Program-made: the position numbers and the translations under genes
Virus record (IMG/VR): IMGVR_UViG_3300020045_001434
Span: 1-64,000 of that record
Length of the DNA stretch: 64,000 nt
DNA from: a virus
Direction: 5' to 3' (one strand)
Part shown: piece after piece, positions 1 through 64,000 of the stretch
Numbering within the stretch: the first letter of the stretch is position 1
How the letters are laid out: each line of letters begins with the position of its first letter
Notes under the pieces: model-generated
Databases searched by the model: none
What the model saw: only the letters and a program-made list of their open reading frames with translations
Told to the model about the DNA's origin: nothing

Positions 1-1
1 G

Positions 2-451
2 GATGGAAATTTATCTGAAACTAAAAATCCTAAAGAATATGGTTATAATAAAATTATTGCTACAACTGATAATTTAATAATAGGAAATTATCAATTTATT
101 AAAGGATATATACCTAATACATCTCAACAATTTATTGAAAAATATATTGAAGAATATAATAAAGGTAATGTTATTACTGATGTTTTAGTTGAGTATAATG
201 AAGCTACTTATGAAACATGGATGGACAATGGGGCTTCACCTGTATTTGATACTATTAAAGTAAATCCTAAAGATAATACTATTACAATTAAAAAAGTAAA
301 AGATAGTTGGAATAGAGAAGAAGTTAAACATTTATTATTAAATCTTACAAATGATACTATTTTATATCTTAATGAATTAGTACCTGAATTAAGTTTAAAT
401 AAAGAAATGTTTGATAAATGGATAGAAACTAATATTAATAAAAACCTATAA
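2..451 (+). CDS. hypothetical phage protein, 5'-truncated (extends the 221..451 ORF)
   Basis: Frame is open from position 2. It reads KIIATTD...SQQFIEKYIEEYNKGNVITDVLVEY...KVNPKDNTITIKKVKDSWNREEV, a pattern I recall from Bacteroidota phage hypotheticals. Confidence 0.75.
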   Translation, partial: DGNLSETKNPKEYGYNKIIATTDNLIIGNYQFIKGYIPNTSQQFIEKYIEEYNKGNVITDVLVEYNEATYETWMDNGASPVFDTIKVNPKDNTITIKKVKDSWNREEVKHLLLNLTNDTILYLNELVPELSLNKEMFDKWIETNINKNL

Positions 452-452
452 T

Positions 453-605
453 ATGAAACGTAAACAATTATATCCAACAGTATCTATTATTTGGTTTATC
501 TTTTGTCTTATAGTAGGATTAATTATATTTAATCTTTTTTATCCTGATACTTTTAAAAGTACAGAACGTATTTATTATGAACCTGATACAGAACAACAAC
601 AATGA
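453..605 (+). CDS. small single-TM membrane protein (50 aa; not in the ORF track)
   Basis: MKRKQLYPTVSIIWFIFCLIVGLIIFNLF...; fills the gap exactly, with an ATGA overlap to the next gene. Confidence 0.6.
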   Translation: MKRKQLYPTVSIIWFIFCLIVGLIIFNLFYPDTFKSTERIYYEPDTEQQQ

Positions 606-859
606 CAGAAACATATATACCTTTTAATTACCCACAATACTCTATTCAACAAACTGATATAACTCCTTATAATCCTCAATCATTACCTCAAGTACAACAA
701 AATTGTATTAAACAAACTCATTGTTATGTTTGTGGTAAAGATTGGGGTTGGGGTTATTGGAAACATTGTCATTGTAATAGTGTTCCAGTTAGTGATAGTA
801 ATATAACTTTAATTATATTATTAATATTTTATTCATTATACAAATATTTTAAAAGATAA
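602..859 (+). CDS. small Cys/His-rich protein with C-terminal TM anchor
   Basis: CIKQTHCYVCGKDWGWGYWKHCHC, then VPVSD, a hydrophobic helix and a basic tail (YKYFKR). Confidence 0.6.
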   Translation: MTETYIPFNYPQYSIQQTDITPYNPQSLPQVQQNCIKQTHCYVCGKDWGWGYWKHCHCNSVPVSDSNITLIILLIFYSLYKYFKR

Positions 860-863
860 GGTT

Positions 864-1130
864 ATGGATATTAATTTTCCACCTAAAGATAGTTATAGAT
901 TTATAACTAATTTTCCAACTAAACAATTACCTATATATGAATTATCTGCTAGTATATACAATAGACTTATGAAAAGTAATATTGTAATTATTAGTAATAG
1001 TTGTAATGATATAATTGACATTTCATTAGCAAGTATGTTTTGTATAACATCTCATAATAATTTAAGTGGATTTTGGGAAATATTTAATGATCTAAAAAGT
1101 GTATCTATTAAATATATAAATGAATATTAA
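864..1130 (+). CDS. hypothetical protein
   Basis: ORF in a tightly packed + strand operon. Confidence 0.55.
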   Translation: MDINFPPKDSYRFITNFPTKQLPIYELSASIYNRLMKSNIVIISNSCNDIIDISLASMFCITSHNNLSGFWEIFNDLKSVSIKYINEY

Positions 1131-1131
1131 A

Positions 1132-1710
1132 ATGAAGAAGTTAGTATTTATATTAATACTATTACCTATGATATGTAATTCTCAAAATTATATATCTATT
1201 GGTAGTAGTATTATATTTCCTGAAACTGATACTGGAAATGAAGTAGGAATTGGTATATCAACATCATTTAATCATAATGTTGAATATATTATATTTCAAC
1301 CTAATATATCAATATCTCAATTTGAAGGTATTGATAATGAACTTAGACGTAATAGACAATATTCTTATAATACTACATTATTTACTGCGGGTTTAAATAT
1401 TATGAATACTGGTAGATTTTATGGTGTATTAGGAGTACATTATAATGCTAATATAGTTAATTCTAAATTTAAACTACAACCTAATCAATATGATAAAGTT
1501 GCTAGACATAATTTATTTTTATCTGAGTATATTGGTATAGGTTATCATAGTTTAATTAATGTTGAATTTGGTATATTTTATACTAATACAAATTATCTTG
1601 AAGGTTATTATCCAATAACTAGTAAACATAATGATGTGTATCTTCAATTAAAGTTAAGTTATGATATTGTTTTGAATAAGTATAAATGTAAATGTTTAAA
1701 CAATAATTAA
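1132..1710 (+). CDS. putative secreted outer-membrane beta-barrel protein
   Basis: Signal peptide MKKLVFILILLPMICNS-Q; alternating beta-strands (YGVLGVHYN, YIGIGYH, VEFGIFYT); terminal strand YLQLKLSY. Start placed at the second Met. Confidence 0.6.
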   Translation: MKKLVFILILLPMICNSQNYISIGSSIIFPETDTGNEVGIGISTSFNHNVEYIIFQPNISISQFEGIDNELRRNRQYSYNTTLFTAGLNIMNTGRFYGVLGVHYNANIVNSKFKLQPNQYDKVARHNLFLSEYIGIGYHSLINVEFGIFYTNTNYLEGYYPITSKHNDVYLQLKLSYDIVLNKYKCKCLNNN

Positions 1711-1720
1711 TATAAATATA

Positions 1721-2122
1721 ATGGAACTATTTAAAATACAACAACCTATTAATTTAAATGAACAATCTATTGAGCAAGTATCTCCTGAAAAACAAGAATA
1801 TAAACTAATAGGTAGTTATTTACGTACAAAAGGATTAGGATTATATTGTTATAATCAATTTGATAATACAGTTTCATTAGTAATAGAAACTATTCCAACT
1901 AAAATTAGAGTTATTGTTGTTCCTATATCTCCTATTGAAGATAAATTAGATTATGAGGAGTATGAACATAAGCGTTGTGATGTAGATTGTAGATTACATT
2001 ATTTTGAAGCCCTTAGATTAGAATCTGCTATAACTAGAGTATCTAAATGGAAATCTGGTAAAATAGATAATTTATGTAATCTTAAAGAATATAATCCTAA
2101 TTCTAAAATATCATTTTATTAA
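1721..2122 (+). CDS. hypothetical protein
   Basis: 133-aa ORF with typical codon usage. Confidence 0.65.
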   Translation: MELFKIQQPINLNEQSIEQVSPEKQEYKLIGSYLRTKGLGLYCYNQFDNTVSLVIETIPTKIRVIVVPISPIEDKLDYEEYEHKRCDVDCRLHYFEALRLESAITRVSKWKSGKIDNLCNLKEYNPNSKISFY

Positions 2123-2140
2123 ATCTCATTTAAAAACTAA

Positions 2141-2255
2141 AATAACTTCCAAAGTTATTGATGGCAGCTATGTTCTTTTATTCTGTAGTTATATAAGTCC
2201 TTTAAAAGTAGGCATAACGTATTGTTATACATAATAAGAATAAAAGTTTTAGCTG
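2141..2255 (+). other. structured intergenic element (nested inverted repeats)
   Basis: AATAACTT/AAGTTATT hairpin (2141-2159); CAGCTA (2165) pairs with TAGCTG (2250); CTTTTATTCT (2175) pairs with AGAATAAAAG (2237). Confidence 0.4.
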
Positions 2256-2294
2256 TAAAATACAAATTAATAATAATTTAAAATAAAACAAACA

Positions 2295-2732
2295 ATGAAA
2301 AAACTTCATGTATTAAGTAAAAGAGTTTCTAATGATAACTGGGAACTAGTAGATATTAATTTTGATATTAAAGTAATTAATAGTCAAATTGATACATTAA
2401 TTGAATCAGGTTTAACTCGCAAACAATTAAAAGTTGAACATTTTGAGAAATCTAAAGAATTATATGCTTACAAATTAACTTGTTACTTAATTGTAAAAGA
2501 TAATCAAGTTCATGTTCATACTATTGGTATAGCTAATGATTTATTAAAATTATTAGAATGTAGTGATAATTGTGATAAGAAAACAAGAATCAAATATAAC
2601 GATATTAGTAATATAATTACTATATTTATTTATGCTATTGATGAAATACAAGCTCTTCAAAAGAGTACTTCTATAATTGAAAGTAAATTGTTTATTATTA
2701 ATTCTAAACATAAAGATTATGTTATTGAATAA
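2295..2732 (+). CDS. hypothetical protein
   Basis: 145-aa ORF after an A-rich leader. Confidence 0.65.
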   Translation: MKKLHVLSKRVSNDNWELVDINFDIKVINSQIDTLIESGLTRKQLKVEHFEKSKELYAYKLTCYLIVKDNQVHVHTIGIANDLLKLLECSDNCDKKTRIKYNDISNIITIFIYAIDEIQALQKSTSIIESKLFIINSKHKDYVIE

Positions 2733-3012
2733 TATACCAGTAAATAATTGTATTATAACTTATACTAATGCTGAATTAGATAAATATAAGCGAGTTGAAC
2801 AATTAATTATAAGTTGTGCATTAGGTAAATCTAATATATCTAATAATTCTATTACATATGAATTAGTATCATTAAGACTTAATAATCTTAGACCATTTAT
2901 TAATCAGGTTATAAGAAATAATGAACTTAATATACTTCTTCATAATTTTATTGATTCTATTATTAATAATCCTCATTTTAAATCTATTTATGCTAACTCA
3001 AGAAGTAATTGA
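2719..3012 (+). CDS. hypothetical protein
   Basis: ORF 2677..3012; the second Met minimises overlap. Confidence 0.55.
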   Translation: MLLNNIPVNNCIITYTNAELDKYKRVEQLIISCALGKSNISNNSITYELVSLRLNNLRPFINQVIRNNELNILLHNFIDSIINNPHFKSIYANSRSN

Positions 3013-3310
3013 TAACTCTAAAAAAGTTATAGATTTTTGTATTGAACATAAAGTTATGACTTTAGATACAGCATTTACATATAATAAACCTATTTATGGT
3101 ATGTTTATTACTACAGTAACTTTTCAAGCTCATAAGATTTATGATATATGTACATCTAAAGATGATTTTAATACTAGAAAATCTATTATTAAAGAATTAA
3201 TTTTGAATGATGGAAATATTACTAGTTGTGTTATTATAATTTGTAATCATGAATTAAATATCCATACACCTACAGATTTTTATCAAGAATGTATAGATAG
3301 TATTAAATAA
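2990..3310 (+). CDS. hypothetical protein
   Basis: ORF 2921..3310; likely start is MLTQEVID at 2990. Confidence 0.55.
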   Translation: MLTQEVIDNSKKVIDFCIEHKVMTLDTAFTYNKPIYGMFITTVTFQAHKIYDICTSKDDFNTRKSIIKELILNDGNITSCVIIICNHELNIHTPTDFYQECIDSIK

Positions 3311-3325
3311 TTTAAAATTCAATCA

Positions 3326-3688
3326 ATGTCTAAATTAAGTAGTTTTAAAGAAGGCGATAAAGTTATAACGTCTAAAGGTAGATTTGGTATCATAGTACAT
3401 AGTAATGATATTAAATCTATTGTTCAAATTGGTAAAAAAGATATAGAAATTTATAATACCGAATTATTACTAACATCAAATGCTCAATCAGTTGATGTAG
3501 AATATTATATGGATAATGTAAATATTTATGTTACACCTTTAAAGGAATTAATTATGATTCCATCTAATACAGTTGTTTATGATTTTAATAATCCTATGGA
3601 TAATACATTCATAACTATATGTAAAGAAAAACTTACTAAAAGAATTAATTATAATTCTGTAATAATAACTAAAATAAAAATAGTATAA
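3326..3688 (+). CDS. hypothetical protein, N-terminal KOW/SH3-like segment
   Basis: FKEGDKVITSKGRFGIIV pattern. Confidence 0.55.
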   Translation: MSKLSSFKEGDKVITSKGRFGIIVHSNDIKSIVQIGKKDIEIYNTELLLTSNAQSVDVEYYMDNVNIYVTPLKELIMIPSNTVVYDFNNPMDNTFITICKEKLTKRINYNSVIITKIKIV

Positions 3689-3691
3689 AAT

Positions 3692-4291
3692 ATGAAACTT
3701 AAATTAGGCATAGTATATACAAACAATACTCATCCAAAAATTGGATATTTAGTATTTGTTGAAGAAGAATTATATAGTATAAAGTCTATTACAGATGAAT
3801 CTATTGTTCTTAAAGGAGTATTCGATAATTCAACTATGATTTCTAGTCATGAAGAATTATGTGATAAGTATATTAAATTTATTGCTATTCATGAAAAGAT
3901 AATGTATCCTATTATTAATGGTGATTATCATGGTATTATTAAATTAATTTCTAATGCTACAGTAGACCCTAGTGATGAAGCTAATCCATTAATAAGTTTA
4001 ATTATTAATAATAAATATGAATTAATGATTAGTGGTTCTATAACTAAAATATATTGTAGAGCTAATGAACATGCATTTGTAGAAATTACTAATTTAAATA
4101 TTATTGATGCTAATAATTTATTAGATAAATCATCAAGATTATTTAAGATAACTGAAAAAAAGAATATTGGTATTAATACAAGATACATTATTAAATGTAA
4201 TACTAAAGATTTAATATTAGATATTAATAGAGAATCTTTTAAACTTGTAGGAACTGCTAATTATAAATCTTTATTTACTATTAAAAAATAG
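3692..4291 (+). CDS. hypothetical protein
   Basis: 199-aa ORF in operon; ends in TAG. Confidence 0.65.
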   Translation: MKLKLGIVYTNNTHPKIGYLVFVEEELYSIKSITDESIVLKGVFDNSTMISSHEELCDKYIKFIAIHEKIMYPIINGDYHGIIKLISNATVDPSDEANPLISLIINNKYELMISGSITKIYCRANEHAFVEITNLNIIDANNLLDKSSRLFKITEKKNIGINTRYIIKCNTKDLILDINRESFKLVGTANYKSLFTIKK

Positions 4292-4294
4292 AAA

Positions 4295-4729
4295 ATGAAC
4301 TTTGACCAACTTGATTTAGAACCTATTCCTAAAAGGGTAGGTTCTATTACTACTACTAGAATTAATACTTATAAACTAGGTACTGTTATAAACAAGAATG
4401 GTATCTTTAAAATAGCATATAAAAACAAAGAATATGATATTTTATATCCTAATAATTTTAGACCTATTATTGTATTTGCAACTAATGAAAATGATAATTG
4501 GGATTTAGGTAAACCATCTGAACTTGGTAAGCCTAAATTAGTATCTGAATTATCTCCTTATTGGAGTCCTATATTTGAAGGTATGAAAGTAGCTATTGAT
4601 ACTGTTGAAAATGATGCTATGCTAGATGGTAATTATTTAAATGTAAAATCTAAATTAGAATTACAAAAGTGGATTAATAAACATGCTCTAAAAGCTAAAC
4701 CTGATGAAGATAGTCAATGCACTGATTGA
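4295..4729 (+). CDS. hypothetical protein
   Basis: 144-aa ORF in operon. Confidence 0.65.
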   Translation: MNFDQLDLEPIPKRVGSITTTRINTYKLGTVINKNGIFKIAYKNKEYDILYPNNFRPIIVFATNENDNWDLGKPSELGKPKLVSELSPYWSPIFEGMKVAIDTVENDAMLDGNYLNVKSKLELQKWINKHALKAKPDEDSQCTD

Positions 4730-5021
4730 ACAACAACTTGCATTAAATAAGTTTGTTCAATTCCTTATAGATAAAAAATATGATGCTAGTAAATTACTTG
4801 CGGATGATAATTTTTTATCTGTTGTTGGATATATCTTAGAATTTCTAGAATCAGAAAAGATATTTATTATAGTTGACCATAATGGTTATTCTACATATAA
4901 ACAATTTTCAAGTAGTAATCAATTTATAATTGAATGTGAAGCTATGCAATATAATACTTTAGAACAGAAATATATTGTAGCAACTATTAAAGCATTTAAT
5001 TTTATAGAAAATCCTTTTTAA
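4704..5021 (+). CDS. hypothetical protein
   Basis: 105-aa ORF in operon. Confidence 0.6.
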   Translation: MKIVNALIEQQLALNKFVQFLIDKKYDASKLLADDNFLSVVGYILEFLESEKIFIIVDHNGYSTYKQFSSSNQFIIECEAMQYNTLEQKYIVATIKAFNFIENPF

Positions 5022-5022
5022 T

Positions 5023-6429
5023 ATGCAGATAGCACCCTTAGAAGAGTCAAAAAAAGATTCTTTTGGATTGTATAAAAGCCAACAGCTTGCCGCTAAACAA
5101 CTCGAAGCATGGTGGCGTAGTACTGAACTAGAAGCTACTTTGAAAGGCTTTGCTGGCACAGGAAAGACGTTCTTGATGAAGTATTTCATTGAACACATAG
5201 TTGACAAATCATTTACAATCACAGCCCCAACACATAAGGCATTAACTGTTTTACAGAAACATATAGGTATTAAAGGATTAACTTTACAATCTCTTCATGG
5301 GTTAAAACCTAATACTGAACTTAGTACTTTTGATATTGATAGTCTTAGCTTTGATACTATTGGTAATCCTAAGATGCGAAATTATAGTTTAATTATTATA
5401 GATGAATCTTCTATGATTAATACTTCTTTATTTGAATTAAATAGAGAACGTATGAAAGAATATGGAGTTAAAGTTTTGTATGTTGGAGATCCTCTTCAAT
5501 TACCTCCAATTAAAGAAGATGAATCTCAAGTATTTAAATCTGTAAAAACAGTTATTGAATTAGATACAGTTATTCGTCAAACTGATGGTAATCCTTTATT
5601 ACATTTATTTACTCTATTAAGAGATGATATAAAAAATCAAGGTTCTACTTGTTTAAATTATATAACTGAGAATCCGAATAATATTAAAAATGGTGTTGGT
5701 TATAAAATGGTTGATATGGCTGAATATAAAAGTCTTATGACTGAATATTTTAGTGATGATAAATTTTATGCTAATATTGATTATGTTCGTTCTACAGCAT
5801 TTACTAACCTTATGGTAAATACTTGGAATACTCATATTCGTAATGCTGTATTTGATACAAGAGGTGAATCTATTATTATTGAAGATTTACTTACATCTTA
5901 TAAAACATTAGTTGATGATAATATGAACGCTATTATAACTAATAGTGAAGATTATGTTATTCAAGATATTAATGATTATAGAAATGAATATGGACTTGAT
6001 GTAAAATGTGTTATTCTTAAATCTGCTAGTACTTTAAAAGATGTTCAAATGCTTCAAGTATTAGACCATACAAAACCTGAAAATGTTAGACTTTATATTA
6101 AAATTCTAACTAGTATTAGAGAAAATTGTATTGCTTCTAATAAACGTGGTAAATGGATGCCTTATTATGCTTTTAAGAATAAAATACTTGCAATGATAGA
6201 TGTTGAAGTTGCTGGAAAACCTATACCTAGGGAAATAGATTATGGTTATACATTAACTACACATAAACTACAAGGTAGTACTTTTGACAATATATTTGTT
6301 GATGGTAGAGATATTTGTTTACCTATTAGTAAATGGGGTAAACCTTATAAAAATGATATTAATCTAAGAAATAGATTATTATATGTTGCCTTAAGTAGAG
6401 CTAAATATATTGCTTATATACGATTTTAA
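5023..6429 (+). CDS. SF1B (Dda/RecD-like) DNA helicase
   Basis: Walker A GFAGTGKT; TAPTHKA; Walker B IIIDESSM; VGDPLQLPPI; TTHKLQGSTFD; LYVALSRA. Confidence 0.92.
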   Translation: MQIAPLEESKKDSFGLYKSQQLAAKQLEAWWRSTELEATLKGFAGTGKTFLMKYFIEHIVDKSFTITAPTHKALTVLQKHIGIKGLTLQSLHGLKPNTELSTFDIDSLSFDTIGNPKMRNYSLIIIDESSMINTSLFELNRERMKEYGVKVLYVGDPLQLPPIKEDESQVFKSVKTVIELDTVIRQTDGNPLLHLFTLLRDDIKNQGSTCLNYITENPNNIKNGVGYKMVDMAEYKSLMTEYFSDDKFYANIDYVRSTAFTNLMVNTWNTHIRNAVFDTRGESIIIEDLLTSYKTLVDDNMNAIITNSEDYVIQDINDYRNEYGLDVKCVILKSASTLKDVQMLQVLDHTKPENVRLYIKILTSIRENCIASNKRGKWMPYYAFKNKILAMIDVEVAGKPIPREIDYGYTLTTHKLQGSTFDNIFVDGRDICLPISKWGKPYKNDINLRNRLLYVALSRAKYIAYIRF

Positions 6430-6433
6430 AATA

Positions 6434-6736
6434 ATGAAAACTAAAGGACAACCTGATATATGTATAAACAATATTTCTGATATTATAGATAAACAAACAG
6501 AAATGTTTTATTTATCTAATTATTGTGGTAAGTCTGCTACAATTAAATATAGTCAATTAATGAATCTTACATTAGGAACTATATTAGATATGATTAGTCA
6601 AAAACAATTATATTTTGCAAAGATTATTGTAATAAATAAAACTAAAGTTTCTATAACTAAAAAGTATATTGCCCCAAGTGATGTTAAACAAAATCTTTCA
6701 AATAGTAAAATTTCATTAGATGATTTCTACAAATAA
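6434..6736 (+). CDS. hypothetical protein
   Basis: ORF 6410..6736; likely start MKTKGQP after the helicase stop. Confidence 0.55.
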   Translation: MKTKGQPDICINNISDIIDKQTEMFYLSNYCGKSATIKYSQLMNLTLGTILDMISQKQLYFAKIIVINKTKVSITKKYIAPSDVKQNLSNSKISLDDFYK

Positions 6737-7298
6737 AATTACTTTTGATATTGGTCATTGTGATAGTTGTGATATATCCGTTAATTGTCATTTCGTTCCT
6801 AGTAGGAGCGAGGGTGTAGGATATTCGTTGATGTATATAACATCATCTCCTACAAGTAGTGAATATAAAAATGGTTTATGTACTAGTAAAAAACATAAAA
6901 TTATTAGAGATTTTGATACTCAATTTAATTTTAATTCTTATTACACTTCTATTGTAAAATGTATTGGAGCTAGTATATTATTCGATCATGAAATTAATGA
7001 ATGCAATAAACATCTTAGAAAAGAATTATTTATAGTTCAACCTAAAGTTATTATTACTATTGGAGATATTCCTACAAGACAATTCTTAGAATATAATTTC
7101 TTTAAAGAAGTAGTAAATAAACCTAATATTCTTACATTAAATAATAAAGAAGTTATTATATATCCTATTTATAGTCCTACATATTTTGGTAAAAATAAAG
7201 AAGATTCTATAGAATATTATAATAACTCTTTTATATTTATAGCTAAACTTTATAAATCTTTTATTGATACTAATTATTTTAATATTTTATTATTATGA
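6720..7298 (+). CDS. uracil-DNA glycosylase family 4-like protein (degenerate active-site motifs)
   Basis: CDSC, YYTSIVKC, EINECNKHLRKELFIVQPKVIITIG, YPIYSP. Fe-S cysteines are kept, but the GEAPG and HP motifs are altered. Confidence 0.75.
   Translation: MISTNKITFDIGHCDSCDISVNCHFVPSRSEGVGYSLMYITSSPTSSEYKNGLCTSKKHKIIRDFDTQFNFNSYYTSIVKCIGASILFDHEINECNKHLRKELFIVQPKVIITIGDIPTRQFLEYNFFKEVVNKPNILTLNNKEVIIYPIYSPTYFGKNKEDSIEYYNNSFIFIAKLYKSFIDTNYFNILLL
6798..6831 (+). repeat. dispersed 34-bp motif, copy 1
   Basis: CCTAGTAGGAGCGAGGGTGTAGGATATTCGTTGA; inside the UDG gene, sense strand. Confidence 0.9.
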
Positions 7299-7435
7299 AA
7301 GAAAAAGATGAATCTAATTATAATGGATGTTCTTTATTATTTATAACTATTGTATTAGCTATATTAATAGGTTTATCTCAAATACCTATAGTAAAAGAAT
7401 ATGAACATAAATATAATCAAATAGATGAACCATGA
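7295..7435 (+). CDS. small single-TM protein (46 aa; not in the ORF track)
   Basis: MKEKDESNYNGCSLLFITIVLAILIGLSQIP...; ATGA overlaps at both ends. Confidence 0.6.
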   Translation: MKEKDESNYNGCSLLFITIVLAILIGLSQIPIVKEYEHKYNQIDEP

Positions 7436-9738
7436 GACAATTTTGGGTATATGACTGGGAAGTATATAAAAATCTAGCATGTGTAACTTTTATACATACT
7501 AGTACTTCTAAAGGTTATTTAGAAGCCTATATTATGACAGATATTAAATATCTTAATACTATAAATTCTATTGAAAAAGCTTTAGAAAAAGATGATATTA
7601 ATAAAATAGATGAACTTGAAGTTGAATTAGAAGAACATAGGAGTATAAAATCTCAATTGTTAGTTCTAATGAATGCTAAGACATTTTTTATTTATAGAGA
7701 CACAGAAGATAATTCTAAAAATATTTGTCAATTAGGTGAATTATTAATGTTTTTCAATAATCATAAAGTTCTTATGGGATATAATTCTTATAAGTATGAT
7801 TCATTTATAACTGATTATATTTTATGTCAAGGTAGTAAATTTAGTTCACGAACAGGTTTTAATACTAATAATATTCATATTACTCAATGTCTTAAAGAAG
7901 TTAGTGATGAGATAATTAATGTATCTAACAATAGTATGTATGGTTATGTTTATCCTTGGCTTCCTAGAAAGTATGTTAGAAGATTTGAAGATTATGATAT
8001 TCAAAAAATATTATATTTAGATAAAACTTATACTGGACTTAAAAGTGTAGCTATTAATTTAAAATGGCATAGAATACAAGAACTTCCAATACATTTTAAT
8101 TCCATTATTAAATATGATGAAGTATTTACTATTTATGATTATAATGTAAATGATGTATTTATAACATTATATCTAACAATGAATCAAGAAGAAGAAATAG
8201 TTCTTAGAGAACAAATTTCTGAACGTTATGATATTGATGTTTTAAATGAATCTCGAAGTAGTATTGGTAAAAGACTTATGTCTAAATATTATTCGGAAGA
8301 ATCAGGATTACAATATAAAGATTTTAGAGATTTAAGAACTATTCGTGGGGCTATGTCTTTATCTAGTATTATAACTAATCGTATATTTTTTATTAATGAT
8401 AAGTTTAAAGATTTTCTATCTTCTTTAAAAAAGATTGTTGTTACACCTAGTGATAAATTTAATCAAGTTTTTGAGTTTAATGAAACATTTTATACAATAG
8501 CTAAAGGTGGTATTCATAGTATTGATGATTCACGTATTTATAATTCTATAGAAGATGAGTACGTTTATGAAGATGCTGATGTTACTAGTTATTATCCAGC
8601 AATATTAGAAATATTTAATATATCTCCTGCTCATTTATCATCTAGTATATTTCTTAAACTCATATCTTTCTTTAAAAATGATAGGGTTAGAGCTAAAAAA
8701 GCTGGTGCTAAATTAGAAGCTGAATCACTTAAAATTGTTATTAATAGAATTTATGGAGCATTAAAGGATATGAATGATTATTTGTTCGACCCTAAAGCCA
8801 CATATCAAACTACAATGAATGGACAATTATCTTTATTAATGTTGATAGAGAAATTAGAAGTTAAGAGTGAAGGTAATATTCATATTATATCAGCTAATAC
8901 GGATGGTATTGTATCTAAATATAAACCTGAATATGCCAATCTTTATAAAAAACTTTGTAAGGAATGGGAAAAAGAAACATTATTTGAACTTGAATTTACT
9001 AAATATGAATTGTATGCTAGAAGTAATGTAAATAATTACTTAGCTATTAAAGTTGGTTTTAGAGATAAATTGAATGAACTTATATCAAAGCAATTAGAAC
9101 CTAGCAAGTATATAGAAGAGAGAAAACAACTTGAAGCTAAATACATAAAATGTAAAGGTACTTATTCAGCTGATACTCCATTTAATAAAGGATTTAATCA
9201 TCCTATAGTATCTCAAGCATTATATAATTATTTAGTTTATGGTGATGATTATAAAGAATATATTAGAACTCATTGGAAATCTAATGAATTTGCTATATAT
9301 GATTATTGTATGTCACAAAAAGTTGATAAAGGATTTAAAGTTATTTATACTAGAGTAGTAAATGGAGAAATTGTTTCTACACCATTACAACAGTATAATA
9401 GATTTTATATTGCTGCATCAGGTGGAGGTTCTATTACTAAAAATGATGTATATTCTCCTAAAACTATTGAAGTAAAAAATGTACCTTTAAGTCAAAGACC
9501 TAGTAGTAAATCTAAAGCTAAACCCAAAAGTGTAAAACGTTCTGAATCTTTAGTAGCTAATGAAAATATAGAATTGTTTAATAATTTTATTATTAAAGAA
9601 GATTATAATATTAATTATAATTTTTATATTAATAAAGTTGAAGATTTTCTATTTTATAAAAAGAAATCTAGTAAAGGTAATCATAAACTTGAAGGACTAG
9701 AAGTTAGAGATATAACATTATTCGATAATATATTATGA
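7432..9738 (+). CDS. polB: family B DNA polymerase (crAss-like)
   Basis: Exo motifs YDWEVY and GYNSYKYD; motif A DADVTSYYP; motif B KIVINRIYG; motif C ANTDGI. Confidence 0.93.
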   Translation: MRQFWVYDWEVYKNLACVTFIHTSTSKGYLEAYIMTDIKYLNTINSIEKALEKDDINKIDELEVELEEHRSIKSQLLVLMNAKTFFIYRDTEDNSKNICQLGELLMFFNNHKVLMGYNSYKYDSFITDYILCQGSKFSSRTGFNTNNIHITQCLKEVSDEIINVSNNSMYGYVYPWLPRKYVRRFEDYDIQKILYLDKTYTGLKSVAINLKWHRIQELPIHFNSIIKYDEVFTIYDYNVNDVFITLYLTMNQEEEIVLREQISERYDIDVLNESRSSIGKRLMSKYYSEESGLQYKDFRDLRTIRGAMSLSSIITNRIFFINDKFKDFLSSLKKIVVTPSDKFNQVFEFNETFYTIAKGGIHSIDDSRIYNSIEDEYVYEDADVTSYYPAILEIFNISPAHLSSSIFLKLISFFKNDRVRAKKAGAKLEAESLKIVINRIYGALKDMNDYLFDPKATYQTTMNGQLSLLMLIEKLEVKSEGNIHIISANTDGIVSKYKPEYANLYKKLCKEWEKETLFELEFTKYELYARSNVNNYLAIKVGFRDKLNELISKQLEPSKYIEERKQLEAKYIKCKGTYSADTPFNKGFNHPIVSQALYNYLVYGDDYKEYIRTHWKSNEFAIYDYCMSQKVDKGFKVIYTRVVNGEIVSTPLQQYNRFYIAASGGGSITKNDVYSPKTIEVKNVPLSQRPSSKSKAKPKSVKRSESLVANENIELFNNFIIKEDYNINYNFYINKVEDFLFYKKKSSKGNHKLEGLEVRDITLFDNIL

Positions 9739-11237
9739 TTAATAATTTTCAATTAGATCCAACAAAAAGTGCTAGACAAGAGAAAGGTATAAATATTTGG
9801 AAAGAACATGGTTATAGAGGTACATTAAATTATATTATGCGATTTGGTAAAACTCGCATTATTGAACTTGTATGTCAAAAAATTAAAATAAATCCTAATC
9901 ATAACGATAAACGAATATTAATATTAGTTCCTACTGAAATAGCTTTAGAAAACGTAAAATATATATGTAATACTTATAATGTAGAATCATATACTTATAA
10001 TGCGTATTTTAATCTTATTCAAGAAGAACCTAATCAAGAATGTTTTGTTTTAATAATTGATGAGATTCATAAGTTTCTTTCTGATAAAGCTATAAATTTA
10101 ATATTAAAAACTAAAGCTAAATTTAAGTTAGGATTAACTGGTTCTAAAATTGATTCTAATGGTAAAAATAATTTAAAACGTATTGGATTTCCTATAATAG
10201 ATATTATTACAGAAGAAGAAGCTATCGAAATGAATTGGATAACTGATTATGATGAATATAATGTTGCTGTAGAAATATCTGATAATCAAAAACAAACATA
10301 TAAATCTTTAAATGATAATATTGATAGTATAGGTATTAATTTTAAATATATATATACTAAAGTAAATACTGCTTTTTGTAGAACTATATTTAAAAATGAT
10401 TATGAAGTTATTCAAAGTTGTTATTCAGGTAAGAAAGTTTTTGATAGTAATTTTAAACTATTAGAATTTATTAGACCTGATGTTATGAGAGAAATTGTTG
10501 CTGCATTAATGGGATATGAACATGGATTTATTATAACTAATAATCATGAACGTACTATTCAGACTTATTGGAATCCTGATAATATAGAAGCTGTTTCTAA
10601 ATCATATATTAAATCTGTTACGGCAAGAAATAATTATATGAAACATAATATCAATAAAGTAAATGCTGTTTTAGCTATGTCTAAAAAGATTAATAGACCT
10701 ACTATAGTATATAATGATAGTATTGAAATGATAGACCAATTATATTCTACTCTTTCAGTACCTAGAGTTAAGTATCATAGTTCTATGGAATCAGTACCTA
10801 TGACTTATGATAATGGTGAATTTATTACTTATCTTAGTGGAGATAAAAAAGGTCAAGTCAAATTATTTGGTAAGACGACCATTAAGAAGCAAGCTATTGA
10901 ACGAATTAAGTCAGGACAAGCATTATATCTAATCACTGGTAAAAGTCTGTCAGAGAGTCTGAATTTGCCTAACATAGAGTTTATTATATGTACGTCAGGG
11001 GACACAAATGCAACCACTTATGACCAAAGAGTTGCTAGAGGTAAGACAATTGATAATAATAATGCTGATAAACGGTGTACTATAATCAATATTTTTATAG
11101 ATGATTTCTATTTAAATGGTGAGTTTATTCGCTCTAGGGATAAAGAAAAGCTTATAAGTAGGCAATCTAATATAAAAAATGTTATTTGGTTAGATAATGT
11201 TGAAGAATTGTTTGGTACTATCAATAATATTTTATAA
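9735..11237 (+). CDS. superfamily 2 (DExH) helicase
   Basis: MRFGKT, ILVPT, IIDEIH, LGLTGS, SESLNLP, QRVARG. Confidence 0.85.
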   Translation: MINNFQLDPTKSARQEKGINIWKEHGYRGTLNYIMRFGKTRIIELVCQKIKINPNHNDKRILILVPTEIALENVKYICNTYNVESYTYNAYFNLIQEEPNQECFVLIIDEIHKFLSDKAINLILKTKAKFKLGLTGSKIDSNGKNNLKRIGFPIIDIITEEEAIEMNWITDYDEYNVAVEISDNQKQTYKSLNDNIDSIGINFKYIYTKVNTAFCRTIFKNDYEVIQSCYSGKKVFDSNFKLLEFIRPDVMREIVAALMGYEHGFIITNNHERTIQTYWNPDNIEAVSKSYIKSVTARNNYMKHNINKVNAVLAMSKKINRPTIVYNDSIEMIDQLYSTLSVPRVKYHSSMESVPMTYDNGEFITYLSGDKKGQVKLFGKTTIKKQAIERIKSGQALYLITGKSLSESLNLPNIEFIICTSGDTNATTYDQRVARGKTIDNNNADKRCTIINIFIDDFYLNGEFIRSRDKEKLISRQSNIKNVIWLDNVEELFGTINNIL

Positions 11238-11242
11238 ATTTG
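11211..11242 (+). promoter_or_regulatory. Bacteroidota sigmaA-type promoter
   Basis: TTTG (11211-11214), a 20-nt spacer, then TAAATTTG (11235-11242), matching TTTG-N19-21-TAnnTTTG. The ATG follows at 11247. Confidence 0.55.
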
Positions 11243-11246
11243 CACT

Positions 11247-12203
11247 ATGATAAACGGAGAGAAAAACACATCAGCTCAAATTTCTAAAGTTACATCTAGT
11301 TATATAGATGTTGCTAAATTTGAAGAACTAGAACTTCTAGTTGCTAAACTCAAAGATTCTACACTGGCAACCCAGTTTAATGAAAAAGTATATGACAAAG
11401 ATGAAGATGGAAATATTATAGAATCTACTGAAAGATTAGTTTTTAATTCTGCTGATATGATAATGTGTCTTGGACTTGGTGCTGAACTTGGTATGAGTCC
11501 TTGGGAAGCATTATCTTATGGTAAATCATTAAATCTTACATCTATTAAGAAGATTCGTAAAGGTGAAAAGATGGGTCTTGATTTTGCTACTTCACTTGAA
11601 CAAATTTATGTTTGGGGTAGTGGTGGTAAAGAAATTATTTATACATCTATTCATGTTGTTAGTACAGTACTAACTAAAATTGGAGTTCTACAAGAAGTTA
11701 TTCAAAATGGTAAAACTCCAATTTACAAATGTGTTGATGCTAATACAGAAAAAGAAATTAATTTTGATGCTTCAAAACATTATCCTATTCCTAGAATAGA
11801 TAATCCTGATGTATTAAAAGAAGTTATTGATGGAGTTCTTGAAAAAAGAATGACACCAGTTTATAAATCTGCTAAACCTGTTTATATTGGTGAAGTTAGA
11901 CTTACAAGATATAACAAAATTTTAAAACAAAATGAAGTTATATCAATTCCTTATTCTTCTCAAGAAGCTATTGATGCTGGATTACTTAAAGGTATTAATT
12001 CTGATGGAGAATCTGTAAAAGGTAAAGATAATTGGAATGCTCATCCATCAGTGCATCTACTTAAAATGTCTAAAATGATTGGTGCTAGAATGATAGCATC
12101 TGATGCACTTCAAGGTATTTATGTAGGAGATGAAATAAATCAAATTAAAAGTACAGCAGATATTGATAATACTATCGAAGATGCTGAAATAATAGAAGAA
12201 TAA
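11247..12203 (+). CDS. RecT/Redbeta-like single-strand annealing protein
   Basis: GAELGMSPWEAL; YSSQEAIDAGLL...KDNWNAHP..L.KM...GAR....DALQGIY resembles the RecT-family C-terminal core. Confidence 0.65.
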   Translation: MINGEKNTSAQISKVTSSYIDVAKFEELELLVAKLKDSTLATQFNEKVYDKDEDGNIIESTERLVFNSADMIMCLGLGAELGMSPWEALSYGKSLNLTSIKKIRKGEKMGLDFATSLEQIYVWGSGGKEIIYTSIHVVSTVLTKIGVLQEVIQNGKTPIYKCVDANTEKEINFDASKHYPIPRIDNPDVLKEVIDGVLEKRMTPVYKSAKPVYIGEVRLTRYNKILKQNEVISIPYSSQEAIDAGLLKGINSDGESVKGKDNWNAHPSVHLLKMSKMIGARMIASDALQGIYVGDEINQIKSTADIDNTIEDAEIIEE

Positions 12204-12265
12204 TAAATTAGTTTAAAATATATTCAAACATTCAATCATTCAAACTTATAAAAAATTAAACATTT

Positions 12266-12937
12266 ATGAAACCATCTCAAGAAGTTGCCCCTAAATCAAA
12301 ATTCTCTTTATCTATGGATGCTACTAGTGATATTGTAGCTGTAAAATCTGGTGAAAGAGTATGTAATGATACACTTCCAACTATTGAAACTGCATCTCAA
12401 ATTAATAAATTTCGTATTAATAAATTAGCATCTGAAGTTCTTGGTGTAACTCCAGGTATGCGTATTAAAATTCTTGTTACTAAATCAACTGCAATGGATG
12501 GTAAATATCTTGTTGTTGTTGCTCCTGATACTGATGGTTCATCTGCAAAAGTTGCTTCTGCTGCTGGTAAAGATGGTTACGGTTCTATGCTATTTAATTA
12601 TGCCGGTATTTGGTCACGTATGACTCAAGCTACTGTAGATGCTCTTGAACTTGGTGGAGAAGCTTTTGTTGAACAAGGTGTTGCAGTTAGTCGTTCTAAT
12701 ACTTATTATATCGACCATAAAACTATTTATGAAGTAGTTGAAGTTGATAACTATAACGAAGCTAATCCTTTAGTAGTTAATGCTGCTACTGGTGAATCTT
12801 ATTCTAAAGTATTTGCTTTGGTAAATGCTAAAAAAGAAGATGTTGATATTACTAAAGAAGCTGCTCCTCGTAAAGCTAAAGTAACTGAAACTCCTACAGA
12901 CGGAAACGACCAAGACGGAAACGACCAAGAAGCATAA
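12266..12937 (+). CDS. conserved replication-module protein (possibly ssDNA-binding), acidic C-tail
   Basis: Strongly biased codon use; located between the SSAP and SSB-like genes; tail DGNDQDGNDQEA. Confidence 0.5.
   Translation: MKPSQEVAPKSKFSLSMDATSDIVAVKSGERVCNDTLPTIETASQINKFRINKLASEVLGVTPGMRIKILVTKSTAMDGKYLVVVAPDTDGSSAKVASAAGKDGYGSMLFNYAGIWSRMTQATVDALELGGEAFVEQGVAVSRSNTYYIDHKTIYEVVEVDNYNEANPLVVNAATGESYSKVFALVNAKKEDVDITKEAAPRKAKVTETPTDGNDQDGNDQEA
12899..12928 (+). repeat. 15-bp perfect tandem duplication
   Basis: GACGGAAACGACCAA x2, encoding DGNDQ x2. Confidence 0.9.
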
Positions 12938-12985
12938 TATTAAAATATTGCTATAAAGTTTAGTATAAATTCATTCAATCATTAT

Positions 12986-13013
12986 AGGGAATTATTAGCG
13001 ATAATAGTTCCCT
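12986..13013 (+). terminator. GNRA-capped hairpin (terminator or processing site)
   Basis: AGGGAATTATTA-GCGA-TAATAGTTCCCT followed by TATTTT. Confidence 0.55.
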
Positions 13014-13039
13014 TATTTTATCTAAAATAATTAATTAAA

Positions 13040-13870
13040 ATGGCTGATTTAAATAAAATTGCATTTGGACAAGTTGAAACTGTTGTAGAATCTAGACTTA
13101 ATTTTAAACCTGATTTAGCTATTGCAGATGGTATCTGTATGGCAAATATTGTAAGTGTTGAACTTGTAGAACATGATGTACCTAAAGCTAATGCTGATGG
13201 TGTTCCTTCTACTTGGGAATTTGCTGGATTGAAAACATATAGTTTAGACATAACCTATAAGCAAATTAATCCTAATGCCAAAGATGCTTCTGAAAGATTC
13301 TTAGTACAAAAGGAAAGTATTGTTTCCGCTAAAATGTCTAATGGAGATTCATTAGAAGTAAAGACTTGGAATAGTCTTATTATGAATACTTTTAATCGTT
13401 TACAACATGTTGTAAATGCTCTTGATAAAGGTGGTATTTTACCTAAATCTAAGAATATTGGTGATGTAAATATTTCATTTGATGATTCTGCTGAAATGCG
13501 TATTAGTAAAATGAAGAAAGTATTTGAACACTTTTATCTTCAATTAACTGGTAATCCTGCATTTCCTAAAGCTGATTACGTTCCAGTTAAACCTCGTTAT
13601 GAAGGAGTTGATTTATGGCTTAAAGTTATTGCTGATGTAAAAACTAATAAGTTCTATAAAGTTCCTGATTATGTTCAAAAAGGTTTTGTTGAAGTAATGA
13701 AAGCTGGTGCAGCTTCTATTCTTGAATTAGCTCCTAATGATAGTATCGTTCTTGTAAAAGGAAAAGCTGATACTAAAACTAAAGATGCTAATTATAAAGA
13801 CGTTGATGCTGAGCCTGCTACTACAGCTCCAAAATCTGCTGCTGAAATTCTTGCAGGTTTGAGAAAATAA
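13040..13870 (+). CDS. putative single-stranded DNA-binding protein (crAss-like)
   Basis: Position upstream of primase, OB-like beta-rich N-terminus, low-complexity C-tail, high-expression codons. Confidence 0.45.
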   Translation: MADLNKIAFGQVETVVESRLNFKPDLAIADGICMANIVSVELVEHDVPKANADGVPSTWEFAGLKTYSLDITYKQINPNAKDASERFLVQKESIVSAKMSNGDSLEVKTWNSLIMNTFNRLQHVVNALDKGGILPKSKNIGDVNISFDDSAEMRISKMKKVFEHFYLQLTGNPAFPKADYVPVKPRYEGVDLWLKVIADVKTNKFYKVPDYVQKGFVEVMKAGAASILELAPNDSIVLVKGKADTKTKDANYKDVDAEPATTAPKSAAEILAGLRK

Positions 13871-13891
13871 ATAATATAGTTTTATATATAG

Positions 13892-13928
13892 AAGTCCTAA
13901 TACCTTAATTGGTGTTAGGACTTTTTTT
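13892..13928 (+). terminator. rho-independent terminator
   Basis: AAGTCCTAATACC-TTAATT-GGTGTTAGGACTT plus T-tract. Confidence 0.85.
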
Positions 13929-13939
13929 ATTAATATAAT

Positions 13940-14995
13940 ATGAATATAACTTTAAAAGATAAAATACTTTCGTTATCTCAAGAAAAGATATATTCTATGT
14001 ATTTCGATATTCCTATACACGATATAACTTGGTCTACTATTCATAATAGTAATAAATTACATAATCCTTTTAGACAAGATAATGATCCTTCATTATCTTT
14101 TAGATGGTTTGGTAATAAACTTATAGTACGAGATTGGGGAGATTCTACTTGGAATGGAGATGTATTTAAAATAGTAGGCTACATATTAAATAATAATTGT
14201 TTTATTAATGATCAATTCGTTTTTATATGTAATGACATTTTGGAAAGATATTATAATGGTAATAAACGTGTAGTATATAATGAAGAATACGATGTTATTC
14301 GCAAAGCAAAAGTAATTACTACTATTGATACTAAAACTAGATTATTACAAAAACGTGATTATAATTTTTATAATCAATTTTGTATAGTAAATAAAACAGT
14401 TGATACATTTGTAAATTCTGTAATGCGATATAGTGTAAATGATGTTCTTACAGGATATAGAAATGCTTATAAAGACCCTTGTTATCAATATACAGTTAAT
14501 CATTATTTTACAAAACTTTATTTTCCTAATAGACACCATAAATCAGTATATCCTAGATTTGTTACAAATAATGTTTTACAGATTGATGATATAACTGATA
14601 TAATTCCTTCACAAGATAAACTAATTGTCAAGTCTATAAAAGATAAAATGTTATGTCTTCAATTATTAGATTCTTTATCTATTCCTCAAACTGATATAGC
14701 TATTCATACAGCTAGTTCTGAAACAGAAACTTTTAAATCTGATATATTAAGTTTGCTTAGAAGTAATACAAAATATAATATATATAGTTTATTTGATTCT
14801 GATAAAACTGGTTTAAAAAGTATGCAAGAATTAGAAAGAACTTGTAATATACAACCTATTATTTTTAGCAATGATGCTAAAGACCCTACAGATTATGCTA
14901 GAGATTTTGGTTATGGTAAAACTATTAATACTTTTAAAAGTGTAATTCTACAAATACATAGTAATAGAACAAACTTTATAAATCCTCTTATATGA
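13940..14995 (+). CDS. DnaG-type DNA primase (crAss-like)
   Basis: NPFRQDNDPS...VRDWG N-terminal domain; TOPRIM LFDSDKTG; KDPTDY. Confidence 0.82.
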   Translation: MNITLKDKILSLSQEKIYSMYFDIPIHDITWSTIHNSNKLHNPFRQDNDPSLSFRWFGNKLIVRDWGDSTWNGDVFKIVGYILNNNCFINDQFVFICNDILERYYNGNKRVVYNEEYDVIRKAKVITTIDTKTRLLQKRDYNFYNQFCIVNKTVDTFVNSVMRYSVNDVLTGYRNAYKDPCYQYTVNHYFTKLYFPNRHHKSVYPRFVTNNVLQIDDITDIIPSQDKLIVKSIKDKMLCLQLLDSLSIPQTDIAIHTASSETETFKSDILSLLRSNTKYNIYSLFDSDKTGLKSMQELERTCNIQPIIFSNDAKDPTDYARDFGYGKTINTFKSVILQIHSNRTNFINPLI

Positions 14996-15417
14996 TATTT
15001 CAACTAACTGATATGGTAGTTACAAAAGAAACTCCCGTAGATAAATATGCTTTTATACCAATTACTAAAGAACAGTATTTAGTATTTGATAATTTTAATT
15101 CTCAGTATCATAATGGTATAATTACTAGTGATACATTTATTGAAAAATTTGGTTATTCTCCATTAGCTTTTGTACTACATGGTGAAACTGCTGGTGCTGA
15201 TTCAGAAATGATTAAACCATATATTGATTGTGTTGATGTAAAAGAAAGTGAAATTCATACACATAGAAAATCTTATAAATGTTTTTGTGGTGCTAAATTT
15301 GGATTAGATTATACTAAACAAGTATTACATGGAACAGCATTTGATGCTTGGAATTGTTTACTTACATTTTGTAATAATCCTAAATATGGTATTATTCTTA
15401 ATCTTAGATATATATGA
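14992..15417 (+). CDS. hypothetical protein
   Basis: 141-aa ORF with ATGA overlaps. Confidence 0.65.
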   Translation: MIFQLTDMVVTKETPVDKYAFIPITKEQYLVFDNFNSQYHNGIITSDTFIEKFGYSPLAFVLHGETAGADSEMIKPYIDCVDVKESEIHTHRKSYKCFCGAKFGLDYTKQVLHGTAFDAWNCLLTFCNNPKYGIILNLRYI

Positions 15418-16685
15418 AAAAACAATTTGAAGATATTAAAAATAAATATAATAAAATATATTTATTTAAACGAGATATTGCTGGTAATGTAATATATTGG
15501 ATGGCTAATGTAAATACTGATTTAGTAGGTATTTTCTTTTATCATGGAAGAATACATTCCGATTTTATCAATGATGTTAATAAATCTAATAGAATTATTG
15601 ACGAAGGTACTAATATAGGAAAATCTAATGAAACTACTCCTTTAGAACAAGCTTACAAAGAACTTGAATCTGAATATAAAGATCATATTAAAAAAGGTTA
15701 TAAAGAATATGCTCCTAATGGATTACAATTACATCTGACTATTACAGATTTACAAAATATTAATTTTATTGAAAGCATTGTAGATAAAACTAATACTGAT
15801 GCTTTAGGTTTTGCTAAACCTATGAAATGTCAAAAATTTGCTTTAGGTAAATATAGATACCCAGTTATAGCTCAACCTAAATATAATGGTGTAAGATGTA
15901 CTGTTTCTAAAGATTTATTTAATAATGATATGTTTAATACATGTCCAGTATTATTACTTTCTAAAGAAGGAGTTAAATATAATGTATTACATTTATATGA
16001 AGCTCTTTATAAAACTTTAGAATATCTTGAATCTATAGGTATTAATAATCCTGTGTTAGATGGTGAGTTATATATTCCTAATATTCCTGTTACAACTATT
16101 AGTGGAGCTTGTAGAAATTCTGATAATCCTTATAACAAACAATTACAATATGTAATTTTTGATTTATCTATTGAAAATTATACTCAAAAGGAAAGATTAA
16201 AATTTGTAGATAGTATTCCTTTTATATATCATTTAAATGATTATAAAACGCCTTTAGTTTATAAAAGTAGATTTAAACTTATCAATAATGATGAAGAATC
16301 TATTGAATACTTAGATGAATGTTTAAAAGCTGGATATGAAGGTTCTGTAAATAGAGAATTAGAACAAGAATATGCTTTTGGTCAACGTCCTATGTTTATG
16401 CGTAAACTAAAGAAATTTAGTGATGCTGAATTTGAAATATTAGATATTATACCTTATGGAGATAGAAGTCAAACTGTAGGTGTTGGATGTAAAATTATTT
16501 GTAAAAATGATACAACGGATGGTACATTTGAAGTTACTCCATTAGGTAATACAGAATTTAGATTACGATTAGTAGATGAAAAAGATTTACTTATTGGTAA
16601 AATGGCTACAGTTAAGTTTTATGAAAGAACTATTACTGACTTACCATTTCATGCTAATGTTATATCTATTAGAGATTATGAATGA
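15414..16685 (+). CDS. ATP-dependent DNA ligase
   Basis: QPKYNGVRC (motif I), LDGELY, IFDL, GYEGSV, KLKK, C-terminal OB fold. Confidence 0.92.
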   Translation: MKKQFEDIKNKYNKIYLFKRDIAGNVIYWMANVNTDLVGIFFYHGRIHSDFINDVNKSNRIIDEGTNIGKSNETTPLEQAYKELESEYKDHIKKGYKEYAPNGLQLHLTITDLQNINFIESIVDKTNTDALGFAKPMKCQKFALGKYRYPVIAQPKYNGVRCTVSKDLFNNDMFNTCPVLLLSKEGVKYNVLHLYEALYKTLEYLESIGINNPVLDGELYIPNIPVTTISGACRNSDNPYNKQLQYVIFDLSIENYTQKERLKFVDSIPFIYHLNDYKTPLVYKSRFKLINNDEESIEYLDECLKAGYEGSVNRELEQEYAFGQRPMFMRKLKKFSDAEFEILDIIPYGDRSQTVGVGCKIICKNDTTDGTFEVTPLGNTEFRLRLVDEKDLLIGKMATVKFYERTITDLPFHANVISIRDYE

Positions 16686-16686
16686 T

Positions 16687-16720
16687 GCAACGAATCTCAT
16701 TAACCCTCGCTCCTACTAGG
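16687..16720 (-). repeat. dispersed 34-bp motif, copy 2
   Basis: Reverse complement reads CCTAGTAGGAGCGAGGGTTAATGAGATTCGTTGC; intergenic. Confidence 0.9.
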
Positions 16721-16749
16721 GAGTAGTAACAATTTAAAATAATTTTATT

Positions 16750-17862
16750 ATGGCACATGAATTAGAATTTAATTCTAGTAGAAATACACATTCATTTTTT
16801 AGTAGAAAAGAAGTTGCTTGGCATGGTTTAGGTCAAGTTATAGAACAAGCTGTTAACCCTGAGGAAGCATTAAAACTTGCTAATCTAGATTATACTGTAG
16901 AACTTAAACCTATTTGGGCTAACTTTATTCCTGATGGATGCATAGCTAGAGGTAATGAACCTTATTTAGAATTGTATGAAAAAGATACTAATACCTTTAG
17001 AGGAGAATTACAAAAACGTGGAGTATTAATTCCTACACATAAATCTGTATGTCGTATGGATAATTATCAATCTATTGGTGTTGTAGGTAATAAATATACT
17101 CCTGTTCAAAATATAGAATCATTAAATTTTATATATAATCTTTTAAAACTAAATCCTAATATTAAAGAGCGTAATGATATTATTATCGAAACTGCTGGAG
17201 TATTAGGTATTGGTGAAAGAATATTTGTTACTGCAAAATTACCTAAAGGATTTACTGTAGGTGAAGAAAAAGAAGGTACAGAATTATATATTGTATTTAC
17301 TAATTCTCATGATGGTAAATCATCATTAACGGCATTAATTACTCCAGTTAGAGTTGTATGTAATAATACTTTAAGTGCTGCATTAGGTAATAATAAATCT
17401 AAAGTATCTTTTATGCACACTGCTAATATTCATAATTCTATGAGGGAAGGTGCTAGTCTTTTAAACTTAGCATATACTAATTTTGAAAATAATCAAGAAC
17501 TATATAATGCTTTAAGTCATATTAAAGTTGATGTAAATATGATTGATGAACTTATTTGTAGAGCTATGCTTAATGATAATCAATTATTACAAGTATCTAA
17601 AGTTGGTTTAAGCAACACATCTATAGATATTATATCTACTCGTACTCGTAATGTTATGTTAGATATGAGAGAATATATTGATATGGGTTGTGGTCAAGAA
17701 ACTAATAGAGGTACAGCTTATTGGGCTTATATGGGCATTAATAGTTATATTAATAATGGTACTACATTTAAAGATTCAAATAATAAATTTGATAATCTTT
17801 TAGGAGGTACTGCATCTAAATTAGATAGTAAAGTATTAGAAACTGTAAAACAATTATTATGA
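16750..17862 (+). CDS. DUF932 family (phage/plasmid-like) protein
   Basis: AWHGLG, YTPVQN, ETAGVL..GERIF, NSHDG, TPVRVVCNNTL. Confidence 0.88.
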   Translation: MAHELEFNSSRNTHSFFSRKEVAWHGLGQVIEQAVNPEEALKLANLDYTVELKPIWANFIPDGCIARGNEPYLELYEKDTNTFRGELQKRGVLIPTHKSVCRMDNYQSIGVVGNKYTPVQNIESLNFIYNLLKLNPNIKERNDIIIETAGVLGIGERIFVTAKLPKGFTVGEEKEGTELYIVFTNSHDGKSSLTALITPVRVVCNNTLSAALGNNKSKVSFMHTANIHNSMREGASLLNLAYTNFENNQELYNALSHIKVDVNMIDELICRAMLNDNQLLQVSKVGLSNTSIDIISTRTRNVMLDMREYIDMGCGQETNRGTAYWAYMGINSYINNGTTFKDSNNKFDNLLGGTASKLDSKVLETVKQLL

Positions 17863-18176
17863 TTAAAGTTAATCCTAAAAATAAACCTAAGTATAATGTT
17901 GATAGACGTGAGCTAATTAAACATAATATTGTAGATTTAGAAATTAAAGCTAAAGACCTTTTAATAAACATAGTTCGTAGATATACTACTCCAGTTAATG
18001 CTAATTTATTTATATTTCAAAAGAAAACTTTAAATGAAGTTGGTATATGTAATGGAGTAAGTATTTTAATTGATAAAGATTTAAAACAATTACATCCTGA
18101 ACTATGTATATTATCTAGTGACACAATTGATAAATTTATTAGTGATATTAATCGTGATTTTAAATTTGTAAAATGA
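17859..18176 (+). CDS. hypothetical protein
   Basis: Overlapping-stop operon ORF. Confidence 0.6.
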   Translation: MIKVNPKNKPKYNVDRRELIKHNIVDLEIKAKDLLINIVRRYTTPVNANLFIFQKKTLNEVGICNGVSILIDKDLKQLHPELCILSSDTIDKFISDINRDFKFVK

Positions 18177-18373
18177 ACGGAGTATTTGTTATTAATAATA
18201 CTAGATGGAATACTAAAGTATTTTATACTATAGATGAAACTAATAAGTTTCTTTTAGATAATCCTGATTATAGTCTTTTAGATGCTAATGATGAACTTAA
18301 AGTTTATCATTGTGCTTTAAAAGATGATGATGGTGAAGTTCATGACCCTAAATTAAATAAATATATAAAATGA
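18173..18373 (+). CDS. hypothetical protein
   Basis: Overlapping-stop operon ORF. Confidence 0.6.
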   Translation: MNGVFVINNTRWNTKVFYTIDETNKFLLDNPDYSLLDANDELKVYHCALKDDDGEVHDPKLNKYIK

Positions 18374-19320
18374 AATTAATTAATCAAAGTGCTATTTTAG
18401 TAGTAGAAGAAAATCCTCTAAAATTAGTTGAATTAGCTGGTAGAGTTAGTCATAAATCAGAAGACAGAATAACTGATGATAGTTATAAAAGTTTTCTTAT
18501 TAGTATGCTTAAACTAGGTCATACAGCTACATTAGAATTTGCTAGTGTTTATTTACAATGTCCTAATTTAACGGTAATAACTAGATATTATAATTATGAT
18601 ATATCTAATTTTAAAGAATCTCCTTATATACATATAGAACATAGTAATAGTGATTCTAGAATATATAGTAATTTAAGAGTTATATTAAATAAATTTCCTG
18701 AATTATTTGTAGATATTATCCATAATAGTTTACCTGAATATGTAAAAATATTTACACCATTTCAAGATGACCCATATAAACGTTATTGTTTTAATATAAT
18801 TACTAATCGTGGAGTTAGTCATGAATTAGTTCGTCATAGAGTATTTAGTTTTCTACAAGAATCTACAAGATATTGTAATTATTCTAAAGATAAATTTAGT
18901 AATGAATTAAATGTTATTAATCCTTTTAATAATTTTATTGAAACAAGTAATGATATTGAAACATTATATAGAGAAGAATTAAAAGAAATAGAATCTGTAT
19001 ATAATGATATTACTTATAAAGATAATAAAGGATTTCTTAAAGCTCAAGAAGCTAGAGGTATTCTACCTAATGATTTAAAAACTGAACTTTATATGTCAGG
19101 ATTTCTTAAAGATTGGGTCGGACATAAAATTAAAACTTTTACTATTAATGTATTTAATCAAGTAGTTGAAGTTACTGCTAGAGTAGGATTTGATACTCTT
19201 CGTAATGATAAATCTGCACATCCTCAAGCTAGAGAAATAGCTCAACAAATTAAATTTCAATTAGTAGAAACTATTGGTGAAGATAGTTGGAATATAATTA
19301 AAGAAAATTATTATGAATAA
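18370..19320 (+). CDS. thyX: flavin-dependent thymidylate synthase
   Basis: AGRVSHKS, GHTATLEF, SHELVRHRVFSFLQESTRY (RHRx7S motif), QEARGILPN, AHPQ. Confidence 0.93.
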   Translation: MKLINQSAILVVEENPLKLVELAGRVSHKSEDRITDDSYKSFLISMLKLGHTATLEFASVYLQCPNLTVITRYYNYDISNFKESPYIHIEHSNSDSRIYSNLRVILNKFPELFVDIIHNSLPEYVKIFTPFQDDPYKRYCFNIITNRGVSHELVRHRVFSFLQESTRYCNYSKDKFSNELNVINPFNNFIETSNDIETLYREELKEIESVYNDITYKDNKGFLKAQEARGILPNDLKTELYMSGFLKDWVGHKIKTFTINVFNQVVEVTARVGFDTLRNDKSAHPQAREIAQQIKFQLVETIGEDSWNIIKENYYE

Positions 19321-19323
19321 ATC

Positions 19324-19491
19324 ATGGTAAAATATATAATAACTATAGAAGTAGAAGAAAAAGTTTCTACTTCTATTAAATTCCGTAAATATTTACTTAC
19401 TGTTAAAGAAGAACTTCTAAGATTTAGTTATTGGAGAAATAATAAACTTATTGATATTAAAAGCACTATTAAAATAACAACAGATGAATAA
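19324..19491 (+). CDS. small hypothetical protein (55 aa; not in the ORF track)
   Basis: MVKYIITIEVEEKVSTSIKFRKYLL...; fills the gap exactly. Confidence 0.5.
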   Translation: MVKYIITIEVEEKVSTSIKFRKYLLTVKEELLRFSYWRNNKLIDIKSTIKITTDE

Positions 19492-20014
19492 ACCCCTTAG
19501 TGAAATTCAAGCTGAATTAAAAGTTTGGACATTATATAATTTTGGTCAACAAGAATCTATTATACCTATTATGGGTATGATAGAAGAACTTGGTGAACTT
19601 ACTCATGCTCATTTAAAAGAACTTCAAGGTATTCGTAAAAGTGATTTCTTAGCTGATAAGAAAGATGCTATTGCAGATATAACTATTTATCTTTTAAATT
19701 ATTTTAATTGTATTGATAAAGATGTTTCTTTAATTGGTAGTAATGAACATTTAGATAGTTATATATATCATAATGATTCTACTAATATGATAATACTTAA
19801 ATTATCTTATAATATAAGTAATATAGGACATTATACATTTAGTGCTGAAAATATTATTAATTTAGCTATAAGCAAATGTTCTAAAACTTTATATTTATTA
19901 TCTTATTATGCTCTATTATATAATTTTGATTTACTTACTATTGTAAATGAAACTTGGGAAAATGTAAAACTTAGAGATTGGAAAAAATATCCTTTAAATG
20001 GAATATCTGAATGA
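19484..20014 (+). CDS. MazG-like nucleotide pyrophosphohydrolase
   Basis: EELGEL and DAIADITIYL all-alpha NTP-PPase motifs; C-terminal W..V..RDW. Confidence 0.82.
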   Translation: MNKPLSEIQAELKVWTLYNFGQQESIIPIMGMIEELGELTHAHLKELQGIRKSDFLADKKDAIADITIYLLNYFNCIDKDVSLIGSNEHLDSYIYHNDSTNMIILKLSYNISNIGHYTFSAENIINLAISKCSKTLYLLSYYALLYNFDLLTIVNETWENVKLRDWKKYPLNGISE

Positions 20015-20185
20015 AAACATATATTATAAATTAATTATTTTATGAATTTTATTATAACAGCAATTAAAATACTAGTACATAATATTACTCATAAAAATAG
20101 AGGTAATATATCTATATCTAAAAAAATATCTGAAACAGATGTTATATATACTATAACTATTAAACGTAAATAATATGAAGTAACT

Positions 20186-20479
20186 ATGAAAAGACTACGT
20201 AACCTAGTAGTTGAAATATTGAAGATGATAGATAATGGTGAATTTGAAGATGTAACTAATGAAGAATTAGAACTTATATCTATTATAATTCATCGTCCTA
20301 TTACTATGGGTCGTGAAGATGCCGCTAAATTTATGGGTGTGTCATTGTGTCGATTCCATGAGCTAAAAGACATGGGTATTATAGCCGAACCACGCAAGCG
20401 TAAGGGCTTTAAAGAAAAGGAGTACTATTTATCTGACTTACAAAAAGCCTTGATTACAAAGGCTGAGAGAGGGCTATAA
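20186..20479 (+). CDS. winged-HTH (excisionase/MerR-like) DNA-binding protein
   Basis: MGREDAAKFMGVSLCRFHELKDMGII.EPRKRKGFKEKEYYLSDL. Confidence 0.75.
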   Translation: MKRLRNLVVEILKMIDNGEFEDVTNEELELISIIIHRPITMGREDAAKFMGVSLCRFHELKDMGIIAEPRKRKGFKEKEYYLSDLQKALITKAERGL

Positions 20480-20507
20480 ATTCATTAGTATTCCGGCACG
20501 ATAATTT

Positions 20508-20550
20508 ATATATTTGAAGTACTAACAATTCCGTTAGTACTTAAATATAT
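20508..20550 (+). promoter_or_regulatory. promoter -7 element within an inverted repeat (candidate operator or leader hairpin)
   Basis: TATATTTG at 20509-20516; AAGTACTAAC-AATTCC-GTTAGTACTT stem extended by ATATATTT/AAATATAT. Confidence 0.6.
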
Positions 20551-20557
20551 TTATATT

Positions 20558-21319
20558 ATGGCTTTAACATTAGATGGTGCTCTACCTATGATTGGTGGAA
20601 CAAGTACTGGCTCAGGTGTCGGTATGGGTGCTTTAGGTGGTGGTGTTGCAGGTTTACTTCTTGGAGGTTTACTTAGTGGTAACAATGGTGGTTTATTTGG
20701 TGGTGGAGGTAACAATGCTAATCAAGCAGAGTTTAATTCTATCAATAATCAAATTCAAACTATTCAAGGTCAAATTGCTAATACAGCTTTGACTAGTCAA
20801 ATTAGAGCTGATACTATTGATTTATCTTCTAGTATTGGTAATTTAGGAACTCAAGTAGGTCAATTGGCTACTGCTCAAGCTGCTGCTAATTTTACTACTT
20901 TGGAATCTATTAATGGTTTAGGAAGAGATATTACTGCTTCTCAAAATCAAAATGCTCTTCAACAATTGAATAGCTTTAATCAACAAACAACTACTATGTT
21001 GCAAGGATTTAATTCTTCTGCAATGCAAGTTCAAAATTCTACTAATCAAATCATATCTCAGGGTACTGCTAATGCTGCTGCTGTTGCTTCTGGTTTCTGT
21101 GAAATTAGTAAAGAAATGGCTCAATGTTGTTGTGAAATGAAGGGGGCTATTGCTGCTGAAGGTAGTGCTACTCGTGCTCTTATTAATGATTTGAATGTTC
21201 AAAATCTTCGTGACCAACTTGCTGCTGCTAATAACAAAGTAAGTAATAATGAACAAAATCAATATTTGTTGAATACTATTTTGACACATATTGCTCCTAC
21301 AGCATCTACAGTAATTTAA
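20558..21319 (+). CDS. Gly-zipper / Q,N-rich coiled-coil protein with CCC motif, function unknown
   Basis: GSGVGMGALGGGVAGLLLGGLLSG; long Q/N/S/T heptad region; MAQCCCEMK; TRALINDLNVQNLRDQL. Confidence 0.8.
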   Translation: MALTLDGALPMIGGTSTGSGVGMGALGGGVAGLLLGGLLSGNNGGLFGGGGNNANQAEFNSINNQIQTIQGQIANTALTSQIRADTIDLSSSIGNLGTQVGQLATAQAAANFTTLESINGLGRDITASQNQNALQQLNSFNQQTTTMLQGFNSSAMQVQNSTNQIISQGTANAAAVASGFCEISKEMAQCCCEMKGAIAAEGSATRALINDLNVQNLRDQLAAANNKVSNNEQNQYLLNTILTHIAPTASTVI

Positions 21320-21328
21320 TCTAGTATT

Positions 21329-21625
21329 ATGACTAGTCCAATAAGTATAGGTACTACGGCTATAGTAGTCGCACCTATTAATAAAAGACGTAGCATAATT
21401 AGATTTCAGAATACTGGTAAAGATTCAATATTTATAAAGAAAATTCCTATTACTGGAAATACAAGTATTGTTTCTGATACTAATTTTGAAGTTGAATTAT
21501 TTCCCGAATCTGCTTCTTCTAAAGAAGGAGGTCAATCTTTTGAAACAAACTCTATTGCATCTTTTATGGCAATATCTAGTGCCGCAGGTAATGCTTTAGC
21601 AGTTTATGAAACTAATAAAGTATAA
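21329..21625 (+). CDS. small beta-sandwich-like protein
   Basis: Beta-rich, with NKRRSIIRFQNTGKDSIFI. Confidence 0.65.
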   Translation: MTSPISIGTTAIVVAPINKRRSIIRFQNTGKDSIFIKKIPITGNTSIVSDTNFEVELFPESASSKEGGQSFETNSIASFMAISSAAGNALAVYETNKV

Positions 21626-21643
21626 CCTCTAAATATAAATAAG

Positions 21644-21835
21644 ATGGAAGATTTTCATGTAAAAATACATATTACTAAAGTTATAGAAATGTGTATTACA
21701 GAAGAACGCGCTAGGATAAGGGAACACTATTCTAATACATTAGGTAAACAAACTGCTGACTATATGGACAATTATGTTCCAGTACCATCAGAAGTTCTTA
21801 AACTATTTGGTATTCTCACAGATACTCCAGTTTAA
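21644..21835 (+). CDS. hypothetical protein
   Basis: 63-aa ORF before the terminator. Confidence 0.6.
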   Translation: MEDFHVKIHITKVIEMCITEERARIREHYSNTLGKQTADYMDNYVPVPSEVLKLFGILTDTPV

Positions 21836-21849
21836 GAATCTTTAATATT

Positions 21850-21881
21850 AAGAGCAATAATTAATTTTATTGCTCTTTTTT
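21850..21881 (+). terminator. rho-independent terminator
   Basis: AAGAGCAATAA-TTAATT-TTATTGCTCTT plus T-tract. Confidence 0.8.
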
Positions 21882-21907
21882 AATGTCTAACAATTAATAT
21901 TTATATT

Positions 21908-22216
21908 ATGGAAAATGATATTTTAAAAACTCTAGATTTAGGTAAGACTCAAGTTCCTGCCAATGAAGCTATTAATGGAGGTACTCAACCTTTAGCAACA
22001 GCTAAACCAATTCTAAATTATCCTCGTAATGAAGAATTAATAATTCAATCTGTTATAACAAGTGAAGAACAAGGTTACGCTTTGCTTAGAGCTATTCAAA
22101 TAGTTGTGAATAGTTTTGGAGGAGATACTATAATTAAACTAGTAGACAAACTAGAGAAAAATCCTAAATTAGCTGATAAAGCTAAACAATATATACCTTT
22201 AATATTACAAATGTAA
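21908..22216 (+). CDS. hypothetical helical protein
   Basis: 102-aa ORF. Its leader ATATTTATATTATGG is identical to that of 20558. Confidence 0.65.
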   Translation: MENDILKTLDLGKTQVPANEAINGGTQPLATAKPILNYPRNEELIIQSVITSEEQGYALLRAIQIVVNSFGGDTIIKLVDKLEKNPKLADKAKQYIPLILQM

Positions 22217-22218
22217 CT

Positions 22219-23055
22219 ATGGCAATAATTGGCGTTTCAGGTAAAATCGGAAGTGGTAAAGATACTGTTGGAAGTGTTATACAATATCTTACATCAGTGT
22301 ATAAAAATGGATATTATGAAGGAGACATTAAATTTATGTCTAATAGACCTAATATTCATAAATATAGTTTTGAACAATGGAAAAATCATTCTGTTCCTAC
22401 TAATATAAGTGATTGGAAAATTAAAAAATATGCTGATAAACTTAAAGATATAGTTTGTATTCTTTTAAGTTGTACTCGTGAACAATTAGAAGATAGAGTA
22501 TTTAAAGAAACTAATCTTAGTAGTGAATGGGATTTATGGCAACTACATTATCGTAATTGGAATGATAAAATAGTAGAATCTTTTTATGTAACTAAAGAAG
22601 AAGCTATTAATGCGTATAATAGTTATATTGTAAATTATAGTTGTGATGAACCTAAATTAGTTTTTATGACACCTAGAAAGTTATTACAATTATTAGGTAC
22701 TGATTGTGGTAGAAAGATAATTCATCCTAATATTTGGGTTAATGCTACTATGATTAATTACAAAGATGAAACTAATAGAATAGTGTCTCCGTCTTTAGAA
22801 TATTATCCATCTAATTGGATTATTACAGATGTTAGATTTCCTAATGAAGCTAAAGCTATAACTGATAAAGGTGGAATTAATATTAGAATACAAAAACATA
22901 ATATGTTTGATGCTGCTATTAAATCTTTAGAATTAGAACATGAATCTGAAACTGCTTTAGATAATTATCAATTTGATTATGTAGTTAATCATGGTACTAT
23001 TGAAGCATTAATTGAACAAATTAGAGAAATACTTATTAAAGAAAATATTATATGA
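22219..23055 (+). CDS. deoxynucleoside monophosphate kinase (T4 gp1-like)
   Basis: GVSGKIGSGKDT, ADKLKD, TPRKLLQLLGTD, WIITDVRFPNE, HESE. Confidence 0.9.
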   Translation: MAIIGVSGKIGSGKDTVGSVIQYLTSVYKNGYYEGDIKFMSNRPNIHKYSFEQWKNHSVPTNISDWKIKKYADKLKDIVCILLSCTREQLEDRVFKETNLSSEWDLWQLHYRNWNDKIVESFYVTKEEAINAYNSYIVNYSCDEPKLVFMTPRKLLQLLGTDCGRKIIHPNIWVNATMINYKDETNRIVSPSLEYYPSNWIITDVRFPNEAKAITDKGGINIRIQKHNMFDAAIKSLELEHESETALDNYQFDYVVNHGTIEALIEQIREILIKENII

Positions 23056-23324
23056 TAATTGATATATCTAAAGTTAAAGTTGGAGATAAAGTTCATTATA
23101 TGCCTGATTATAATATTGAAAATAATATTTATGAAAATGGTATTGTAAAAGAAATTCCTGATAATCAATTAGATTCTATTAGAGTAGTTTATAATTGTGC
23201 TGGAGATTGGAAGAATTATAAAAATTATACTTCTGCTATTACAGATCTTAGAGATTTATATATTGGATGGAATCATAGTAAATCTAAAGCAGAACTTTTA
23301 AAAGAACAAGAAAATGATAATTAA
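23052..23324 (+). CDS. hypothetical protein (SH3/KOW-like)
   Basis: VKVGDKVHY...ENGIVKEI. Confidence 0.6.
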   Translation: MIIDISKVKVGDKVHYMPDYNIENNIYENGIVKEIPDNQLDSIRVVYNCAGDWKNYKNYTSAITDLRDLYIGWNHSKSKAELLKEQENDN

Positions 23325-23526
23325 AGCATGTAGATTTAAACGTACAAAAAATAGTTGTTGGGAAACTGGAATATCATTTGAATTAAATGGTATTTCAGAT
23401 AATGCTAGAAAAGCTGAAAGAGTTATTACTGAAGAAGGTATTATAAATGATGTATACGATATTCAAGATTGTTTATCTGATTTATGTATTGAAGTTACTG
23501 GTATACTAAATAATATAATCAAATGA
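23314..23526 (+). CDS. hypothetical protein
   Basis: Operon ORF. Confidence 0.55.
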   Translation: MIIKACRFKRTKNSCWETGISFELNGISDNARKAERVITEEGIINDVYDIQDCLSDLCIEVTGILNNIIK

Positions 23527-24566
23527 ATGGTAAAATAGAATATGGATTTGGTAAAGAATATCTATCTAATTGGACACTTAAAGAAGCTCTTAGAGAAGTT
23601 CTTCAAAATTATATTGATTATGGAGAATATAAAATAGAAACTCTTCCTACAGAATATCCTTCTGAACAAGTTGTTATAAGAATTAGTAATAATTATATTC
23701 CTGAGAAACTTGAATTTCTTAGAATTGGCAATACTGATAAAGGTAATAATTCTAATGCTATTGGACATCATGGGGAAGGTCTTAAAGTTGCATTTTTAAT
23801 ATTTCTTAGAGAAAGTTTATCATTTAGAATACTTACTAAAGATTTAGCTATTACTCCTACTTGGAGTATTGATGATTTAGTTGGTGAAACACTTCGTATT
23901 CAATATACAGAAAATAATATTTATAATAATAAATTTATTACAATATTTGAATGTCCAAGAGATATTTATGAAGAATTTATAAAGGATATTATTAATGAAA
24001 ATGATATTATACATAATAATTATTATGGGGATATTGTAGATAAACCTAAAGGTAATATTTATTCAGGCAATTTATTTGTATGTAATATTCCTAAATTATC
24101 TAATGCTTATAATATTAAACCTTGTAATCTTTCTTTAGATAGAGATAGAAGTGTTCCTAGTGATTGGGATATTCAATATTACACATCTAAAATATTACAA
24201 AGTTATAATCAATCTAAAGAAGTATCTATAACTACTAAAGAATTAGAAGGTAAAGATTATTCTTATACTGATGAATTACCTGATAATATTGTAAATCAAT
24301 TTAATCGTAGAAAAGTAGGTAGTAAAAATGTTTATATTAATAAAGTCGATAATGAACATATTCAAAATAGACGTATTACTGAAATATTAGATAAACATCC
24401 TAAGTTTGCTAAAGATAATAAAGTTAGTGCTAGACAACAATTTAAATATAAATTAGAAAAGACTAAACGTAAATCTTTAAAAACTTTAGTAAAAGAATTT
24501 AAAGCTAATCATTGTAGAAATACTGAAATGTTAGATGATATTAATATTATAATTAAACGATTATGA
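23523..24566 (+). CDS. GHKL (HATPase_c) ATPase domain protein
   Basis: N-box EALREVLQNYID; IGNTDK; G2 IGHHGEGLK; LDRDR. Confidence 0.8.
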   Translation: MNGKIEYGFGKEYLSNWTLKEALREVLQNYIDYGEYKIETLPTEYPSEQVVIRISNNYIPEKLEFLRIGNTDKGNNSNAIGHHGEGLKVAFLIFLRESLSFRILTKDLAITPTWSIDDLVGETLRIQYTENNIYNNKFITIFECPRDIYEEFIKDIINENDIIHNNYYGDIVDKPKGNIYSGNLFVCNIPKLSNAYNIKPCNLSLDRDRSVPSDWDIQYYTSKILQSYNQSKEVSITTKELEGKDYSYTDELPDNIVNQFNRRKVGSKNVYINKVDNEHIQNRRITEILDKHPKFAKDNKVSARQQFKYKLEKTKRKSLKTLVKEFKANHCRNTEMLDDINIIIKRL

Positions 24567-24715
24567 TTAGAATACCTATGGTTGCATATGCTGCATTTTG
24601 TAATGATTTTCCTAATCTTATAAATGATTTAGAACGTCAATATTATTATATTCAACAAGATAGTATGAAATGGTGTTTTGGATGTAAAGCTACTATTAAA
24701 TTTATAAACAATTAA
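24563..24715 (+). CDS. small hypothetical protein (50 aa; not in the ORF track)
   Basis: MIRIPMVAYAAFCNDFP...; ATGA overlap; fills the gap. Confidence 0.5.
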   Translation: MIRIPMVAYAAFCNDFPNLINDLERQYYYIQQDSMKWCFGCKATIKFINN

Positions 24716-24718
24716 ATT

Positions 24719-25072
24719 ATGACTCTTACAGATAATAAACCTATTATAATAGGTAATCATTTAATAACTGGAATATGCATAGATAGTTTTGAAGATTTAG
24801 AAAGTGTTGTTAGAACTCATGGTAGTATTACTTTACGTAATTTTGGTAATAATATTTATGGAGCTAGTATGGTAATGAATTGGAATTATAGTATAGTATC
24901 TAAACGTATTATAAATAAAGAGATGTTTGTTACTATAAATATAAACAATATTATTCGTCAAGAACGTCCTAAACGTAGTTATAATCGTAAGAAATCTAAA
25001 ACAGTTATTAGTCCTAAAATATTATTAATGAACAATCCTTTACATGATAATCATATTAATCAACATTTATAA
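24719..25072 (+). CDS. hypothetical protein
   Basis: Operon ORF with a basic C-terminus. Confidence 0.6.
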   Translation: MTLTDNKPIIIGNHLITGICIDSFEDLESVVRTHGSITLRNFGNNIYGASMVMNWNYSIVSKRIINKEMFVTININNIIRQERPKRSYNRKKSKTVISPKILLMNNPLHDNHINQHL

Positions 25073-25422
25073 TGGGAAAGAACGAAATTAAAAGTTTTAG
25101 AACTAAAATACCTTTAGATAGATATTTAGCTCACACTAATATTGAAACTAAAGAACTAATATTAGGAGATATAAAGCTAAAAGCTTTTAATAAACTATTA
25201 CGTTCTACAAGTGAAAAAACTATTATTGGTACATTTATTGATGGTAGTGGTAATATAAAATGTATTCTAACTGATAAATGGGATATACAAATTCATAAAA
25301 CTTCTGAAATATTTATTATAGCGGAAGTAGTTCTTAAAGAACAAATTAAAGATTCAAAATATGTTGAACAATTAAGTTTATTTGAAGATGTCAAAACAGG
25401 AAAAGATTCCAACAATGAATAA
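25072..25422 (+). CDS. hypothetical protein
   Basis: Operon ORF; C-terminal QLSLF resembles a beta-clamp-binding motif. Confidence 0.6.
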   Translation: MGKNEIKSFRTKIPLDRYLAHTNIETKELILGDIKLKAFNKLLRSTSEKTIIGTFIDGSGNIKCILTDKWDIQIHKTSEIFIIAEVVLKEQIKDSKYVEQLSLFEDVKTGKDSNNE

Positions 25423-26221
25423 AGAAATAGTTGCTAGTGCTACTGTAGTAAAACCTAGAGTATCATTAGATGATATTATTAGTGAATATTCAAAGTTATA
25501 TAGAGAGATAGAAGAAAGTGATGAATTTACAGAAGAACTTCAAGAGAAACTATTTGTAAATGAAGAAAATTGTGCTAGAAAATTACTTGGTTATCGGTAT
25601 ATGATAACTATGAATGAAGCTACAATTGCTAGTTTATATAAACCTGAAATTGAAAAGATGGGTTTAAGAATTAAAAGAGCTGAACGTAATAATACTTACT
25701 TTAAAGATAAAGTATGTTTAGCTGCTGAAATATTTGGTATAGATGGTAAGTTTAAAAGTGATATTATTAATGTAAGTTCTGTTGAAACAATAAGTTTGGA
25801 TACTAATGATGAATTAGTAAAAGAATCTATTGATGAAATTAAGAAGTGTATTATTGATAATAATACTGAAAATATTACTGTTGAAACTGAATTAGTAAAA
25901 TGTAGTTTAAATATTAATGGTAGTCCCGAAGCATTAGCTAAAATAATTAGTTTTATTGTAGAAAATGAAGACACTATTGATTATTCAACTTTAGACACTA
26001 CTGTTACTTTAGATAGAAAAGCTGCTAAAGAATTAGTTCAAGAAGTTGAAGAAGTTAATAAAAGTATACAATCTCAATATGACGATGTAATCAATATGTT
26101 GAAATCTTCTCCTGAGAATATATCTCAAGAACTTATTGATGGTATAGCAAAACCTGATTATCGTAAAATATCATTTAAAGGACTTAGTCTTAAATCATCT
26201 CATTTACCTAGATTTAGCTAA
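25415..26221 (+). CDS. Siphovirus Gp157-like coiled-coil protein
   Basis: LDDIISEYSKLYREIEESDEFTEELQEKL...K...Y......EIEKM..RIKRAER pattern. Confidence 0.65.
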   Translation: MNKEIVASATVVKPRVSLDDIISEYSKLYREIEESDEFTEELQEKLFVNEENCARKLLGYRYMITMNEATIASLYKPEIEKMGLRIKRAERNNTYFKDKVCLAAEIFGIDGKFKSDIINVSSVETISLDTNDELVKESIDEIKKCIIDNNTENITVETELVKCSLNINGSPEALAKIISFIVENEDTIDYSTLDTTVTLDRKAAKELVQEVEEVNKSIQSQYDDVINMLKSSPENISQELIDGIAKPDYRKISFKGLSLKSSHLPRFS

Positions 26222-26222
26222 C

Positions 26223-26513
26223 ATGGAAGAAGAACTAATTCACTTAATAGTGCAGTTATGTTCAGATGGTACTTTATTAGCTTATGACCCTAACAAGAAA
26301 TTAAATCTAGTTTTTACTAGTCTTACTTCTTGGTCAACACTTCATGATATATATAAATATTCTACTCTTTCTAGTGCTGCTAGAAAAGGAATAGATCGTA
26401 ACTTTAATATTAAATATGTAAAGTACTATTTTAAAAATACTCAAACAAATGAAGAAATAGAAATTCCAAAAGAACATATATCAAGTATTTTATCTAATAT
26501 TAATAAAGGTTGA
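26223..26513 (+). CDS. hypothetical protein
   Basis: Operon ORF. Confidence 0.6.
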   Translation: MEEELIHLIVQLCSDGTLLAYDPNKKLNLVFTSLTSWSTLHDIYKYSTLSSAARKGIDRNFNIKYVKYYFKNTQTNEEIEIPKEHISSILSNINKG

Positions 26514-26531
26514 GGTAATTCTCAACCTTTT
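26505..26531 (+). terminator. rho-independent terminator
   Basis: AAAGGTTGAG-GTAATT-CTCAACCTTTT. Confidence 0.75.
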
Positions 26532-26544
26532 AATAATTCTTATA

Positions 26545-26841
26545 ATGCTAAATAAATTAAAGAAGTATTTGAAGAAATACTTACAAACTTTAAAAGATAA
26601 TCATTTTAAATATACTTACATAGACAAAGTTGTTTATAGTAAAGAACTTGCTAGAATGATTATTAATAATAATAAGTTTAATTTTATTGTAATAGATAAA
26701 ACTAATACTACTACAGTAATAACATATAATTCTGATAATAAAAGTTTTGAATTATATAATATAGAAACTCCTAGAAGAATATATTATACTAAAGAACTTA
26801 AGCCTAATTTATGGTTTAGAATATTAAATATAGTTGAATAA
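26545..26841 (+). CDS. hypothetical protein
   Basis: 98-aa ORF. Confidence 0.55.
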   Translation: MLNKLKKYLKKYLQTLKDNHFKYTYIDKVVYSKELARMIINNNKFNFIVIDKTNTTTVITYNSDNKSFELYNIETPRRIYYTKELKPNLWFRILNIVE

Positions 26842-26853
26842 CTTTTTAATCTA

Positions 26854-26887
26854 ACAACGAATATCATTCATCCTCGTACCTACTAGA
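26854..26887 (-). repeat. dispersed 34-bp motif, copy 3 (diverged)
   Basis: Reverse complement reads TCTAGTAGGTACGAGGATGAATGATATTCGTTGT; intergenic. Confidence 0.82.
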
Positions 26888-26927
26888 TATTCGTTAGTCA
26901 ATCATTGATAACACTTAATAATACAGT

Positions 26928-27152
26928 ATGTCTGAAAACGTAACATTGGTAGATGTAGTATCATCTCAATTAAAATCTATTGGTTATAATAAAGAAACAT
27001 CTACATTATATGTAGTATTTAAAAATACAGGAATTACTTATAAATATGATGATGTTCCTGAATCAGTGTATAATACTTTACTAACATCTAGTGAAGTAGG
27101 TAAAACATTTAATTCTCTTGTAAAAGGTATTTATTCATTTTCTAAAGTTTAA
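26928..27152 (+). CDS. KTSC domain protein
   Basis: VVSSQLKSIGYN...LYVVFKN.G..YKYDDVP..VY..LL.S.EVGKTFN..VKG. Confidence 0.9.
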   Translation: MSENVTLVDVVSSQLKSIGYNKETSTLYVVFKNTGITYKYDDVPESVYNTLLTSSEVGKTFNSLVKGIYSFSKV

Positions 27153-27155
27153 TAT

Positions 27156-28181
27156 ATGAAAACAATATGTTTATATCATTCTGTTGATTTGGATGGTTGG
27201 ATGTCTGCTGCTATAGTAAAACATTGGTTTCTTGAAAATCTATCTGAAACTGATTCTTTTATATTAGATGGTATGAGAACTGATAAAGGTTATGAATTAT
27301 GTATACCAAAAATTATAGATTTTGTAGGTTACACTTATGGAGATAAAGTTCCAGATGTATCTCAATATGATAGAATCATTATGTGTGATATGTCATTACT
27401 TAAAGGAGTAATGGAACAATTACATGAAGACCATACTAAAGAAATTATATGGATTGACCATCATTTAAGTGCTATTCGTGATAGTGAAACTCCACTTAAG
27501 TATAATGATTTGAAAGGTATTAGAGATACTAAATTTGCAGCTTGTGAACTTACTTGGATGTATTTCTTTGGTAATCCAATTGATAAATTCGGTGAAGTTG
27601 AAGAACAGAATCCTATGCCTGAAATAGTTAGACTACTTGGTAGATATGACTGTTTTGGTCATAAAGGTACTGCTGAAGAAAAGAAAGTTTTGGAATTTCA
27701 ATATGGTGCTAGAAATGCTATAAATAATTATGAAACTGCATATGATTTTCTAAAATATAATTTAGAAGATGATAGTAGTTATACAAAATTAGATACTCAT
27801 ATTATAAATTGTTTACATGTTCATGGAGCAAGTATTTATGAATATCTTTGTCAAGATTCTAAACAAGTTTATAATACTAGAGTTGATATTAAATTAGATA
27901 ATCTTGAAACTCAAGAATCTTATAAATTTGCTTTAATTAATAAAGAAAGATTTAATCCTATTAACTTTGGTATTGATTACCATAAAGATGGATATGACGG
28001 TATTGCTTGTTTTTGGTTATCACCTAAAGGTTGGCATTTTAGTTTGTATAATGATAATGGTCTTGTAGATTGTTCTCAAATAGCTAAATCATTTGGTGGT
28101 GGTGGACATAAAGGAGCTGCTGGATTTATTTTAGGTAAAGATTCTTCTATAGATAGTTTTATTATACCTAGAAGATTATAA
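27156..28181 (+). CDS. DHH/DHHA1 phosphoesterase (NrnB-like)
   Basis: YHSVDLDG, MCDMS, WIDHH, AACELTW, GGGGHKGAAGF. Confidence 0.9.
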   Translation: MKTICLYHSVDLDGWMSAAIVKHWFLENLSETDSFILDGMRTDKGYELCIPKIIDFVGYTYGDKVPDVSQYDRIIMCDMSLLKGVMEQLHEDHTKEIIWIDHHLSAIRDSETPLKYNDLKGIRDTKFAACELTWMYFFGNPIDKFGEVEEQNPMPEIVRLLGRYDCFGHKGTAEEKKVLEFQYGARNAINNYETAYDFLKYNLEDDSSYTKLDTHIINCLHVHGASIYEYLCQDSKQVYNTRVDIKLDNLETQESYKFALINKERFNPINFGIDYHKDGYDGIACFWLSPKGWHFSLYNDNGLVDCSQIAKSFGGGGHKGAAGFILGKDSSIDSFIIPRRL

Positions 28182-28183
28182 TT

Positions 28184-28648
28184 ATGAATACATTAAAAAA
28201 TAAGACTACTTTTAGACCTATGACAATAGCATTTGATTTTGATAATGTTATTCATAAATATAGAAATTCTTGGGGTAATGGTGAAATATATGATGAATTA
28301 GAAAGAAGTGTTTTACTTCAAATAAGAGACCTTTTAAATATGGGACATTATGTATTTATTCTTTCAACTCGTTCAAGATTTAAAATTAAACATCATTTTG
28401 AATATCTACAAGATACTAATTTTGAATATACTAATATGATTAATGATATTGATACTTCAATAATACCTTTTAAATTTGAAACATTTTCTATATTTAAAAA
28501 GTTTTGGAATAAAAAATATATTTGTGGTATATGTAATCATAAAGCTGTATTTGATGTATTAATTGATGATAGAACTATTACATTTAATCCTATTAATCCT
28601 CCATCAATAGAAGATATATTAAATTTTAAACCTATAACATATATTTAA
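28184..28648 (+). CDS. HAD-superfamily phosphatase
   Basis: IAFDFDNVI (motif I), ILSTR, K, LIDDR. Confidence 0.82.
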   Translation: MNTLKNKTTFRPMTIAFDFDNVIHKYRNSWGNGEIYDELERSVLLQIRDLLNMGHYVFILSTRSRFKIKHHFEYLQDTNFEYTNMINDIDTSIIPFKFETFSIFKKFWNKKYICGICNHKAVFDVLIDDRTITFNPINPPSIEDILNFKPITYI

Positions 28649-28806
28649 TATATATTTGAATAATTATTAACTACTCACATGACTTGTAAGCTATTATTAA
28701 CATGGTAGTCTTATAAGTCATTGACTTTTAAAAGATACTATCCTAGTGGTCAATTGTATGCTATTAGTGAACCTAATTTGGTCTATTTATAGGATATAAT
28801 TTTATC

Positions 28807-28840
28807 CCTAGTAGGAGCAAGGGTGCAGGACATCCGTTGC
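28807..28840 (+). repeat. dispersed 34-bp motif, copy 4
   Basis: CCTAGTAGGAGCAAGGGTGCAGGACATCCGTTGC; intergenic. Confidence 0.88.
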
Positions 28841-28894
28841 AATATCATAGCATTAAAATTACATATAACTATACCAATGCCATGATATAAAGCG

Positions 28895-28939
28895 AAAGGT
28901 GAATCAATAGATATTATATCTAACGATTCACCTTTTTTT
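28895..28939. terminator. terminator between convergent modules (possibly bidirectional)
   Basis: AAAGGTGAATC...TAGATA-TTA-TATCTA...GATTCACCTTT plus T-tract. Confidence 0.8.
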
Positions 28940-28964
28940 AAAGACTTGCTAATGACTCAAATAT

Positions 28965-31900
28965 TTATTGAGCAGCATTAACTATAGGATTATACATACC
29001 ATAATAACTAATACTAGAATTAAGATAAACTTGTTTATGCCATTGTCTATATCCAGGAATAGATTTTTCTATATCTATACCTATTTTACTTTGACCAGCA
29101 TACATACCTCGACTATAAACTCTTTCAGATTCATCTCTCCAAGGATATGCAAATGTGTCATATATTAGATTACTAATAGAACCTATTTGTCTTTCCATTG
29201 GAACAGTACTTTGTTTAGTACGTTTATAGAATTTAGCCCATCCATAATAAGGTAACATATCTACATATTCAGTTTGTAATCCTGATACTAAATTTACAAG
29301 AGAACTATAAGGTTTAAGTACACTATCATCTTCATCATCAGGGTCATAACCTTTACCAACTAAAAATAGTAAACCTGTTATAATTGTAAGATTAACAAAC
29401 ATATAAGCTGTACGTTTAAGATTAGCTCTTTCAACTGGACTTAAGTTGTTATATAAAAACTTATAGTTATGGAAGAAATCTCCATAAGCCTTAAATATAT
29501 CAACAAAAGCTTTTAAAGCAGGATTCTTTATATGAGCATCTTTAGCTTTATAATATTCAGCTAAAAAAGGTTGTTTAAAGAATTTCATTGTATCAGTAAA
29601 TGCTCCACTTCTATAATGATTTAATGCTTCATCGTGAGGTTGATTAGTACCTCTAGCTAATGGATTAATACTATACTTAACTCCCATGTATCTTATCCAT
29701 GTAGGTCGCATCCATTTTCTAAATTGAAAAGCAACTTGACCTAACATAGTAGCTTGTAAAGCACCTTTATCAAGAGTATTATAAATACCATGAATAGATT
29801 GATTTAGATACTTTACTCTATCAATAAAATAAGCTTCTACTTGACTAGTAATTAATGGATCTACAACAAGTTTACCAATACCTTCACCAGTTTCTTCAAA
29901 TTTATACATATCTAATACTTTCGTATATTTAGTATCAAATTTATTAGATGCTTCTTTTCTACGAGTATCATATATTTCATTGAATTTAGCAATAACCTCT
30001 TTAGGTATACTTCTATGATTCATTTCAGCCCAAACTTTAGCATGGTCAGTATATGAAAATTTATCTTTAGATTTAGATTTTTCAGTTTTTATAAATTCAT
30101 CTAAACTTTCTAATAATTTAGTAGGTAAGATTTCTTTATAAATTTGATATTTTACATCACCAATAAATTCTTCTCTTGACATAATAGCTCCATCTACAAA
30201 TCTATGAGAATGCATAAGAGTAAATAAAGTAGTATATTGTAACATATGTTCACCTGTAATTGTAGGCATATAAGCTAACATATCTGCAACATCTATAAAT
30301 TTACTTGCACTACCTCTAGTTTCTCTATCTATAGCTCCTTCTGTATGGTCATGATAAATGTCTGACATACGTTTAATAATAGCTACAAATTGATTAGGCA
30401 TTGCATTAGGGTCATTGTTATGAACATTAGCAATGATTGTAGATATATTACTCATATAAGTATTAAATCCTTTACCAAATTCTTTACGATTAGCATATTC
30501 ACCACCTTGATATTCAATAAACAAATCTGCCATACCTTTACTAACATTCTTTACACCACTATGAAAGTTAAACCACATAGTATTCATACTTGTTAATCTC
30601 ATACCAGAACCAAGTATTTGGTCAAATAGATTACTAGTATTAGATTTTAAAGATATTACTTCATCAAACTTATTATAAGATTTATATGTTTGAGTATCTT
30701 TACCTGATTTAGTAGCATATACAATATCTTTATTTTTTAAAGTATTAGATAACATTGTTCTAGTTTTATCTAGATAATCTTTACCGGCTGAATCTCTAAC
30801 TCTAGCTTTAAAGTTTTCACTACCTACTTCATTTCTAACAAGATTATATATTTGTTTAAAATCAGAATAAGATTTAATATTATATAGTTCTTCTATTAAA
30901 GCATTTAATACTGATGGTATATCATAGTTCATTTTATTTTGCATTTTAGCTGCAAACTTTTCTTTAACTACAGCATTATAAGCAAGTACATCTTCAAGTC
31001 TATCAAAACGTTCTACTCCAACTTCAACACCTTTATTTTTAAATTCTTGTAGTTTCTCATTAGCTTTATTCACAACATCTACTTGATATTCTTTTTGTGA
31101 TTCTTCATGAGTCTTATAACGAATATTAATAATATGTTTTACATCAGGAGCAGTAACATATCTAGATTGATAAAACCAACGTTTATTATTAAATACATCA
31201 GTTTCAATATGTTCTTCTTGTATATTAGTCCATCCAATAAACTTTTTAAATATATCTCCTATACTATGGCTAGTACTCATAAAAACATAAGGTGTAAAAT
31301 CTTCATCAAATATTTTATCAGGGAATACTTCTGCTACAATATTTTGAATAAGTCGTTTAGTATCTCTAAGAAATAACTTTTCTTGTTCTGATAAAACTGA
31401 ATATTCAGCAGATTCATATTTACTAATAGGTATAACCTTTTGTATAGTTATTCCTGTAAATTCAGGAGTAGTGTACATATAGTTTATAGTTTTATAATAA
31501 GATTTAGTATCAAATTTACTAATTAAATCTCCATCATTAATAACTATATGATGTCTTTTTTCAAACTTAGTTTTAAGTTCTTTATTAGCCCATAAACTTT
31601 GAGATATATAAACTTGCATGATTTGTTTATACATTTCATTATCTGAACCATCAGGATGTTGTCTATCTATATTTTCATAATAACCTAATTTATTTTCATC
31701 TAATGAATCAATATCTTTAGCATAATGACTAGCAGTTTTAGCATATAAATCTTTGATACCTACAAATTCATTATCCACTTGAATAAGAACATTATTACTT
31801 TTAGAGTTTAAATCTTTGTTAGTATAATCATCAGATTTATCTAATTTAAGTATAACATCATGACTAGAGCCTTCTGATTCAATTGTAACAAGTTTATAGT

Positions 31901-34900
31901 AATTAAAATTATTATCTAATGACGCATCAACAAATTTAGAATCCTCTAAGAATCCTTTAAGTTGTTCTTTAGATAATTGTTTCATTCTACCAATAGAATT
32001 TTCTATATATGTAGCAGGATAAGATGTTGTGTCAATAGTAGATTTTTTAGTTACTGAAAATGGTGAAAATGTATCTCCAATATTACTACCTTTGAATACA
32101 TAATCATATTTTAAAGTTATTTCACTAGCATAACTTCTTCCAGCTTTATACAATTGGGCAACATCAATGTATTTAGATTTAGCAGCATTAAACATTTTAA
32201 TATCGTCATCTATTTTTTTCCAATCATATTCAGATAATAAATTACCAGTTCTATGATTTACAAATTTACTTCTAATATAAGATTCTCTAGATTTATTATA
32301 TTCTAATTTAGTACCTTGTTTAAGAGTATCTTCATACTTCTTCAACATATCTTGAAGTTGTACAATTCTATCATTACGTTTACCTTGAACTTCAAGTCTA
32401 ATTTCAGACATCATAAACATAGAGTTATCAAGAAGTCCTACACCAGTTTGCCCCATAGAATCAAGTAGAGATTGAGTAGTAGTTATATCATCATTATACT
32501 GCATTACATGAATATATAAATCTGATAATTCTTCCGGACTTAAATCAGTACTTAACTTAGCATCAGGAATAGTATTTAATGATTCATTGTACTCTTTAAT
32601 TTTACCATATCTAGTAAGATTATTATATTTACCATTACGACTATATGGAAATACAATATGAGCCATATATTCTTGAACTTTAGCAGATATAGCTGTGTTA
32701 AGATAATCAATAGCTTTACCAGTTTTAATATCATCTACATTTAAGAAGTTACCATATAAAGGAGCACCACTACCATCTTTAGGAATATCTAATCTAATAT
32801 TTTCAATAGTTCTATTAAAAGCTTTTACCCATTTAAAAAGTTTATCAACTTCTATTTTGTTTTCATCATCTAATAAAGCATATTCTTCACTAGTAATATT
32901 AGGAACATTTATATTAGAAATAGCTAGAATTTTATCTGCTGCATAAAACATTTTTTTATAATCATATAATTTTGCAGCAATTTGAGATTTATATCCAGCA
33001 TTATTACTATTCATATATTTACCAATTTGTAATTGTAAAACATTTACACGTTCTACAGTACCATCAGGTTTATTAAATTGAATAAAATCAGTTTGAATAT
33101 ATTCAATAATCTTATGAAGTAATTGAATATTACTAGCCATAGCATCATCAATAGCATTTAATTGATTATCTGTTTCAGTCATTCTTTCAAGAGTATTCTG
33201 CATATCAGTAATAGCTAAACTGAATTGGTCAGGTCTAGTATTGTTCTCTCTTTTTAATTCATCAAACAAAGTTTTAGCTATAGAAGCAATTTCTAATTGT
33301 TTCTCTCTAAAATTATTAATATCCATTGTACTAGCATTAATAATATTTTTAGTTAGATGTGATTGGTCTAATATAGATGAACGTCTAATATTATCTTTCA
33401 CTCCAATCTCAATATATTCATTAGATTTATTACTAGTAATATTAGCTTTATAAATAGATTCTCCTACACCCATTTTAAAAATAGTTTTAATAGAATTAAA
33501 TCTATATAACATAGACATATTTCTAACAAATGGAATTATAGCAGTATCATATTGTTCTTGAGTATATTTACTATCTGAAATACTATCTCCTACAATAGCA
33601 ATATTATCATCTTCTGTAAGATTAATAGTTTTAAAGAACTCATGATTAAGTTTATCTAATGTTGTATATATAGTTTTATCAGATTTAAAATTACTTTTAT
33701 AAATACTATTTTCACCAATATAAATAACTTTATCTACAGAATCAATAATATCTTTAGCAGTTTCACTATGAGATTTATTAGATTTAGTTATAAGATTATT
33801 ATATGTATATATATCTTTATTTACAGTTTCTCCTAAGAAATTAGTAGTTTTAGATTCTACAACATTATATAATAATGATGATTTCCTAGGTTCTGATTTA
33901 GTTTGACTATTATCATATATATGAATCAAATCTTTATAATATTGTTCTGATTCATTATCACCTTTATATTTAGCAATTACAGTACTATCTTGAGTTTGTT
34001 CATCTTGAGTAGCAAATTCATAAGGTAGACTTTTAGTAACTGGAAAATAATAAACATTAGTACTACCAGGAATATCATATCTTTCAAGAACCATGACTTT
34101 AGTATTTGATATTTCAGGTATAGTTGTAGATACATATTTATATCTAGAAATATATGAAGTATCATTAGCTTCTAATTCTTGTACAATAATAGGATAAGCT
34201 TTTGCAGCATAAATACCACTATTAAATCCTAACGCTAAAGCATTCCCAAATTTATTTACTACTGGACTAATAGATTTATCTCCATGAAGTTGTGATTTAA
34301 GATATTTAGTCCATAATTCAATAGAATCTTTATCTAATTCATCATCATTCATTTGTTCATATTTACTTTCTAAATCTAATAGAGCTTCATTAGTTTTATA
34401 AAGTCTATTATGTTCAAGATTATCTTCCTCAGCAAACGTATTATAAGCATACGGGTTATTCTTTTCAGATTCTACTTGTGCTGAAATAATATCATATTCT
34501 TTAGATTTAGTAGTAAACAATGATGGGTCTATAATTTTAGATACATTAATACCCCATGCGAGACCATTAAAATAAAATGAATATCTAACTAAATCTCTAG
34601 CAGTTTGTCTAAGAAATGGATTCTCATTAAAAAACATATTCCTAAACGTTTGTTGAAGTTTAGCAATATCTTTAGAAGTATTAGACATATCTAGTTTATG
34701 ATAACCATTCTTTAAAAGATTATTCTTTTCTAACTTAGGGTCGAATAATTCTAATAAATCAGTAATATTATTCTTATCATTAATATTATATTTTGAAGTA
34801 AAATTATTAATATGATTTTTAAGAAGATATACTTGATTAGCTACAGATAAATTTCTATATTCTTGTAATGATAAATTCTGAGTATCAACTTTAATATCTG

Positions 34901-37900
34901 AAAATATTGAGCTTGTAGGTGTTGTTGTTTGACCGTCACGAACAGCATTTTCAACTGGCACTACTTTACCTACAACTCTCAAACGTTCAATACTACGCAT
35001 TAGAGGGCTGTTTGAATTACCATTGAAGAATGGAACACTATCATAAATATGTTCAGCAATTACAGTATCTAATATACGTTTATATATGTTCTTAGATGAT
35101 TTACTATACATATTACCCGATAGTCCTAATTCAGCCACTATACCCGTAACAAGAGCATTCATATTTGGATTTGAAGATAATAGTATCTTAGAAAATAGTT
35201 TAGTACTAAAATGATAATTATTTACAAATTGAGATTCAAAATAAGGTAGACTACTTTTAGTAAAATCATAATCATCGGCTAGTGTTCCTTTAACTACATT
35301 GGGAAATACTGATTCCATTAAAGTTTTATCTCCAACTTTTAAACCACTTTTAGGTATGCTTAATTTTACTTGAGCAAAGTTTTTAATATCACTATTACTA
35401 TCAATTGCAAATTTACCTTTACGTAATTCACTATCTTCATGTTCACCTATTTTAAATATTGAATTGTATTCTTCTATAACCTCTTTAAGAATTTCTTCTT
35501 TACCACTAAGACTATTAGTAGAATCATATAAATATTTAATATTTTGTTTCTCTTTAATACTAAATCCAGCTTCAGTTAATTGAGATTCAAATTCACTATA
35601 ATCAATATATAGATTAGCCATATCACTAATAAGTTTAATAGTAGTATAACTATCAGGTGAAGTACCTAACTTATCAGTTCTTAATACTAAAGATGATTTA
35701 GTAATTAAATTACTAGTTTTATCATATTGTTGATATAATTTAAATATAGATATTTGTTCATCTAAAAAGTTTACATAATCTATTATAGATTTAGTATCCT
35801 CATGTTGACTAACATCCATATTGTAAGTACCATTCTTTATACTATTTGTATAAATATCATGAAGTTCGTCTATAGATTTATAAGCATTTTCATCAGTAAT
35901 TTTAATCTTACCTTTATCAGTTGTAAATACACTAGTATTAGTAAATTCACTAACTTTTAAATTATCAAATAAACTTTGTATTTGAGATTGATTTTCTTCA
36001 AATAAAGTTTCTATCTGTAATTGTGTATCTGCATCAGAAATATCATTTATAAAACTATATAGATTAGCTTTAAGATTATCAGTATCTTTAGCAAATTTAA
36101 TAAGTTCTGAAAATACAATATCTGTAGATATTCCAGTAGTATCATACATAAATATTTGTTCACCATTAATCATGGCTTTTTTCCATTTATCTACTTTAGC
36201 AGAAATAGCTCTAGCTTTAATATCTTCAGGATTATTAGAACTAGTACTTACTGTTACAGAAGTTTTATGTATAAATAAATCTAGTATAGATATAGCTTGT
36301 GGATTAGTAGTTAACTTACCAGTAAGCAAACTTATATTATTTAGATTATTTAATATACTAACTCTTGTATTATTTACAATATTTCTATAAGCCTTATTTT
36401 TATCAGCATATGAATCTGAACGTTTAGATTCATTTATTAAAGATATAAATTTAGATACTATAGGTTGATGAATAATAAGATTAGAATATGCGAATGAATT
36501 AGGAGTTCTAGAATTATCTTTACTATATAAATTTGTATTATGTGATACTGGAAGATTTGCAAGTAAATCTAATACACCACTAGTAGTACCATTTATATTA
36601 TGCCCCATTTTCTCTTTTACAGCATCAAGAACATTTGCTGCAATTTCAGATGATTGTTCAGTAATATATTGACCTTGTATATTCTTCCAACTATTAGATT
36701 TATTATTAGCTAAATGAGAATTAAATATCACATATCTAGCTTCTGAAGTTTCAGTAGCAGGTTGATATAACCATGATTTATTTTCATCACCAATTAATTC
36801 ATTCAATACTTTACGATGTTCATGAATATCTCCAGTAGGCATTTCAGATTCTGTAATAACTATTGGAATAGCAAATTCATTACTAACATTAGCATTAACT
36901 ACACCTAATAATGAATAAGTATTTTGACTAGCAATAACAATACCTTTAAGTTCAGCAACAGTTTTATTTAATGATGTGATTCTATTTCTATCTAATATAT
37001 TTGTAAAGTTTAAAGTAGAATTAGATATACCCATTTCATTATTTATTCCTTGAGATACTTTAGATATATTATTAAATTCATTTACTTTCTCTCTAAATAT
37101 ATTAGAATCTTCACTAATAACTCTAGCCATTAAAGAATCAATAATCATATTTTCTCTAGTTTCTTTAGTCATTTGTTGTAGTACTGGAAGTTGATTATAT
37201 CCATCACTTACTTCTTTAGACATTAAAAAATCAGAAACTTTATTGTCATAATCATTATTAATAGATTCAATTTGATTATTCAAATCTTCTGTAAGGACTT
37301 TATTTCCTACACTTTTTTCTTTAGCTAATAAGAATAATAAATTTTTAGTTTGAGCACTAGTTAAGTCTTTAGATTCTAAGAAATCTTTAATAGTAGTTTT
37401 ATTACTAGGGTCTAAAGTTCTTTCGATAGCATCCTGAAGTTCTAATAAAAATTCATCATATTCTTTATTATAAGTATCATCTAAAGCATTATCATACTTA
37501 TCAACTACATCTACTATACTAGAAGTATGGTCTTGAGTGATATCTCTAATTTTAGATATAACTTCTTTATATTTAGAATCATTAGGATTATCTCTAATTT
37601 CATCCAATATATCTCTAGTAGTATTTAAAGCATCATCATGTAAATCTTCTAACTTAGATTTATATTCATCTCTAGCTTTAAAGATTAATGCTTTTCTAGC
37701 TAGTTCTAAATTATTATATTCATTAAGAAAATAAGTTTTTACATAATTAATACGTTTATTAGTTTCAGTATTATGAATATCTTTGTTTTTAGGATTAATA
37801 TCATATTCGTAAGAAATAGGATATAATTGTCCATCAGCACGTTCATAAAGATGTCTAGTATAAATATAAATAGTATCAATATCATAATCCCAACCAGTAC

Positions 37901-40900
37901 GTTTAGATAAGTGTTTTGGAACCATTATCTGAGAAGAACTATTATTCATAAAACCAACTACTTCTGCAACAAACGATGATTGCATACCTTCATGAGGAAT
38001 ACGTGTAGCATAAACAGTTCTTGATTCTTTGGGAATTTTATTAATGTCTATCTTACGAATTTTATTTACTACACCTTTATTGTCAGTAACATATTCATAA
38101 GTAGCATATTTATCAAATCTACTATCCCAAATATTTAATACTATTTCAGCAGGTAAATTCTTACTAGGATTATTAGGGTCTGGTCTTTCAGCTCGAAGTT
38201 CCCAATTTAATTTATCTTGTTGTTCAGCAATAAATTCATCAGTCATAGACATCATACCTTTAGTACGGTATTCATTTATACTATCAAAACCTTCAATATC
38301 CTTTTCACCATATTTATAATCAATAGGTTGCATAAAAACATCAGGTAAAATAGTTCCATGTATCTGAGGAAGTTCAAGATTTACATTACTATTAGTAATA
38401 GATGCTTGAAGTATATTTTCAATAACTCCTTTAATAGTAGGATGATTTAATGACATAAGTTTATCATTACTATTTTCCATTGCAGAAAAAGCTTCCATTA
38501 AAGATATATCTTCATTGTTAGCATAATAACGACGAATGATTTGTCTTACTTTATCAGTATCAATAAGAATATCTCCTTTACCATCATGTAGAATTTTACC
38601 ATTCTTCATAGCACCAAAAGAATATATTAATCTATCTCTACCCTCAGCAAGAATATGATGAAGTGCAGCATGTCTATTTTCAAATAGTCCACGTTTACCT
38701 TCTTCATAATTATTAGTTCTACCTTTATAAGGAACACCATTTACTTCAAATATAGAATCATTGTTTAGATTAACATCAGTTTTCTTATTTGCTTGTGTAG
38801 ATATTTTACCACGTTTCTCCATAGTATGAGAAACTTGTTCTTGTTGTATTCTAAGATTATTACGTTTAAAACGAATAACATAATCTTGCATATTTACAGG
38901 TTTTCCATTAATAGTAGTATCAATAGTTTGAATCCCATCAACTTCTTTAGTTCTTAGTTCATAACCATTACTAATTCTATTACCAGTTTCTGTATCAACT
39001 TTAGTAAATATATCATGTAATCTAAATGTAGGTACTGAAAGTTTAGAACTTGATTTAAAATTTATTTGGTCAATTTTATTATCATTCATAAACTGAGTAA
39101 GAACTTCAAGTTTAGTTCCTATAAATAGTTTAGGAAATAGAACCATAGTACTATTTTTCTCTTGATAAGAACTAACATTACCAGTAAATAAACCATTAGT
39201 TTCAGTTTGTCTGCTATACATGAAGTATTTCAACTGCTCTACAATTGTGTAGAAATCACTAGGATTTAACGCAGTTTTAGGGTCTGTGAGAGCATCAATA
39301 TACTTTTTCATACCTTTGTAATGGTTGGTACTTTTAGCTCGTTTAATGAACTCCTCTACAGTTATAAAAGATAATCCATTACCAACTTCAATAGCATCAC
39401 CATATTGAGCCATTAAAAATTCTTTAGATAAACCTTTAGCATTAGAAAGTTCATCTAGCATATTAGATGCTGTCCATACATCTTCAACAGTTACAGAAGA
39501 ATATGTTTCAGTGTCCATATTAGTAATACCACTACGAATGATTTCACTAACACGTTTATTTATATCATCAAAATGTTTGTATTCATATTGACGACCATAA
39601 AGTAAATCTTCACCAACATTAATAGACGTAATATAATCATTAATGAAAGATTCCATCATAGCTTTATTATATTGAGCTATAACTTCTTTGTCTTTAGTTC
39701 TACTATAATCATCTTGTTTAGTAGAATCATTAGTGTCTTGTTCTTCTAATGTTAGAATTGTTTTATGAGTTGATATAATATTAGCACCAGTCTTTCCTTT
39801 ATTAATTTCTAGTTCAGATGTACCAGGAACATAAGGAGGAATAGTATCTGTTATCATCATCATTAAATCTTTAGCAATACCTTGAGTATTATCAATCATA
39901 TATTTTTGATTGTTCTCAATATATCCATCTATAAATTCATAAACAATATTATCAAATACAGTTTTAGCTAATTGAATATCCTCATTTAAAAGTTTAGCAG
40001 TCATATAACTAGCTTTCTGTTCTGTAGAAAGTTTATTATATTCATTTACTGGAATTATATTACTATAATTACCATCACTATCAGTTTTAGAATTTACTAT
40101 AATAGGATGAGTTTCTTTAGTTAGTCTATTTACTAAAGCTATTAAATCTAATTGTGTAGATTCAGAACCTAAGTATTTTTTAGCATAATCTTCTAATGTA
40201 ATCTTTTTACCATTAGAATTAAAACTCATTCTAAGAAATTTAAAAACTTGACCAGTAGGAAGTCCTTTATCTAATATAATAGCTTTACCTTTAATTTCTT
40301 TACCATTATTATTGTTATCATATTTTGACTTAGTAAATTTACCATTAAAATCTCTAACATTATGTAAAGTACCAGCATCACCTTTTTCTTGAATACCATC
40401 TTGTAAAGAAATACTTTTTACATATCTAGTACCTGATTCAGTAAAAGCATATTGATATTGTAACATTCCCTTAGAAGCTATTTGCATAGAAACAACTTCT
40501 CCCATAATAGTTCTTTTAAGAGCTGCTATAGGTTTAGATGATTTATAGTTTTGTTCATAAGCTTTTTTAAGCTCATGATTATTAGCTATAAGTTTAGCAG
40601 GATTATCTAAATAGCTTTGTACATTAGATTTAAGTGTTATAAGGTCTGCTGCATGAATAATACTATCTCTAACACCATTATTGAAAACTAATTCAAATGG
40701 TAAGAAAGGAGTTACTCCACTCATAGATGGTAGATATAACATTGTATTATCATAGAACTTACTAATAAATTCTTTATTTTTAGATATAACATCTTGTTTA
40801 GGAAGATTTAATAAATATCTATATATATCACTTAATGCTTTTTCATAAGTATCTGGATTATCAGATTCTAAATTATTAGATATTAATTCATTTACAGCAG

Positions 40901-43835
40901 GACTATTTACAATAGCTAAATATTTATATGCCCCATTAGACATATGTTCTATATCTAATAATTTAGTTTTATCTTTATATTCTGTATGATTATAAAGTAT
41001 ATTACTTTGAGCATTATTATTAAAAGCTTCTATAACAGATTTAGTAGTATCTTTTATAGTATTATTTATCTGAGTATCATCATTTAAAATATTTTTTAAA
41101 TCTTTAATAGACTTGATAGAACCATCTCTATAAATACCATTCTTTACAAGTAATGGAAAATAGAATTTACTATCATCAGTTATTTCAGATTCTGATTTAG
41201 CTACAATATTACCTAATTTATCTACCCAACCTATTTCATTTAATAGATTTTTATAAGATACAAACATACCATTTTCATCAGTAAGAAAATGTTTAAGTCC
41301 AAACTTAGCATTTTGAATTAAGTAAGAAGCAGTTGAATCAGATGATGGAGTTGCCCATATACCTTTAAGAGAATTAGCTACAGCAATTAAGTCAGAAGTT
41401 AAGTCTGTAATCTTATCATAAGCTAAGCCAACACCATTATTTTTATTTTGTAAACCGCTATAACTTTCAGTACGAAGATTCTTTAAAAATTCTCCATTAA
41501 CTCCAGTTACTTGTTGTTTACCTGATTCATCAACTTTAAAATCAAATAAACCTATACCTGAATGATTCCATAAAAAGTCATTATGTTCAAGAATAGGACT
41601 ATTAGTAAAATCTTTAAAATATAATTCAGCAGCAGCTTGGTCTATAGTTCCATTTGTAGGAGTAATTACTTTAGCAAAATCAGTCCAATAAGATGGTTTA
41701 TGTGCCGACCATTCCATTTCTCTATTTGCATTACTATAAGATAGATTTATAGCATTAAAATATTTGAGAGCATTGTAATTAGCTAATTCTCTAAAACTTC
41801 CTTGCTCTTTAAAATACTTTTGAAATTTATATTTTAGTTTAGCATCTTCTTTAAGATTCTTATATGCTGGAACAAATTTAGAACCATATTTCATAGTTAC
41901 TAAATCTTGAGTTATATAATTAAGTTTATCCATTATAAATGAAAACTCACTTCTATATAATTCTGATAGTTGAGAATCTTCTAATTGAGATGTAAAAGAA
42001 TCTTTATCAGTAGCTAATGTTTTACCAGTTTTAAGTTGAATAGCTTGAAGTATATCTTTCATAGATATAACTGATTCAAGTTTAAGCTTACTTAATCTAT
42101 CTTGAATCCATTCATATTTTTCTAATATAGTTCTATTATTAAAATTAGTAGATTCTATATTTTTGGCAATACTATCAGTTCTATTAAAACCATGTTTAGG
42201 AGTACTAGATAAAATATCTTCTAAATAATTAGAAGTATTTTCAAATGTAATCTGAGTACGTGAAACTAAACTTTCATAAGATATATTTTCAGCTTTGGAA
42301 TTATAATTATTTTGAGTTCCACCTAAAGTAATACTACCATCAGGTTTAGTAAAAATAGTCATAGTTTTACTAATAGTAACTGGTAAGTTAGTACTAGCAT
42401 AAAAACCATTCCATATAGCTTCATTAGTTTTTAATAGTTCTATAAATGAAGTTAATACTCCACCTAATTGATTTTGATTTACACTTTCTAATGTAGATAT
42501 TTTTTGTTCTCTAGTAGTATTATTTGTAACAGTACTAATAAATAAATTCCATACATCATCAATTGTAACAGGTTCTGATACACCAAATCTACTTTCTAAA
42601 TCATTAGTATTTATAATAGATTCTAATGCAGCAGTATTCATATGTTGAGATAAAACAAATTTTATCTCTTGCATAACATTACGTTTTTGGTCAATCTTTA
42701 AAGCAGCTGCTCCACCATATTGAGCTCTAGATATTTCTGTTTTGATTTCATTACCATTATCATCAAAATCATCTATTTCTACTATACTATCTACACTATT
42801 AATATGAATACCATATTTTTGTAGTTGTACTAGCATAGCATCATAAATAAATGGTCTAGTATTATTTTTATTTACTGTAAATAGACGTTCTAAAAGTAAA
42901 TTATATTCAGCTTTTAAATCATTTATTTTATTAGCATACATTTTATTAGTTTCAGCTGAATTATTTCCGCTTAATTCTTTTTGCCATGTAGTTACTAAAT
43001 TATCTCTAAATTCAGATATTTTAGTTTTAATAAATAAATCTATAGTTCTTTGTTGTAATTCAGTAGATAAACCTTTTTGTTTCTTATCGAATATTAATTG
43101 AAATTTATCATAATCTTTTAATATAATTGAAGCAACTAATTTACTAGCAAATTGAATTGTAGCACTATCATATTCACTTCCTAGTATAGAAGCTTTTCTA
43201 GTACTTACATCTAACATTTGATTATCAAATAAGATATTATCTTTAGAACTAAACATCGAACCTTGTGATGTTAAAATAGAGTTACTATTTAAAGCAACTC
43301 TAGAAGTAATTTGAGAAGTATAATATACATTCTCTAATTTTAGAAATATAGTTTTGTTTGAAAGAATATTACTAATAAGATTATCAGAAGTAATATTTAG
43401 ACTAGTAGCCAATTCATCTAATTGTAATTTAGAATCAAATTGTACTAAATTAGTATTAGTAAGTTCATCTATATTAGAAGTTGTAAATACTTCTTTAGAT
43501 GAAATACTAATTTTGGAAGGTTCATAAAGTTCATCTAAAACAGGAGTAATAGATGATTCTAAAACATTAATATCATCATTATAAAGTTTATTAAATTTGG
43601 CAATATCAAGAGTATTCATAGTTCCAAACTTTACACGTTGTAAAAGTTTCCAATCTCCAAATACTGATTTAAAAGATTCAGAGTTATACGAATTGTATAA
43701 CTCTTTAGTCTTTGTCCTTAACTCTACACCTTTCAATCCGCTAGATTTTAATTGATTGTTTAGTGTTGTAAATAACGTACTATCCACATATCCAGTGCTA
43801 TTGAATACTTGTGGAATTGTGCTACATTTAGCCAT
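28965..43835 (-). CDS. giant virion-associated DNA-dependent RNA polymerase polyprotein (4956 aa)
   Basis: ATRIPHEG followed by catalytic GWDYDID (37875-37895); ANVLDAVKE. Size and position match crAss-like virion RNAPs (phi14:2 gp66 type), with large flanking domains and a hydrophobic C-terminal segment. Confidence 0.88.
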   Translation of the reverse strand: MAKCSTIPQVFNSTGYVDSTLFTTLNNQLKSSGLKGVELRTKTKELYNSYNSESFKSVFGDWKLLQRVKFGTMNTLDIAKFNKLYNDDINVLESSITPVLDELYEPSKISISSKEVFTTSNIDELTNTNLVQFDSKLQLDELATSLNITSDNLISNILSNKTIFLKLENVYYTSQITSRVALNSNSILTSQGSMFSSKDNILFDNQMLDVSTRKASILGSEYDSATIQFASKLVASIILKDYDKFQLIFDKKQKGLSTELQQRTIDLFIKTKISEFRDNLVTTWQKELSGNNSAETNKMYANKINDLKAEYNLLLERLFTVNKNNTRPFIYDAMLVQLQKYGIHINSVDSIVEIDDFDDNGNEIKTEISRAQYGGAAALKIDQKRNVMQEIKFVLSQHMNTAALESIINTNDLESRFGVSEPVTIDDVWNLFISTVTNNTTREQKISTLESVNQNQLGGVLTSFIELLKTNEAIWNGFYASTNLPVTISKTMTIFTKPDGSITLGGTQNNYNSKAENISYESLVSRTQITFENTSNYLEDILSSTPKHGFNRTDSIAKNIESTNFNNRTILEKYEWIQDRLSKLKLESVISMKDILQAIQLKTGKTLATDKDSFTSQLEDSQLSELYRSEFSFIMDKLNYITQDLVTMKYGSKFVPAYKNLKEDAKLKYKFQKYFKEQGSFRELANYNALKYFNAINLSYSNANREMEWSAHKPSYWTDFAKVITPTNGTIDQAAAELYFKDFTNSPILEHNDFLWNHSGIGLFDFKVDESGKQQVTGVNGEFLKNLRTESYSGLQNKNNGVGLAYDKITDLTSDLIAVANSLKGIWATPSSDSTASYLIQNAKFGLKHFLTDENGMFVSYKNLLNEIGWVDKLGNIVAKSESEITDDSKFYFPLLVKNGIYRDGSIKSIKDLKNILNDDTQINNTIKDTTKSVIEAFNNNAQSNILYNHTEYKDKTKLLDIEHMSNGAYKYLAIVNSPAVNELISNNLESDNPDTYEKALSDIYRYLLNLPKQDVISKNKEFISKFYDNTMLYLPSMSGVTPFLPFELVFNNGVRDSIIHAADLITLKSNVQSYLDNPAKLIANNHELKKAYEQNYKSSKPIAALKRTIMGEVVSMQIASKGMLQYQYAFTESGTRYVKSISLQDGIQEKGDAGTLHNVRDFNGKFTKSKYDNNNNGKEIKGKAIILDKGLPTGQVFKFLRMSFNSNGKKITLEDYAKKYLGSESTQLDLIALVNRLTKETHPIIVNSKTDSDGNYSNIIPVNEYNKLSTEQKASYMTAKLLNEDIQLAKTVFDNIVYEFIDGYIENNQKYMIDNTQGIAKDLMMMITDTIPPYVPGTSELEINKGKTGANIISTHKTILTLEEQDTNDSTKQDDYSRTKDKEVIAQYNKAMMESFINDYITSINVGEDLLYGRQYEYKHFDDINKRVSEIIRSGITNMDTETYSSVTVEDVWTASNMLDELSNAKGLSKEFLMAQYGDAIEVGNGLSFITVEEFIKRAKSTNHYKGMKKYIDALTDPKTALNPSDFYTIVEQLKYFMYSRQTETNGLFTGNVSSYQEKNSTMVLFPKLFIGTKLEVLTQFMNDNKIDQINFKSSSKLSVPTFRLHDIFTKVDTETGNRISNGYELRTKEVDGIQTIDTTINGKPVNMQDYVIRFKRNNLRIQQEQVSHTMEKRGKISTQANKKTDVNLNNDSIFEVNGVPYKGRTNNYEEGKRGLFENRHAALHHILAEGRDRLIYSFGAMKNGKILHDGKGDILIDTDKVRQIIRRYYANNEDISLMEAFSAMENSNDKLMSLNHPTIKGVIENILQASITNSNVNLELPQIHGTILPDVFMQPIDYKYGEKDIEGFDSINEYRTKGMMSMTDEFIAEQQDKLNWELRAERPDPNNPSKNLPAEIVLNIWDSRFDKYATYEYVTDNKGVVNKIRKIDINKIPKESRTVYATRIPHEGMQSSFVAEVVGFMNNSSSQIMVPKHLSKRTGWDYDIDTIYIYTRHLYERADGQLYPISYEYDINPKNKDIHNTETNKRINYVKTYFLNEYNNLELARKALIFKARDEYKSKLEDLHDDALNTTRDILDEIRDNPNDSKYKEVISKIRDITQDHTSSIVDVVDKYDNALDDTYNKEYDEFLLELQDAIERTLDPSNKTTIKDFLESKDLTSAQTKNLLFLLAKEKSVGNKVLTEDLNNQIESINNDYDNKVSDFLMSKEVSDGYNQLPVLQQMTKETRENMIIDSLMARVISEDSNIFREKVNEFNNISKVSQGINNEMGISNSTLNFTNILDRNRITSLNKTVAELKGIVIASQNTYSLLGVVNANVSNEFAIPIVITESEMPTGDIHEHRKVLNELIGDENKSWLYQPATETSEARYVIFNSHLANNKSNSWKNIQGQYITEQSSEIAANVLDAVKEKMGHNINGTTSGVLDLLANLPVSHNTNLYSKDNSRTPNSFAYSNLIIHQPIVSKFISLINESKRSDSYADKNKAYRNIVNNTRVSILNNLNNISLLTGKLTTNPQAISILDLFIHKTSVTVSTSSNNPEDIKARAISAKVDKWKKAMINGEQIFMYDTTGISTDIVFSELIKFAKDTDNLKANLYSFINDISDADTQLQIETLFEENQSQIQSLFDNLKVSEFTNTSVFTTDKGKIKITDENAYKSIDELHDIYTNSIKNGTYNMDVSQHEDTKSIIDYVNFLDEQISIFKLYQQYDKTSNLITKSSLVLRTDKLGTSPDSYTTIKLISDMANLYIDYSEFESQLTEAGFSIKEKQNIKYLYDSTNSLSGKEEILKEVIEEYNSIFKIGEHEDSELRKGKFAIDSNSDIKNFAQVKLSIPKSGLKVGDKTLMESVFPNVVKGTLADDYDFTKSSLPYFESQFVNNYHFSTKLFSKILLSSNPNMNALVTGIVAELGLSGNMYSKSSKNIYKRILDTVIAEHIYDSVPFFNGNSNSPLMRSIERLRVVGKVVPVENAVRDGQTTTPTSSIFSDIKVDTQNLSLQEYRNLSVANQVYLLKNHINNFTSKYNINDKNNITDLLELFDPKLEKNNLLKNGYHKLDMSNTSKDIAKLQQTFRNMFFNENPFLRQTARDLVRYSFYFNGLAWGINVSKIIDPSLFTTKSKEYDIISAQVESEKNNPYAYNTFAEEDNLEHNRLYKTNEALLDLESKYEQMNDDELDKDSIELWTKYLKSQLHGDKSISPVVNKFGNALALGFNSGIYAAKAYPIIVQELEANDTSYISRYKYVSTTIPEISNTKVMVLERYDIPGSTNVYYFPVTKSLPYEFATQDEQTQDSTVIAKYKGDNESEQYYKDLIHIYDNSQTKSEPRKSSLLYNVVESKTTNFLGETVNKDIYTYNNLITKSNKSHSETAKDIIDSVDKVIYIGENSIYKSNFKSDKTIYTTLDKLNHEFFKTINLTEDDNIAIVGDSISDSKYTQEQYDTAIIPFVRNMSMLYRFNSIKTIFKMGVGESIYKANITSNKSNEYIEIGVKDNIRRSSILDQSHLTKNIINASTMDINNFREKQLEIASIAKTLFDELKRENNTRPDQFSLAITDMQNTLERMTETDNQLNAIDDAMASNIQLLHKIIEYIQTDFIQFNKPDGTVERVNVLQLQIGKYMNSNNAGYKSQIAAKLYDYKKMFYAADKILAISNINVPNITSEEYALLDDENKIEVDKLFKWVKAFNRTIENIRLDIPKDGSGAPLYGNFLNVDDIKTGKAIDYLNTAISAKVQEYMAHIVFPYSRNGKYNNLTRYGKIKEYNESLNTIPDAKLSTDLSPEELSDLYIHVMQYNDDITTTQSLLDSMGQTGVGLLDNSMFMMSEIRLEVQGKRNDRIVQLQDMLKKYEDTLKQGTKLEYNKSRESYIRSKFVNHRTGNLLSEYDWKKIDDDIKMFNAAKSKYIDVAQLYKAGRSYASEITLKYDYVFKGSNIGDTFSPFSVTKKSTIDTTSYPATYIENSIGRMKQLSKEQLKGFLEDSKFVDASLDNNFNYYKLVTIESEGSSHDVILKLDKSDDYTNKDLNSKSNNVLIQVDNEFVGIKDLYAKTASHYAKDIDSLDENKLGYYENIDRQHPDGSDNEMYKQIMQVYISQSLWANKELKTKFEKRHHIVINDGDLISKFDTKSYYKTINYMYTTPEFTGITIQKVIPISKYESAEYSVLSEQEKLFLRDTKRLIQNIVAEVFPDKIFDEDFTPYVFMSTSHSIGDIFKKFIGWTNIQEEHIETDVFNNKRWFYQSRYVTAPDVKHIINIRYKTHEESQKEYQVDVVNKANEKLQEFKNKGVEVGVERFDRLEDVLAYNAVVKEKFAAKMQNKMNYDIPSVLNALIEELYNIKSYSDFKQIYNLVRNEVGSENFKARVRDSAGKDYLDKTRTMLSNTLKNKDIVYATKSGKDTQTYKSYNKFDEVISLKSNTSNLFDQILGSGMRLTSMNTMWFNFHSGVKNVSKGMADLFIEYQGGEYANRKEFGKGFNTYMSNISTIIANVHNNDPNAMPNQFVAIIKRMSDIYHDHTEGAIDRETRGSASKFIDVADMLAYMPTITGEHMLQYTTLFTLMHSHRFVDGAIMSREEFIGDVKYQIYKEILPTKLLESLDEFIKTEKSKSKDKFSYTDHAKVWAEMNHRSIPKEVIAKFNEIYDTRRKEASNKFDTKYTKVLDMYKFEETGEGIGKLVVDPLITSQVEAYFIDRVKYLNQSIHGIYNTLDKGALQATMLGQVAFQFRKWMRPTWIRYMGVKYSINPLARGTNQPHDEALNHYRSGAFTDTMKFFKQPFLAEYYKAKDAHIKNPALKAFVDIFKAYGDFFHNYKFLYNNLSPVERANLKRTAYMFVNLTIITGLLFLVGKGYDPDDEDDSVLKPYSSLVNLVSGLQTEYVDMLPYYGWAKFYKRTKQSTVPMERQIGSISNLIYDTFAYPWRDESERVYSRGMYAGQSKIGIDIEKSIPGYRQWHKQVYLNSSISYYGMYNPIVNAAQ

Positions 43836-43861
43836 AAGTTTTTGTTTGTTTGTTTATTTAA

Positions 43862-46800
43862 TTAGCAAAGTATTTCGTTGTTATCATCTCTATGATTTGC
43901 TTTCTCTGTAAAGATAAACTTATTATCTGACATAACCAAATCTGAACTTAAAATAGTTGAAGCCCTAGGTTTCCTTTGAGGTCTAACTTTTTCAGTTACT
44001 ATTGGTTCAGTAATATCAGTAGTTTCAGTTGTTACTGTAGGAGTTACTTTAATAGTTTCATTTAATTGACTATAATAATCAGATAATATATCTTTAGCTA
44101 TCTTAGTATAGTTTTCATTTGATACTTTAAAGTTATAACTAGAACCTAAAGCATTCACAATATTATTATACATTTTAATAATATAATCTATAAATTTATC
44201 TAAGAATGTTTCATTAGTTGTTTCTCTTTCATATTTATAAGAAGGTTTAACAACACTTAATACACTCATAATATATGGATTAGTCATATATGTAAATAAC
44301 TCTTGAGCCATTTGATCACTAACAAATTCAGTATTATCTCCTTTTTTAGATATTCTTTCTAATTCATTTTTTACTTGACCTATAAAACCAGTAATAGTAC
44401 TTTGTACAAATGTAATATCTTCTGTACCAAATATTTTTAATAGTTCATTAGCTGCTGCAACATTTGGTACTAAATCAGATTTGTAAAAATACTTATTAAA
44501 GTCATTTTCAAAAGATTCTATAAATTCAGATACTAGATTATTGTTTTTAGTAATTAAAGCTTTTTTAGCTATATCATCTAATTTAGAAAATTCAGTTATA
44601 GAAGTTAGAATAGCATGATAATGTTCATGTATCATAGTAACAAAAGGATTATACATAAGATTCTTACTTTTGGCAGTTGCTATAAATCTATCTCTGTATG
44701 TCAATCTAAAATTAATAGTAGATGGTGATACTGATACAGGAACTATATCTGCTAATGTGTCAGCAACATTTCGTTCACCATAATTTTCAATAGTAACATC
44801 TTCTTTAATTTCATCTCCTAATATTCTTTGAAGTTCTATAACTCCATTAGCTAAAGGTAATACTTCAGGATTAGTATATTGAATTAAATTAGATACAATA
44901 GCAATAGGATTTTCTATAATACCTTTTTGTATAGATGTAACATTTACTAAATCAATTCCTATTTTTAATCCTGCTCCATTTATTAAATCCAAATTACTAA
45001 GATTTTTAATATTACCATTTGAATCTTTACGAGTAATAACATCTACATTATTATATAAACCATCAGTATCTAAAGCATATTTAATAGCTCCATTAGATGT
45101 TTCATTATTATATTCTACTCCAGTAATAGGGTCAATGAATGTAGATTCATTATTAGCGAATATCATTTTACCTTTTTCATCATATTTATTCTGACGTAAT
45201 AGATTATTTATAGGTTTATATACTTCATGATTTAAAACACTATTTATAAAATCATCACTATAATTAGCAACAGCTTTATCAATATTATCATTCATACTAG
45301 ATATATCAACATTTACATTATTCAAATCTCCTAATGCTGAACTAATAGCTTTATTATAAGATTCTTTATCTAATATACCATTTTTAGTATATTTTGCTGC
45401 TAACTTAATTGGATTTATTGTTAGATTATATGCTTTAAATTCTTTACCTCTAACACCTAATTCTTCTGTAATAACTATTTTATGAAATATAAATTCATCT
45501 ACTCCAAAAGCTGTAGTTTCAGGATTTAAACTTTTAAATTTAATAGTTTGTTCTAATGAAAGTCCATCTTTAGATTTAAAAATATCATGAGAAAAATAAG
45601 GGTATGATGCTGAGTCATTAGAACCTTGTCCTATAATAATAATATTAGCTAATCCTGATTGAGATATAGATTCTTTAAGTGTAGTAGATATAGTATCACG
45701 TCTATCTTGAACTTCAGTTGCTGCGCTACGAATGTCATTGTCCCTCGCTCCTACTTGGTATGTATAAGCTGGACTAACTAATTCATTAACTTGTTTGATA
45801 TTATCTAAAATAGTTTTAGTAACCCATTTAATAGCTTTAGGATTACCAGTACTGGTTTTATTATAATCAGCACCATCTCCTACATTAGTATAACTCTTTT
45901 CTAATGTATTAGTCTTTAATGGAAAATGAGATACTCTACCATCAGTACTAGGGATAAGCATATACATACCTTCTTTACCTGATTGGTATATCTTAGATAA
46001 TTCAAAATCATTATATATTTCTCCAGTTTCAGCATTCTTTAAAATACCATTTTTATATATAATAATTGGGACACTACTTTTACCATTAACTACAGATTGT
46101 GTGATACTATCTTTAATAGATTTAAACTTTGCTTTATTAGGTTTAATTAATATAGATGGCATTGATATTTCAGATATAGCAGCTTTACTAGTTTTTGATT
46201 CAGCAAGTAAAGATTTTGTGTTATTATACTTATCTAATTTATCTTTAGTAATAGTATCAAAATTATTAATATTATTTGTAATAGTATTATAAGAAGGTTT
46301 AAAAGAATCTATATAATTAATATGTTGACCATAAAACATTATATTTAATACAGCTTCAATTGTAGGAATATTATGTTCTAACGTTGCATTATTATCTTTA
46401 TTAGTTATATTAAACAAGTCTATAAGTTCTCTAATAGAATTAAATATTTCAGAATCAGTATTTTGAATATCTTTAATAGCTTGATAATACCTATCTTTAG
46501 AATATTGTTTATCCTTATCACTTCTATTAGTTGAATCTTTAGTTAGTTTATGTTTATATAATTGTTTTAAAGATTCTAATATACTTAAATCAGTATTAGC
46601 AAATTTAGTTTGTAATAAAGTTTTAAATCTAGGATTATCAATCAAATCTTTAAATCCTTTATAATCATCGTTATTATTTACTAAAGTCAAATCTCCATAG
46701 TTATTAGCTATATTAGACATAATAGCTATAGGTATTGGGAGTAAATCATGTATAACTTCTATTTCGTTTTTACTATTTAATTGTAAAGTTATATTATCAT

Positions 46801-49800
46801 TAGATTTAATTTGAGATATAACATCATAAATAGTATTAGATTCTTCAGTTATAACTCCATCAATCATTTCAACATCTAAGGCTGTAGGATTAATTTCAGT
46901 GTATATTAAAGAAGTATTTTCTAATTGTTCAGTAGAATATTCGTTTAATACTTTAGATATATAATTACTACTATCAGATTTATTATATTTACTATCAATA
47001 TTAATAGCATTAAATTGATTTAGTAAATGATAATATCTACTACGATTATCATATCTAGCGCCTTCAATATTAGCATCACTCCATTCAATATATTCTCTAA
47101 TCTCACCTTTACGATAAGGCATTAAATAATTAGGATTTTCAACTTCACGATTTATAGTTTGTTTACCTTTAGGAGTATCAATTGTCTCGGTAGTAGTTAT
47201 TAATTTATCAGTATCAATATAAACATTATTCCCACTATTAGTTCTTTCAATAGCTAATATATTATTTAATTGATAGTTTAAATCATTTTTAATAGCTTCA
47301 AATATATTAGGTAATGTAGCTAATAATTTATTTAAATCTTTAGGTTGTTTATTAGTATTAGCTTCTGAATCATTTTGAATATTATAAGAATCTATCACAA
47401 TAGTAATAACATCTTTGAATGTAAGTTCATATTCATTATTATAAGTTTTATACTTTTTAAAATCTAATAATTTTTGAACTAATAAAACTTTATCATTAAT
47501 ACTAGATAAAAGACTATCATATTTCTCTACAGATAACGAAGCATTATTAATAAGTCCTAATATTTCACCAGATAAAACCCTAAGTTTAGGACTACTATTT
47601 TCAAGTATTGAAGCTGCTTTAGAAGTTAAACCTTTATGAGTATTTAATAATTGAAGTTCATTATTATTAAATATATCTTGCAAATAAGGTTTAATATTAG
47701 CAAATTCTTCATTAGCATTATAAGAAGTATTACCTTTTTGAATATAAATTTTAGATAAATCTTCAACAGCTGCTTTAGTAAACATAACATCCCATAGTTG
47801 TTCAAATGTCCATCTATATTGAGAATCTAGAACTACTCCTTCAAGACTCTTTTGTTGAATGTAATTAGACACTAAAAACTCATATAATTTACTAATAACT
47901 AAACCATTAGTTCCATCAATATTATTAGTAAAACTAAATACACCACCAATCATAGACCTAAGATTTTTAAGTCCTTGATTTTGGTCAGCATCAGATTTAG
48001 ATATTACATTATTGATTAAATCTAATACATCTGTATATCGTTTAGATAAATCATTTAATCCAGTAGTAGTTTTTAAATCTATACTTTCAGGGTCTTTAAT
48101 ACCTAACTTAGTTTTTAATGGTGTAATACCATCCGCAGCTATACCATCGAAAGCACTATCTGATGGTTTGAAAGTTATTATAGAATTATCATTTTGAGTA
48201 TCATAAAATATTTCTCCACGATTATTAGCTATTTGAACATTACTAAGAGCTTTAGTATTAATCATTTTATTAGCTAAACTAGCAGGTTCTATTTTAGATA
48301 TTTCTACTATAGATTTAGTACTAGCATTATTATAAGTTACATCAATTGGAATAATACCAACTTCAACAATATTAATATCTATATTAGGAATAAGTTTCTT
48401 TAATAAATAAGCATAAGTGTTTACTTGTGTAACAAATTTAGATAGATTAGATACTCGACTAAAGAATTTATTAGTTTTAAGTTGTTTAGATGTTTTTATA
48501 TCGTATATATAGACATTATTGTTACTGTCTAATAATAGTAAGTCAATAGTCCCTGCAACCCCTGACAGCTTGTCAAATAGCTTTATATTTGATGCTAGTA
48601 CTTTTAAACCTTTAGCATTAAATTGTTGCTCTAAGCTCTCTAAATAGCTTATAAAATTATCGAATACTTCATTATTTGTAAAACCATAACTACTATTACT
48701 TTTAAGATTAGTTTTATCAGTAAAGAAATCTCTAATTAAAATATCAACTTGATTACCTACATCACTTCCTCTATCATGTTTATTAGATTCAGAAAATGCT
48801 TGTCGTTCTTCAACAGACATTTCATCCATTTTTAAACTACTAGCACTAGATGTATTTTGAACAGTTTCTCCTTTATAATTATATTTATGAGTAGCTTCAT
48901 TAAATTCAATACTATTAGATAATTTTTCTATAGCTCTTGAAAGTTCTGTATCTACAAATTTTCCTGGAAGTGTTTTACTTACATTATTAATATTTACATC
49001 AGTGTCTTTTCCATTAATCTCAAGTATAACAAATTTGTTACCTTTAAAACCTTTAATTGGATAAGTAATTTGTGTCATACCTTTACCAGACTTAGCATAA
49101 ACATTATCTCCAACATTAAAAGATTCATTATTATTAGATAATGTTGTAACTATATTTGTAGCATCCCCAGTAGAGGCGAGGGTAGAGGAGATTCGTTGCT
49201 CAACTTCAACTTCACTTGTTACAATAGTTTCAGATTCAACTGGTATATTTTCTTCAGTAGTAATTTCAGGTTTAATAATAGTTTCTTGAACATTACTAAC
49301 ATTAGAATCTTTTTCACTATCATTCTTAATAGTTGCTACAAATTCTCCTTTACGTTTTTCAGCAAGATTTCTAATAGTTTCTGATACAGTAATTTGTTCT
49401 TTAGAACCTAGTTTATTTATCTTACTATCAAGATTTTTATTGTTAGATACATAACTACTTAATAAAGTATCAACGTCTTCTTTAGTTTTAGTCTTAGCTA
49501 GTTCAGATTGAAAATCAGATATAAATCTATCATTCTGAGATTCTATAGCAGCTTTATAAGCTTTTTGTTCATTAGCTAAACCATCTTTAGAGTTATAATA
49601 TTTTATATCAGATTCTAAAGAATTATTTTCATTACGTAAAACTTCAACTAAACTAGACTTATCTGTAAATATATTTCTAGCTTGTTTTTCAGTATTTAGT
49701 ATATGGTCAACATCATCTTTATAAGATTCTTTATTAGGTAATGAATTTATAGTTTGTTCATGTAAAGCATTAGTATCAAGAACTTGTTTTTGTTTATTAG

Positions 49801-51946
49801 CTATATCTTTATCAATAGCTAATAATATTGGTTCTTGTAAAGATAATACTTCTAAATTAGATATTTTATTACGCATACCATGTTCAGTACTAGTATCTAA
49901 AGCATTAGCTTCTTGACGTAAATGTTCCAACTTAGTAGCTTTAGTTAATCTACTAACACTAAGAGTTGATATTTCAGTTTCTAAACGTTCAATATTTTTA
50001 TTATGTTCTGTATTAAGATGATAGTATGCTTGAGCATCTGTAGGAAGATTATTTAATGTAGCTTGTACATCCATATCAATATCCTTTGGAGTTACATCAT
50101 CTTTAGAAAACTTATTGATACTTTGAGTATTCAATTGTATTAAAGTTTTAGCTAATGCAATTTGCATATTAGTGTGTCTATCAAATTCTAAATCTCCAGT
50201 TCTAACTTTAGACAGTTCTTCTGAAAATAATTTATTACCACTATTTAATGATGATGCAACTTCTTTAATAGTATTCTGAATATCTTTTGTAAGACCATAT
50301 TCATTTACGAAAGAAGCTAACGATGGATCTTTTAAATCCATGTTAGCCATATTATTCAAAGCATCTATTGTAAGTTCAGAATTACCTGATGATGCAGATT
50401 CATGTAGTAGTCGAGCTTTTAATTTATTTACAGCAACCTCAGCAGATAGTTTAGAAGTTTTATCTCCATTACCCATATATCTAGCAATTTCTTTTATAGA
50501 ATTTGTAGTATTACTCATACTTTCTACAAAATCATTTACTGTATTTTCAATGTATTTATGTTCTGATTTATCAAAGAATTTATTTTTAGTAGCATGATAA
50601 ACTTCAACTCCACCTTCCATTGCTACACCACCTAAAGCTCCACCAATAAAAGATTCCCAATTCTTAGCAACTTTATGATGTTCTAGTAATCTACCTAGTA
50701 ATGTAGAATTATCTTCTTTTACAAGACCTCTATCTTTTAATGCTTGATGTTTTCCCTCAGACATAAAGAAGTCCATAAAAGTTTCATCAAAACCTTCTGA
50801 CATACTAACTTTAGCAAAGTCACCAAATTTACTAAGTATTTGTTTATTGATAGTAGAACCAAAAGTTTGTGCTGTTAATCCATCCCCTACTAATTCTTTA
50901 AGTTTAGAATTTTTAAATAATTGACTATCTATTCTACCTCTAAGACCTTTATCAATACTACCCAATGTTTTACTAAATGTCATCCATTGAACCATATCAA
51001 ATATAACATTAGCATGAGAATATAAATATCCTTTATGTGCAGTATCAGCAGCTAATGATTTAGCTTCTTTATCTCCTAGTATATCTTTATAAGTATTATA
51101 AGTATTATCATATTCTCCATAGGCAGAACGCATACTATCAAGATTACGAGAAGCTATTGCAGGTAAAATAGCATCCATAAATAAATTACCTTTACCTGCA
51201 ATTTTAGAACCTCTATTTATAATATTACTATACTCTAAAGCTCCTTTTCCACTCATAGCAAATCTATCAGCAATAGCCCCAAATTCTCCTAGTCTTGCAA
51301 CTTTAGATAACCCAGAAATATCACTAACAGCTGCTGCTAATCTTCCAGCTCTAGTTGCAACATTAGCAAATTCTAATAACTTCATTTCTCCCATTACTGG
51401 TAGAAGTATAGTAGCACTAGATACAATACTAGGAGTAAGTCCTGCCCAAAATGTAGCATCAGTCATAGCTGCGCCAACACTATTCATTTCTCTAGCATCT
51501 TGAGTTTTATAAATAGGAGCGTATTCATTACCCATTTCAGTAATATTATTACCTAATTCTTCTACAAAATTTCTAGTGAAAGCATCTTGTGTCCCTGTAA
51601 GTTTATCAATTATAGATTTAGGATTTACAATAGCTTCTCCTACAGTTCCTATAGCTTCTATTAAACCTCCAGTTAATTCAGTAAGAGCATTAACTCCAGC
51701 TTTACCTGTAAGTTCCCATCCAGTTTGATTCTTTGCAACATTTTCTCTAGTTTCATCAAAATTTAATGGAGTCATTAATTTATTAGGATTACCTTCAAAA
51801 AACTGTTTATCATATCTCATAGTAGGAGTATTTTGAGTAACAGATTTATAAGCTGATTCTCCTCTATGAATATCTACAGGTTTAATTGAATTTAAATAAT
51901 CACTAGTAGATGTTTGTATTTGTGGGTCAGTTGTATTTATTGACAT
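43862..51946 (-). CDS. large virion cargo (ejection) protein with PD-(D/E)XK-like and zincin-like domains
   Basis: Gly/Ala-rich hydrophobic N-terminal helices (ESFIGGALGGVAM); coiled coils; GTIDLLLLD...IYDIKTSK...QVNTY; MIHEHYHAI. Confidence 0.8.
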   Translation of the reverse strand: MSINTTDPQIQTSTSDYLNSIKPVDIHRGESAYKSVTQNTPTMRYDKQFFEGNPNKLMTPLNFDETRENVAKNQTGWELTGKAGVNALTELTGGLIEAIGTVGEAIVNPKSIIDKLTGTQDAFTRNFVEELGNNITEMGNEYAPIYKTQDAREMNSVGAAMTDATFWAGLTPSIVSSATILLPVMGEMKLLEFANVATRAGRLAAAVSDISGLSKVARLGEFGAIADRFAMSGKGALEYSNIINRGSKIAGKGNLFMDAILPAIASRNLDSMRSAYGEYDNTYNTYKDILGDKEAKSLAADTAHKGYLYSHANVIFDMVQWMTFSKTLGSIDKGLRGRIDSQLFKNSKLKELVGDGLTAQTFGSTINKQILSKFGDFAKVSMSEGFDETFMDFFMSEGKHQALKDRGLVKEDNSTLLGRLLEHHKVAKNWESFIGGALGGVAMEGGVEVYHATKNKFFDKSEHKYIENTVNDFVESMSNTTNSIKEIARYMGNGDKTSKLSAEVAVNKLKARLLHESASSGNSELTIDALNNMANMDLKDPSLASFVNEYGLTKDIQNTIKEVASSLNSGNKLFSEELSKVRTGDLEFDRHTNMQIALAKTLIQLNTQSINKFSKDDVTPKDIDMDVQATLNNLPTDAQAYYHLNTEHNKNIERLETEISTLSVSRLTKATKLEHLRQEANALDTSTEHGMRNKISNLEVLSLQEPILLAIDKDIANKQKQVLDTNALHEQTINSLPNKESYKDDVDHILNTEKQARNIFTDKSSLVEVLRNENNSLESDIKYYNSKDGLANEQKAYKAAIESQNDRFISDFQSELAKTKTKEDVDTLLSSYVSNNKNLDSKINKLGSKEQITVSETIRNLAEKRKGEFVATIKNDSEKDSNVSNVQETIIKPEITTEENIPVESETIVTSEVEVEQRISSTLASTGDATNIVTTLSNNNESFNVGDNVYAKSGKGMTQITYPIKGFKGNKFVILEINGKDTDVNINNVSKTLPGKFVDTELSRAIEKLSNSIEFNEATHKYNYKGETVQNTSSASSLKMDEMSVEERQAFSESNKHDRGSDVGNQVDILIRDFFTDKTNLKSNSSYGFTNNEVFDNFISYLESLEQQFNAKGLKVLASNIKLFDKLSGVAGTIDLLLLDSNNNVYIYDIKTSKQLKTNKFFSRVSNLSKFVTQVNTYAYLLKKLIPNIDINIVEVGIIPIDVTYNNASTKSIVEISKIEPASLANKMINTKALSNVQIANNRGEIFYDTQNDNSIITFKPSDSAFDGIAADGITPLKTKLGIKDPESIDLKTTTGLNDLSKRYTDVLDLINNVISKSDADQNQGLKNLRSMIGGVFSFTNNIDGTNGLVISKLYEFLVSNYIQQKSLEGVVLDSQYRWTFEQLWDVMFTKAAVEDLSKIYIQKGNTSYNANEEFANIKPYLQDIFNNNELQLLNTHKGLTSKAASILENSSPKLRVLSGEILGLINNASLSVEKYDSLLSSINDKVLLVQKLLDFKKYKTYNNEYELTFKDVITIVIDSYNIQNDSEANTNKQPKDLNKLLATLPNIFEAIKNDLNYQLNNILAIERTNSGNNVYIDTDKLITTTETIDTPKGKQTINREVENPNYLMPYRKGEIREYIEWSDANIEGARYDNRSRYYHLLNQFNAINIDSKYNKSDSSNYISKVLNEYSTEQLENTSLIYTEINPTALDVEMIDGVITEESNTIYDVISQIKSNDNITLQLNSKNEIEVIHDLLPIPIAIMSNIANNYGDLTLVNNNDDYKGFKDLIDNPRFKTLLQTKFANTDLSILESLKQLYKHKLTKDSTNRSDKDKQYSKDRYYQAIKDIQNTDSEIFNSIRELIDLFNITNKDNNATLEHNIPTIEAVLNIMFYGQHINYIDSFKPSYNTITNNINNFDTITKDKLDKYNNTKSLLAESKTSKAAISEISMPSILIKPNKAKFKSIKDSITQSVVNGKSSVPIIIYKNGILKNAETGEIYNDFELSKIYQSGKEGMYMLIPSTDGRVSHFPLKTNTLEKSYTNVGDGADYNKTSTGNPKAIKWVTKTILDNIKQVNELVSPAYTYQVGARDNDIRSAATEVQDRRDTISTTLKESISQSGLANIIIIGQGSNDSASYPYFSHDIFKSKDGLSLEQTIKFKSLNPETTAFGVDEFIFHKIVITEELGVRGKEFKAYNLTINPIKLAAKYTKNGILDKESYNKAISSALGDLNNVNVDISSMNDNIDKAVANYSDDFINSVLNHEVYKPINNLLRQNKYDEKGKMIFANNESTFIDPITGVEYNNETSNGAIKYALDTDGLYNNVDVITRKDSNGNIKNLSNLDLINGAGLKIGIDLVNVTSIQKGIIENPIAIVSNLIQYTNPEVLPLANGVIELQRILGDEIKEDVTIENYGERNVADTLADIVPVSVSPSTINFRLTYRDRFIATAKSKNLMYNPFVTMIHEHYHAILTSITEFSKLDDIAKKALITKNNNLVSEFIESFENDFNKYFYKSDLVPNVAAANELLKIFGTEDITFVQSTITGFIGQVKNELERISKKGDNTEFVSDQMAQELFTYMTNPYIMSVLSVVKPSYKYERETTNETFLDKFIDYIIKMYNNIVNALGSSYNFKVSNENYTKIAKDILSDYYSQLNETIKVTPTVTTETTDITEPIVTEKVRPQRKPRASTILSSDLVMSDNKFIFTEKANHRDDNNEILC
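45725..45758 (-). repeat. dispersed 34-bp motif, copy 5
   Basis: Reverse complement reads CCAAGTAGGAGCGAGGGACAATGACATTCGTAGC; coding, sense strand (QVGARDNDIRS). Confidence 0.88.
49166..49199 (+). repeat. dispersed 34-bp motif, copy 6
   Basis: CCCAGTAGAGGCGAGGGTAGAGGAGATTCGTTGC; coding, antisense (QRISSTLASTG). Confidence 0.85.
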
Positions 51947-51950
51947 AATA

Positions 51951-54509
51951 TTATTGTTGACTTATAGCAAATGAATTAATAATTCCTTGATGTACTTCAG
52001 TAGACATTCCTTCAATATTAGCTTTAGTAGCTCCTAGTTCAGTAACAATATCGTTTATATCAGATACTCTAAATTTAGGACTTACTGTACCTTTACTAAG
52101 ATTCCTAATAAAAAATCTATGTTCTCCTTTATTTCCAGTAACTGTAACTTCTAGATTATTATCAGGAAGTGGTACTTTTATAACAGAAGCTACATGATTT
52201 TTATCACTTTTAATTTGTTCTAATTCATCATATATACTTAATCCTCTAGTAGATTTAATATCTTCTCCATATTTTCTAGCAAGTTTAGTGGCGGTACTTA
52301 ATGCTTCTGAACGAGTTACAGGACTTCTAAATCTAGGAGCTTGACTATTTAAATCTTCAATATCTGATTGTTTTACTAAAGACTCATTACCTTCATATCT
52401 AACAATTATTGATTTCATCTTTTGTCCAATAACTGTTCCAGTATCATTTTTCTTATCTAATACTGGATATGTAATTTGATAATAATGACCACCATCTTTT
52501 TTAAATCCATTCATTATAGCTTTACTAATATCAAATGAAGATAAATTATAATTATCAGATTCAAGATTATCTTTAATCCTACTAATGTCTACACCTAGAG
52601 CATTAAAGTCTACTTGATTTCCATTAATATCAGTTAAAGCTCCACTAAGTCCTGATTGAATTATATTTTTATTTAAGTTCATATTTGTAGGACTAGCATC
52701 TCCAGTATGATTAACTACAGTCATAGGAACTACAAATTTCTCAGGATCATTATCTTTTACTTGATCAATAAGATTATATCGTTGTTTATCTAATCTAGCA
52801 AATAATTGTTTTTTACCTTGTGCGGATAATGCAATATCTTTAGAAAATTGTTTATATATATCTTCATTAGATTTAAATAAATCATTAGGTTTTATATTGG
52901 ATAATACATATTGACCTATAATTTTAGTTCGCCTTTCAATATCTAATGGTTGTTTATTATTAGTTCTAGTATCAGCAAATTGTAATTTAGTTAATAATTC
53001 TTTTTTAGTTATACCTCCTTCTACAAATGTAGTATAAGCATCAGTTCCAGGTAATGACCAAGCTTTCCTAACAATAGATTTTCTTTCATTATCATCAATA
53101 TTATTCCATCTATTTTGAGCTATAGAAACTGCATTATCTTTTGCATTACTTAGTATTTTATATTGAGCTAACAATCCTCCACTAAGTTTTCCAGATTTAT
53201 TTAAATTATCTAATACATCGTATTGTTTAGATAAATCGCTATTAGGATTTACTAAACTATTAGCTAATTCAATTGTATTGCTACCAATATCATTAGAACT
53301 AACATTATTAACCATAATCTTTTTAGTTTGGTCTTTTAATAAATCTAGAATATGATTATCAAAATAATGTTTATCTTGTTTAGTACCACGTTCTTCAAAT
53401 GTATCCGCATATTTTATAATGGCATCTTTTTGTAATTTTGAAGTAGTATTATAGTATATATTTTCTAATACATTAGTAGGTTGACTAAACAATTGAGTTC
53501 TACCTTCATTAATAATATCTTGATTAGCTAAAAGCTTTTCATAAGATTTATTAAATTGAGCAGAACTAATTTCATTATTTTCATATTTTTGTTTTAATTC
53601 ATTTACAGTATTTTGAAAAGTAGGACTTAATGTTGCAGATAATTCATTCTCAAATTTACTACCAATTCCATGAGCCAGTACACTAACATCTTGACTATTA
53701 ACTTCAAATCTACCAGTATTTTTATAATGACTTAATTCAGCAGTTTCTCTGAGTTTAGTATTAAAATCAACATCTGTAGCTAAATAATTAGAAGCCATTT
53801 CTTCAAGCCTAGCTTTACTAAGACTAGTAGTTTCTATTTTAGTTTCAGATTCTAAACTATGAGCTAAAACTCCTTTAATAACTGGATCGTTTATAAGTTC
53901 TATATCATTTCTATCTACATAAGTTTTACCTCCAAAACTAGTACTAACAAAGGCTTTCATTTTTCCAGCAATTTCTTCAATACGTTTCTTTTCATCTTCA
54001 ATATCAAGATTGCTTTGTGGAGTAAAAGTTTGTAATGCTTGAATAGTTCCATCTTTACCAACAGTACCTCCTTGTTTACTATAACCATACATAATCTTAG
54101 CTTTATAAAAATCTTTAGCTAATCTTAATGCTGGTTCTTTTTCAGCACGTTTATCATACTCAACTTCCCAATTCTGTATAGTAGCAACATTTGATTGTAA
54201 CGCTTTTAATTTAGAATTATTAGTTACATGATTAGCAACATCCATAACTGTTCCAGTAGCATTATGCCAATCATCATTTTCTTTTATAGATTTAAAACTA
54301 TCTTCAATATATACACTTTCTTCCTGTAATATTTTATCGTCTAAATCTTTATTAATTACTGGCATACTATTTAATGCTGTATTTATTTTAGAAGCATTAT
54401 CTTTAGCAGCCCAGTATCGTTGAGTTAAGGTATTACCAACTTCTTTTATAGCTTCAACTGGAGCACCTACCCTATCAGGAACTCCAGTTACAATATTTAA
54501 TTTAGGCAT
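51951..54509 (-). CDS. virion cargo (ejection) protein
   Basis: 852-aa helical protein in the crAss-like cargo block. Confidence 0.65.
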   Translation of the reverse strand: MPKLNIVTGVPDRVGAPVEAIKEVGNTLTQRYWAAKDNASKINTALNSMPVINKDLDDKILQEESVYIEDSFKSIKENDDWHNATGTVMDVANHVTNNSKLKALQSNVATIQNWEVEYDKRAEKEPALRLAKDFYKAKIMYGYSKQGGTVGKDGTIQALQTFTPQSNLDIEDEKKRIEEIAGKMKAFVSTSFGGKTYVDRNDIELINDPVIKGVLAHSLESETKIETTSLSKARLEEMASNYLATDVDFNTKLRETAELSHYKNTGRFEVNSQDVSVLAHGIGSKFENELSATLSPTFQNTVNELKQKYENNEISSAQFNKSYEKLLANQDIINEGRTQLFSQPTNVLENIYYNTTSKLQKDAIIKYADTFEERGTKQDKHYFDNHILDLLKDQTKKIMVNNVSSNDIGSNTIELANSLVNPNSDLSKQYDVLDNLNKSGKLSGGLLAQYKILSNAKDNAVSIAQNRWNNIDDNERKSIVRKAWSLPGTDAYTTFVEGGITKKELLTKLQFADTRTNNKQPLDIERRTKIIGQYVLSNIKPNDLFKSNEDIYKQFSKDIALSAQGKKQLFARLDKQRYNLIDQVKDNDPEKFVVPMTVVNHTGDASPTNMNLNKNIIQSGLSGALTDINGNQVDFNALGVDISRIKDNLESDNYNLSSFDISKAIMNGFKKDGGHYYQITYPVLDKKNDTGTVIGQKMKSIIVRYEGNESLVKQSDIEDLNSQAPRFRSPVTRSEALSTATKLARKYGEDIKSTRGLSIYDELEQIKSDKNHVASVIKVPLPDNNLEVTVTGNKGEHRFFIRNLSKGTVSPKFRVSDINDIVTELGATKANIEGMSTEVHQGIINSFAISQQ

Positions 54510-54536
54510 ATAATTTAATTTTATAGAATTAATATA

Positions 54537-56786
54537 TTATTTTTTAATATAGGCTTTAGGTGTTGCTTTACCATAAATAGTACCTTGTGGTTGATTAAAT
54601 GGAACTATAGAATTTTTAGTCATATAGTAAGATATTTCAGCATCGGATAAACCTTTGTTTTTTAGAGTATTTAATTTAGTTGTATTATCCATAGCATTAA
54701 GTTCATTACGATTAATACCATATTTAACTTCAAGATTAATTAAATCATTTACTCCTTTAGGATTCATTGATTGATATAAACTAATTTGTTTATCTTCGGA
54801 TACTCCTTGACGATAATTGGTTATAACTTTATCTAAATCAGAAGTTAATCCGGCAGTTATAGCTTGTTGATTATTTATGTCATCACTAGATTTAGCATAT
54901 TGTGCTTGTTGGCTTTGTAATAATCCTGCTTGATTTTGAGCTTCAACTCCTAATCTACGACTAATATTAGCATTAATTATATTAGCATTTGTAGCATCTT
55001 CTTGCTGATTAACTTGTGACAATTCATCTATACTTTGATTTCTAGTATTTTGCATAACTGATGCAGCAACTTGAGGATTAGCAAAGTTTTGTTTAGCATA
55101 AGTATTTAAAGCTTTTTCACTTTCAGTAATACCACTTCTAGTAGCTGACATATTTACTAAGGGAGTATCTTGTGTTTTAAGTGGTACATACATTGGAGTT
55201 TGTAACTTAGCCATATTTTTAGCAGCATTCACGTTACCTAATAAATTAATTGCCGCTGATGCAGTCCCCATTATAGCTTGACCAGTATTTGATTGAGCAA
55301 ATCTATCAGCTTTTTCACCAAAACCTTTAAGATTAAAAGATTTTTTAGTTTCAGTTATAGGAGTTTGAGTTTTAGTTGTACTAGATACTACTGAAGTAGG
55401 AGTACTTAATTTAGGTAAATTTACTTTAACCATACTAGGAACTTTAGGAAATAATGTACTAGCTGAAACAGGAGTATCTTTACCTATAGCGTTATAGTCA
55501 TTAAAATCAGAATCTTGAACTAACATCCCAGTAACATTATCTTTATGATATCCTCCCCATTTCATTTGAGGTTGACCTTGAGATTCTTCAATACTATTAC
55601 TAGTTGTATCTTTAGGAGTACCATCTTCATTATATAATCCCATTTGTTTACCAACTTGTAATTGAGTTTGTTCAAGATTATCTAATTGAGAATCTATTTG
55701 TTGTTTAATTTGTTCAAGATTATTAATTTTAGTTTTATTAGAACTAATTGCTCTAGCATTAGAATTAGCTTTTGGTATACTAGCAGATTTATTTAATGCA
55801 ATACTTGATTTATCTATAGCTAATAATTTAGAACCAATTTGTTTTTCTATAGTAGCTTTTTGATTAGTTATTTCTTTAGCATCATCTCCAAAACTTCTAC
55901 CAGTTTGAGGATTAACTAATTGATGAGAATATATAAATTGACTACCATCAGGTTTTTGCCTAATCATTTCACCTTTTTCTACTTCAACATTTCCAGCATC
56001 TACTCCACCTTGAGCATGACTACGACCATTTACTTGAATAACGTCTTCTGTTTTTTGTTGTAAATCTTGACCATCAGCAGGAATAGTCATTCCATTTTTA
56101 CCACCATTTGCATAGAAAGAAGTCATAGGAGTATTGACACCAAAGTTTCTAGCACTTACTCCCTCAGCATCTAAACGTTGAGTCATTTGTATAGCATTAT
56201 TTTTACTAGTTAAAGCATTTTGTTCAGCAACTTGTTTCTTTTGTGCAGAATTTTGAGCAAACATATTATATACCCCCATACCTAATTGAGCAACTCCTAA
56301 TGCAGCACCTAAAAACATTTTAGGTTTTGGAATATTTTCTCTATATCCTGCGCCAATAGAATTAGTAACAGGATAATTAGTTTTCATAGCTTTATCAAAC
56401 TCTTCTTTAGTAATATCTCTAGTTAAAGTTTCAGGATTATATAAAGCTTTTTCTTCAGGAGAAAATTGACCACTATCATAAAAGTTTTTATCTGTAGTAT
56501 GAGTATATGTAGTAGGAATATCAGTTATAATAGTTTTAGATTGTTTAGGTAAAGACTTGATATACTCATGAACAATACCTACTTTTTTATCAAATGCTGC
56601 TGCTCTAAATCCTTCTGGAGTTTGAGCATATTTGACATTATTATCTGTCATATATTTTTTAGCAGCTTCCCAACCATTAGATAAAATATTATCTACATCT
56701 TTAGAGTATTCATCTAAATAATTATTATTTTTATATCCCCAAAATTTATTATTTATAGGAGTTGCAAAATTAATTTTCTTAGCCAT
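54537..56786 (-). CDS. virion cargo protein with TM/Gly-rich helices
   Basis: GRSHAQGGV, VEVEKGEMI, IYSHQL; hydrophobic segments FLGAALGVAQLGMG and IMGTASAAINLLG; Q/N-rich coiled coils. Confidence 0.72.
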   Translation of the reverse strand: MAKKINFATPINNKFWGYKNNNYLDEYSKDVDNILSNGWEAAKKYMTDNNVKYAQTPEGFRAAAFDKKVGIVHEYIKSLPKQSKTIITDIPTTYTHTTDKNFYDSGQFSPEEKALYNPETLTRDITKEEFDKAMKTNYPVTNSIGAGYRENIPKPKMFLGAALGVAQLGMGVYNMFAQNSAQKKQVAEQNALTSKNNAIQMTQRLDAEGVSARNFGVNTPMTSFYANGGKNGMTIPADGQDLQQKTEDVIQVNGRSHAQGGVDAGNVEVEKGEMIRQKPDGSQFIYSHQLVNPQTGRSFGDDAKEITNQKATIEKQIGSKLLAIDKSSIALNKSASIPKANSNARAISSNKTKINNLEQIKQQIDSQLDNLEQTQLQVGKQMGLYNEDGTPKDTTSNSIEESQGQPQMKWGGYHKDNVTGMLVQDSDFNDYNAIGKDTPVSASTLFPKVPSMVKVNLPKLSTPTSVVSSTTKTQTPITETKKSFNLKGFGEKADRFAQSNTGQAIMGTASAAINLLGNVNAAKNMAKLQTPMYVPLKTQDTPLVNMSATRSGITESEKALNTYAKQNFANPQVAASVMQNTRNQSIDELSQVNQQEDATNANIINANISRRLGVEAQNQAGLLQSQQAQYAKSSDDINNQQAITAGLTSDLDKVITNYRQGVSEDKQISLYQSMNPKGVNDLINLEVKYGINRNELNAMDNTTKLNTLKNKGLSDAEISYYMTKNSIVPFNQPQGTIYGKATPKAYIKK

Positions 56787-56823
56787 AATATATTGTGTTG
56801 TTATAGTTTAATATAAATAGTAA

Positions 56824-56857
56824 AGAGTATAACTATTATTTCTAATAATTATACTCT
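56824..56857 (-). terminator. GNRA-capped hairpin
   Basis: Minus strand AGAGTATAATTATTA-GAAA-TAATAGTTATACTCT. Confidence 0.55.
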
Positions 56858-56869
56858 AATTAAAATAGT

Positions 56870-56914
56870 TTAGCACTTCTTACCAGTACCTTTTTTTGGA
56901 GCTTTAGGTTTCAT
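56870..56914 (-). CDS. 14-aa basic micro-peptide MKPKAPKKGTGKKC
   Basis: Clean ATG..TAA in an intergenic gap, preferred codons, A-rich leader. Confidence 0.5.
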   Translation of the reverse strand: MKPKAPKKGTGKKC

Positions 56915-56950
56915 AGAACTACAATTTAGTTTATTACTTAAATGATTGAA

Positions 56951-59900
56951 TTATCTATTATCAGGTTTATATTTAATATATAAGTCTTGTAACATTAATC
57001 TAGGTTTATATGTGGTATCTCCTAGGTCTATCACACTCTTTTGTTTACCATCCTTACTATAGTATAGATTATCGAAAAACAATGTAACACAGACAAATGT
57101 ACTCATTATTTTTGATATATCAAACCATTCTTTATTGTGAGATATATTATTATCTAAATCTCCGACTAAAAAGTTTACAAAGCCATCTAAGAAAGGTTTA
57201 TGATTATTTACAACATAATCATCAAGTTTATTAAATATCCACATTTCTTCTTTATAAACTCCACCACTTGTATCATAAAAATTATCATTTAAAAAGATAC
57301 TCATTTCATCAGTACATTGAGTATCATTATGAACAAATAATTTAGTAAATGATTTATCATATATATCAAAATTATTTATTAAGCATTTAGTATTCCAATA
57401 AATACTTTCCCAAAGTTTATTTATCCCAGGTTCTTCATTATAATAAAATGATAATATCATTTGATTAATTATATTATTTTGAGTATGTTTTAAATCACTA
57501 TACTCTCCGGATACAGATTTATCATATTTAAATAGTCTTAATACAGTATTTCTAAGAACTAAAAAATAAGTTCTATTACGAGTATATAAACCATAGTAAT
57601 ATTTATAGAAATGAAACGAGTACCAATTTTCTATTTCAGGAACATAACTTAAAGTATAATCTTGACCAATAGAAAGTATTAATCTTTTAGTATCAATATC
57701 ATAAGTTATAAAACAACCATCTCCAATAAATGGGTTATTACCTTTAAGATGTTCTTTAAACCAATTTTTATTTTTACCTTCACTAATAAGTTTTACATCA
57801 TTATCTGTAACTAAAGATATTATACCTTGAACATTATCAATAGTCCAAAAACCTTTATCATTTATACCACAATTAAAATGACTTTCACAACCAATAAATC
57901 CATATTTAGTAGGTATTACTTCCACTGGTTGTCTATCAAATAATTCTCCACTACCTACATAAGTAGTACCTTCTTGATAATTAATAACATCTTTTACAGA
58001 AGCAATAGCTAAACCTAATTCTTGTTGAATATACATATTTTTATAAGTAGATTCAATATTACGAATAGCTCCTCTATTATAAGGCATGTCGTAATAATCT
58101 AATGCTAGATATTTTCTAAATCCTAATTGATTAGATTCAGAATTACTTATTATTGATTTAACTATTCTAGAATTATATTTATTAGATGCTTTCTTACGTT
58201 CTAAATCATTTACTATATCTACTGGAGTAACTAAATTTTCATTATTCTGTAGATGATAAACTTTGTTATAGCCTTCTTGTTCAGAAGTTTTAATCGGGTT
58301 ATCATATTTAGGATAAGTACCTTTCCAATATCTAGCATGAATATTATATTTAGATTCAACTAAAAATCTAATATTATATTCAGTTTTAATAGTATCTAAA
58401 TAAGGTTCATCAAATAATTTAGATGTATCAAATACTGGGAGTTTAGCTATAGAATTAGGAGTATTAGGTACTAATCTTTTAAATCTAAGATAAAAATCTG
58501 AATAAAAAGTATCACCTTTAACTATTATTATGGTATCAACTATTCTATTAATACTTGTACATAATATTAAAGTTTCTTCATATATGTTAGAATAATAATC
58601 TGTAGTAGGATTATATACATTACATCTAAATATTCTTTTAGCATTATCAGTATTTACTACTCCATTTTTAGCTACTGTAAAATTTGTAGAGTTATCTTCT
58701 AATTTTAGTTCTCTAGCACTTTCTTGATAAAAATTATGAATTGCTATATTGTTATCCTCTAATAACTGTTGTTCTGATATATTACTATTAGCTATATATT
58801 TCTTTTCGTCAATAGTAGTATTATATGATACCCATATAGAACTACCTCTAGTAGTACTGTAAGAACCACCTTTATAAATACCTTGTAAATAAGAAGCATA
58901 ATATCTAGATATAACTTCTATTTTAGTATTTGTAGGAAAATTAGAATTACGATTAAATAAATCTTCAAAACTATAAAATCTAACAGGATATTTATCTGTT
59001 TTTAAAAGACCATGATTAAAATAAGAATATTCACTATATTGTTGGTCGTCCCAATATACATAAGGATTACAAAACCAATATTTAGATAGTTCATCTACAA
59101 CTCCAGCTTCTATAGTTTTTTGTAAAGAACCTGCTGTAGCTAAACCTTGAGTATATATTTTAGAATTACTATTATTTCTTTCAGCTCTATGAATACACCA
59201 AAAACCTATATTATTATACATACTACCAAGTAATGCAATTATATTACTAGGAAGTTCTACTTCAATATCATTAATTGTATAATTTATATGTGTATCATCT
59301 GCTACAGCTGAATTTTCATCAGGTATTAAATAAGCGTAATCTAATATTGTAGCAGTACCATCAGTACTAGGAGTTATACTATTAACTACAACTTTAGCAG
59401 AACCTCTACTATAAGTACCACCACTTTCAGGAGAACTTATAAGTTTATATACATAACTTGTATTTGCTAATACTATTGCTGTAAGATTTCTAACTGTTAT
59501 AACAACACTATTATTCGACATTATAGAATATGTTGTTTCAGTATAACTTATAGTTGTATCAACACTAACAATTTTATTTAAAGTAAATATATGATTTAGA
59601 TAGGCATTATCACTCGTAACTTTACAAGTAATTGCTGTAACAGTAGATGAAACTTTAGTTAATCCTCCAGATAAATTATTAGTATTTATAGGATAACTTC
59701 CAATAACATTACCTTTTTTATCTCCTATAGTAAAATATAAAGCATATACTTCATTACTTTGAAATTTTATAAATTGTTTAGAATAAATATCTTTAGAATT
59801 TATATAATCTGTATTAGCAGGAGTAGTAAAATTTAAATTTGTAGTTACTAATTTTAAAGATAAATTATTAGCAATATTTTTAGCAATAGTATCAAATTGA

Positions 59901-60862
59901 TTTATAACATTAGATTTTATATTAGCTCTATATAATCGATTATTCATTACATTGAATGATTCACTATTAGAATAAAATATAGATTTAATTAATGTTTCAT
60001 CTAATGAGCCTACAGATAATATATTTGTATTACTAAGTTTATAATTATTTATATTTGTAGATATATCTTTAGAAGTATATACTTTAAATGAAGTTCCATT
60101 ATTATAAATTATGCCTATTCTAAAAAATATATAATTTAAATCTAGATTATCAAAAGTGTATAATATACCATTAGTAGTAATAGTATTTGGAGAAGAACCA
60201 TCATTACCATCATAAGTCATTACACCATCGTATATATAATTAGGTAATGAAAGTAAACTATAATTAGTATATTCATTACCTATTTTATAAGACACTGCTA
60301 TTTGATAACTACCAGCTAAAAGACTACCTTTTATAATACTAGAACCTATTTTAGGAAATGATATAGTAGGATTTAAATCTATTTGATAATAGTCTACATT
60401 ATTTAATGTATATATACTATTAATATAAACATAATCTTTTATATTAATAATTTTATCATCCCATGAACCATCAACACCACAACCAAATATAATAATTAAA
60501 TCTCCATTTTGATTATAACTAGTCGTACCTCTAATAGGTTCATTAACTGAGAAAGTAATCTGAGGAATAATTATTGTATTTACTAATCTTTCAAAAGGTT
60601 CAGTTTTAAAATTAGTATCTATTACTTTTATACAAGGAGTTAGTACTTCGTTATATAGATTTTTACAGAATATAATAATACCTTTATCATAATTTATAAC
60701 TCCTACAACAGTACTTAAGTCTATATCACAAGATAACATTCCTGCTTCATTCATAGGAAATCTAAAAGTGTTATCTAAAACAACATTTTCAGCATATCTT
60801 AAATCTCCTGTTTGTGTAGCAGATGGAACAGCATCTAAATTAAGTCCATTAGTTAGTTTCAT
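56951..60862 (-). CDS. tail muzzle / stabilisation protein (P22 gp10-like)
   Basis: MKLTNGLNLD..P....GDLRYAENV; GSLLAGSYQIAVSY; NNRLYRANI; FQSNEVYA; TLSYVP...NWYSFH; 1303 aa, beta-rich. Confidence 0.8.
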   Translation of the reverse strand: MKLTNGLNLDAVPSATQTGDLRYAENVVLDNTFRFPMNEAGMLSCDIDLSTVVGVINYDKGIIIFCKNLYNEVLTPCIKVIDTNFKTEPFERLVNTIIIPQITFSVNEPIRGTTSYNQNGDLIIIFGCGVDGSWDDKIINIKDYVYINSIYTLNNVDYYQIDLNPTISFPKIGSSIIKGSLLAGSYQIAVSYKIGNEYTNYSLLSLPNYIYDGVMTYDGNDGSSPNTITTNGILYTFDNLDLNYIFFRIGIIYNNGTSFKVYTSKDISTNINNYKLSNTNILSVGSLDETLIKSIFYSNSESFNVMNNRLYRANIKSNVINQFDTIAKNIANNLSLKLVTTNLNFTTPANTDYINSKDIYSKQFIKFQSNEVYALYFTIGDKKGNVIGSYPINTNNLSGGLTKVSSTVTAITCKVTSDNAYLNHIFTLNKIVSVDTTISYTETTYSIMSNNSVVITVRNLTAIVLANTSYVYKLISSPESGGTYSRGSAKVVVNSITPSTDGTATILDYAYLIPDENSAVADDTHINYTINDIEVELPSNIIALLGSMYNNIGFWCIHRAERNNSNSKIYTQGLATAGSLQKTIEAGVVDELSKYWFCNPYVYWDDQQYSEYSYFNHGLLKTDKYPVRFYSFEDLFNRNSNFPTNTKIEVISRYYASYLQGIYKGGSYSTTRGSSIWVSYNTTIDEKKYIANSNISEQQLLEDNNIAIHNFYQESARELKLEDNSTNFTVAKNGVVNTDNAKRIFRCNVYNPTTDYYSNIYEETLILCTSINRIVDTIIIVKGDTFYSDFYLRFKRLVPNTPNSIAKLPVFDTSKLFDEPYLDTIKTEYNIRFLVESKYNIHARYWKGTYPKYDNPIKTSEQEGYNKVYHLQNNENLVTPVDIVNDLERKKASNKYNSRIVKSIISNSESNQLGFRKYLALDYYDMPYNRGAIRNIESTYKNMYIQQELGLAIASVKDVINYQEGTTYVGSGELFDRQPVEVIPTKYGFIGCESHFNCGINDKGFWTIDNVQGIISLVTDNDVKLISEGKNKNWFKEHLKGNNPFIGDGCFITYDIDTKRLILSIGQDYTLSYVPEIENWYSFHFYKYYYGLYTRNRTYFLVLRNTVLRLFKYDKSVSGEYSDLKHTQNNIINQMILSFYYNEEPGINKLWESIYWNTKCLINNFDIYDKSFTKLFVHNDTQCTDEMSIFLNDNFYDTSGGVYKEEMWIFNKLDDYVVNNHKPFLDGFVNFLVGDLDNNISHNKEWFDISKIMSTFVCVTLFFDNLYYSKDGKQKSVIDLGDTTYKPRLMLQDLYIKYKPDNR

Positions 60863-60864
60863 AA

Positions 60865-61686
60865 TTATATAATACTATTACCGATTAATAATTTAAGAGC
60901 ATCTTTAGCAGCAGGAGTCATAGCATTACAACTATTTCTAGCAGATATTTTACTACGTTCATAACGCATTGCAGGATTAATAAATTCATTATTAGTTTGA
61001 AGAGATAATATAGGATGTTTATAACCTCTCATTAAAATATTTCTTAAACAATATTGAGATATAGATTCAATAAGATATTCATCATCAGGTATAATAGGAA
61101 ATATACAATCTAATGTTTCTTCATATTCATAAGGTAAACATCCTGCTAATAATTCACAAAATCCTTGGTCAATATTAGTTTGTAACCAACCATTACAAAT
61201 TTTATATATATAATTTACATCAGGGTCTATCCAAGTTCTAATATTTTCAGTAGTACCAGTCATTATTAAATCACCATTAGAATCTTTATATTCTACAATA
61301 GTATTTGGTATAGCTGCTTCAATAGTAGAACCTTCTTCAACAATATATCTATCTGCTATAAATTCTTCACCAAAATCTATAACTGAATGATTATATGCTC
61401 CTATATTAGATATTTTATCTTTATTAATATCGCTAAAATCTATAGTAGCTAATATACCATTAATCTTTACACCATATACTTTATCTACATAAGATGGTAT
61501 AGCACATCTGCCATTATTAAAATCAATTAAAATATTTTCAAGTTTATATACTTGTTTAATACCTAATTCTCTAAGACAACTATATATCCATGTAGATACT
61601 TTAGTAACAAAATCATCAGATTGAATATTATAATTACTATATATTCTTTCCACAATAATCTTAGAAGATACAAATTTGTTTATCAT
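60865..61686 (-). CDS. tail ring (tubular) protein
   Basis: FVSSKIIVERIY..Y; YKICNGWLQTN; FPIIPDDEYLIESISQY; crAss-like synteny. Confidence 0.7.
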   Translation of the reverse strand: MINKFVSSKIIVERIYSNYNIQSDDFVTKVSTWIYSCLRELGIKQVYKLENILIDFNNGRCAIPSYVDKVYGVKINGILATIDFSDINKDKISNIGAYNHSVIDFGEEFIADRYIVEEGSTIEAAIPNTIVEYKDSNGDLIMTGTTENIRTWIDPDVNYIYKICNGWLQTNIDQGFCELLAGCLPYEYEETLDCIFPIIPDDEYLIESISQYCLRNILMRGYKHPILSLQTNNEFINPAMRYERSKISARNSCNAMTPAAKDALKLLIGNSII

Positions 61687-61690
61687 GATA

Positions 61691-62524
61691 TTATTTTTTA
61701 GGTTTTAATATATTTACATAAGGATACATTGTTTTAGAATAATCTTCATGATATCTATATATGTGAATAATTTTATCAAATAGACCTGTTTTAGTATTAT
61801 TTAGAAGTTCTGATATAGTATATATTTTAGTTAGTATTTTTCCGTAGATATTACCAAATGTACAAGGTACTAATCTATAAGGCGATTTATTGTGCAGTTT
61901 GGAGCTATGCTTTGACCACCTTAGCAATATAAAATCATCTCTATCTAAACCATTGTCTATAAGCCAAGCCTTGCCTAGAGGGTTGTTTCCGTCCTTTATT
62001 TGCTGTCCATTATCTATCAAATTCTGTTTAAACTTGATAGATTGCCCCCAATCAGGAATACTACTATCATAAGGAACTCTACCAATATAAACATTACCAA
62101 GTCTAGGATATTGAAAAGATTCTCCTTGTAATAAAAGTCTAGTTATTTCAAAATTAGTAGAATATAATACTACTTTAAAAATTACATAAGGTATCTTTTG
62201 ATAGAATACATAACTATTTAATTTTATAGTAAGTTTATTTATAATATCTATTCTACTTAATAAATCATTATAATTACTAATAAACAATTGTTCATTAATA
62301 TCTATGTTTATAAGTTCGATAGAAGTACCTTTAATTTTTAAATTAATTATATCATAAAGATTAATATTATATTTAATTAAATAATTATAATCTTTATCTA
62401 ATGTATAATAACTATTATATACTTGAGATAATAGTATATGAATTTCTTTAGTAAGATTACTTATTTGATTACTACATAAACTTATAAATTCTTTATGATA
62501 ATCATGAGTATTAAAATCTACCAT
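61691..62524 (-). CDS. crAss-like IHF/HU-related protein
   Basis: LLQGESFQYPRLGNVYI, PDWGQS, LRWSK, YRLVP; located between ring genes. Confidence 0.55.
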   Translation of the reverse strand: MVDFNTHDYHKEFISLCSNQISNLTKEIHILLSQVYNSYYTLDKDYNYLIKYNINLYDIINLKIKGTSIELINIDINEQLFISNYNDLLSRIDIINKLTIKLNSYVFYQKIPYVIFKVVLYSTNFEITRLLLQGESFQYPRLGNVYIGRVPYDSSIPDWGQSIKFKQNLIDNGQQIKDGNNPLGKAWLIDNGLDRDDFILLRWSKHSSKLHNKSPYRLVPCTFGNIYGKILTKIYTISELLNNTKTGLFDKIIHIYRYHEDYSKTMYPYVNILKPKK

Positions 62525-62527
62525 AAT

Positions 62528-64000
62528 TTATTCTTTTGTAACTTCTATATCTTTAGGTAATATACCAAATTCAACTTTTAATAATTCAGCTATAATAAAA
62601 TTCAACATCTCATTAGGAAATGGAAGTTCTAAATCTTGATTATCACTAATACCATAATAACCAATAACTTCTTCGGGATTTTCCCATATTCCTTCAACTT
62701 CTATTTCATCAATAATTTCAGTAGAATAAATATTATCATAATTCATTATACGCTTAACTGTTATAGTATTATTATCATAAGTGTATAATCTAGAACACCT
62801 AGTAGGAGCGAGGGTATAGGACATTCGGAACATAACTTTAGAACAATAACTAAATAGTTTACTAGTATTAGCTATACTAACTTTAGTAAATGGGCTATCA
62901 TTCTTAATATTCATTGGTGTAGGAATCTTTGTTGTACTAACAAAATCTACATAACGTTTATATAATGGATGTGTAACACTTGGTAATAAATTACTATTAA
63001 CCTGCCTTTTATTTTTTAAAATATTACCTATATTATTAGTTGTAATATCTGAATATGTAGTAATTAAATAATTAATCAATTGATTAAATTCAGTATATGA
63101 TGGAATACTCCATCCATCATTAATATCAATTAACTTATTTGAATTATTTATAGCATACCAATTATATAATCTACCATATGCGTTAATCATTAATTCTTCT
63201 GTAGTTAGTTCATCTATAGGTATAAATGATAAATCACTTTTGTTATAAACAGCACATGCTCCATCTACATCTATATTCCAATTTTCATTACTTAAATTTG
63301 TTGGTATTAATACACCATTTGTATAATGTGTTGTTTTTAAATTTGAAGTAGTCCAAACTTGAGAACCTATTTTTGTACCTGAATAAATATTTCCATCATA
63401 ATCAGTATAAGCATTCGAAATAATAGTTCCATCATTTAATAAATCTTCATTAAAAGTAGTTTCTCGTACTAATCTAATAGAATATCCAAAATTCTTTACT
63501 GTAGGATAATTTATTAATATAGAAGTATAATTATATAAAACAAATACAGTAGATGACGTGTCTATATTATCATTATTAGTATATAAATAAGAATAAAATC
63601 CTAAATTATTATATTCTCCCGAAGGATTTCTAGCCCCTGATGGTATAGCACTAAAATTAAATCTATCAACACCATATATAATAGGATTAATACTATCATT
63701 CCATCTAGGATGAGTATTTGTGTTAGACGGTATTGTATTATATTTAGAATCATTAACTCCTTTTATCCATCGTCCATTTTCAATATGTCCCCATATATTA
63801 TAAAGTTCATTTACAATAGCAGTTTCTTCAACTGGTGTTAATGTTATAAGTAATGGTATTTTATAATATCCTTGAATACCATTTTTATCTATACTTTGAA
63901 TTATGTATTTAGCAAAGTAATCTTTAATCATTTCTTTGATTCGTTCTTTCATAGAATGATTATCAGGTTGCCCAACAATGTGAGCAACCCGACTAGCATA
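62528..64000 (-). CDS. tail ring protein with inserted, circularly permuted FISUMP (Fib_succ_major) domain; true start lies beyond the window
   Basis: Frame stays open to 64000 (YASRVAHIVGQPDNHS-MKERIK); C-terminal IEVEGIWENPEEV...LPFPNEM ring-type motif; FISUMP motifs between about 62993 and 63715. Confidence 0.72.
   Translation of the reverse strand, partial: YASRVAHIVGQPDNHSMKERIKEMIKDYFAKYIIQSIDKNGIQGYYKIPLLITLTPVEETAIVNELYNIWGHIENGRWIKGVNDSKYNTIPSNTNTHPRWNDSINPIIYGVDRFNFSAIPSGARNPSGEYNNLGFYSYLYTNNDNIDTSSTVFVLYNYTSILINYPTVKNFGYSIRLVRETTFNEDLLNDGTIISNAYTDYDGNIYSGTKIGSQVWTTSNLKTTHYTNGVLIPTNLSNENWNIDVDGACAVYNKSDLSFIPIDELTTEELMINAYGRLYNWYAINNSNKLIDINDGWSIPSYTEFNQLINYLITTYSDITTNNIGNILKNKRQVNSNLLPSVTHPLYKRYVDFVSTTKIPTPMNIKNDSPFTKVSIANTSKLFSYCSKVMFRMSYTLAPTRCSRLYTYDNNTITVKRIMNYDNIYSTEIIDEIEVEGIWENPEEVIGYYGISDNQDLELPFPNEMLNFIIAELLKVEFGILPKDIEVTKE
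62798..62831 (+). repeat. dispersed 34-bp motif, copy 7
   Basis: CCTAGTAGGAGCGAGGGTATAGGACATTCGGAAC; coding, antisense (FRMSYTLAPTR). Confidence 0.88.

Follow-up and report, generated by a model that had tools for sequence, protein, structure and literature searches.

A 34-bp word dispersed in a crAss-like phage genome is a lineage-specific spelling of a conserved DNA-level signal, possibly a site of programmed nicking

The GC-rich 34-bp word dispersed through a crAss-like phage genome of 90,928 bp (IMG/VR record IMGVR_UViG_3300020045_001434, referred to as G000; the window analysed is positions 1 to 64,000) represents a signal under selection at the DNA level, namely this lineage's version of one that is common to crAss-like phages and located at fixed genome positions. 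Our preferred interpretation is that a phage-encoded factor recognises it in the DNA in a strand-specific way. The initial annotation of the window had proposed a genome-wide system of cis-acting sites for a phage protein, and the dispersed copies, their conserved positions and the lineage spellings agreed with this proposal and with a reader particular to each lineage. The element is not confined to this phage: homologous spellings were found in the GenBank phage cr127_1 and in IMG/VR relatives, and p-crAssphage-type genomes have a shorter core. Few viruses of the human gut are as abundant as crAss-like phages, and by sequence comparison the window appears to add to Intestiviridae, as carriers of the signal, a Crevaviridae-like clade including cr127_1 and wastewater phages.

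All seven copies that had been listed were present at their coordinates, and the total for the genome rose to eight by the addition of one copy beyond the 64-kb window (Table 1). Six of the seven listed copies had three or fewer mismatches to the proposed consensus, which gave no match in 100 dinucleotide shuffles; the copy at 26854 was genuine but weaker. In a position-weight scan, the eight copies scored at least 44 and all other sites less than 12, a clean gap with no weaker copies. The 34-letter motif was also the main dispersed repeat family in an 11-mer census of the genome, in which only two unrelated 11-mers reached four copies. Two conserved blocks around a variable 4-nt spacer, as originally described, were recovered by a gapless alignment across all copies, with spacers that fitted NNAK. 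A tie between spacer type and strand was observed in G000 (five + and three - copies) but not in the nearest lineage. Re-checking of the placement gave the same result as before for the window: three intergenic and four genic copies in three frame/strand combinations. The UDG-like ORF starts at 6720, with a CxxC N-terminus that is kept in the orthologue of L132, a relative, and the copy at 6798 is therefore coding. The motif was flanked by ordinary AT-rich DNA and lay outside any larger GC-rich island. The copies at 26854 and 84937 had a "long form" of ~75 nt with a flanking 10-bp inverted repeat (CTAACGAATA/TATTCGTTG).

Table 1. Location of the eight copies of the 34-bp word (genome positions).
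Copy	Position	Strand	Mismatches	Context	Rare codons
1	6798..6831	+	≤3	Residues 27-38 of UDG-like gene 6720-7298(+); forward strand is sense	AGG, AGC, GAG, TCG, TTG
2	16687..16720	-	≤3	Intergenic; 1 nt past ligase stop (16685), 29 nt ahead of next ATG (16750)	
3	26854..26887	-	5	Most degenerate; intergenic, 40 nt upstream of 74-aa ORF 26928-27152	
4	28807..28840	+	≤3	316-nt gap at convergence of two gene blocks (28649-28964)	
5	45725..45758	-	≤3	2694-aa gene 43862-51946(-), residues 2063-2074; forward strand is sense	
6	49166..49199	+	≤3	2694-aa gene, residues 916-927, antisense; linker poorly conserved	
7	62798..62831	+	≤3	Antisense to residues 374-385 of Ring2 tail gene 62528-63952(-)	CGA, TCC, ACC, CTC, AGG
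8	84937	+		Beyond the window; divergent intergenic region	

Each coding copy contained 4-7 codons with a relative synonymous usage of 0.09 or less. These rare codons, the three frames used, and the keeping of codon positions while amino acids changed confirmed that the constraint acts on the nucleic acid and not on the protein. Raw identity between orthologous coding copies did not stand out from that of the remaining gene sequence (0.71 vs 0.70 in UDG); conservation lay in the core, in GC-richness and in position. The motif arose in pre-existing codons by substitution, not by insertion: no indels at the motif were found in the Ring2, UDG and 2694-aa alignments with orthologues. The spacing between CxxC and motif A of UDG was 23 aa, which we take to be canonical from a family-4 UDG sequence of Thermus.

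Five of the eight positions had counterparts in one 46-kb metagenome contig and two IMG/VR contigs. In addition, cr127_1 (Crevaviridae) and two complete IMG/VR genomes carried 9-10 copies each in their own spellings. The UDG and Ring2 copies were on the same codons across relatives despite protein identities of 30-37%. The UDG copy, conserved in four lineages, occupied the same codons in L132, cr127_1 and G019, the Ring2 copy the same aligned residues in G001, G002, G017 and G019, and copies were found at matching aligned residues of both proteins in cr127_1, G017 and G019. The copy after the ligase gene had identical spacing in L132 (gaps of 1 nt after the stop and of 29 nt to the ATG). G002 shared the junction, Ring2 and giant-gene copies; at the aligned 49166 site, where the surrounding protein identity was 28%, it kept block 1 (CCCAGTAGA...) and the GC-rich stretch. 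Counterparts of 28807 closed the + block, or lay close to its end, in cr127_1 (28706-/28871+) and G019 (31878-), and the copy in gp48 of cr127_1 (42048-) had the same orientation as 45725. L132, in which the genes of this part are ordered differently, had no copy at the site matching 26854, and G001 had an extra copy adjoining an extra small ORF.

Copies within one genome were more alike than orthologous copies between genomes: the lineage consensus was ...AGCGAGGGT..GANATTCGTTGC in G000, ...AAYATGGG..CGACATYCGGTGR in G002 and L132, and CCTGGTAGG... in G001. Since one spelling is common to all copies of a lineage, the sites presumably co-evolve with a trans-acting reader. That the codons occupied in two genes have stayed the same despite divergence at the family level, while the copies were respelled in step, argues strongly for an essential cis-trans pair, which to the extent of the literature found has not been named before; a description of the motif was likewise not found there. 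Searches beyond these relatives pointed to a private spelling. A 14-position core (at least 12 matching positions) was absent from ~80 IMG/VR loci obtained by MCP/DHH-based searches and matched close relatives only. An exact-pattern scan of viral and genome contigs gave no match, a result with little bearing on hosts. Relatives were not found by viral-contig scans with the helicase or with a segment of the 2694-aa protein, a repeat search in the 9-kb loci of relatives returned nothing comparable, and P0003 was the sole additional Ring2 homologue in a search of 5.8 billion proteins.

On the strand of the proposed consensus, the motif reads as a C run, GTAG and purines, and its complement as a pyrimidine tract, CTAC and a G run. 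The complement-strand cores were CGCTCC-TAC-TAGG in G000, TCCCC-TAC-TGGGG in G019, CTCCCC-TAC-CGGG in G017 and CTC-TAC-GGGGG in CrAssphage ZA, a p-crAssphage-type genome; that of cr127_1 was more diverged (CCC-TTG-TGGCC). In CrAssphage ZA, YYYTACGGGGG occurred 15 times against 0.39 expected, on both strands, with many copies within annotated CDS (for example polymerase, ligase and the RNAP gene) and, as read by hand, seven in sense and eight in antisense orientation. Judging from the short core, this pyrimidine tract/TAC/G-run word of Intestiviridae is probably homologous to the present motif: the core Yn-(C)TAC-Gn, the use of both strands and the presence of copies within genes are the same. 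The two differ in that the Intestiviridae word has ~15 copies per 50 kb and a core of 11-24 nt, with many copies in ORFs and no sense bias, whereas the present clade has 8-10 copies per genome of a bipartite 34-45 nt word, half of them intergenic, with the complement strand sense rather than antisense by 2:1. We found no publication on the dispersed word of Intestiviridae. The intergenic location of half of the clade's copies, near gene starts, narrows the possible functions.

Orientation and location were counted for 36 copies from four genomes. Nineteen were intergenic, compared with a non-coding share of 6-8% of the DNA (p about 1e-9), and 17 were genic. The complement strand was the sense strand in 22 of the 34 classifiable copies (12 were antisense and two further copies were at junctions; binomial p = 0.12). 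Orientation appears to follow transcription only weakly, and the earlier view that it is independent of transcription has to be modified by these counts, although the bias is slight and 12 copies oppose it; the related view that this is not a simple promoter family was supported, about one third of the copies being reversed and half genic. According to per-copy distances read by hand, most sense-oriented intergenic copies lay 28-82 nt upstream of the next ATG. These copies often abutted the preceding stop, any extra spacing being always on the gene side. Copies were found ahead of the structural operon (84937; also in G002 and at 82342 of cr127_1), the gene after Ring2, the primase gene (cr127_1) and the giant gene (42232 of cr127_1 and 56401 of G017), and at both divergent and convergent junctions. 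On the other hand, several in-gene copies, among them 49166 and 49795 of G019, were 4-5 kb from any downstream start. The + copies were evenly spaced (P = 0.008 in G000 and 0.004 in cr127_1), the - copies giving P = 0.44 and 0.08, respectively; values by hand for G017 and G019 were about 0.07 to 0.2. Two inverted pairs of cr127_1 (28706/28871 and 42048/42232) were 165-185 nt apart.

Some factor must read the signal, and this reader is most likely a phage-encoded, strand-specific protein that spans about three helical turns of DNA; the conserved blocks are ~10-11 bp apart. By analogy with known phages, we tentatively propose that the reader may be a DNA enzyme with specificity for site and strand, the sites then being programmed single-strand interruptions of replicating or packaged DNA. 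A phage enzyme would nick such DNA at motif sites of either strand; it would owe its binding specificity to the long flanks, which differ between lineages, and would act at the shared CTAC/G-run core. Points in favour of this nicking proposal are the uniqueness of the motif, the DNA-level constraint, the lack of indels, the conserved positions, the restriction of the 14-position core to close relatives, the concerted evolution, the over-represented p-crAssphage-type word on both strands, the even spacing of the + copies in G000 and cr127_1 and the likeness to known nick systems. More broadly, and with confidence well short of even, Crassvirales including human-gut crAssphage may share a strand-specific genome "punctuation", at which a co-evolving phage enzyme would nick or start a strand at fixed positions of both strands, the 34-45-bp spellings of Crevaviridae type being the full recognition site. 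Pfam and PHROGs searches with ~30 proteins gave, as the sole nuclease or DNA-binding match, a PD-(D/E)XK domain in the 2694-aa protein, and no nickase candidate among the proteins scanned. Gene 61691-62524 had no IHF match. The 4956-aa ORF, which by synteny may be an RNA polymerase, had no Pfam, PHROG or PDB match, no RNAP match and no DFDxD motif. The long bipartite form of the site should make a pull-down of the reader feasible.

Nick-associated words have been reported as CGAC-N5-CCTA/CTCCGG in phiKMV-like phages and TACT/RTGMC in tf/LUZ24-like phages; the known systems have a short asymmetric consensus and similar positions in relatives, and co-evolution of nickase and site has been proposed (PMC3517423). 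An asymmetric consensus, positions conserved among relatives and a lineage-specific spelling were all found for the present motif, which resembles the nick-associated motifs of T5/BF23, phiKMV-like and tf/LUZ24-like phages as a set of dispersed asymmetric words irrespective of gene boundaries, with a spelling that shifts between lineages. The phiKMV word is, in addition, bipartite with a variable spacer. Known nick systems differ in using one strand only and words of 7-19 nt, whereas the motif here is conserved over 34-45 nt and lies on both strands (5 +/3 - in G000 and 5 +/5 - in cr127_1). The complement core (CCTACT-R-GG) has CCTACT or TACT-R in common with the phiKMV and tf words, a likeness of six letters that could be due to chance. 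The location of most intergenic copies 28-82 nt before starts, with the complement in sense, is also explicable by a transcription signal and counts against nicking.

The main rival, to which we assign a rather low probability, is a phage-specific promoter or specificity element whose complement points to the gene and whose reader would be a phage RNA polymerase or a factor redirecting the host polymerase. The intergenic enrichment, the majority of copies with the complement in sense, their distance to the ATG, the extra spacing left on the gene side and the genes that the copies precede all argue for such an element, as does the recurrence in most lineages of a small C/G hairpin whose loop is RGT(A). 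A lineage-specific upstream part joined to a common gene-proximal core is also the architecture of the T7, T3 and SP6 promoters. Promoter families (T7/T3/SP6, the N4 virion-RNAP hairpin and phi14:2) are similar to the present set in comprising 8-20 near-identical asymmetric words of 20-35 bp, with a lineage-specific spelling, a common core and some copies overlapping coding sequence, and placement upstream of structural, IHF-like-position and giant genes is promoter-like. However, members of these families are almost all intergenic and co-oriented with genes, whereas one third of the present copies are reversed, half are genic and none resembles -35/-10; neither this element nor the Bacteroidota -7/-33 element was visible at the motif. 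The reversed copies are conserved (UDG in four lineages; 45725/42048); if they acted as promoters, they would give rise to conserved antisense transcripts. The bias in orientation falls short of significance, the in-gene copies at 49166 and in G019 are remote from any start, and the probably homologous p-crAssphage-type word is often inside ORFs without sense bias. A fixed distance to the ATG is explicable in another way, because a GC-rich word must avoid the translation start. In phi14:2-type crAss phages, a conserved middle-promoter motif has some coding matches, and 116 of its 120 intergenic matches were in sense (10.1101/2020.03.07.982082). A replication or recombination signal on one strand, namely ssi-like start sites for a primase or primosome, or Chi-like sites taming a nuclease or recombinase, is unlikely, in spite of the strand specificity, dispersal and even spacing of + copies, the presence of copies at both types of junction, and the primase, helicases, polymerase and ligase that the phages encode. 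The complement, mostly sense, would be the lagging-strand template if the origin were at the divergent junction, as gene orientation and GC skew suggest, but eight sites per 91 kb fall well below what Okazaki priming would need. Chi sites measure 5-8 nt, are recognised by host enzymes and have an orientation set by DNA ends, none of which fits.

Slightly less likely again are operators or polar roadblocks of a phage DNA-binding regulator, or a genome organisation like that of parS/matS. The C1 operators of P1 and the "stoperators" of mycobacteriophage L5 (cluster A) are asymmetric sites of 13-17 bp found genome-wide in temperate phages and bound by a known repressor. They are like the present sites in being scattered and asymmetric, read by one phage protein of co-evolving specificity and partly tied to transcription in orientation, and the lineage-specific spelling, intergenic enrichment, location at transcription-unit boundaries and both block junctions, and close inverted pairs of cr127_1, which a dimer could bridge, all suit a regulator. 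Those operators differ in lying near promoters or in short intergenic gaps; the present words are longer and have copies within essential genes, where bound sites would block expression unless timed, and no repressor-like gene was identified among the proteins scanned. The frequent location of the p-crAssphage-type word in ORFs without orientation bias also disfavours a regulator, and lysogeny is not known in crAss-like phages. parS and matS are palindromic dimer sites (13-16 bp), whereas the present motif is asymmetric; its mini-palindrome CCTAGTAGG was lost in G001 (CCTGGTAGG) and G002 (CCCAGTAGG), and this type of site was rejected. Action at the level of RNA is very unlikely, whether as a structured RNA, as pairing between mRNAs and an sRNA from the intergenic copy at 28807, or as RNase III sites in which inverted copies pair. 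The inverted repeats of the long form, the inverted pairs of cr127_1 and a 7-bp hairpin in the G017 copies, with neighbouring GC hairpins of differing sequence and TTCG loops, may favour such an element. Against it, Rfam gave no match at any copy in G000, G017 and G019, and the eight copies had no common fold; a notable z-score was obtained only for the minus strand of 84937 (-2.35), with -1.71 for the plus strand of 26854. Changes in the G017 hairpin were all transitions that broke or wobbled pairs, RNAalifold returned an invariant hairpin with no compensatory changes, and the comparison of G·U pairs was split about evenly (five changes favouring one strand and three to four the other). The copies, moreover, have both orientations relative to mRNAs, and the genome contains no other sequence complementary to the motif, by which a guide-RNA idea was also rejected. 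Least probable, and largely refuted already, is a selfish or neutral repeat, either a miniature mobile element or a functionless product of gene conversion. A GC-rich word in an AT-rich genome, the extra copy beside an extra small ORF in G001, and the inverted pair 26854/28807 flanking a two-gene unit that is placed elsewhere in L132 would be consistent with it. The gapless alignments with orthologues, the UDG spacing, the codon positions kept across family-level divergence and the lack of terminal inverted repeats or target duplications around the eight copies all oppose it, in agreement with the original argument against a MITE; the motif is non-palindromic, unlike a Rickettsia RPE-type palindrome, and unrelated flanks leave homologous conversion without a substrate.

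Several other resemblances were considered and set aside. A T3/T7 promoter likeness (ATTAACCCTC) was confined to one copy, and an ECF-sigma -35/-10 element (GGAAC-N16-CGT) to one lineage. The ops/RfaH element (GGCGGTAG), lambda boxA (CGCTCTTA), the vaccinia topoisomerase site CCCTT, loxP/gix-type sites, CRISPR-repeat mimics, G-quadruplexes and polypurine tracts either lacked support or lay on the wrong strand. In contigs from four wastewater runs, strains of 95-98% identity spanned three copies, with no joint at the motif among the joints listed. The 2694-aa ORF would not survive an inversion between 45725 and 49166.

The motif is a selected DNA-level signal, specific both in position and in lineage. 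In an 11-mer census it stood out as the genome's main dispersed repeat, with only two unrelated 11-mers reaching four copies. Using a pattern search allowing up to three mismatches, six of the seven copies claimed in the initial annotation were recovered at their positions, and no match was obtained in 100 dinucleotide-preserving shuffles; the seventh, 26854(-), was genuine but had five mismatches to the consensus. The full virus record (90,928 bp, 26% G+C, 121-bp terminal repeat), of which the window is the initial 64 kb, held one copy more than had been counted, located within a 1.15-kb gap at the divergence of two gene blocks. In a weight-matrix scan of the whole genome, these eight copies scored at least 44 and the background below 12, with nothing in between. 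The description of three intergenic and four coding copies, the latter in three frame/strand combinations and forcing rare codons, was also borne out: 4-7 codons per coding copy had a relative synonymous usage of 0.09 or less. The flanking DNA was ordinary AT-rich sequence, and only 26854 and 84937 had a flanking inverted repeat; the same two also had a longer form of ~75 nt in common.

Copies of the 34-bp motif in the genome, named by start coordinate
Start	Strand	Location	Remark
6798	+	coding, UDG-like gene
16687	-	intergenic
26854	-	intergenic	five mismatches
28807	+	intergenic
45725	-	coding, 2694-aa gene
49166	+	coding, 2694-aa gene
62798	+	coding, Ring2
84937	+	divergent gap	outside window

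The phage of the window is crAss-like, with the Pfam domains CrAss_Ring_1 and CrAss_Ring_2 and a gene order that agrees with those of cr127_1 and p-crAssphage. Insertion was ruled out as the origin of the motif: Ring2, UDG, and the 2694-aa protein aligned without gaps to their orthologues across it, in agreement with the earlier argument against a MITE. A known RNA was also rejected, an Rfam search giving no match and no tRNAs being found; neither a common fold among the eight copies nor another sequence complementary to the motif in the genome was detected. In the UDG-like ORF, 23 residues separated CxxC from the motif-A position, the same number as in canonical enzymes such as a Thermus family-4 UDG.

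The nearest IMG/VR contigs, G002 (36 kb) and G001 (28 kb), had capsid proteins 86% and 79% identical, respectively, to that of the phage. G002 had motif-like sequence at all three positions that it covers (divergent junction, Ring2, and giant 2694-aa gene), with only block 1 and the GC-richness left at the giant-gene site. L132, a 46-kb metagenome contig (ligase 62% identical), carried one copy on the same UDG codons and a second 1 nt past the ligase stop and 29 nt ahead of the next ATG, an arrangement identical in the window. The G001 lineage kept the Ring2 copy, lacked the after-ligase copy, and had two copies elsewhere. Since L132 lacked a counterpart of copy 26854, sites have been gained and lost. 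The expectation that relatives carry the motif held for G001, G002, and L132, and no match to at least 12 of 14 core positions was found in ~80 other loci from MCP- and DHH-based IMG/VR searches. Comparison of window 26854-28840 with L132 17617-21242 revealed a rearrangement: in the window, genes 25072-26841 precede a unit of a 74-aa ORF and a DHH phosphoesterase, whereas in L132 their homologues follow it. The breakpoint in the window's genome bears copy 26854, which may be a recent duplicate tied to the rearrangement because its ~75-nt long form is common to 84937.

The letters common to copies inside one lineage differed from those of other lineages: AGCGAGGGT...GANATTCGTTGC in the window's genome (G000), AAYATGGG...CGACATYCGGTGR in G002/L132, and CCTGGTAGG... 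in G001. As judged from these alignments, the copies change in concert within a lineage. Gene conversion would be without a substrate because the flanks of the copies are unrelated, and co-evolution of the sites with a trans-acting reader, probably a phage protein, would be the simplest account. The extra conservation anticipated at coding copies was not seen in raw identity, which for orthologous UDG copies did not exceed that of the remaining gene (0.71 vs 0.70); the core, location, and GC-richness (0.47-0.50 vs 0.22) were kept.

Among distant relatives, cr127_1 (GenBank; Kahucivirus, Crevaviridae; capsid 46% identical) contained ~10 copies of ...TAATGGCCACAAGGGCGAGAGGTGTTCCGAAATTCGT..., a spelling that has GCGAG..GG..GA.ATTCGT in common with the window motif and was found in no other GenBank phage. 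Each copy in G000 had a cr127_1 counterpart with the same orientation and an equivalent neighbourhood. The complete IMG/VR genomes G017 and G019 had nine copies each in their own spellings: CCCGGTAGGGGAGTGGGTTGCRCGCCCAC... and CCCCAGTAGGGRA...GCGGAAC, respectively. In protein alignments, copies fell on the same aligned residues of UDG (27-38 in G000, 38-49 in cr127_1, and 35-48 in G019) and of Ring2 (374-385 in G000, 122-134 in G019, and 121-134 in G017), and the proteins with these position-matched copies were merely 30-37% identical. No comparable motif family was found in four other crAss-like genomes identified via the DHH gene. In G017 (loci L137-L141; e.g. 22015-22085 and 92000-92070), GC-rich hairpins adjoined most motif copies; their sequences differed and their shape was the same, with TTCG loops (GGCC-TTCG-GCC, GGGTG-CTTCG-CACCC, and GGGC-TTCG-CCC), the complement of which reads CGAAG or GCGAAGC. 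In the crAss-like genome G013 (42% GC; L119-L123), the short sequence CC(C)GCTATAG or CCGCTAAAG, unrelated to the window motif, occurred ~19 times, mainly on one strand.

The complement of the motif had a pyrimidine-tract/TAC/G-run form: CGCTCC-TAC-TAGG, TCCCC-TAC-TGGGG, and CTCCCC-TAC-CGGG. In the first 50 kb of CrAssphage ZA, YYYTACGGGGG (up to one mismatch) had 15 matches versus 0.39 expected, on both strands (7 sense and 8 antisense, read from coordinates), many of them within annotated CDSs (e.g. polymerase, ligase, and RNAP gene). We infer that the window motif is a longer, rarer dialect of this p-crAssphage-type word, with only the short core in common. In CrAssphage ZA, two copies of this Intestiviridae word, ~100 nt apart on opposite strands (L147 28207-28315), directly precede the RepL gene, where the replication block ends; similarly close inverted pairs occur in cr127_1 (28706/28871 and 42048/42232).

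Placement was analyzed for 36 copies in four genomes using simple ORF calls, which were crude for the relatives: 19 copies were intergenic versus 6-8% non-coding DNA (p ~1e-9), and the sense strand was the complement in 22 and the forward strand in 12, with 2 at block junctions (binomial p = 0.12). For most sense-oriented intergenic copies, the next ATG followed after 28-82 nt (read from per-copy distances), and several of them abutted the preceding stop codon. A phage-specific promoter would account for the excess of intergenic copies, their distance from start codons, and the common gene-proximal core; it accords poorly with the conserved reversed copies, with in-gene copies that sit kilobases from any start, and with the p-crAssphage word, which is ORF-embedded without orientation bias, and is rated below programmed nicking. 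The middle-promoter motif of phi14:2, from another crAss group, is sigma-70-like and differs from the present motif (10.1101/2020.03.07.982082), of which no description was found in the published literature. Copies on the + strand were evenly spaced (P = 0.008 in G000 and P = 0.004 in cr127_1) and those on the - strand were not; a link between spacer subtype and strand was present in G000 (5 vs 3) and absent from the G002/L132 lineage.

By analogy, and as the favoured reading at low confidence, the copies may tentatively be regarded as programmed nick sites, at which a phage nickase would act and with which it would co-evolve. The nick systems of T5, phiKMV-like phages, and tf use asymmetric words (TACT/RTGMC; CGAC-N5-CCTA/CTCCGG) at positions conserved among relatives, and nickase-site co-evolution has been proposed for them (PMC3517423). 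These words resemble the motif core CCTACT-R-GG, whereas their sites are on a single strand only and the motif copies on both; that no nickase was identified in Pfam and PHROGs scans of ~30 proteins also counts against nicking. Beside programmed nicking and a promoter, the remaining probability is shared by priming or Chi-like signals, operator or roadblock sites, and some explanation not yet imagined.

The Ring2 tail protein (window 62528-63952(-)) owes its length of 474-497 aa to a Fib_succ_major (FISUMP) domain that separates its N- and C-terminal parts; this domain was missing in the G001, G017, and G019 orthologues (237-246 aa). A 4956-aa ORF (window 28965-43835(-)) at the place of the RNAP gene in p-crAssphage is, by synteny only, a candidate RNA polymerase: sequence searches of Pfam, PHROG, and PDB gave no match, the DFDxD motif was absent, and its best relative among the compared loci was just 36% identical. 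The cr127_1 DNA polymerase (L135 12271-15205) was annotated as two CDSs with a 620-nt gap, which could be an intron, intein remnant, or frameshift. At genome positions 84763-90928 (L013 4763-10928), a 1.15-kb ORF-poor divergent region was followed by + strand genes with unusually long gaps (150-675 nt), reminiscent of the early intergenic regions of phi14:2, which are highly transcribed. Contigs 95-98% identical to the phage (window 10000-29900) were present in wastewater metagenomes from several studies, and its habitat is probably sewage/wastewater beyond just its assembly sample.

What the first reader, a model, noticed from the sequence alone, without database searches (positions are those of the whole stretch)
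20186..22216. Self-contained cassette: wHTH, operator-like palindrome, Gly-zipper/CCC coiled-coil protein, beta-sandwich and small partners
Seen in sequence: inside the nucleotide-metabolism region sit a wHTH gene and a Bacteroidota -7 promoter element embedded in a long inverted repeat (20508-20550). Next come a 253-aa low-charge protein (GxxxG zipper, Q/N-rich heptads, CCC, C-terminal coiled coil) with high-expression codons, a 98-aa beta protein, a 63-aa ORF, a strong terminator and a 102-aa ORF. The 102-aa gene shares the leader ATATTTATATTATGG with the 253-aa gene. I recall similar Gly-rich/CCC proteins as uncharacterised in Bacteroidota and Bacillota phages. Inference: an independently regulated module making a membrane-inserting or fibre/amyloid-like oligomer with a beta-sandwich partner. 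Possible roles are superinfection exclusion, host dormancy, or a non-virion structure.
Basis: partly seen in the sequence, partly recalled or inferred. Interest (0 to 1): 0.75.

Follow-up and report, generated by a model that had tools for sequence, protein, structure and literature searches.

The report
Mobile triple-cysteine membrane-rod phage cassette
A real, self-regulated five-gene add-on unit in a crAss-like phage. Its main product is a probably membrane-anchored helical rod with an invariant Cys-Cys-Cys motif, from a very widespread but uncharacterised phage family (phage T5 gene T5.077 is a member). It is dispensable in T5 and is not a standard virion or lysis part.

Summary
Genes 20186-22216 (HTH, 253-aa Gly-rich/CCC helical protein, 98-aa jelly-roll, 63-aa and 102-aa proteins) are real. 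They recur in the same order in 22 viral contigs whose flanks do not match.

The host genomes are very distant Crassvirales: capsid identity is 24% or undetectable, while the cassette proteins are 40-81% identical. The cassette is also a GC island. It has therefore moved horizontally.

A Bacteroidota -7 box overlapped by a palindrome precedes the 253-aa gene in most loci. The stem sequence differs from locus to locus, and TTAGT half-sites are enriched. This fits an operator for the adjacent HTH_17-type regulator.

The 253-aa protein belongs to a family of at least 484 clusters that includes T5.077, eiAU P858_08, PY100 ORF29 and Clostridium perfringens phage genes. A viable T5 deletion removes the T5.077 promoter and its 5' half. 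crAss001 and phi14:2 lack the family.

Charge distribution favours a short N-tail outside the cell and the rod in the cytoplasm, where the signal-less partners would sit.

Best reading: a mobile, moron-like, host-directed membrane module, possibly for exclusion or competition. The biochemical function is unknown.

This scan has found the same cassette family repeatedly on other DNA. Here I re-tested the T5.077 link and dispensability, and checked the C39 lead only in part.

The parts
20015..20185 (+). Left junction of the cassette, including a 43-aa ORF (20042-20173) with no support
   Evidence: Related wastewater contigs share MazG and then diverge at 20012. The ORF has no homologue in the other loci.
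20186..20479 (+). 97-aa HTH regulator (HTH_17 / excisionase-MerR type at the family level)
   Evidence: Conserved upstream of the lead gene in most loci at 43-77% identity. 4 of 9 homologues hit PF12728, best E 4e-6. It has the highest GC3 in the genome, 0.289.
20481..20490 (+). Conserved upstream element TTCATTAGTA, about 20 nt before the -7 box; candidate regulator site
   Evidence: AAATTCATTAGT-like sequence is conserved in the alignment of upstream regions. Together with TAnnTTTG it occurs only here and at one coincidental site in the genome.
20509..20516 (+). Bacteroidota-type -7 promoter box TATATTTG
   Evidence: TAnnTTTG lies 36-62 nt before the ATG in 9 of 11 loci examined.
20508..20550 (.). 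Long inverted repeat overlapping the -7 box and the expected transcription start; candidate operator with two TTAGT/ACTAA half-sites
   Evidence: z -6.4. Equivalent hairpins with different inner stems occur in 8 of 9 loci. Half-sites: 18 observed against 4.25 expected.
20558..21319 (+). 253-aa lead protein: short acidic N-tail, Gly-rich hydrophobic segment (~23-39), Gln/Asn-rich helices, invariant CCC (190-192), conserved C-terminal helices
   Evidence: 237 close homologues; 484 clusters by profile search; alignment A1; phrog_9288 at 1.6e-7; T5.077 at E 4.2e-9.
21329..21625 (+). 98-aa jelly-roll / cupin-like beta-sandwich partner with no signal peptide
   Evidence: AF2 pLDDT 89.9. BFVD hits to small uncharacterised phage proteins, E down to 7e-5. 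PDB best Z 8.6, PM2 spike P1, which is a generic match. 35 homologues.
21644..21835 (+). 63-aa conserved helical protein
   Evidence: Present in all complete loci, 37-56% identity by alignment and 42-58% by local tblastn. No family or PDB match.
21850..21882 (+). Intrinsic terminator or attenuator (11-bp stem plus T run)
   Evidence: A gap of 47-79 nt between the 63-aa and 102-aa genes exists only in a subset of loci; elsewhere the two genes are 4-13 nt apart.
21897..21911 (+). Second exact copy of the leader ATATTTATATTATGG
21908..22216 (+). 102-aa conserved protein (variable N-terminus, conserved helical C-terminal part); last cassette gene here
   Evidence: Present in all complete loci, 38-66% identity. 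No family or PDB match. Relatives re-join the window sequence at about 22225.

Best explanation
This is one copy of a mobile, moron-like accessory operon of the T5.077 / phrog_9288 'CCC' family.

Regulation. The 97-aa HTH is most likely read through from the upstream genes. It then acts on TTAGTA-type sites around a host-type (TAnnTTTG) promoter that has no obvious -33 element. This control gives a burst of transcript covering the 253-, 98- and 63-aa genes. A hairpin terminator lets less transcript through into the 102-aa gene.

Products. The 253-aa protein inserts into the host cytoplasmic membrane through its Gly-rich hydrophobic segment. Its short acidic N-tail faces outward, and the long Gln/Asn-rich helical rod with the invariant CCC motif stays in the cytoplasm, probably as an oligomer. 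The signal-less jelly-roll and the two small helical proteins bind it there.

Role. The assembly acts on the infected cell rather than on the virion. The most plausible role is to modify the membrane or entry zone in order to exclude or out-compete other phages or mobile elements.

Shown: the genes, their co-inheritance, horizontal spread, family membership, dispensability of the T5 member, and absence from model crAss virions.

Inferred: membrane insertion, topology, oligomeric state, regulation by the HTH, and the biological role.
For: - Co-inheritance with unrelated flanks in 22 loci.
- Capsid identity of 24% or undetectable against 40-81% for cassette proteins.
- GC island and atypical codon usage in four of the five genes.
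- Close relatives share MazG and dNMP kinase but diverge exactly at 20012 and about 22225.
- The cassette sits behind the capsid gene in L012, beside tail fibres and an endolysin in L022, and in the nucleotide-metabolism arm here.
- Promoter plus palindrome is conserved, with changing stems and enriched half-sites.
- HTH_17 hits among the HTH homologues.
- Family breadth, with no fused forms.
- Homology of the CCC core with the subfamily whose cultured representatives are Clostridium perfringens phages: 99.8% probability.
- True TM segments in distant members. The N-tail lacks K/R in 155 of 219 proteins, and the C-flank has at least one K/R in 151 of 219.
- The T5.077-079 unit is a plus-strand island with an annotated promoter and terminator.
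- The viable T5Mos deletion 30661-38625 removes that promoter and 562 nt of T5.077 (PMC11464382; coordinates checked).
- The canonical endolysin with TM neighbours lies at 81.7-82.9 kb of the same genome.
Against: - No experiment or transcript data exist for any member, and no RNA run holds this stretch.
- In the crAss-type proteins the hydrophobic segment is very Gly-rich (mean Kyte-Doolittle 1.5-1.9) and has almost no flanking charge. Both membrane insertion and topology are therefore uncertain for this copy.
- The AF2 monomer model is poor, so the 'rod' is only a secondary-structure statement.
- The position directly behind the capsid gene in some crAss genomes, capsid-like codon usage, a jelly-roll resembling a phage spike domain, and the eiAU copy next to tail genes would also fit a virion add-on.
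- Very strong sequence conservation is unusual for exclusion proteins.
- Whether the HTH activates or represses is unknown.
Confidence: 0.5

Rival explanations
1. Optional virion add-on: a coiled-coil stalk (253 aa) with a jelly-roll knob (98 aa), attached to the capsid or tail as an accessory fibre. The small proteins would act as assembly helpers.
For: - In L012 and L006 the cassette follows the Crass_capsid gene directly, without its own HTH.
- In eiAU the homologue follows the host-specificity and tail-fibre genes.
- Best PDB matches of the 98-aa fold include the PM2 spike P1 and Ena pilus subunits.
- The Gln/Asn/Ser/Thr-rich, low-charge helices resemble fibre sequences.
- T-ending codon bias equals that of the capsid gene.
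Against: - The cassette has moved between phages whose capsid proteins are 24% identical or less, without changing much.
- It sits in early or nucleotide-metabolism regions here, in T5 and in C. perfringens phages.
- The T5 member is dispensable.
- The family is absent from crAss001 and phi14:2 and has no sequence match to any solved virion chain.
- Distant members carry classical TM helices.
- The fold Z of 8.6 lies within the generic range.
Confidence: 0.13
2. Lysis-related module: a spanin-, holin- or fusion-like protein (hydrophobic Gly-rich peptide, two helical regions, Cys cluster) that disrupts or fuses envelope membranes, or times lysis.
For: - The architecture recalls i-spanins and class I fusion proteins.
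- In L022 the cassette lies between small TM proteins and a GH24 endolysin.
- Conserved cysteines could make intermolecular disulfides, as in Rz/Rz1.
Against: - No partner has a signal peptide or lipobox.
- The N-tail lacks the K/R expected of an N-in/C-out signal anchor.
- The family occurs in Gram-positive phages, which need no spanin.
- This genome has its endolysin and TM neighbours 60 kb away.
- The T5 member is dispensable for plaque formation.
- There is no Pfam or PHROG lysis hit.
Confidence: 0.07
3. Processed or exported product. The conserved N-terminus (MALTLDG...P-x-hydrophobic-G-G) would be a double-glycine-type leader, cut by a C39-type peptidase or exporter. This would release a Gly-rich, microcin-like protein that acts on neighbouring cells.
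For: - The N-terminal motif is strongly conserved: 81 of 228 proteins start with M(A)LTLDG.
- The Gly-rich hydrophobic stretch resembles class II microcins (my recollection, not tested).
- Bacteroides and E. coli encode C39 exporters (controls).
Against: - No C39 domain is present in this genome or in five other cassette-bearing records.
- The hydrophobic residue sits at -3, not at the canonical -4.
- A 200-aa coiled-coil cargo is atypical.
- Gly-Gly pairs are expected by chance in a Gly-rich segment.
Confidence: 0.05
4. The 20508-20550 repeat is not an operator. It would be an RNA element: a 5' stabilising stem-loop of the cassette mRNA, or a terminator for the HTH transcript.
For: - Strong fold, z -6.4.
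- Stems differ between loci while pairing is kept.
- In L016 a similar ACTAAC...GTTAGT hairpin with a T run sits upstream of the promoter like a terminator.
Against: - The outer stem uses the TTTG of the -7 box. Transcription is expected to start about 6-7 nt after that box (general knowledge of Bacteroides promoters), so the transcript would lack most of the 5' arm.
- No T run follows the hairpin in the window.
- A third TTAGTA copy lies outside the hairpin.
Confidence: 0.25

Closest known systems
T5.077-T5.078-T5.079 operon of phage T5, with eiAU P858_08-11 and PY100 ORF29-32; PHROGs 9288, 16490 and 8119, all 'unknown function'
   Same: - The lead protein is homologous: A1 profile against T5.077 gives E 4.2e-9, and phrog_9288 gives 1.6e-7.
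- The architecture is the same: Gly-rich hydrophobic segment, helical region, and CCC followed by E-x-K.
- The unit is autonomous, with its own promoter and terminator, set among unrelated genes.
   Different: - The partners differ. T5 has a poly-Gln protein and a Cys-rich peptide. Here there is a jelly-roll, two small helical proteins and a dedicated HTH with a palindromic promoter.
- T5.077 also has a 70-aa acidic N-terminal extension.
Phage morons (lambda bor and lom, HK97 gp15)
   Same: A transcriptionally autonomous accessory unit inserted between conserved genes. It is variably present among relatives and has a different base composition.
   Different: - Classical morons are expressed from prophages. 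This phage and most other carriers look virulent.
- This unit has five genes and carries its own regulator.
phi29 p16.7 and ZipA/EzrA-type N-terminally anchored cytoplasmic coiled-coil proteins (comparison from my own knowledge)
   Same: Proposed topology (short N-tail or none outside, one TM, cytoplasmic coiled coil). For p16.7, also early expression and dispensability.
   Different: - There is no sequence or fold evidence of relationship.
- The protein has almost no basic residues, so a DNA-binding role like that of p16.7 is unlikely.
Two-component spanins (lambda Rz/Rz1)
   Same: A bitopic protein with a long helical domain and conserved cysteines.
   Different: There is no lipoprotein partner, no positively charged N-terminus and no link to the endolysin in this genome. 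The family also occurs in Gram-positive phages and is dispensable in T5.

Membership tests
T5.077 / phrog_9288 'CCC' protein family | Significant profile similarity over the C-terminal core | tested here: met
   phrog_9288 at 1.6e-7. A1 profile finds T5.077 at E 4.2e-9, PY100 ORF29 at 2.2e-13 and 17DYC at 1.7e-10. hhalign A1 vs A7 gives 99.8%.
T5.077 / phrog_9288 'CCC' protein family | Invariant Cys-Cys-Cys followed by a conserved G-x-x-T-R-x-L-I and L-R-D segment | tested here: met
   C190-C192, T205, R206, L208, I209, L217, R218 and D219 are invariant in 26 sequences. The CCC is also invariant in 20 distant members.
T5.077 / phrog_9288 'CCC' protein family | Hydrophobic, Gly-flanked segment about 20-40 residues from the N-terminus | tested here: met
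   Median start at residue 24. 172 of 228 members have mean Kyte-Doolittle above 1.6; the window copy scores 1.75.
Phage moron / autonomous accessory unit | Own promoter and terminator | tested here: inconclusive
   Consensus promoter box and terminator are predicted and conserved, but there are no transcript data. In T5 the promoter P12 and the terminator are annotated.
Phage moron / autonomous accessory unit | Present or absent among related genomes, in different genomic positions | tested here: met
HTH_17 (PF12728) DNA-binding proteins, for the 97-aa gene | Match to the family model | tested here: inconclusive
   The window copy has no hit at E up to 1. 4 of 9 aligned homologues hit with best E 4e-6. 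phrog_668 'HTH DNA binding protein' scores E 0.067.
Two-component spanin | Outer-membrane lipoprotein partner with a lipobox; N-in/C-out anchor; linkage to the lysis genes | tested here: not met
   No partner starts with a signal peptide or lipobox (sequences). The N-tail lacks K/R in 155 of 219 proteins. The endolysin lies at 82443-82886 of the genome.
Crassvirales virion proteins | Sequence similarity to a solved or annotated virion component; presence in the model phages | tested here: not met
   No PDB chain matched any of the five profiles. The family is absent from phi14:2, and crAss001 gives only a 13-bit low-complexity match. This does not exclude a lineage-specific add-on.
Double-glycine-leader (class II bacteriocin/microcin) precursors | C39 peptidase or exporter in the locus, and the canonical leader consensus | tested here: inconclusive
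   No PF03412 in this genome or in five other records. A hydrophobic-G-G motif is present but in a different register. A host exporter cannot be excluded.
Jelly-roll / cupin-like beta-sandwich, for the 98-aa gene | Eight-strand double-sheet fold | tested here: met
   AF2 pLDDT 89.9 with 8 strands. VIA Z 8.6-7 to PM2 P1, cupins and Ena1B. This is at fold level only and shows no homology.

The most novel reading that the evidence does not exclude
The CCC proteins are the core of a previously unrecognised, portable phage organelle. It would be a membrane-anchored cytoplasmic rod whose nine-or-more clustered thiols (three per chain in an oligomer) bind a metal or cross-link. Exchangeable partner proteins would be recruited to it. 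Virulent phages of Gram-negative, Bacteroidota and Gram-positive hosts would all use it to control what enters or survives in the infected cell, whether by exclusion of rival phages or neutralisation of a membrane-associated defence.
Probability: 0.12. Interest if true: 0.85.

Novelty: new variant of a known kind. Interest (0 to 1): 0.58.

Why it matters
The lead protein belongs to one of the larger phage protein families that has no name, no Pfam model and no published function: at least 484 clusters at 50% identity. It is conserved far better than capsid proteins across phages that share almost nothing else. It occurs in crAss-like gut and wastewater phages and also in tractable laboratory phages (T5, PY100, eiAU and Clostridium perfringens phages).

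That combination makes an unknown and apparently general phage-host or phage-phage interaction directly testable. A viable T5 strain already lacks the gene's promoter and 5' half. The crAss variant adds a compact regulator-operator pair that could serve as a Bacteroidota expression switch.

Tried and rejected
- blastn of the cassette against cultured phages found nothing. tblastn of the 98-aa and 102-aa proteins also found nothing.
- Pfam, NCBIfam and PADLOC gave no credible hit for any cassette protein. The 0.05-0.06 E-value hits of the 102-aa protein (Saf_2TM, DS41_1) are far below their cut-offs and were dismissed.
- PDB sequence searches with five profiles found only chance coiled-coil matches.
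- The ESM Atlas gave only unnamed viral clusters for the 253-aa protein and nothing for the 102-aa protein.
- The AF2 monomer of the 253-aa protein was too poor for a fold search.
- The species-representative genome scan found a single short MAG contig. The family is therefore not a common prophage or bacterial gene there.
- Sequencing runs: no RNA holder is listed. The 'RNA-Seq' wastewater contigs are probably DNA and do not cover the cassette, so there is no evidence on expression.
- The beta partner of the Clostridium-type cassettes is not detectably homologous to the 98-aa protein.
- DUF7841 and the multi-TM upstream gene accompany the cassette in other loci but are absent from this genome.
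- Literature searches for crAss-like plus glycine-rich plus coiled-coil, for DUF7841 and for T5.077 returned nothing.
- The alignment of distant members was too diverse for a locus scan.
- NC_024711 is not in the phage collection.
Full report
**What the window is.** The window is the first 64 kb of a 90,928-bp viral record with 26% GC and a 121-bp terminal overlap. Three features mark it as a crAss-like phage:
- giant minus-strand genes of 4956 and 2694 aa;
- a capsid-portal-terminase block at 73-81 kb;
- the cassette's relatives lie on contigs that carry the Crassvirus capsid family.

The finding lies in the plus-strand arm between ThyX, a MazG-like gene and a dNMP kinase.

**The observation.** All five ORFs exist as described.
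- *Inverted repeat.* The 20508-20550 repeat is real and folds far better than shuffles, -15.6 kcal/mol with z -6.4. It overlaps TATATTTG at 20509-20516.
- *Terminator and leader.* The terminator at 21850-21877 has an 11-bp stem and a T run. The 15-mer leader occurs exactly twice in the window, at the starts of the 253-aa and 102-aa genes.
- *253-aa protein.* It has 31 Gly, 54 Gln+Asn and only 20 charged residues, with CCC at 190-192.
- *98-aa protein.* It folds confidently (pLDDT 89.9) as an eight-strand jelly-roll. It resembles many small uncharacterised phage proteins in BFVD. In the PDB it matches PM2 spike P1, cupins and Ena pilus subunits at Z of about 8, which is in the generic range.
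- *Codon usage.* The 'high-expression codon' claim holds only partly. T-ending four-fold codons make up 79%, as in the capsid gene, but MazG is alike and Nc and the CAI-like index are unremarkable.

**Co-occurrence and mobility.** In 22 IMG/VR loci the HTH, the lead protein, the jelly-roll, the 63-aa gene and the 102-aa gene appear in the same order. None of the window's flanking genes match in those loci.
- *Variable position.* In L012 and L006 the cassette lacks the adjacent HTH and directly follows the capsid gene. In L022 it lies between tail-fibre-like genes, small TM proteins and a GH24 endolysin. In L018 it sits in a 213-kb genome.
- *Conservation against the backbone.* The window's capsid protein is 24% identical to that of L012 and not detectably similar to those of G002 and G003. 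The lead protein is 61-81% identical, the HTH 64-77% and the jelly-roll 41-67%.
- *Composition.* The cassette is a GC island, 0.31-0.355 against 0.19-0.26 in the flanks. The HTH gene has the highest GC3 of the genome, and the three small genes have low capsid-referenced CAI.
- *Boundaries.* Wastewater contigs related to this phage share MazG and the kinase but diverge at 20012 and re-join near 22225. One contig carries the whole cassette at about 90% identity.

Together these show a unit that has moved horizontally among very distant Crassvirales. Other loci add a multi-TM gene upstream and a DUF7841 gene downstream. Both are missing from this genome.

**Regulation.**
- TAnnTTTG lies 36-62 nt before the lead gene in 9 of 11 loci.
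- In 8 of the 9 loci folded, a hairpin pairs the TTTG of the box with a downstream AAAA. The inner stems differ in sequence.
- Transcription from such a box should start a few bases after it (general knowledge of Bacteroides promoters). The transcript would then lack most of the 5' arm, which favours a DNA-level palindrome.
- A conserved AAATTCATTAGT element lies about 20 nt upstream of the box, where a -33 element would be expected.
- TTAGT/ACTAA half-sites are enriched in the 100 nt upstream of the gene, 18 observed against 4.25 expected.
- Four of nine HTH homologues hit HTH_17.

I infer that the HTH is the cassette's own regulator. Whether it activates or represses is open. An RNA role for the hairpin remains a live rival.

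The terminator before the 102-aa gene exists only in some loci. It probably tunes expression rather than bounding the unit.

**The lead protein family.**
- *Size.* Close homologues number 237 or more. A profile search finds 484 clusters at E up to 1e-3, all 59-355 aa and with no fused forms.
- *Conserved core.* The core is the CCC motif and the C-terminal helices.
- *Distant members.* They have unmistakable TM helices at the position of the Gly-rich segment, and often Cys/Gly-rich tails.
- *Cultured carriers.* These are Edwardsiella eiAU, Yersinia PY100 and relatives, Aeromonas phiWae15, Enterobacter BHUENT, three Clostridium perfringens phages and T5. In PY100 and T5 the gene heads a small plus-strand island among minus-strand genes. 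In the Clostridium phages it lies in the early region before ThyX.
- *T5.* Earlier notes of this scan gave the T5.077 lead, and I confirmed it at E 4.2e-9. The published viable strain T5Mos carries the deletion 30661-38625 (PMC11464382). Those coordinates fit NC_005859. The deletion therefore removes promoter P12 and the first 562 nt of T5.077, so a family member is dispensable for plaque formation.
- *Model crAss phages.* crAss001 and phi14:2 lack the family, and no solved virion chain matches any cassette protein.

**Topology.** Across 219 full-length members the N-tail has no Lys or Arg in 155, while the 25 residues after the hydrophobic segment have at least one in 151. The C-flank has more positive residues than the N-tail in 108 proteins against 21.

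A signal anchor that exports a 200-aa domain would be expected to have a positive N-region. The data therefore favour a short N-tail outside and the rod in the cytoplasm. That agrees with the lack of signal peptides in all the partners. This is an inference and is weakest for the nearly uncharged crAss-type copies.

**Interpretation.**
- The best-supported reading is a mobile, separately regulated accessory operon that builds a membrane-anchored helical assembly acting on the infected cell. Exclusion or competition is the most plausible role, but none is shown.
- The virion add-on reading keeps some weight. It is supported by the position behind the capsid gene, the jelly-roll fold and the eiAU context.
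- A lysis role is unlikely. The endolysin lies elsewhere in this genome, the family occurs in Gram-positive phages, there is no lipoprotein partner, and the T5 member is dispensable.
- A double-glycine-leader reading is speculative. No C39 peptidase was found here or in five other records.

**Novelty.** The family and the cassette are undescribed in the literature I could search. The T5, PY100 and eiAU genes have long been annotated as hypothetical, and this scan has reported the cassette several times on other DNA.

- a quantified contrast with capsid divergence;
- the exact insertion boundaries;
- the half-site analysis of the promoter;
- the family-wide charge argument for topology;
- a literature-anchored check of dispensability.

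Noticed in passing
L012:70-2640: The portal gene of this 93-kb crAss-like contig matches the portal family only in its C-terminal part. It also carries Hint and LAGLIDADG homing-endonuclease domains, so it probably holds an intein.
   Followed up: no
L023:4751-5668: A 305-aa gene is inserted between the HTH gene and the cassette promoter. The conserved upstream element stays with the promoter, not with the HTH gene. By eye the protein starts like a PAPS-reductase-type enzyme; this was not tested.
   Followed up: no
genome 81728-82886 (outside the window): Probable lysis block on the minus strand: a 147-aa protein with an M15-peptidase-like start, flanked by a 134-aa protein with a signal-like N-terminus and a 130-aa TM protein. 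This is judged by eye only.
   Followed up: no
window 20012 and ~22225: Several wastewater contigs share MazG and the dNMP kinase at 85-95% identity but carry unrelated sequence between them. Close relatives appear to hold something else, or nothing, at this site.
   Followed up: partly
window 20042-20173: A 43-aa ORF lies inside the left junction. It has no homologue in the related loci and is probably not a gene.
   Followed up: partly
L026:4121-4787, L039:4286-4931, L041:4479-4959, L044:4112-4700, L046:4290-4854: In the Clostridium-type and gut-phage cassettes, two low-complexity genes precede the CCC gene: one of about 110-160 aa, then a Gln/Met/Asn-rich one of about 70-90 aa that recalls T5.078. 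A beta-rich protein of 119-202 aa follows the CCC gene in L026, L039 and L041 only. This suggests a second recurrent cassette layout.
   Followed up: partly
L038 (crAss001 42353-42595): An 860-aa crAss001 ORF gives a 13-bit match to the Gly-rich part of the profile only. This is probably low complexity rather than homology.
   Followed up: no
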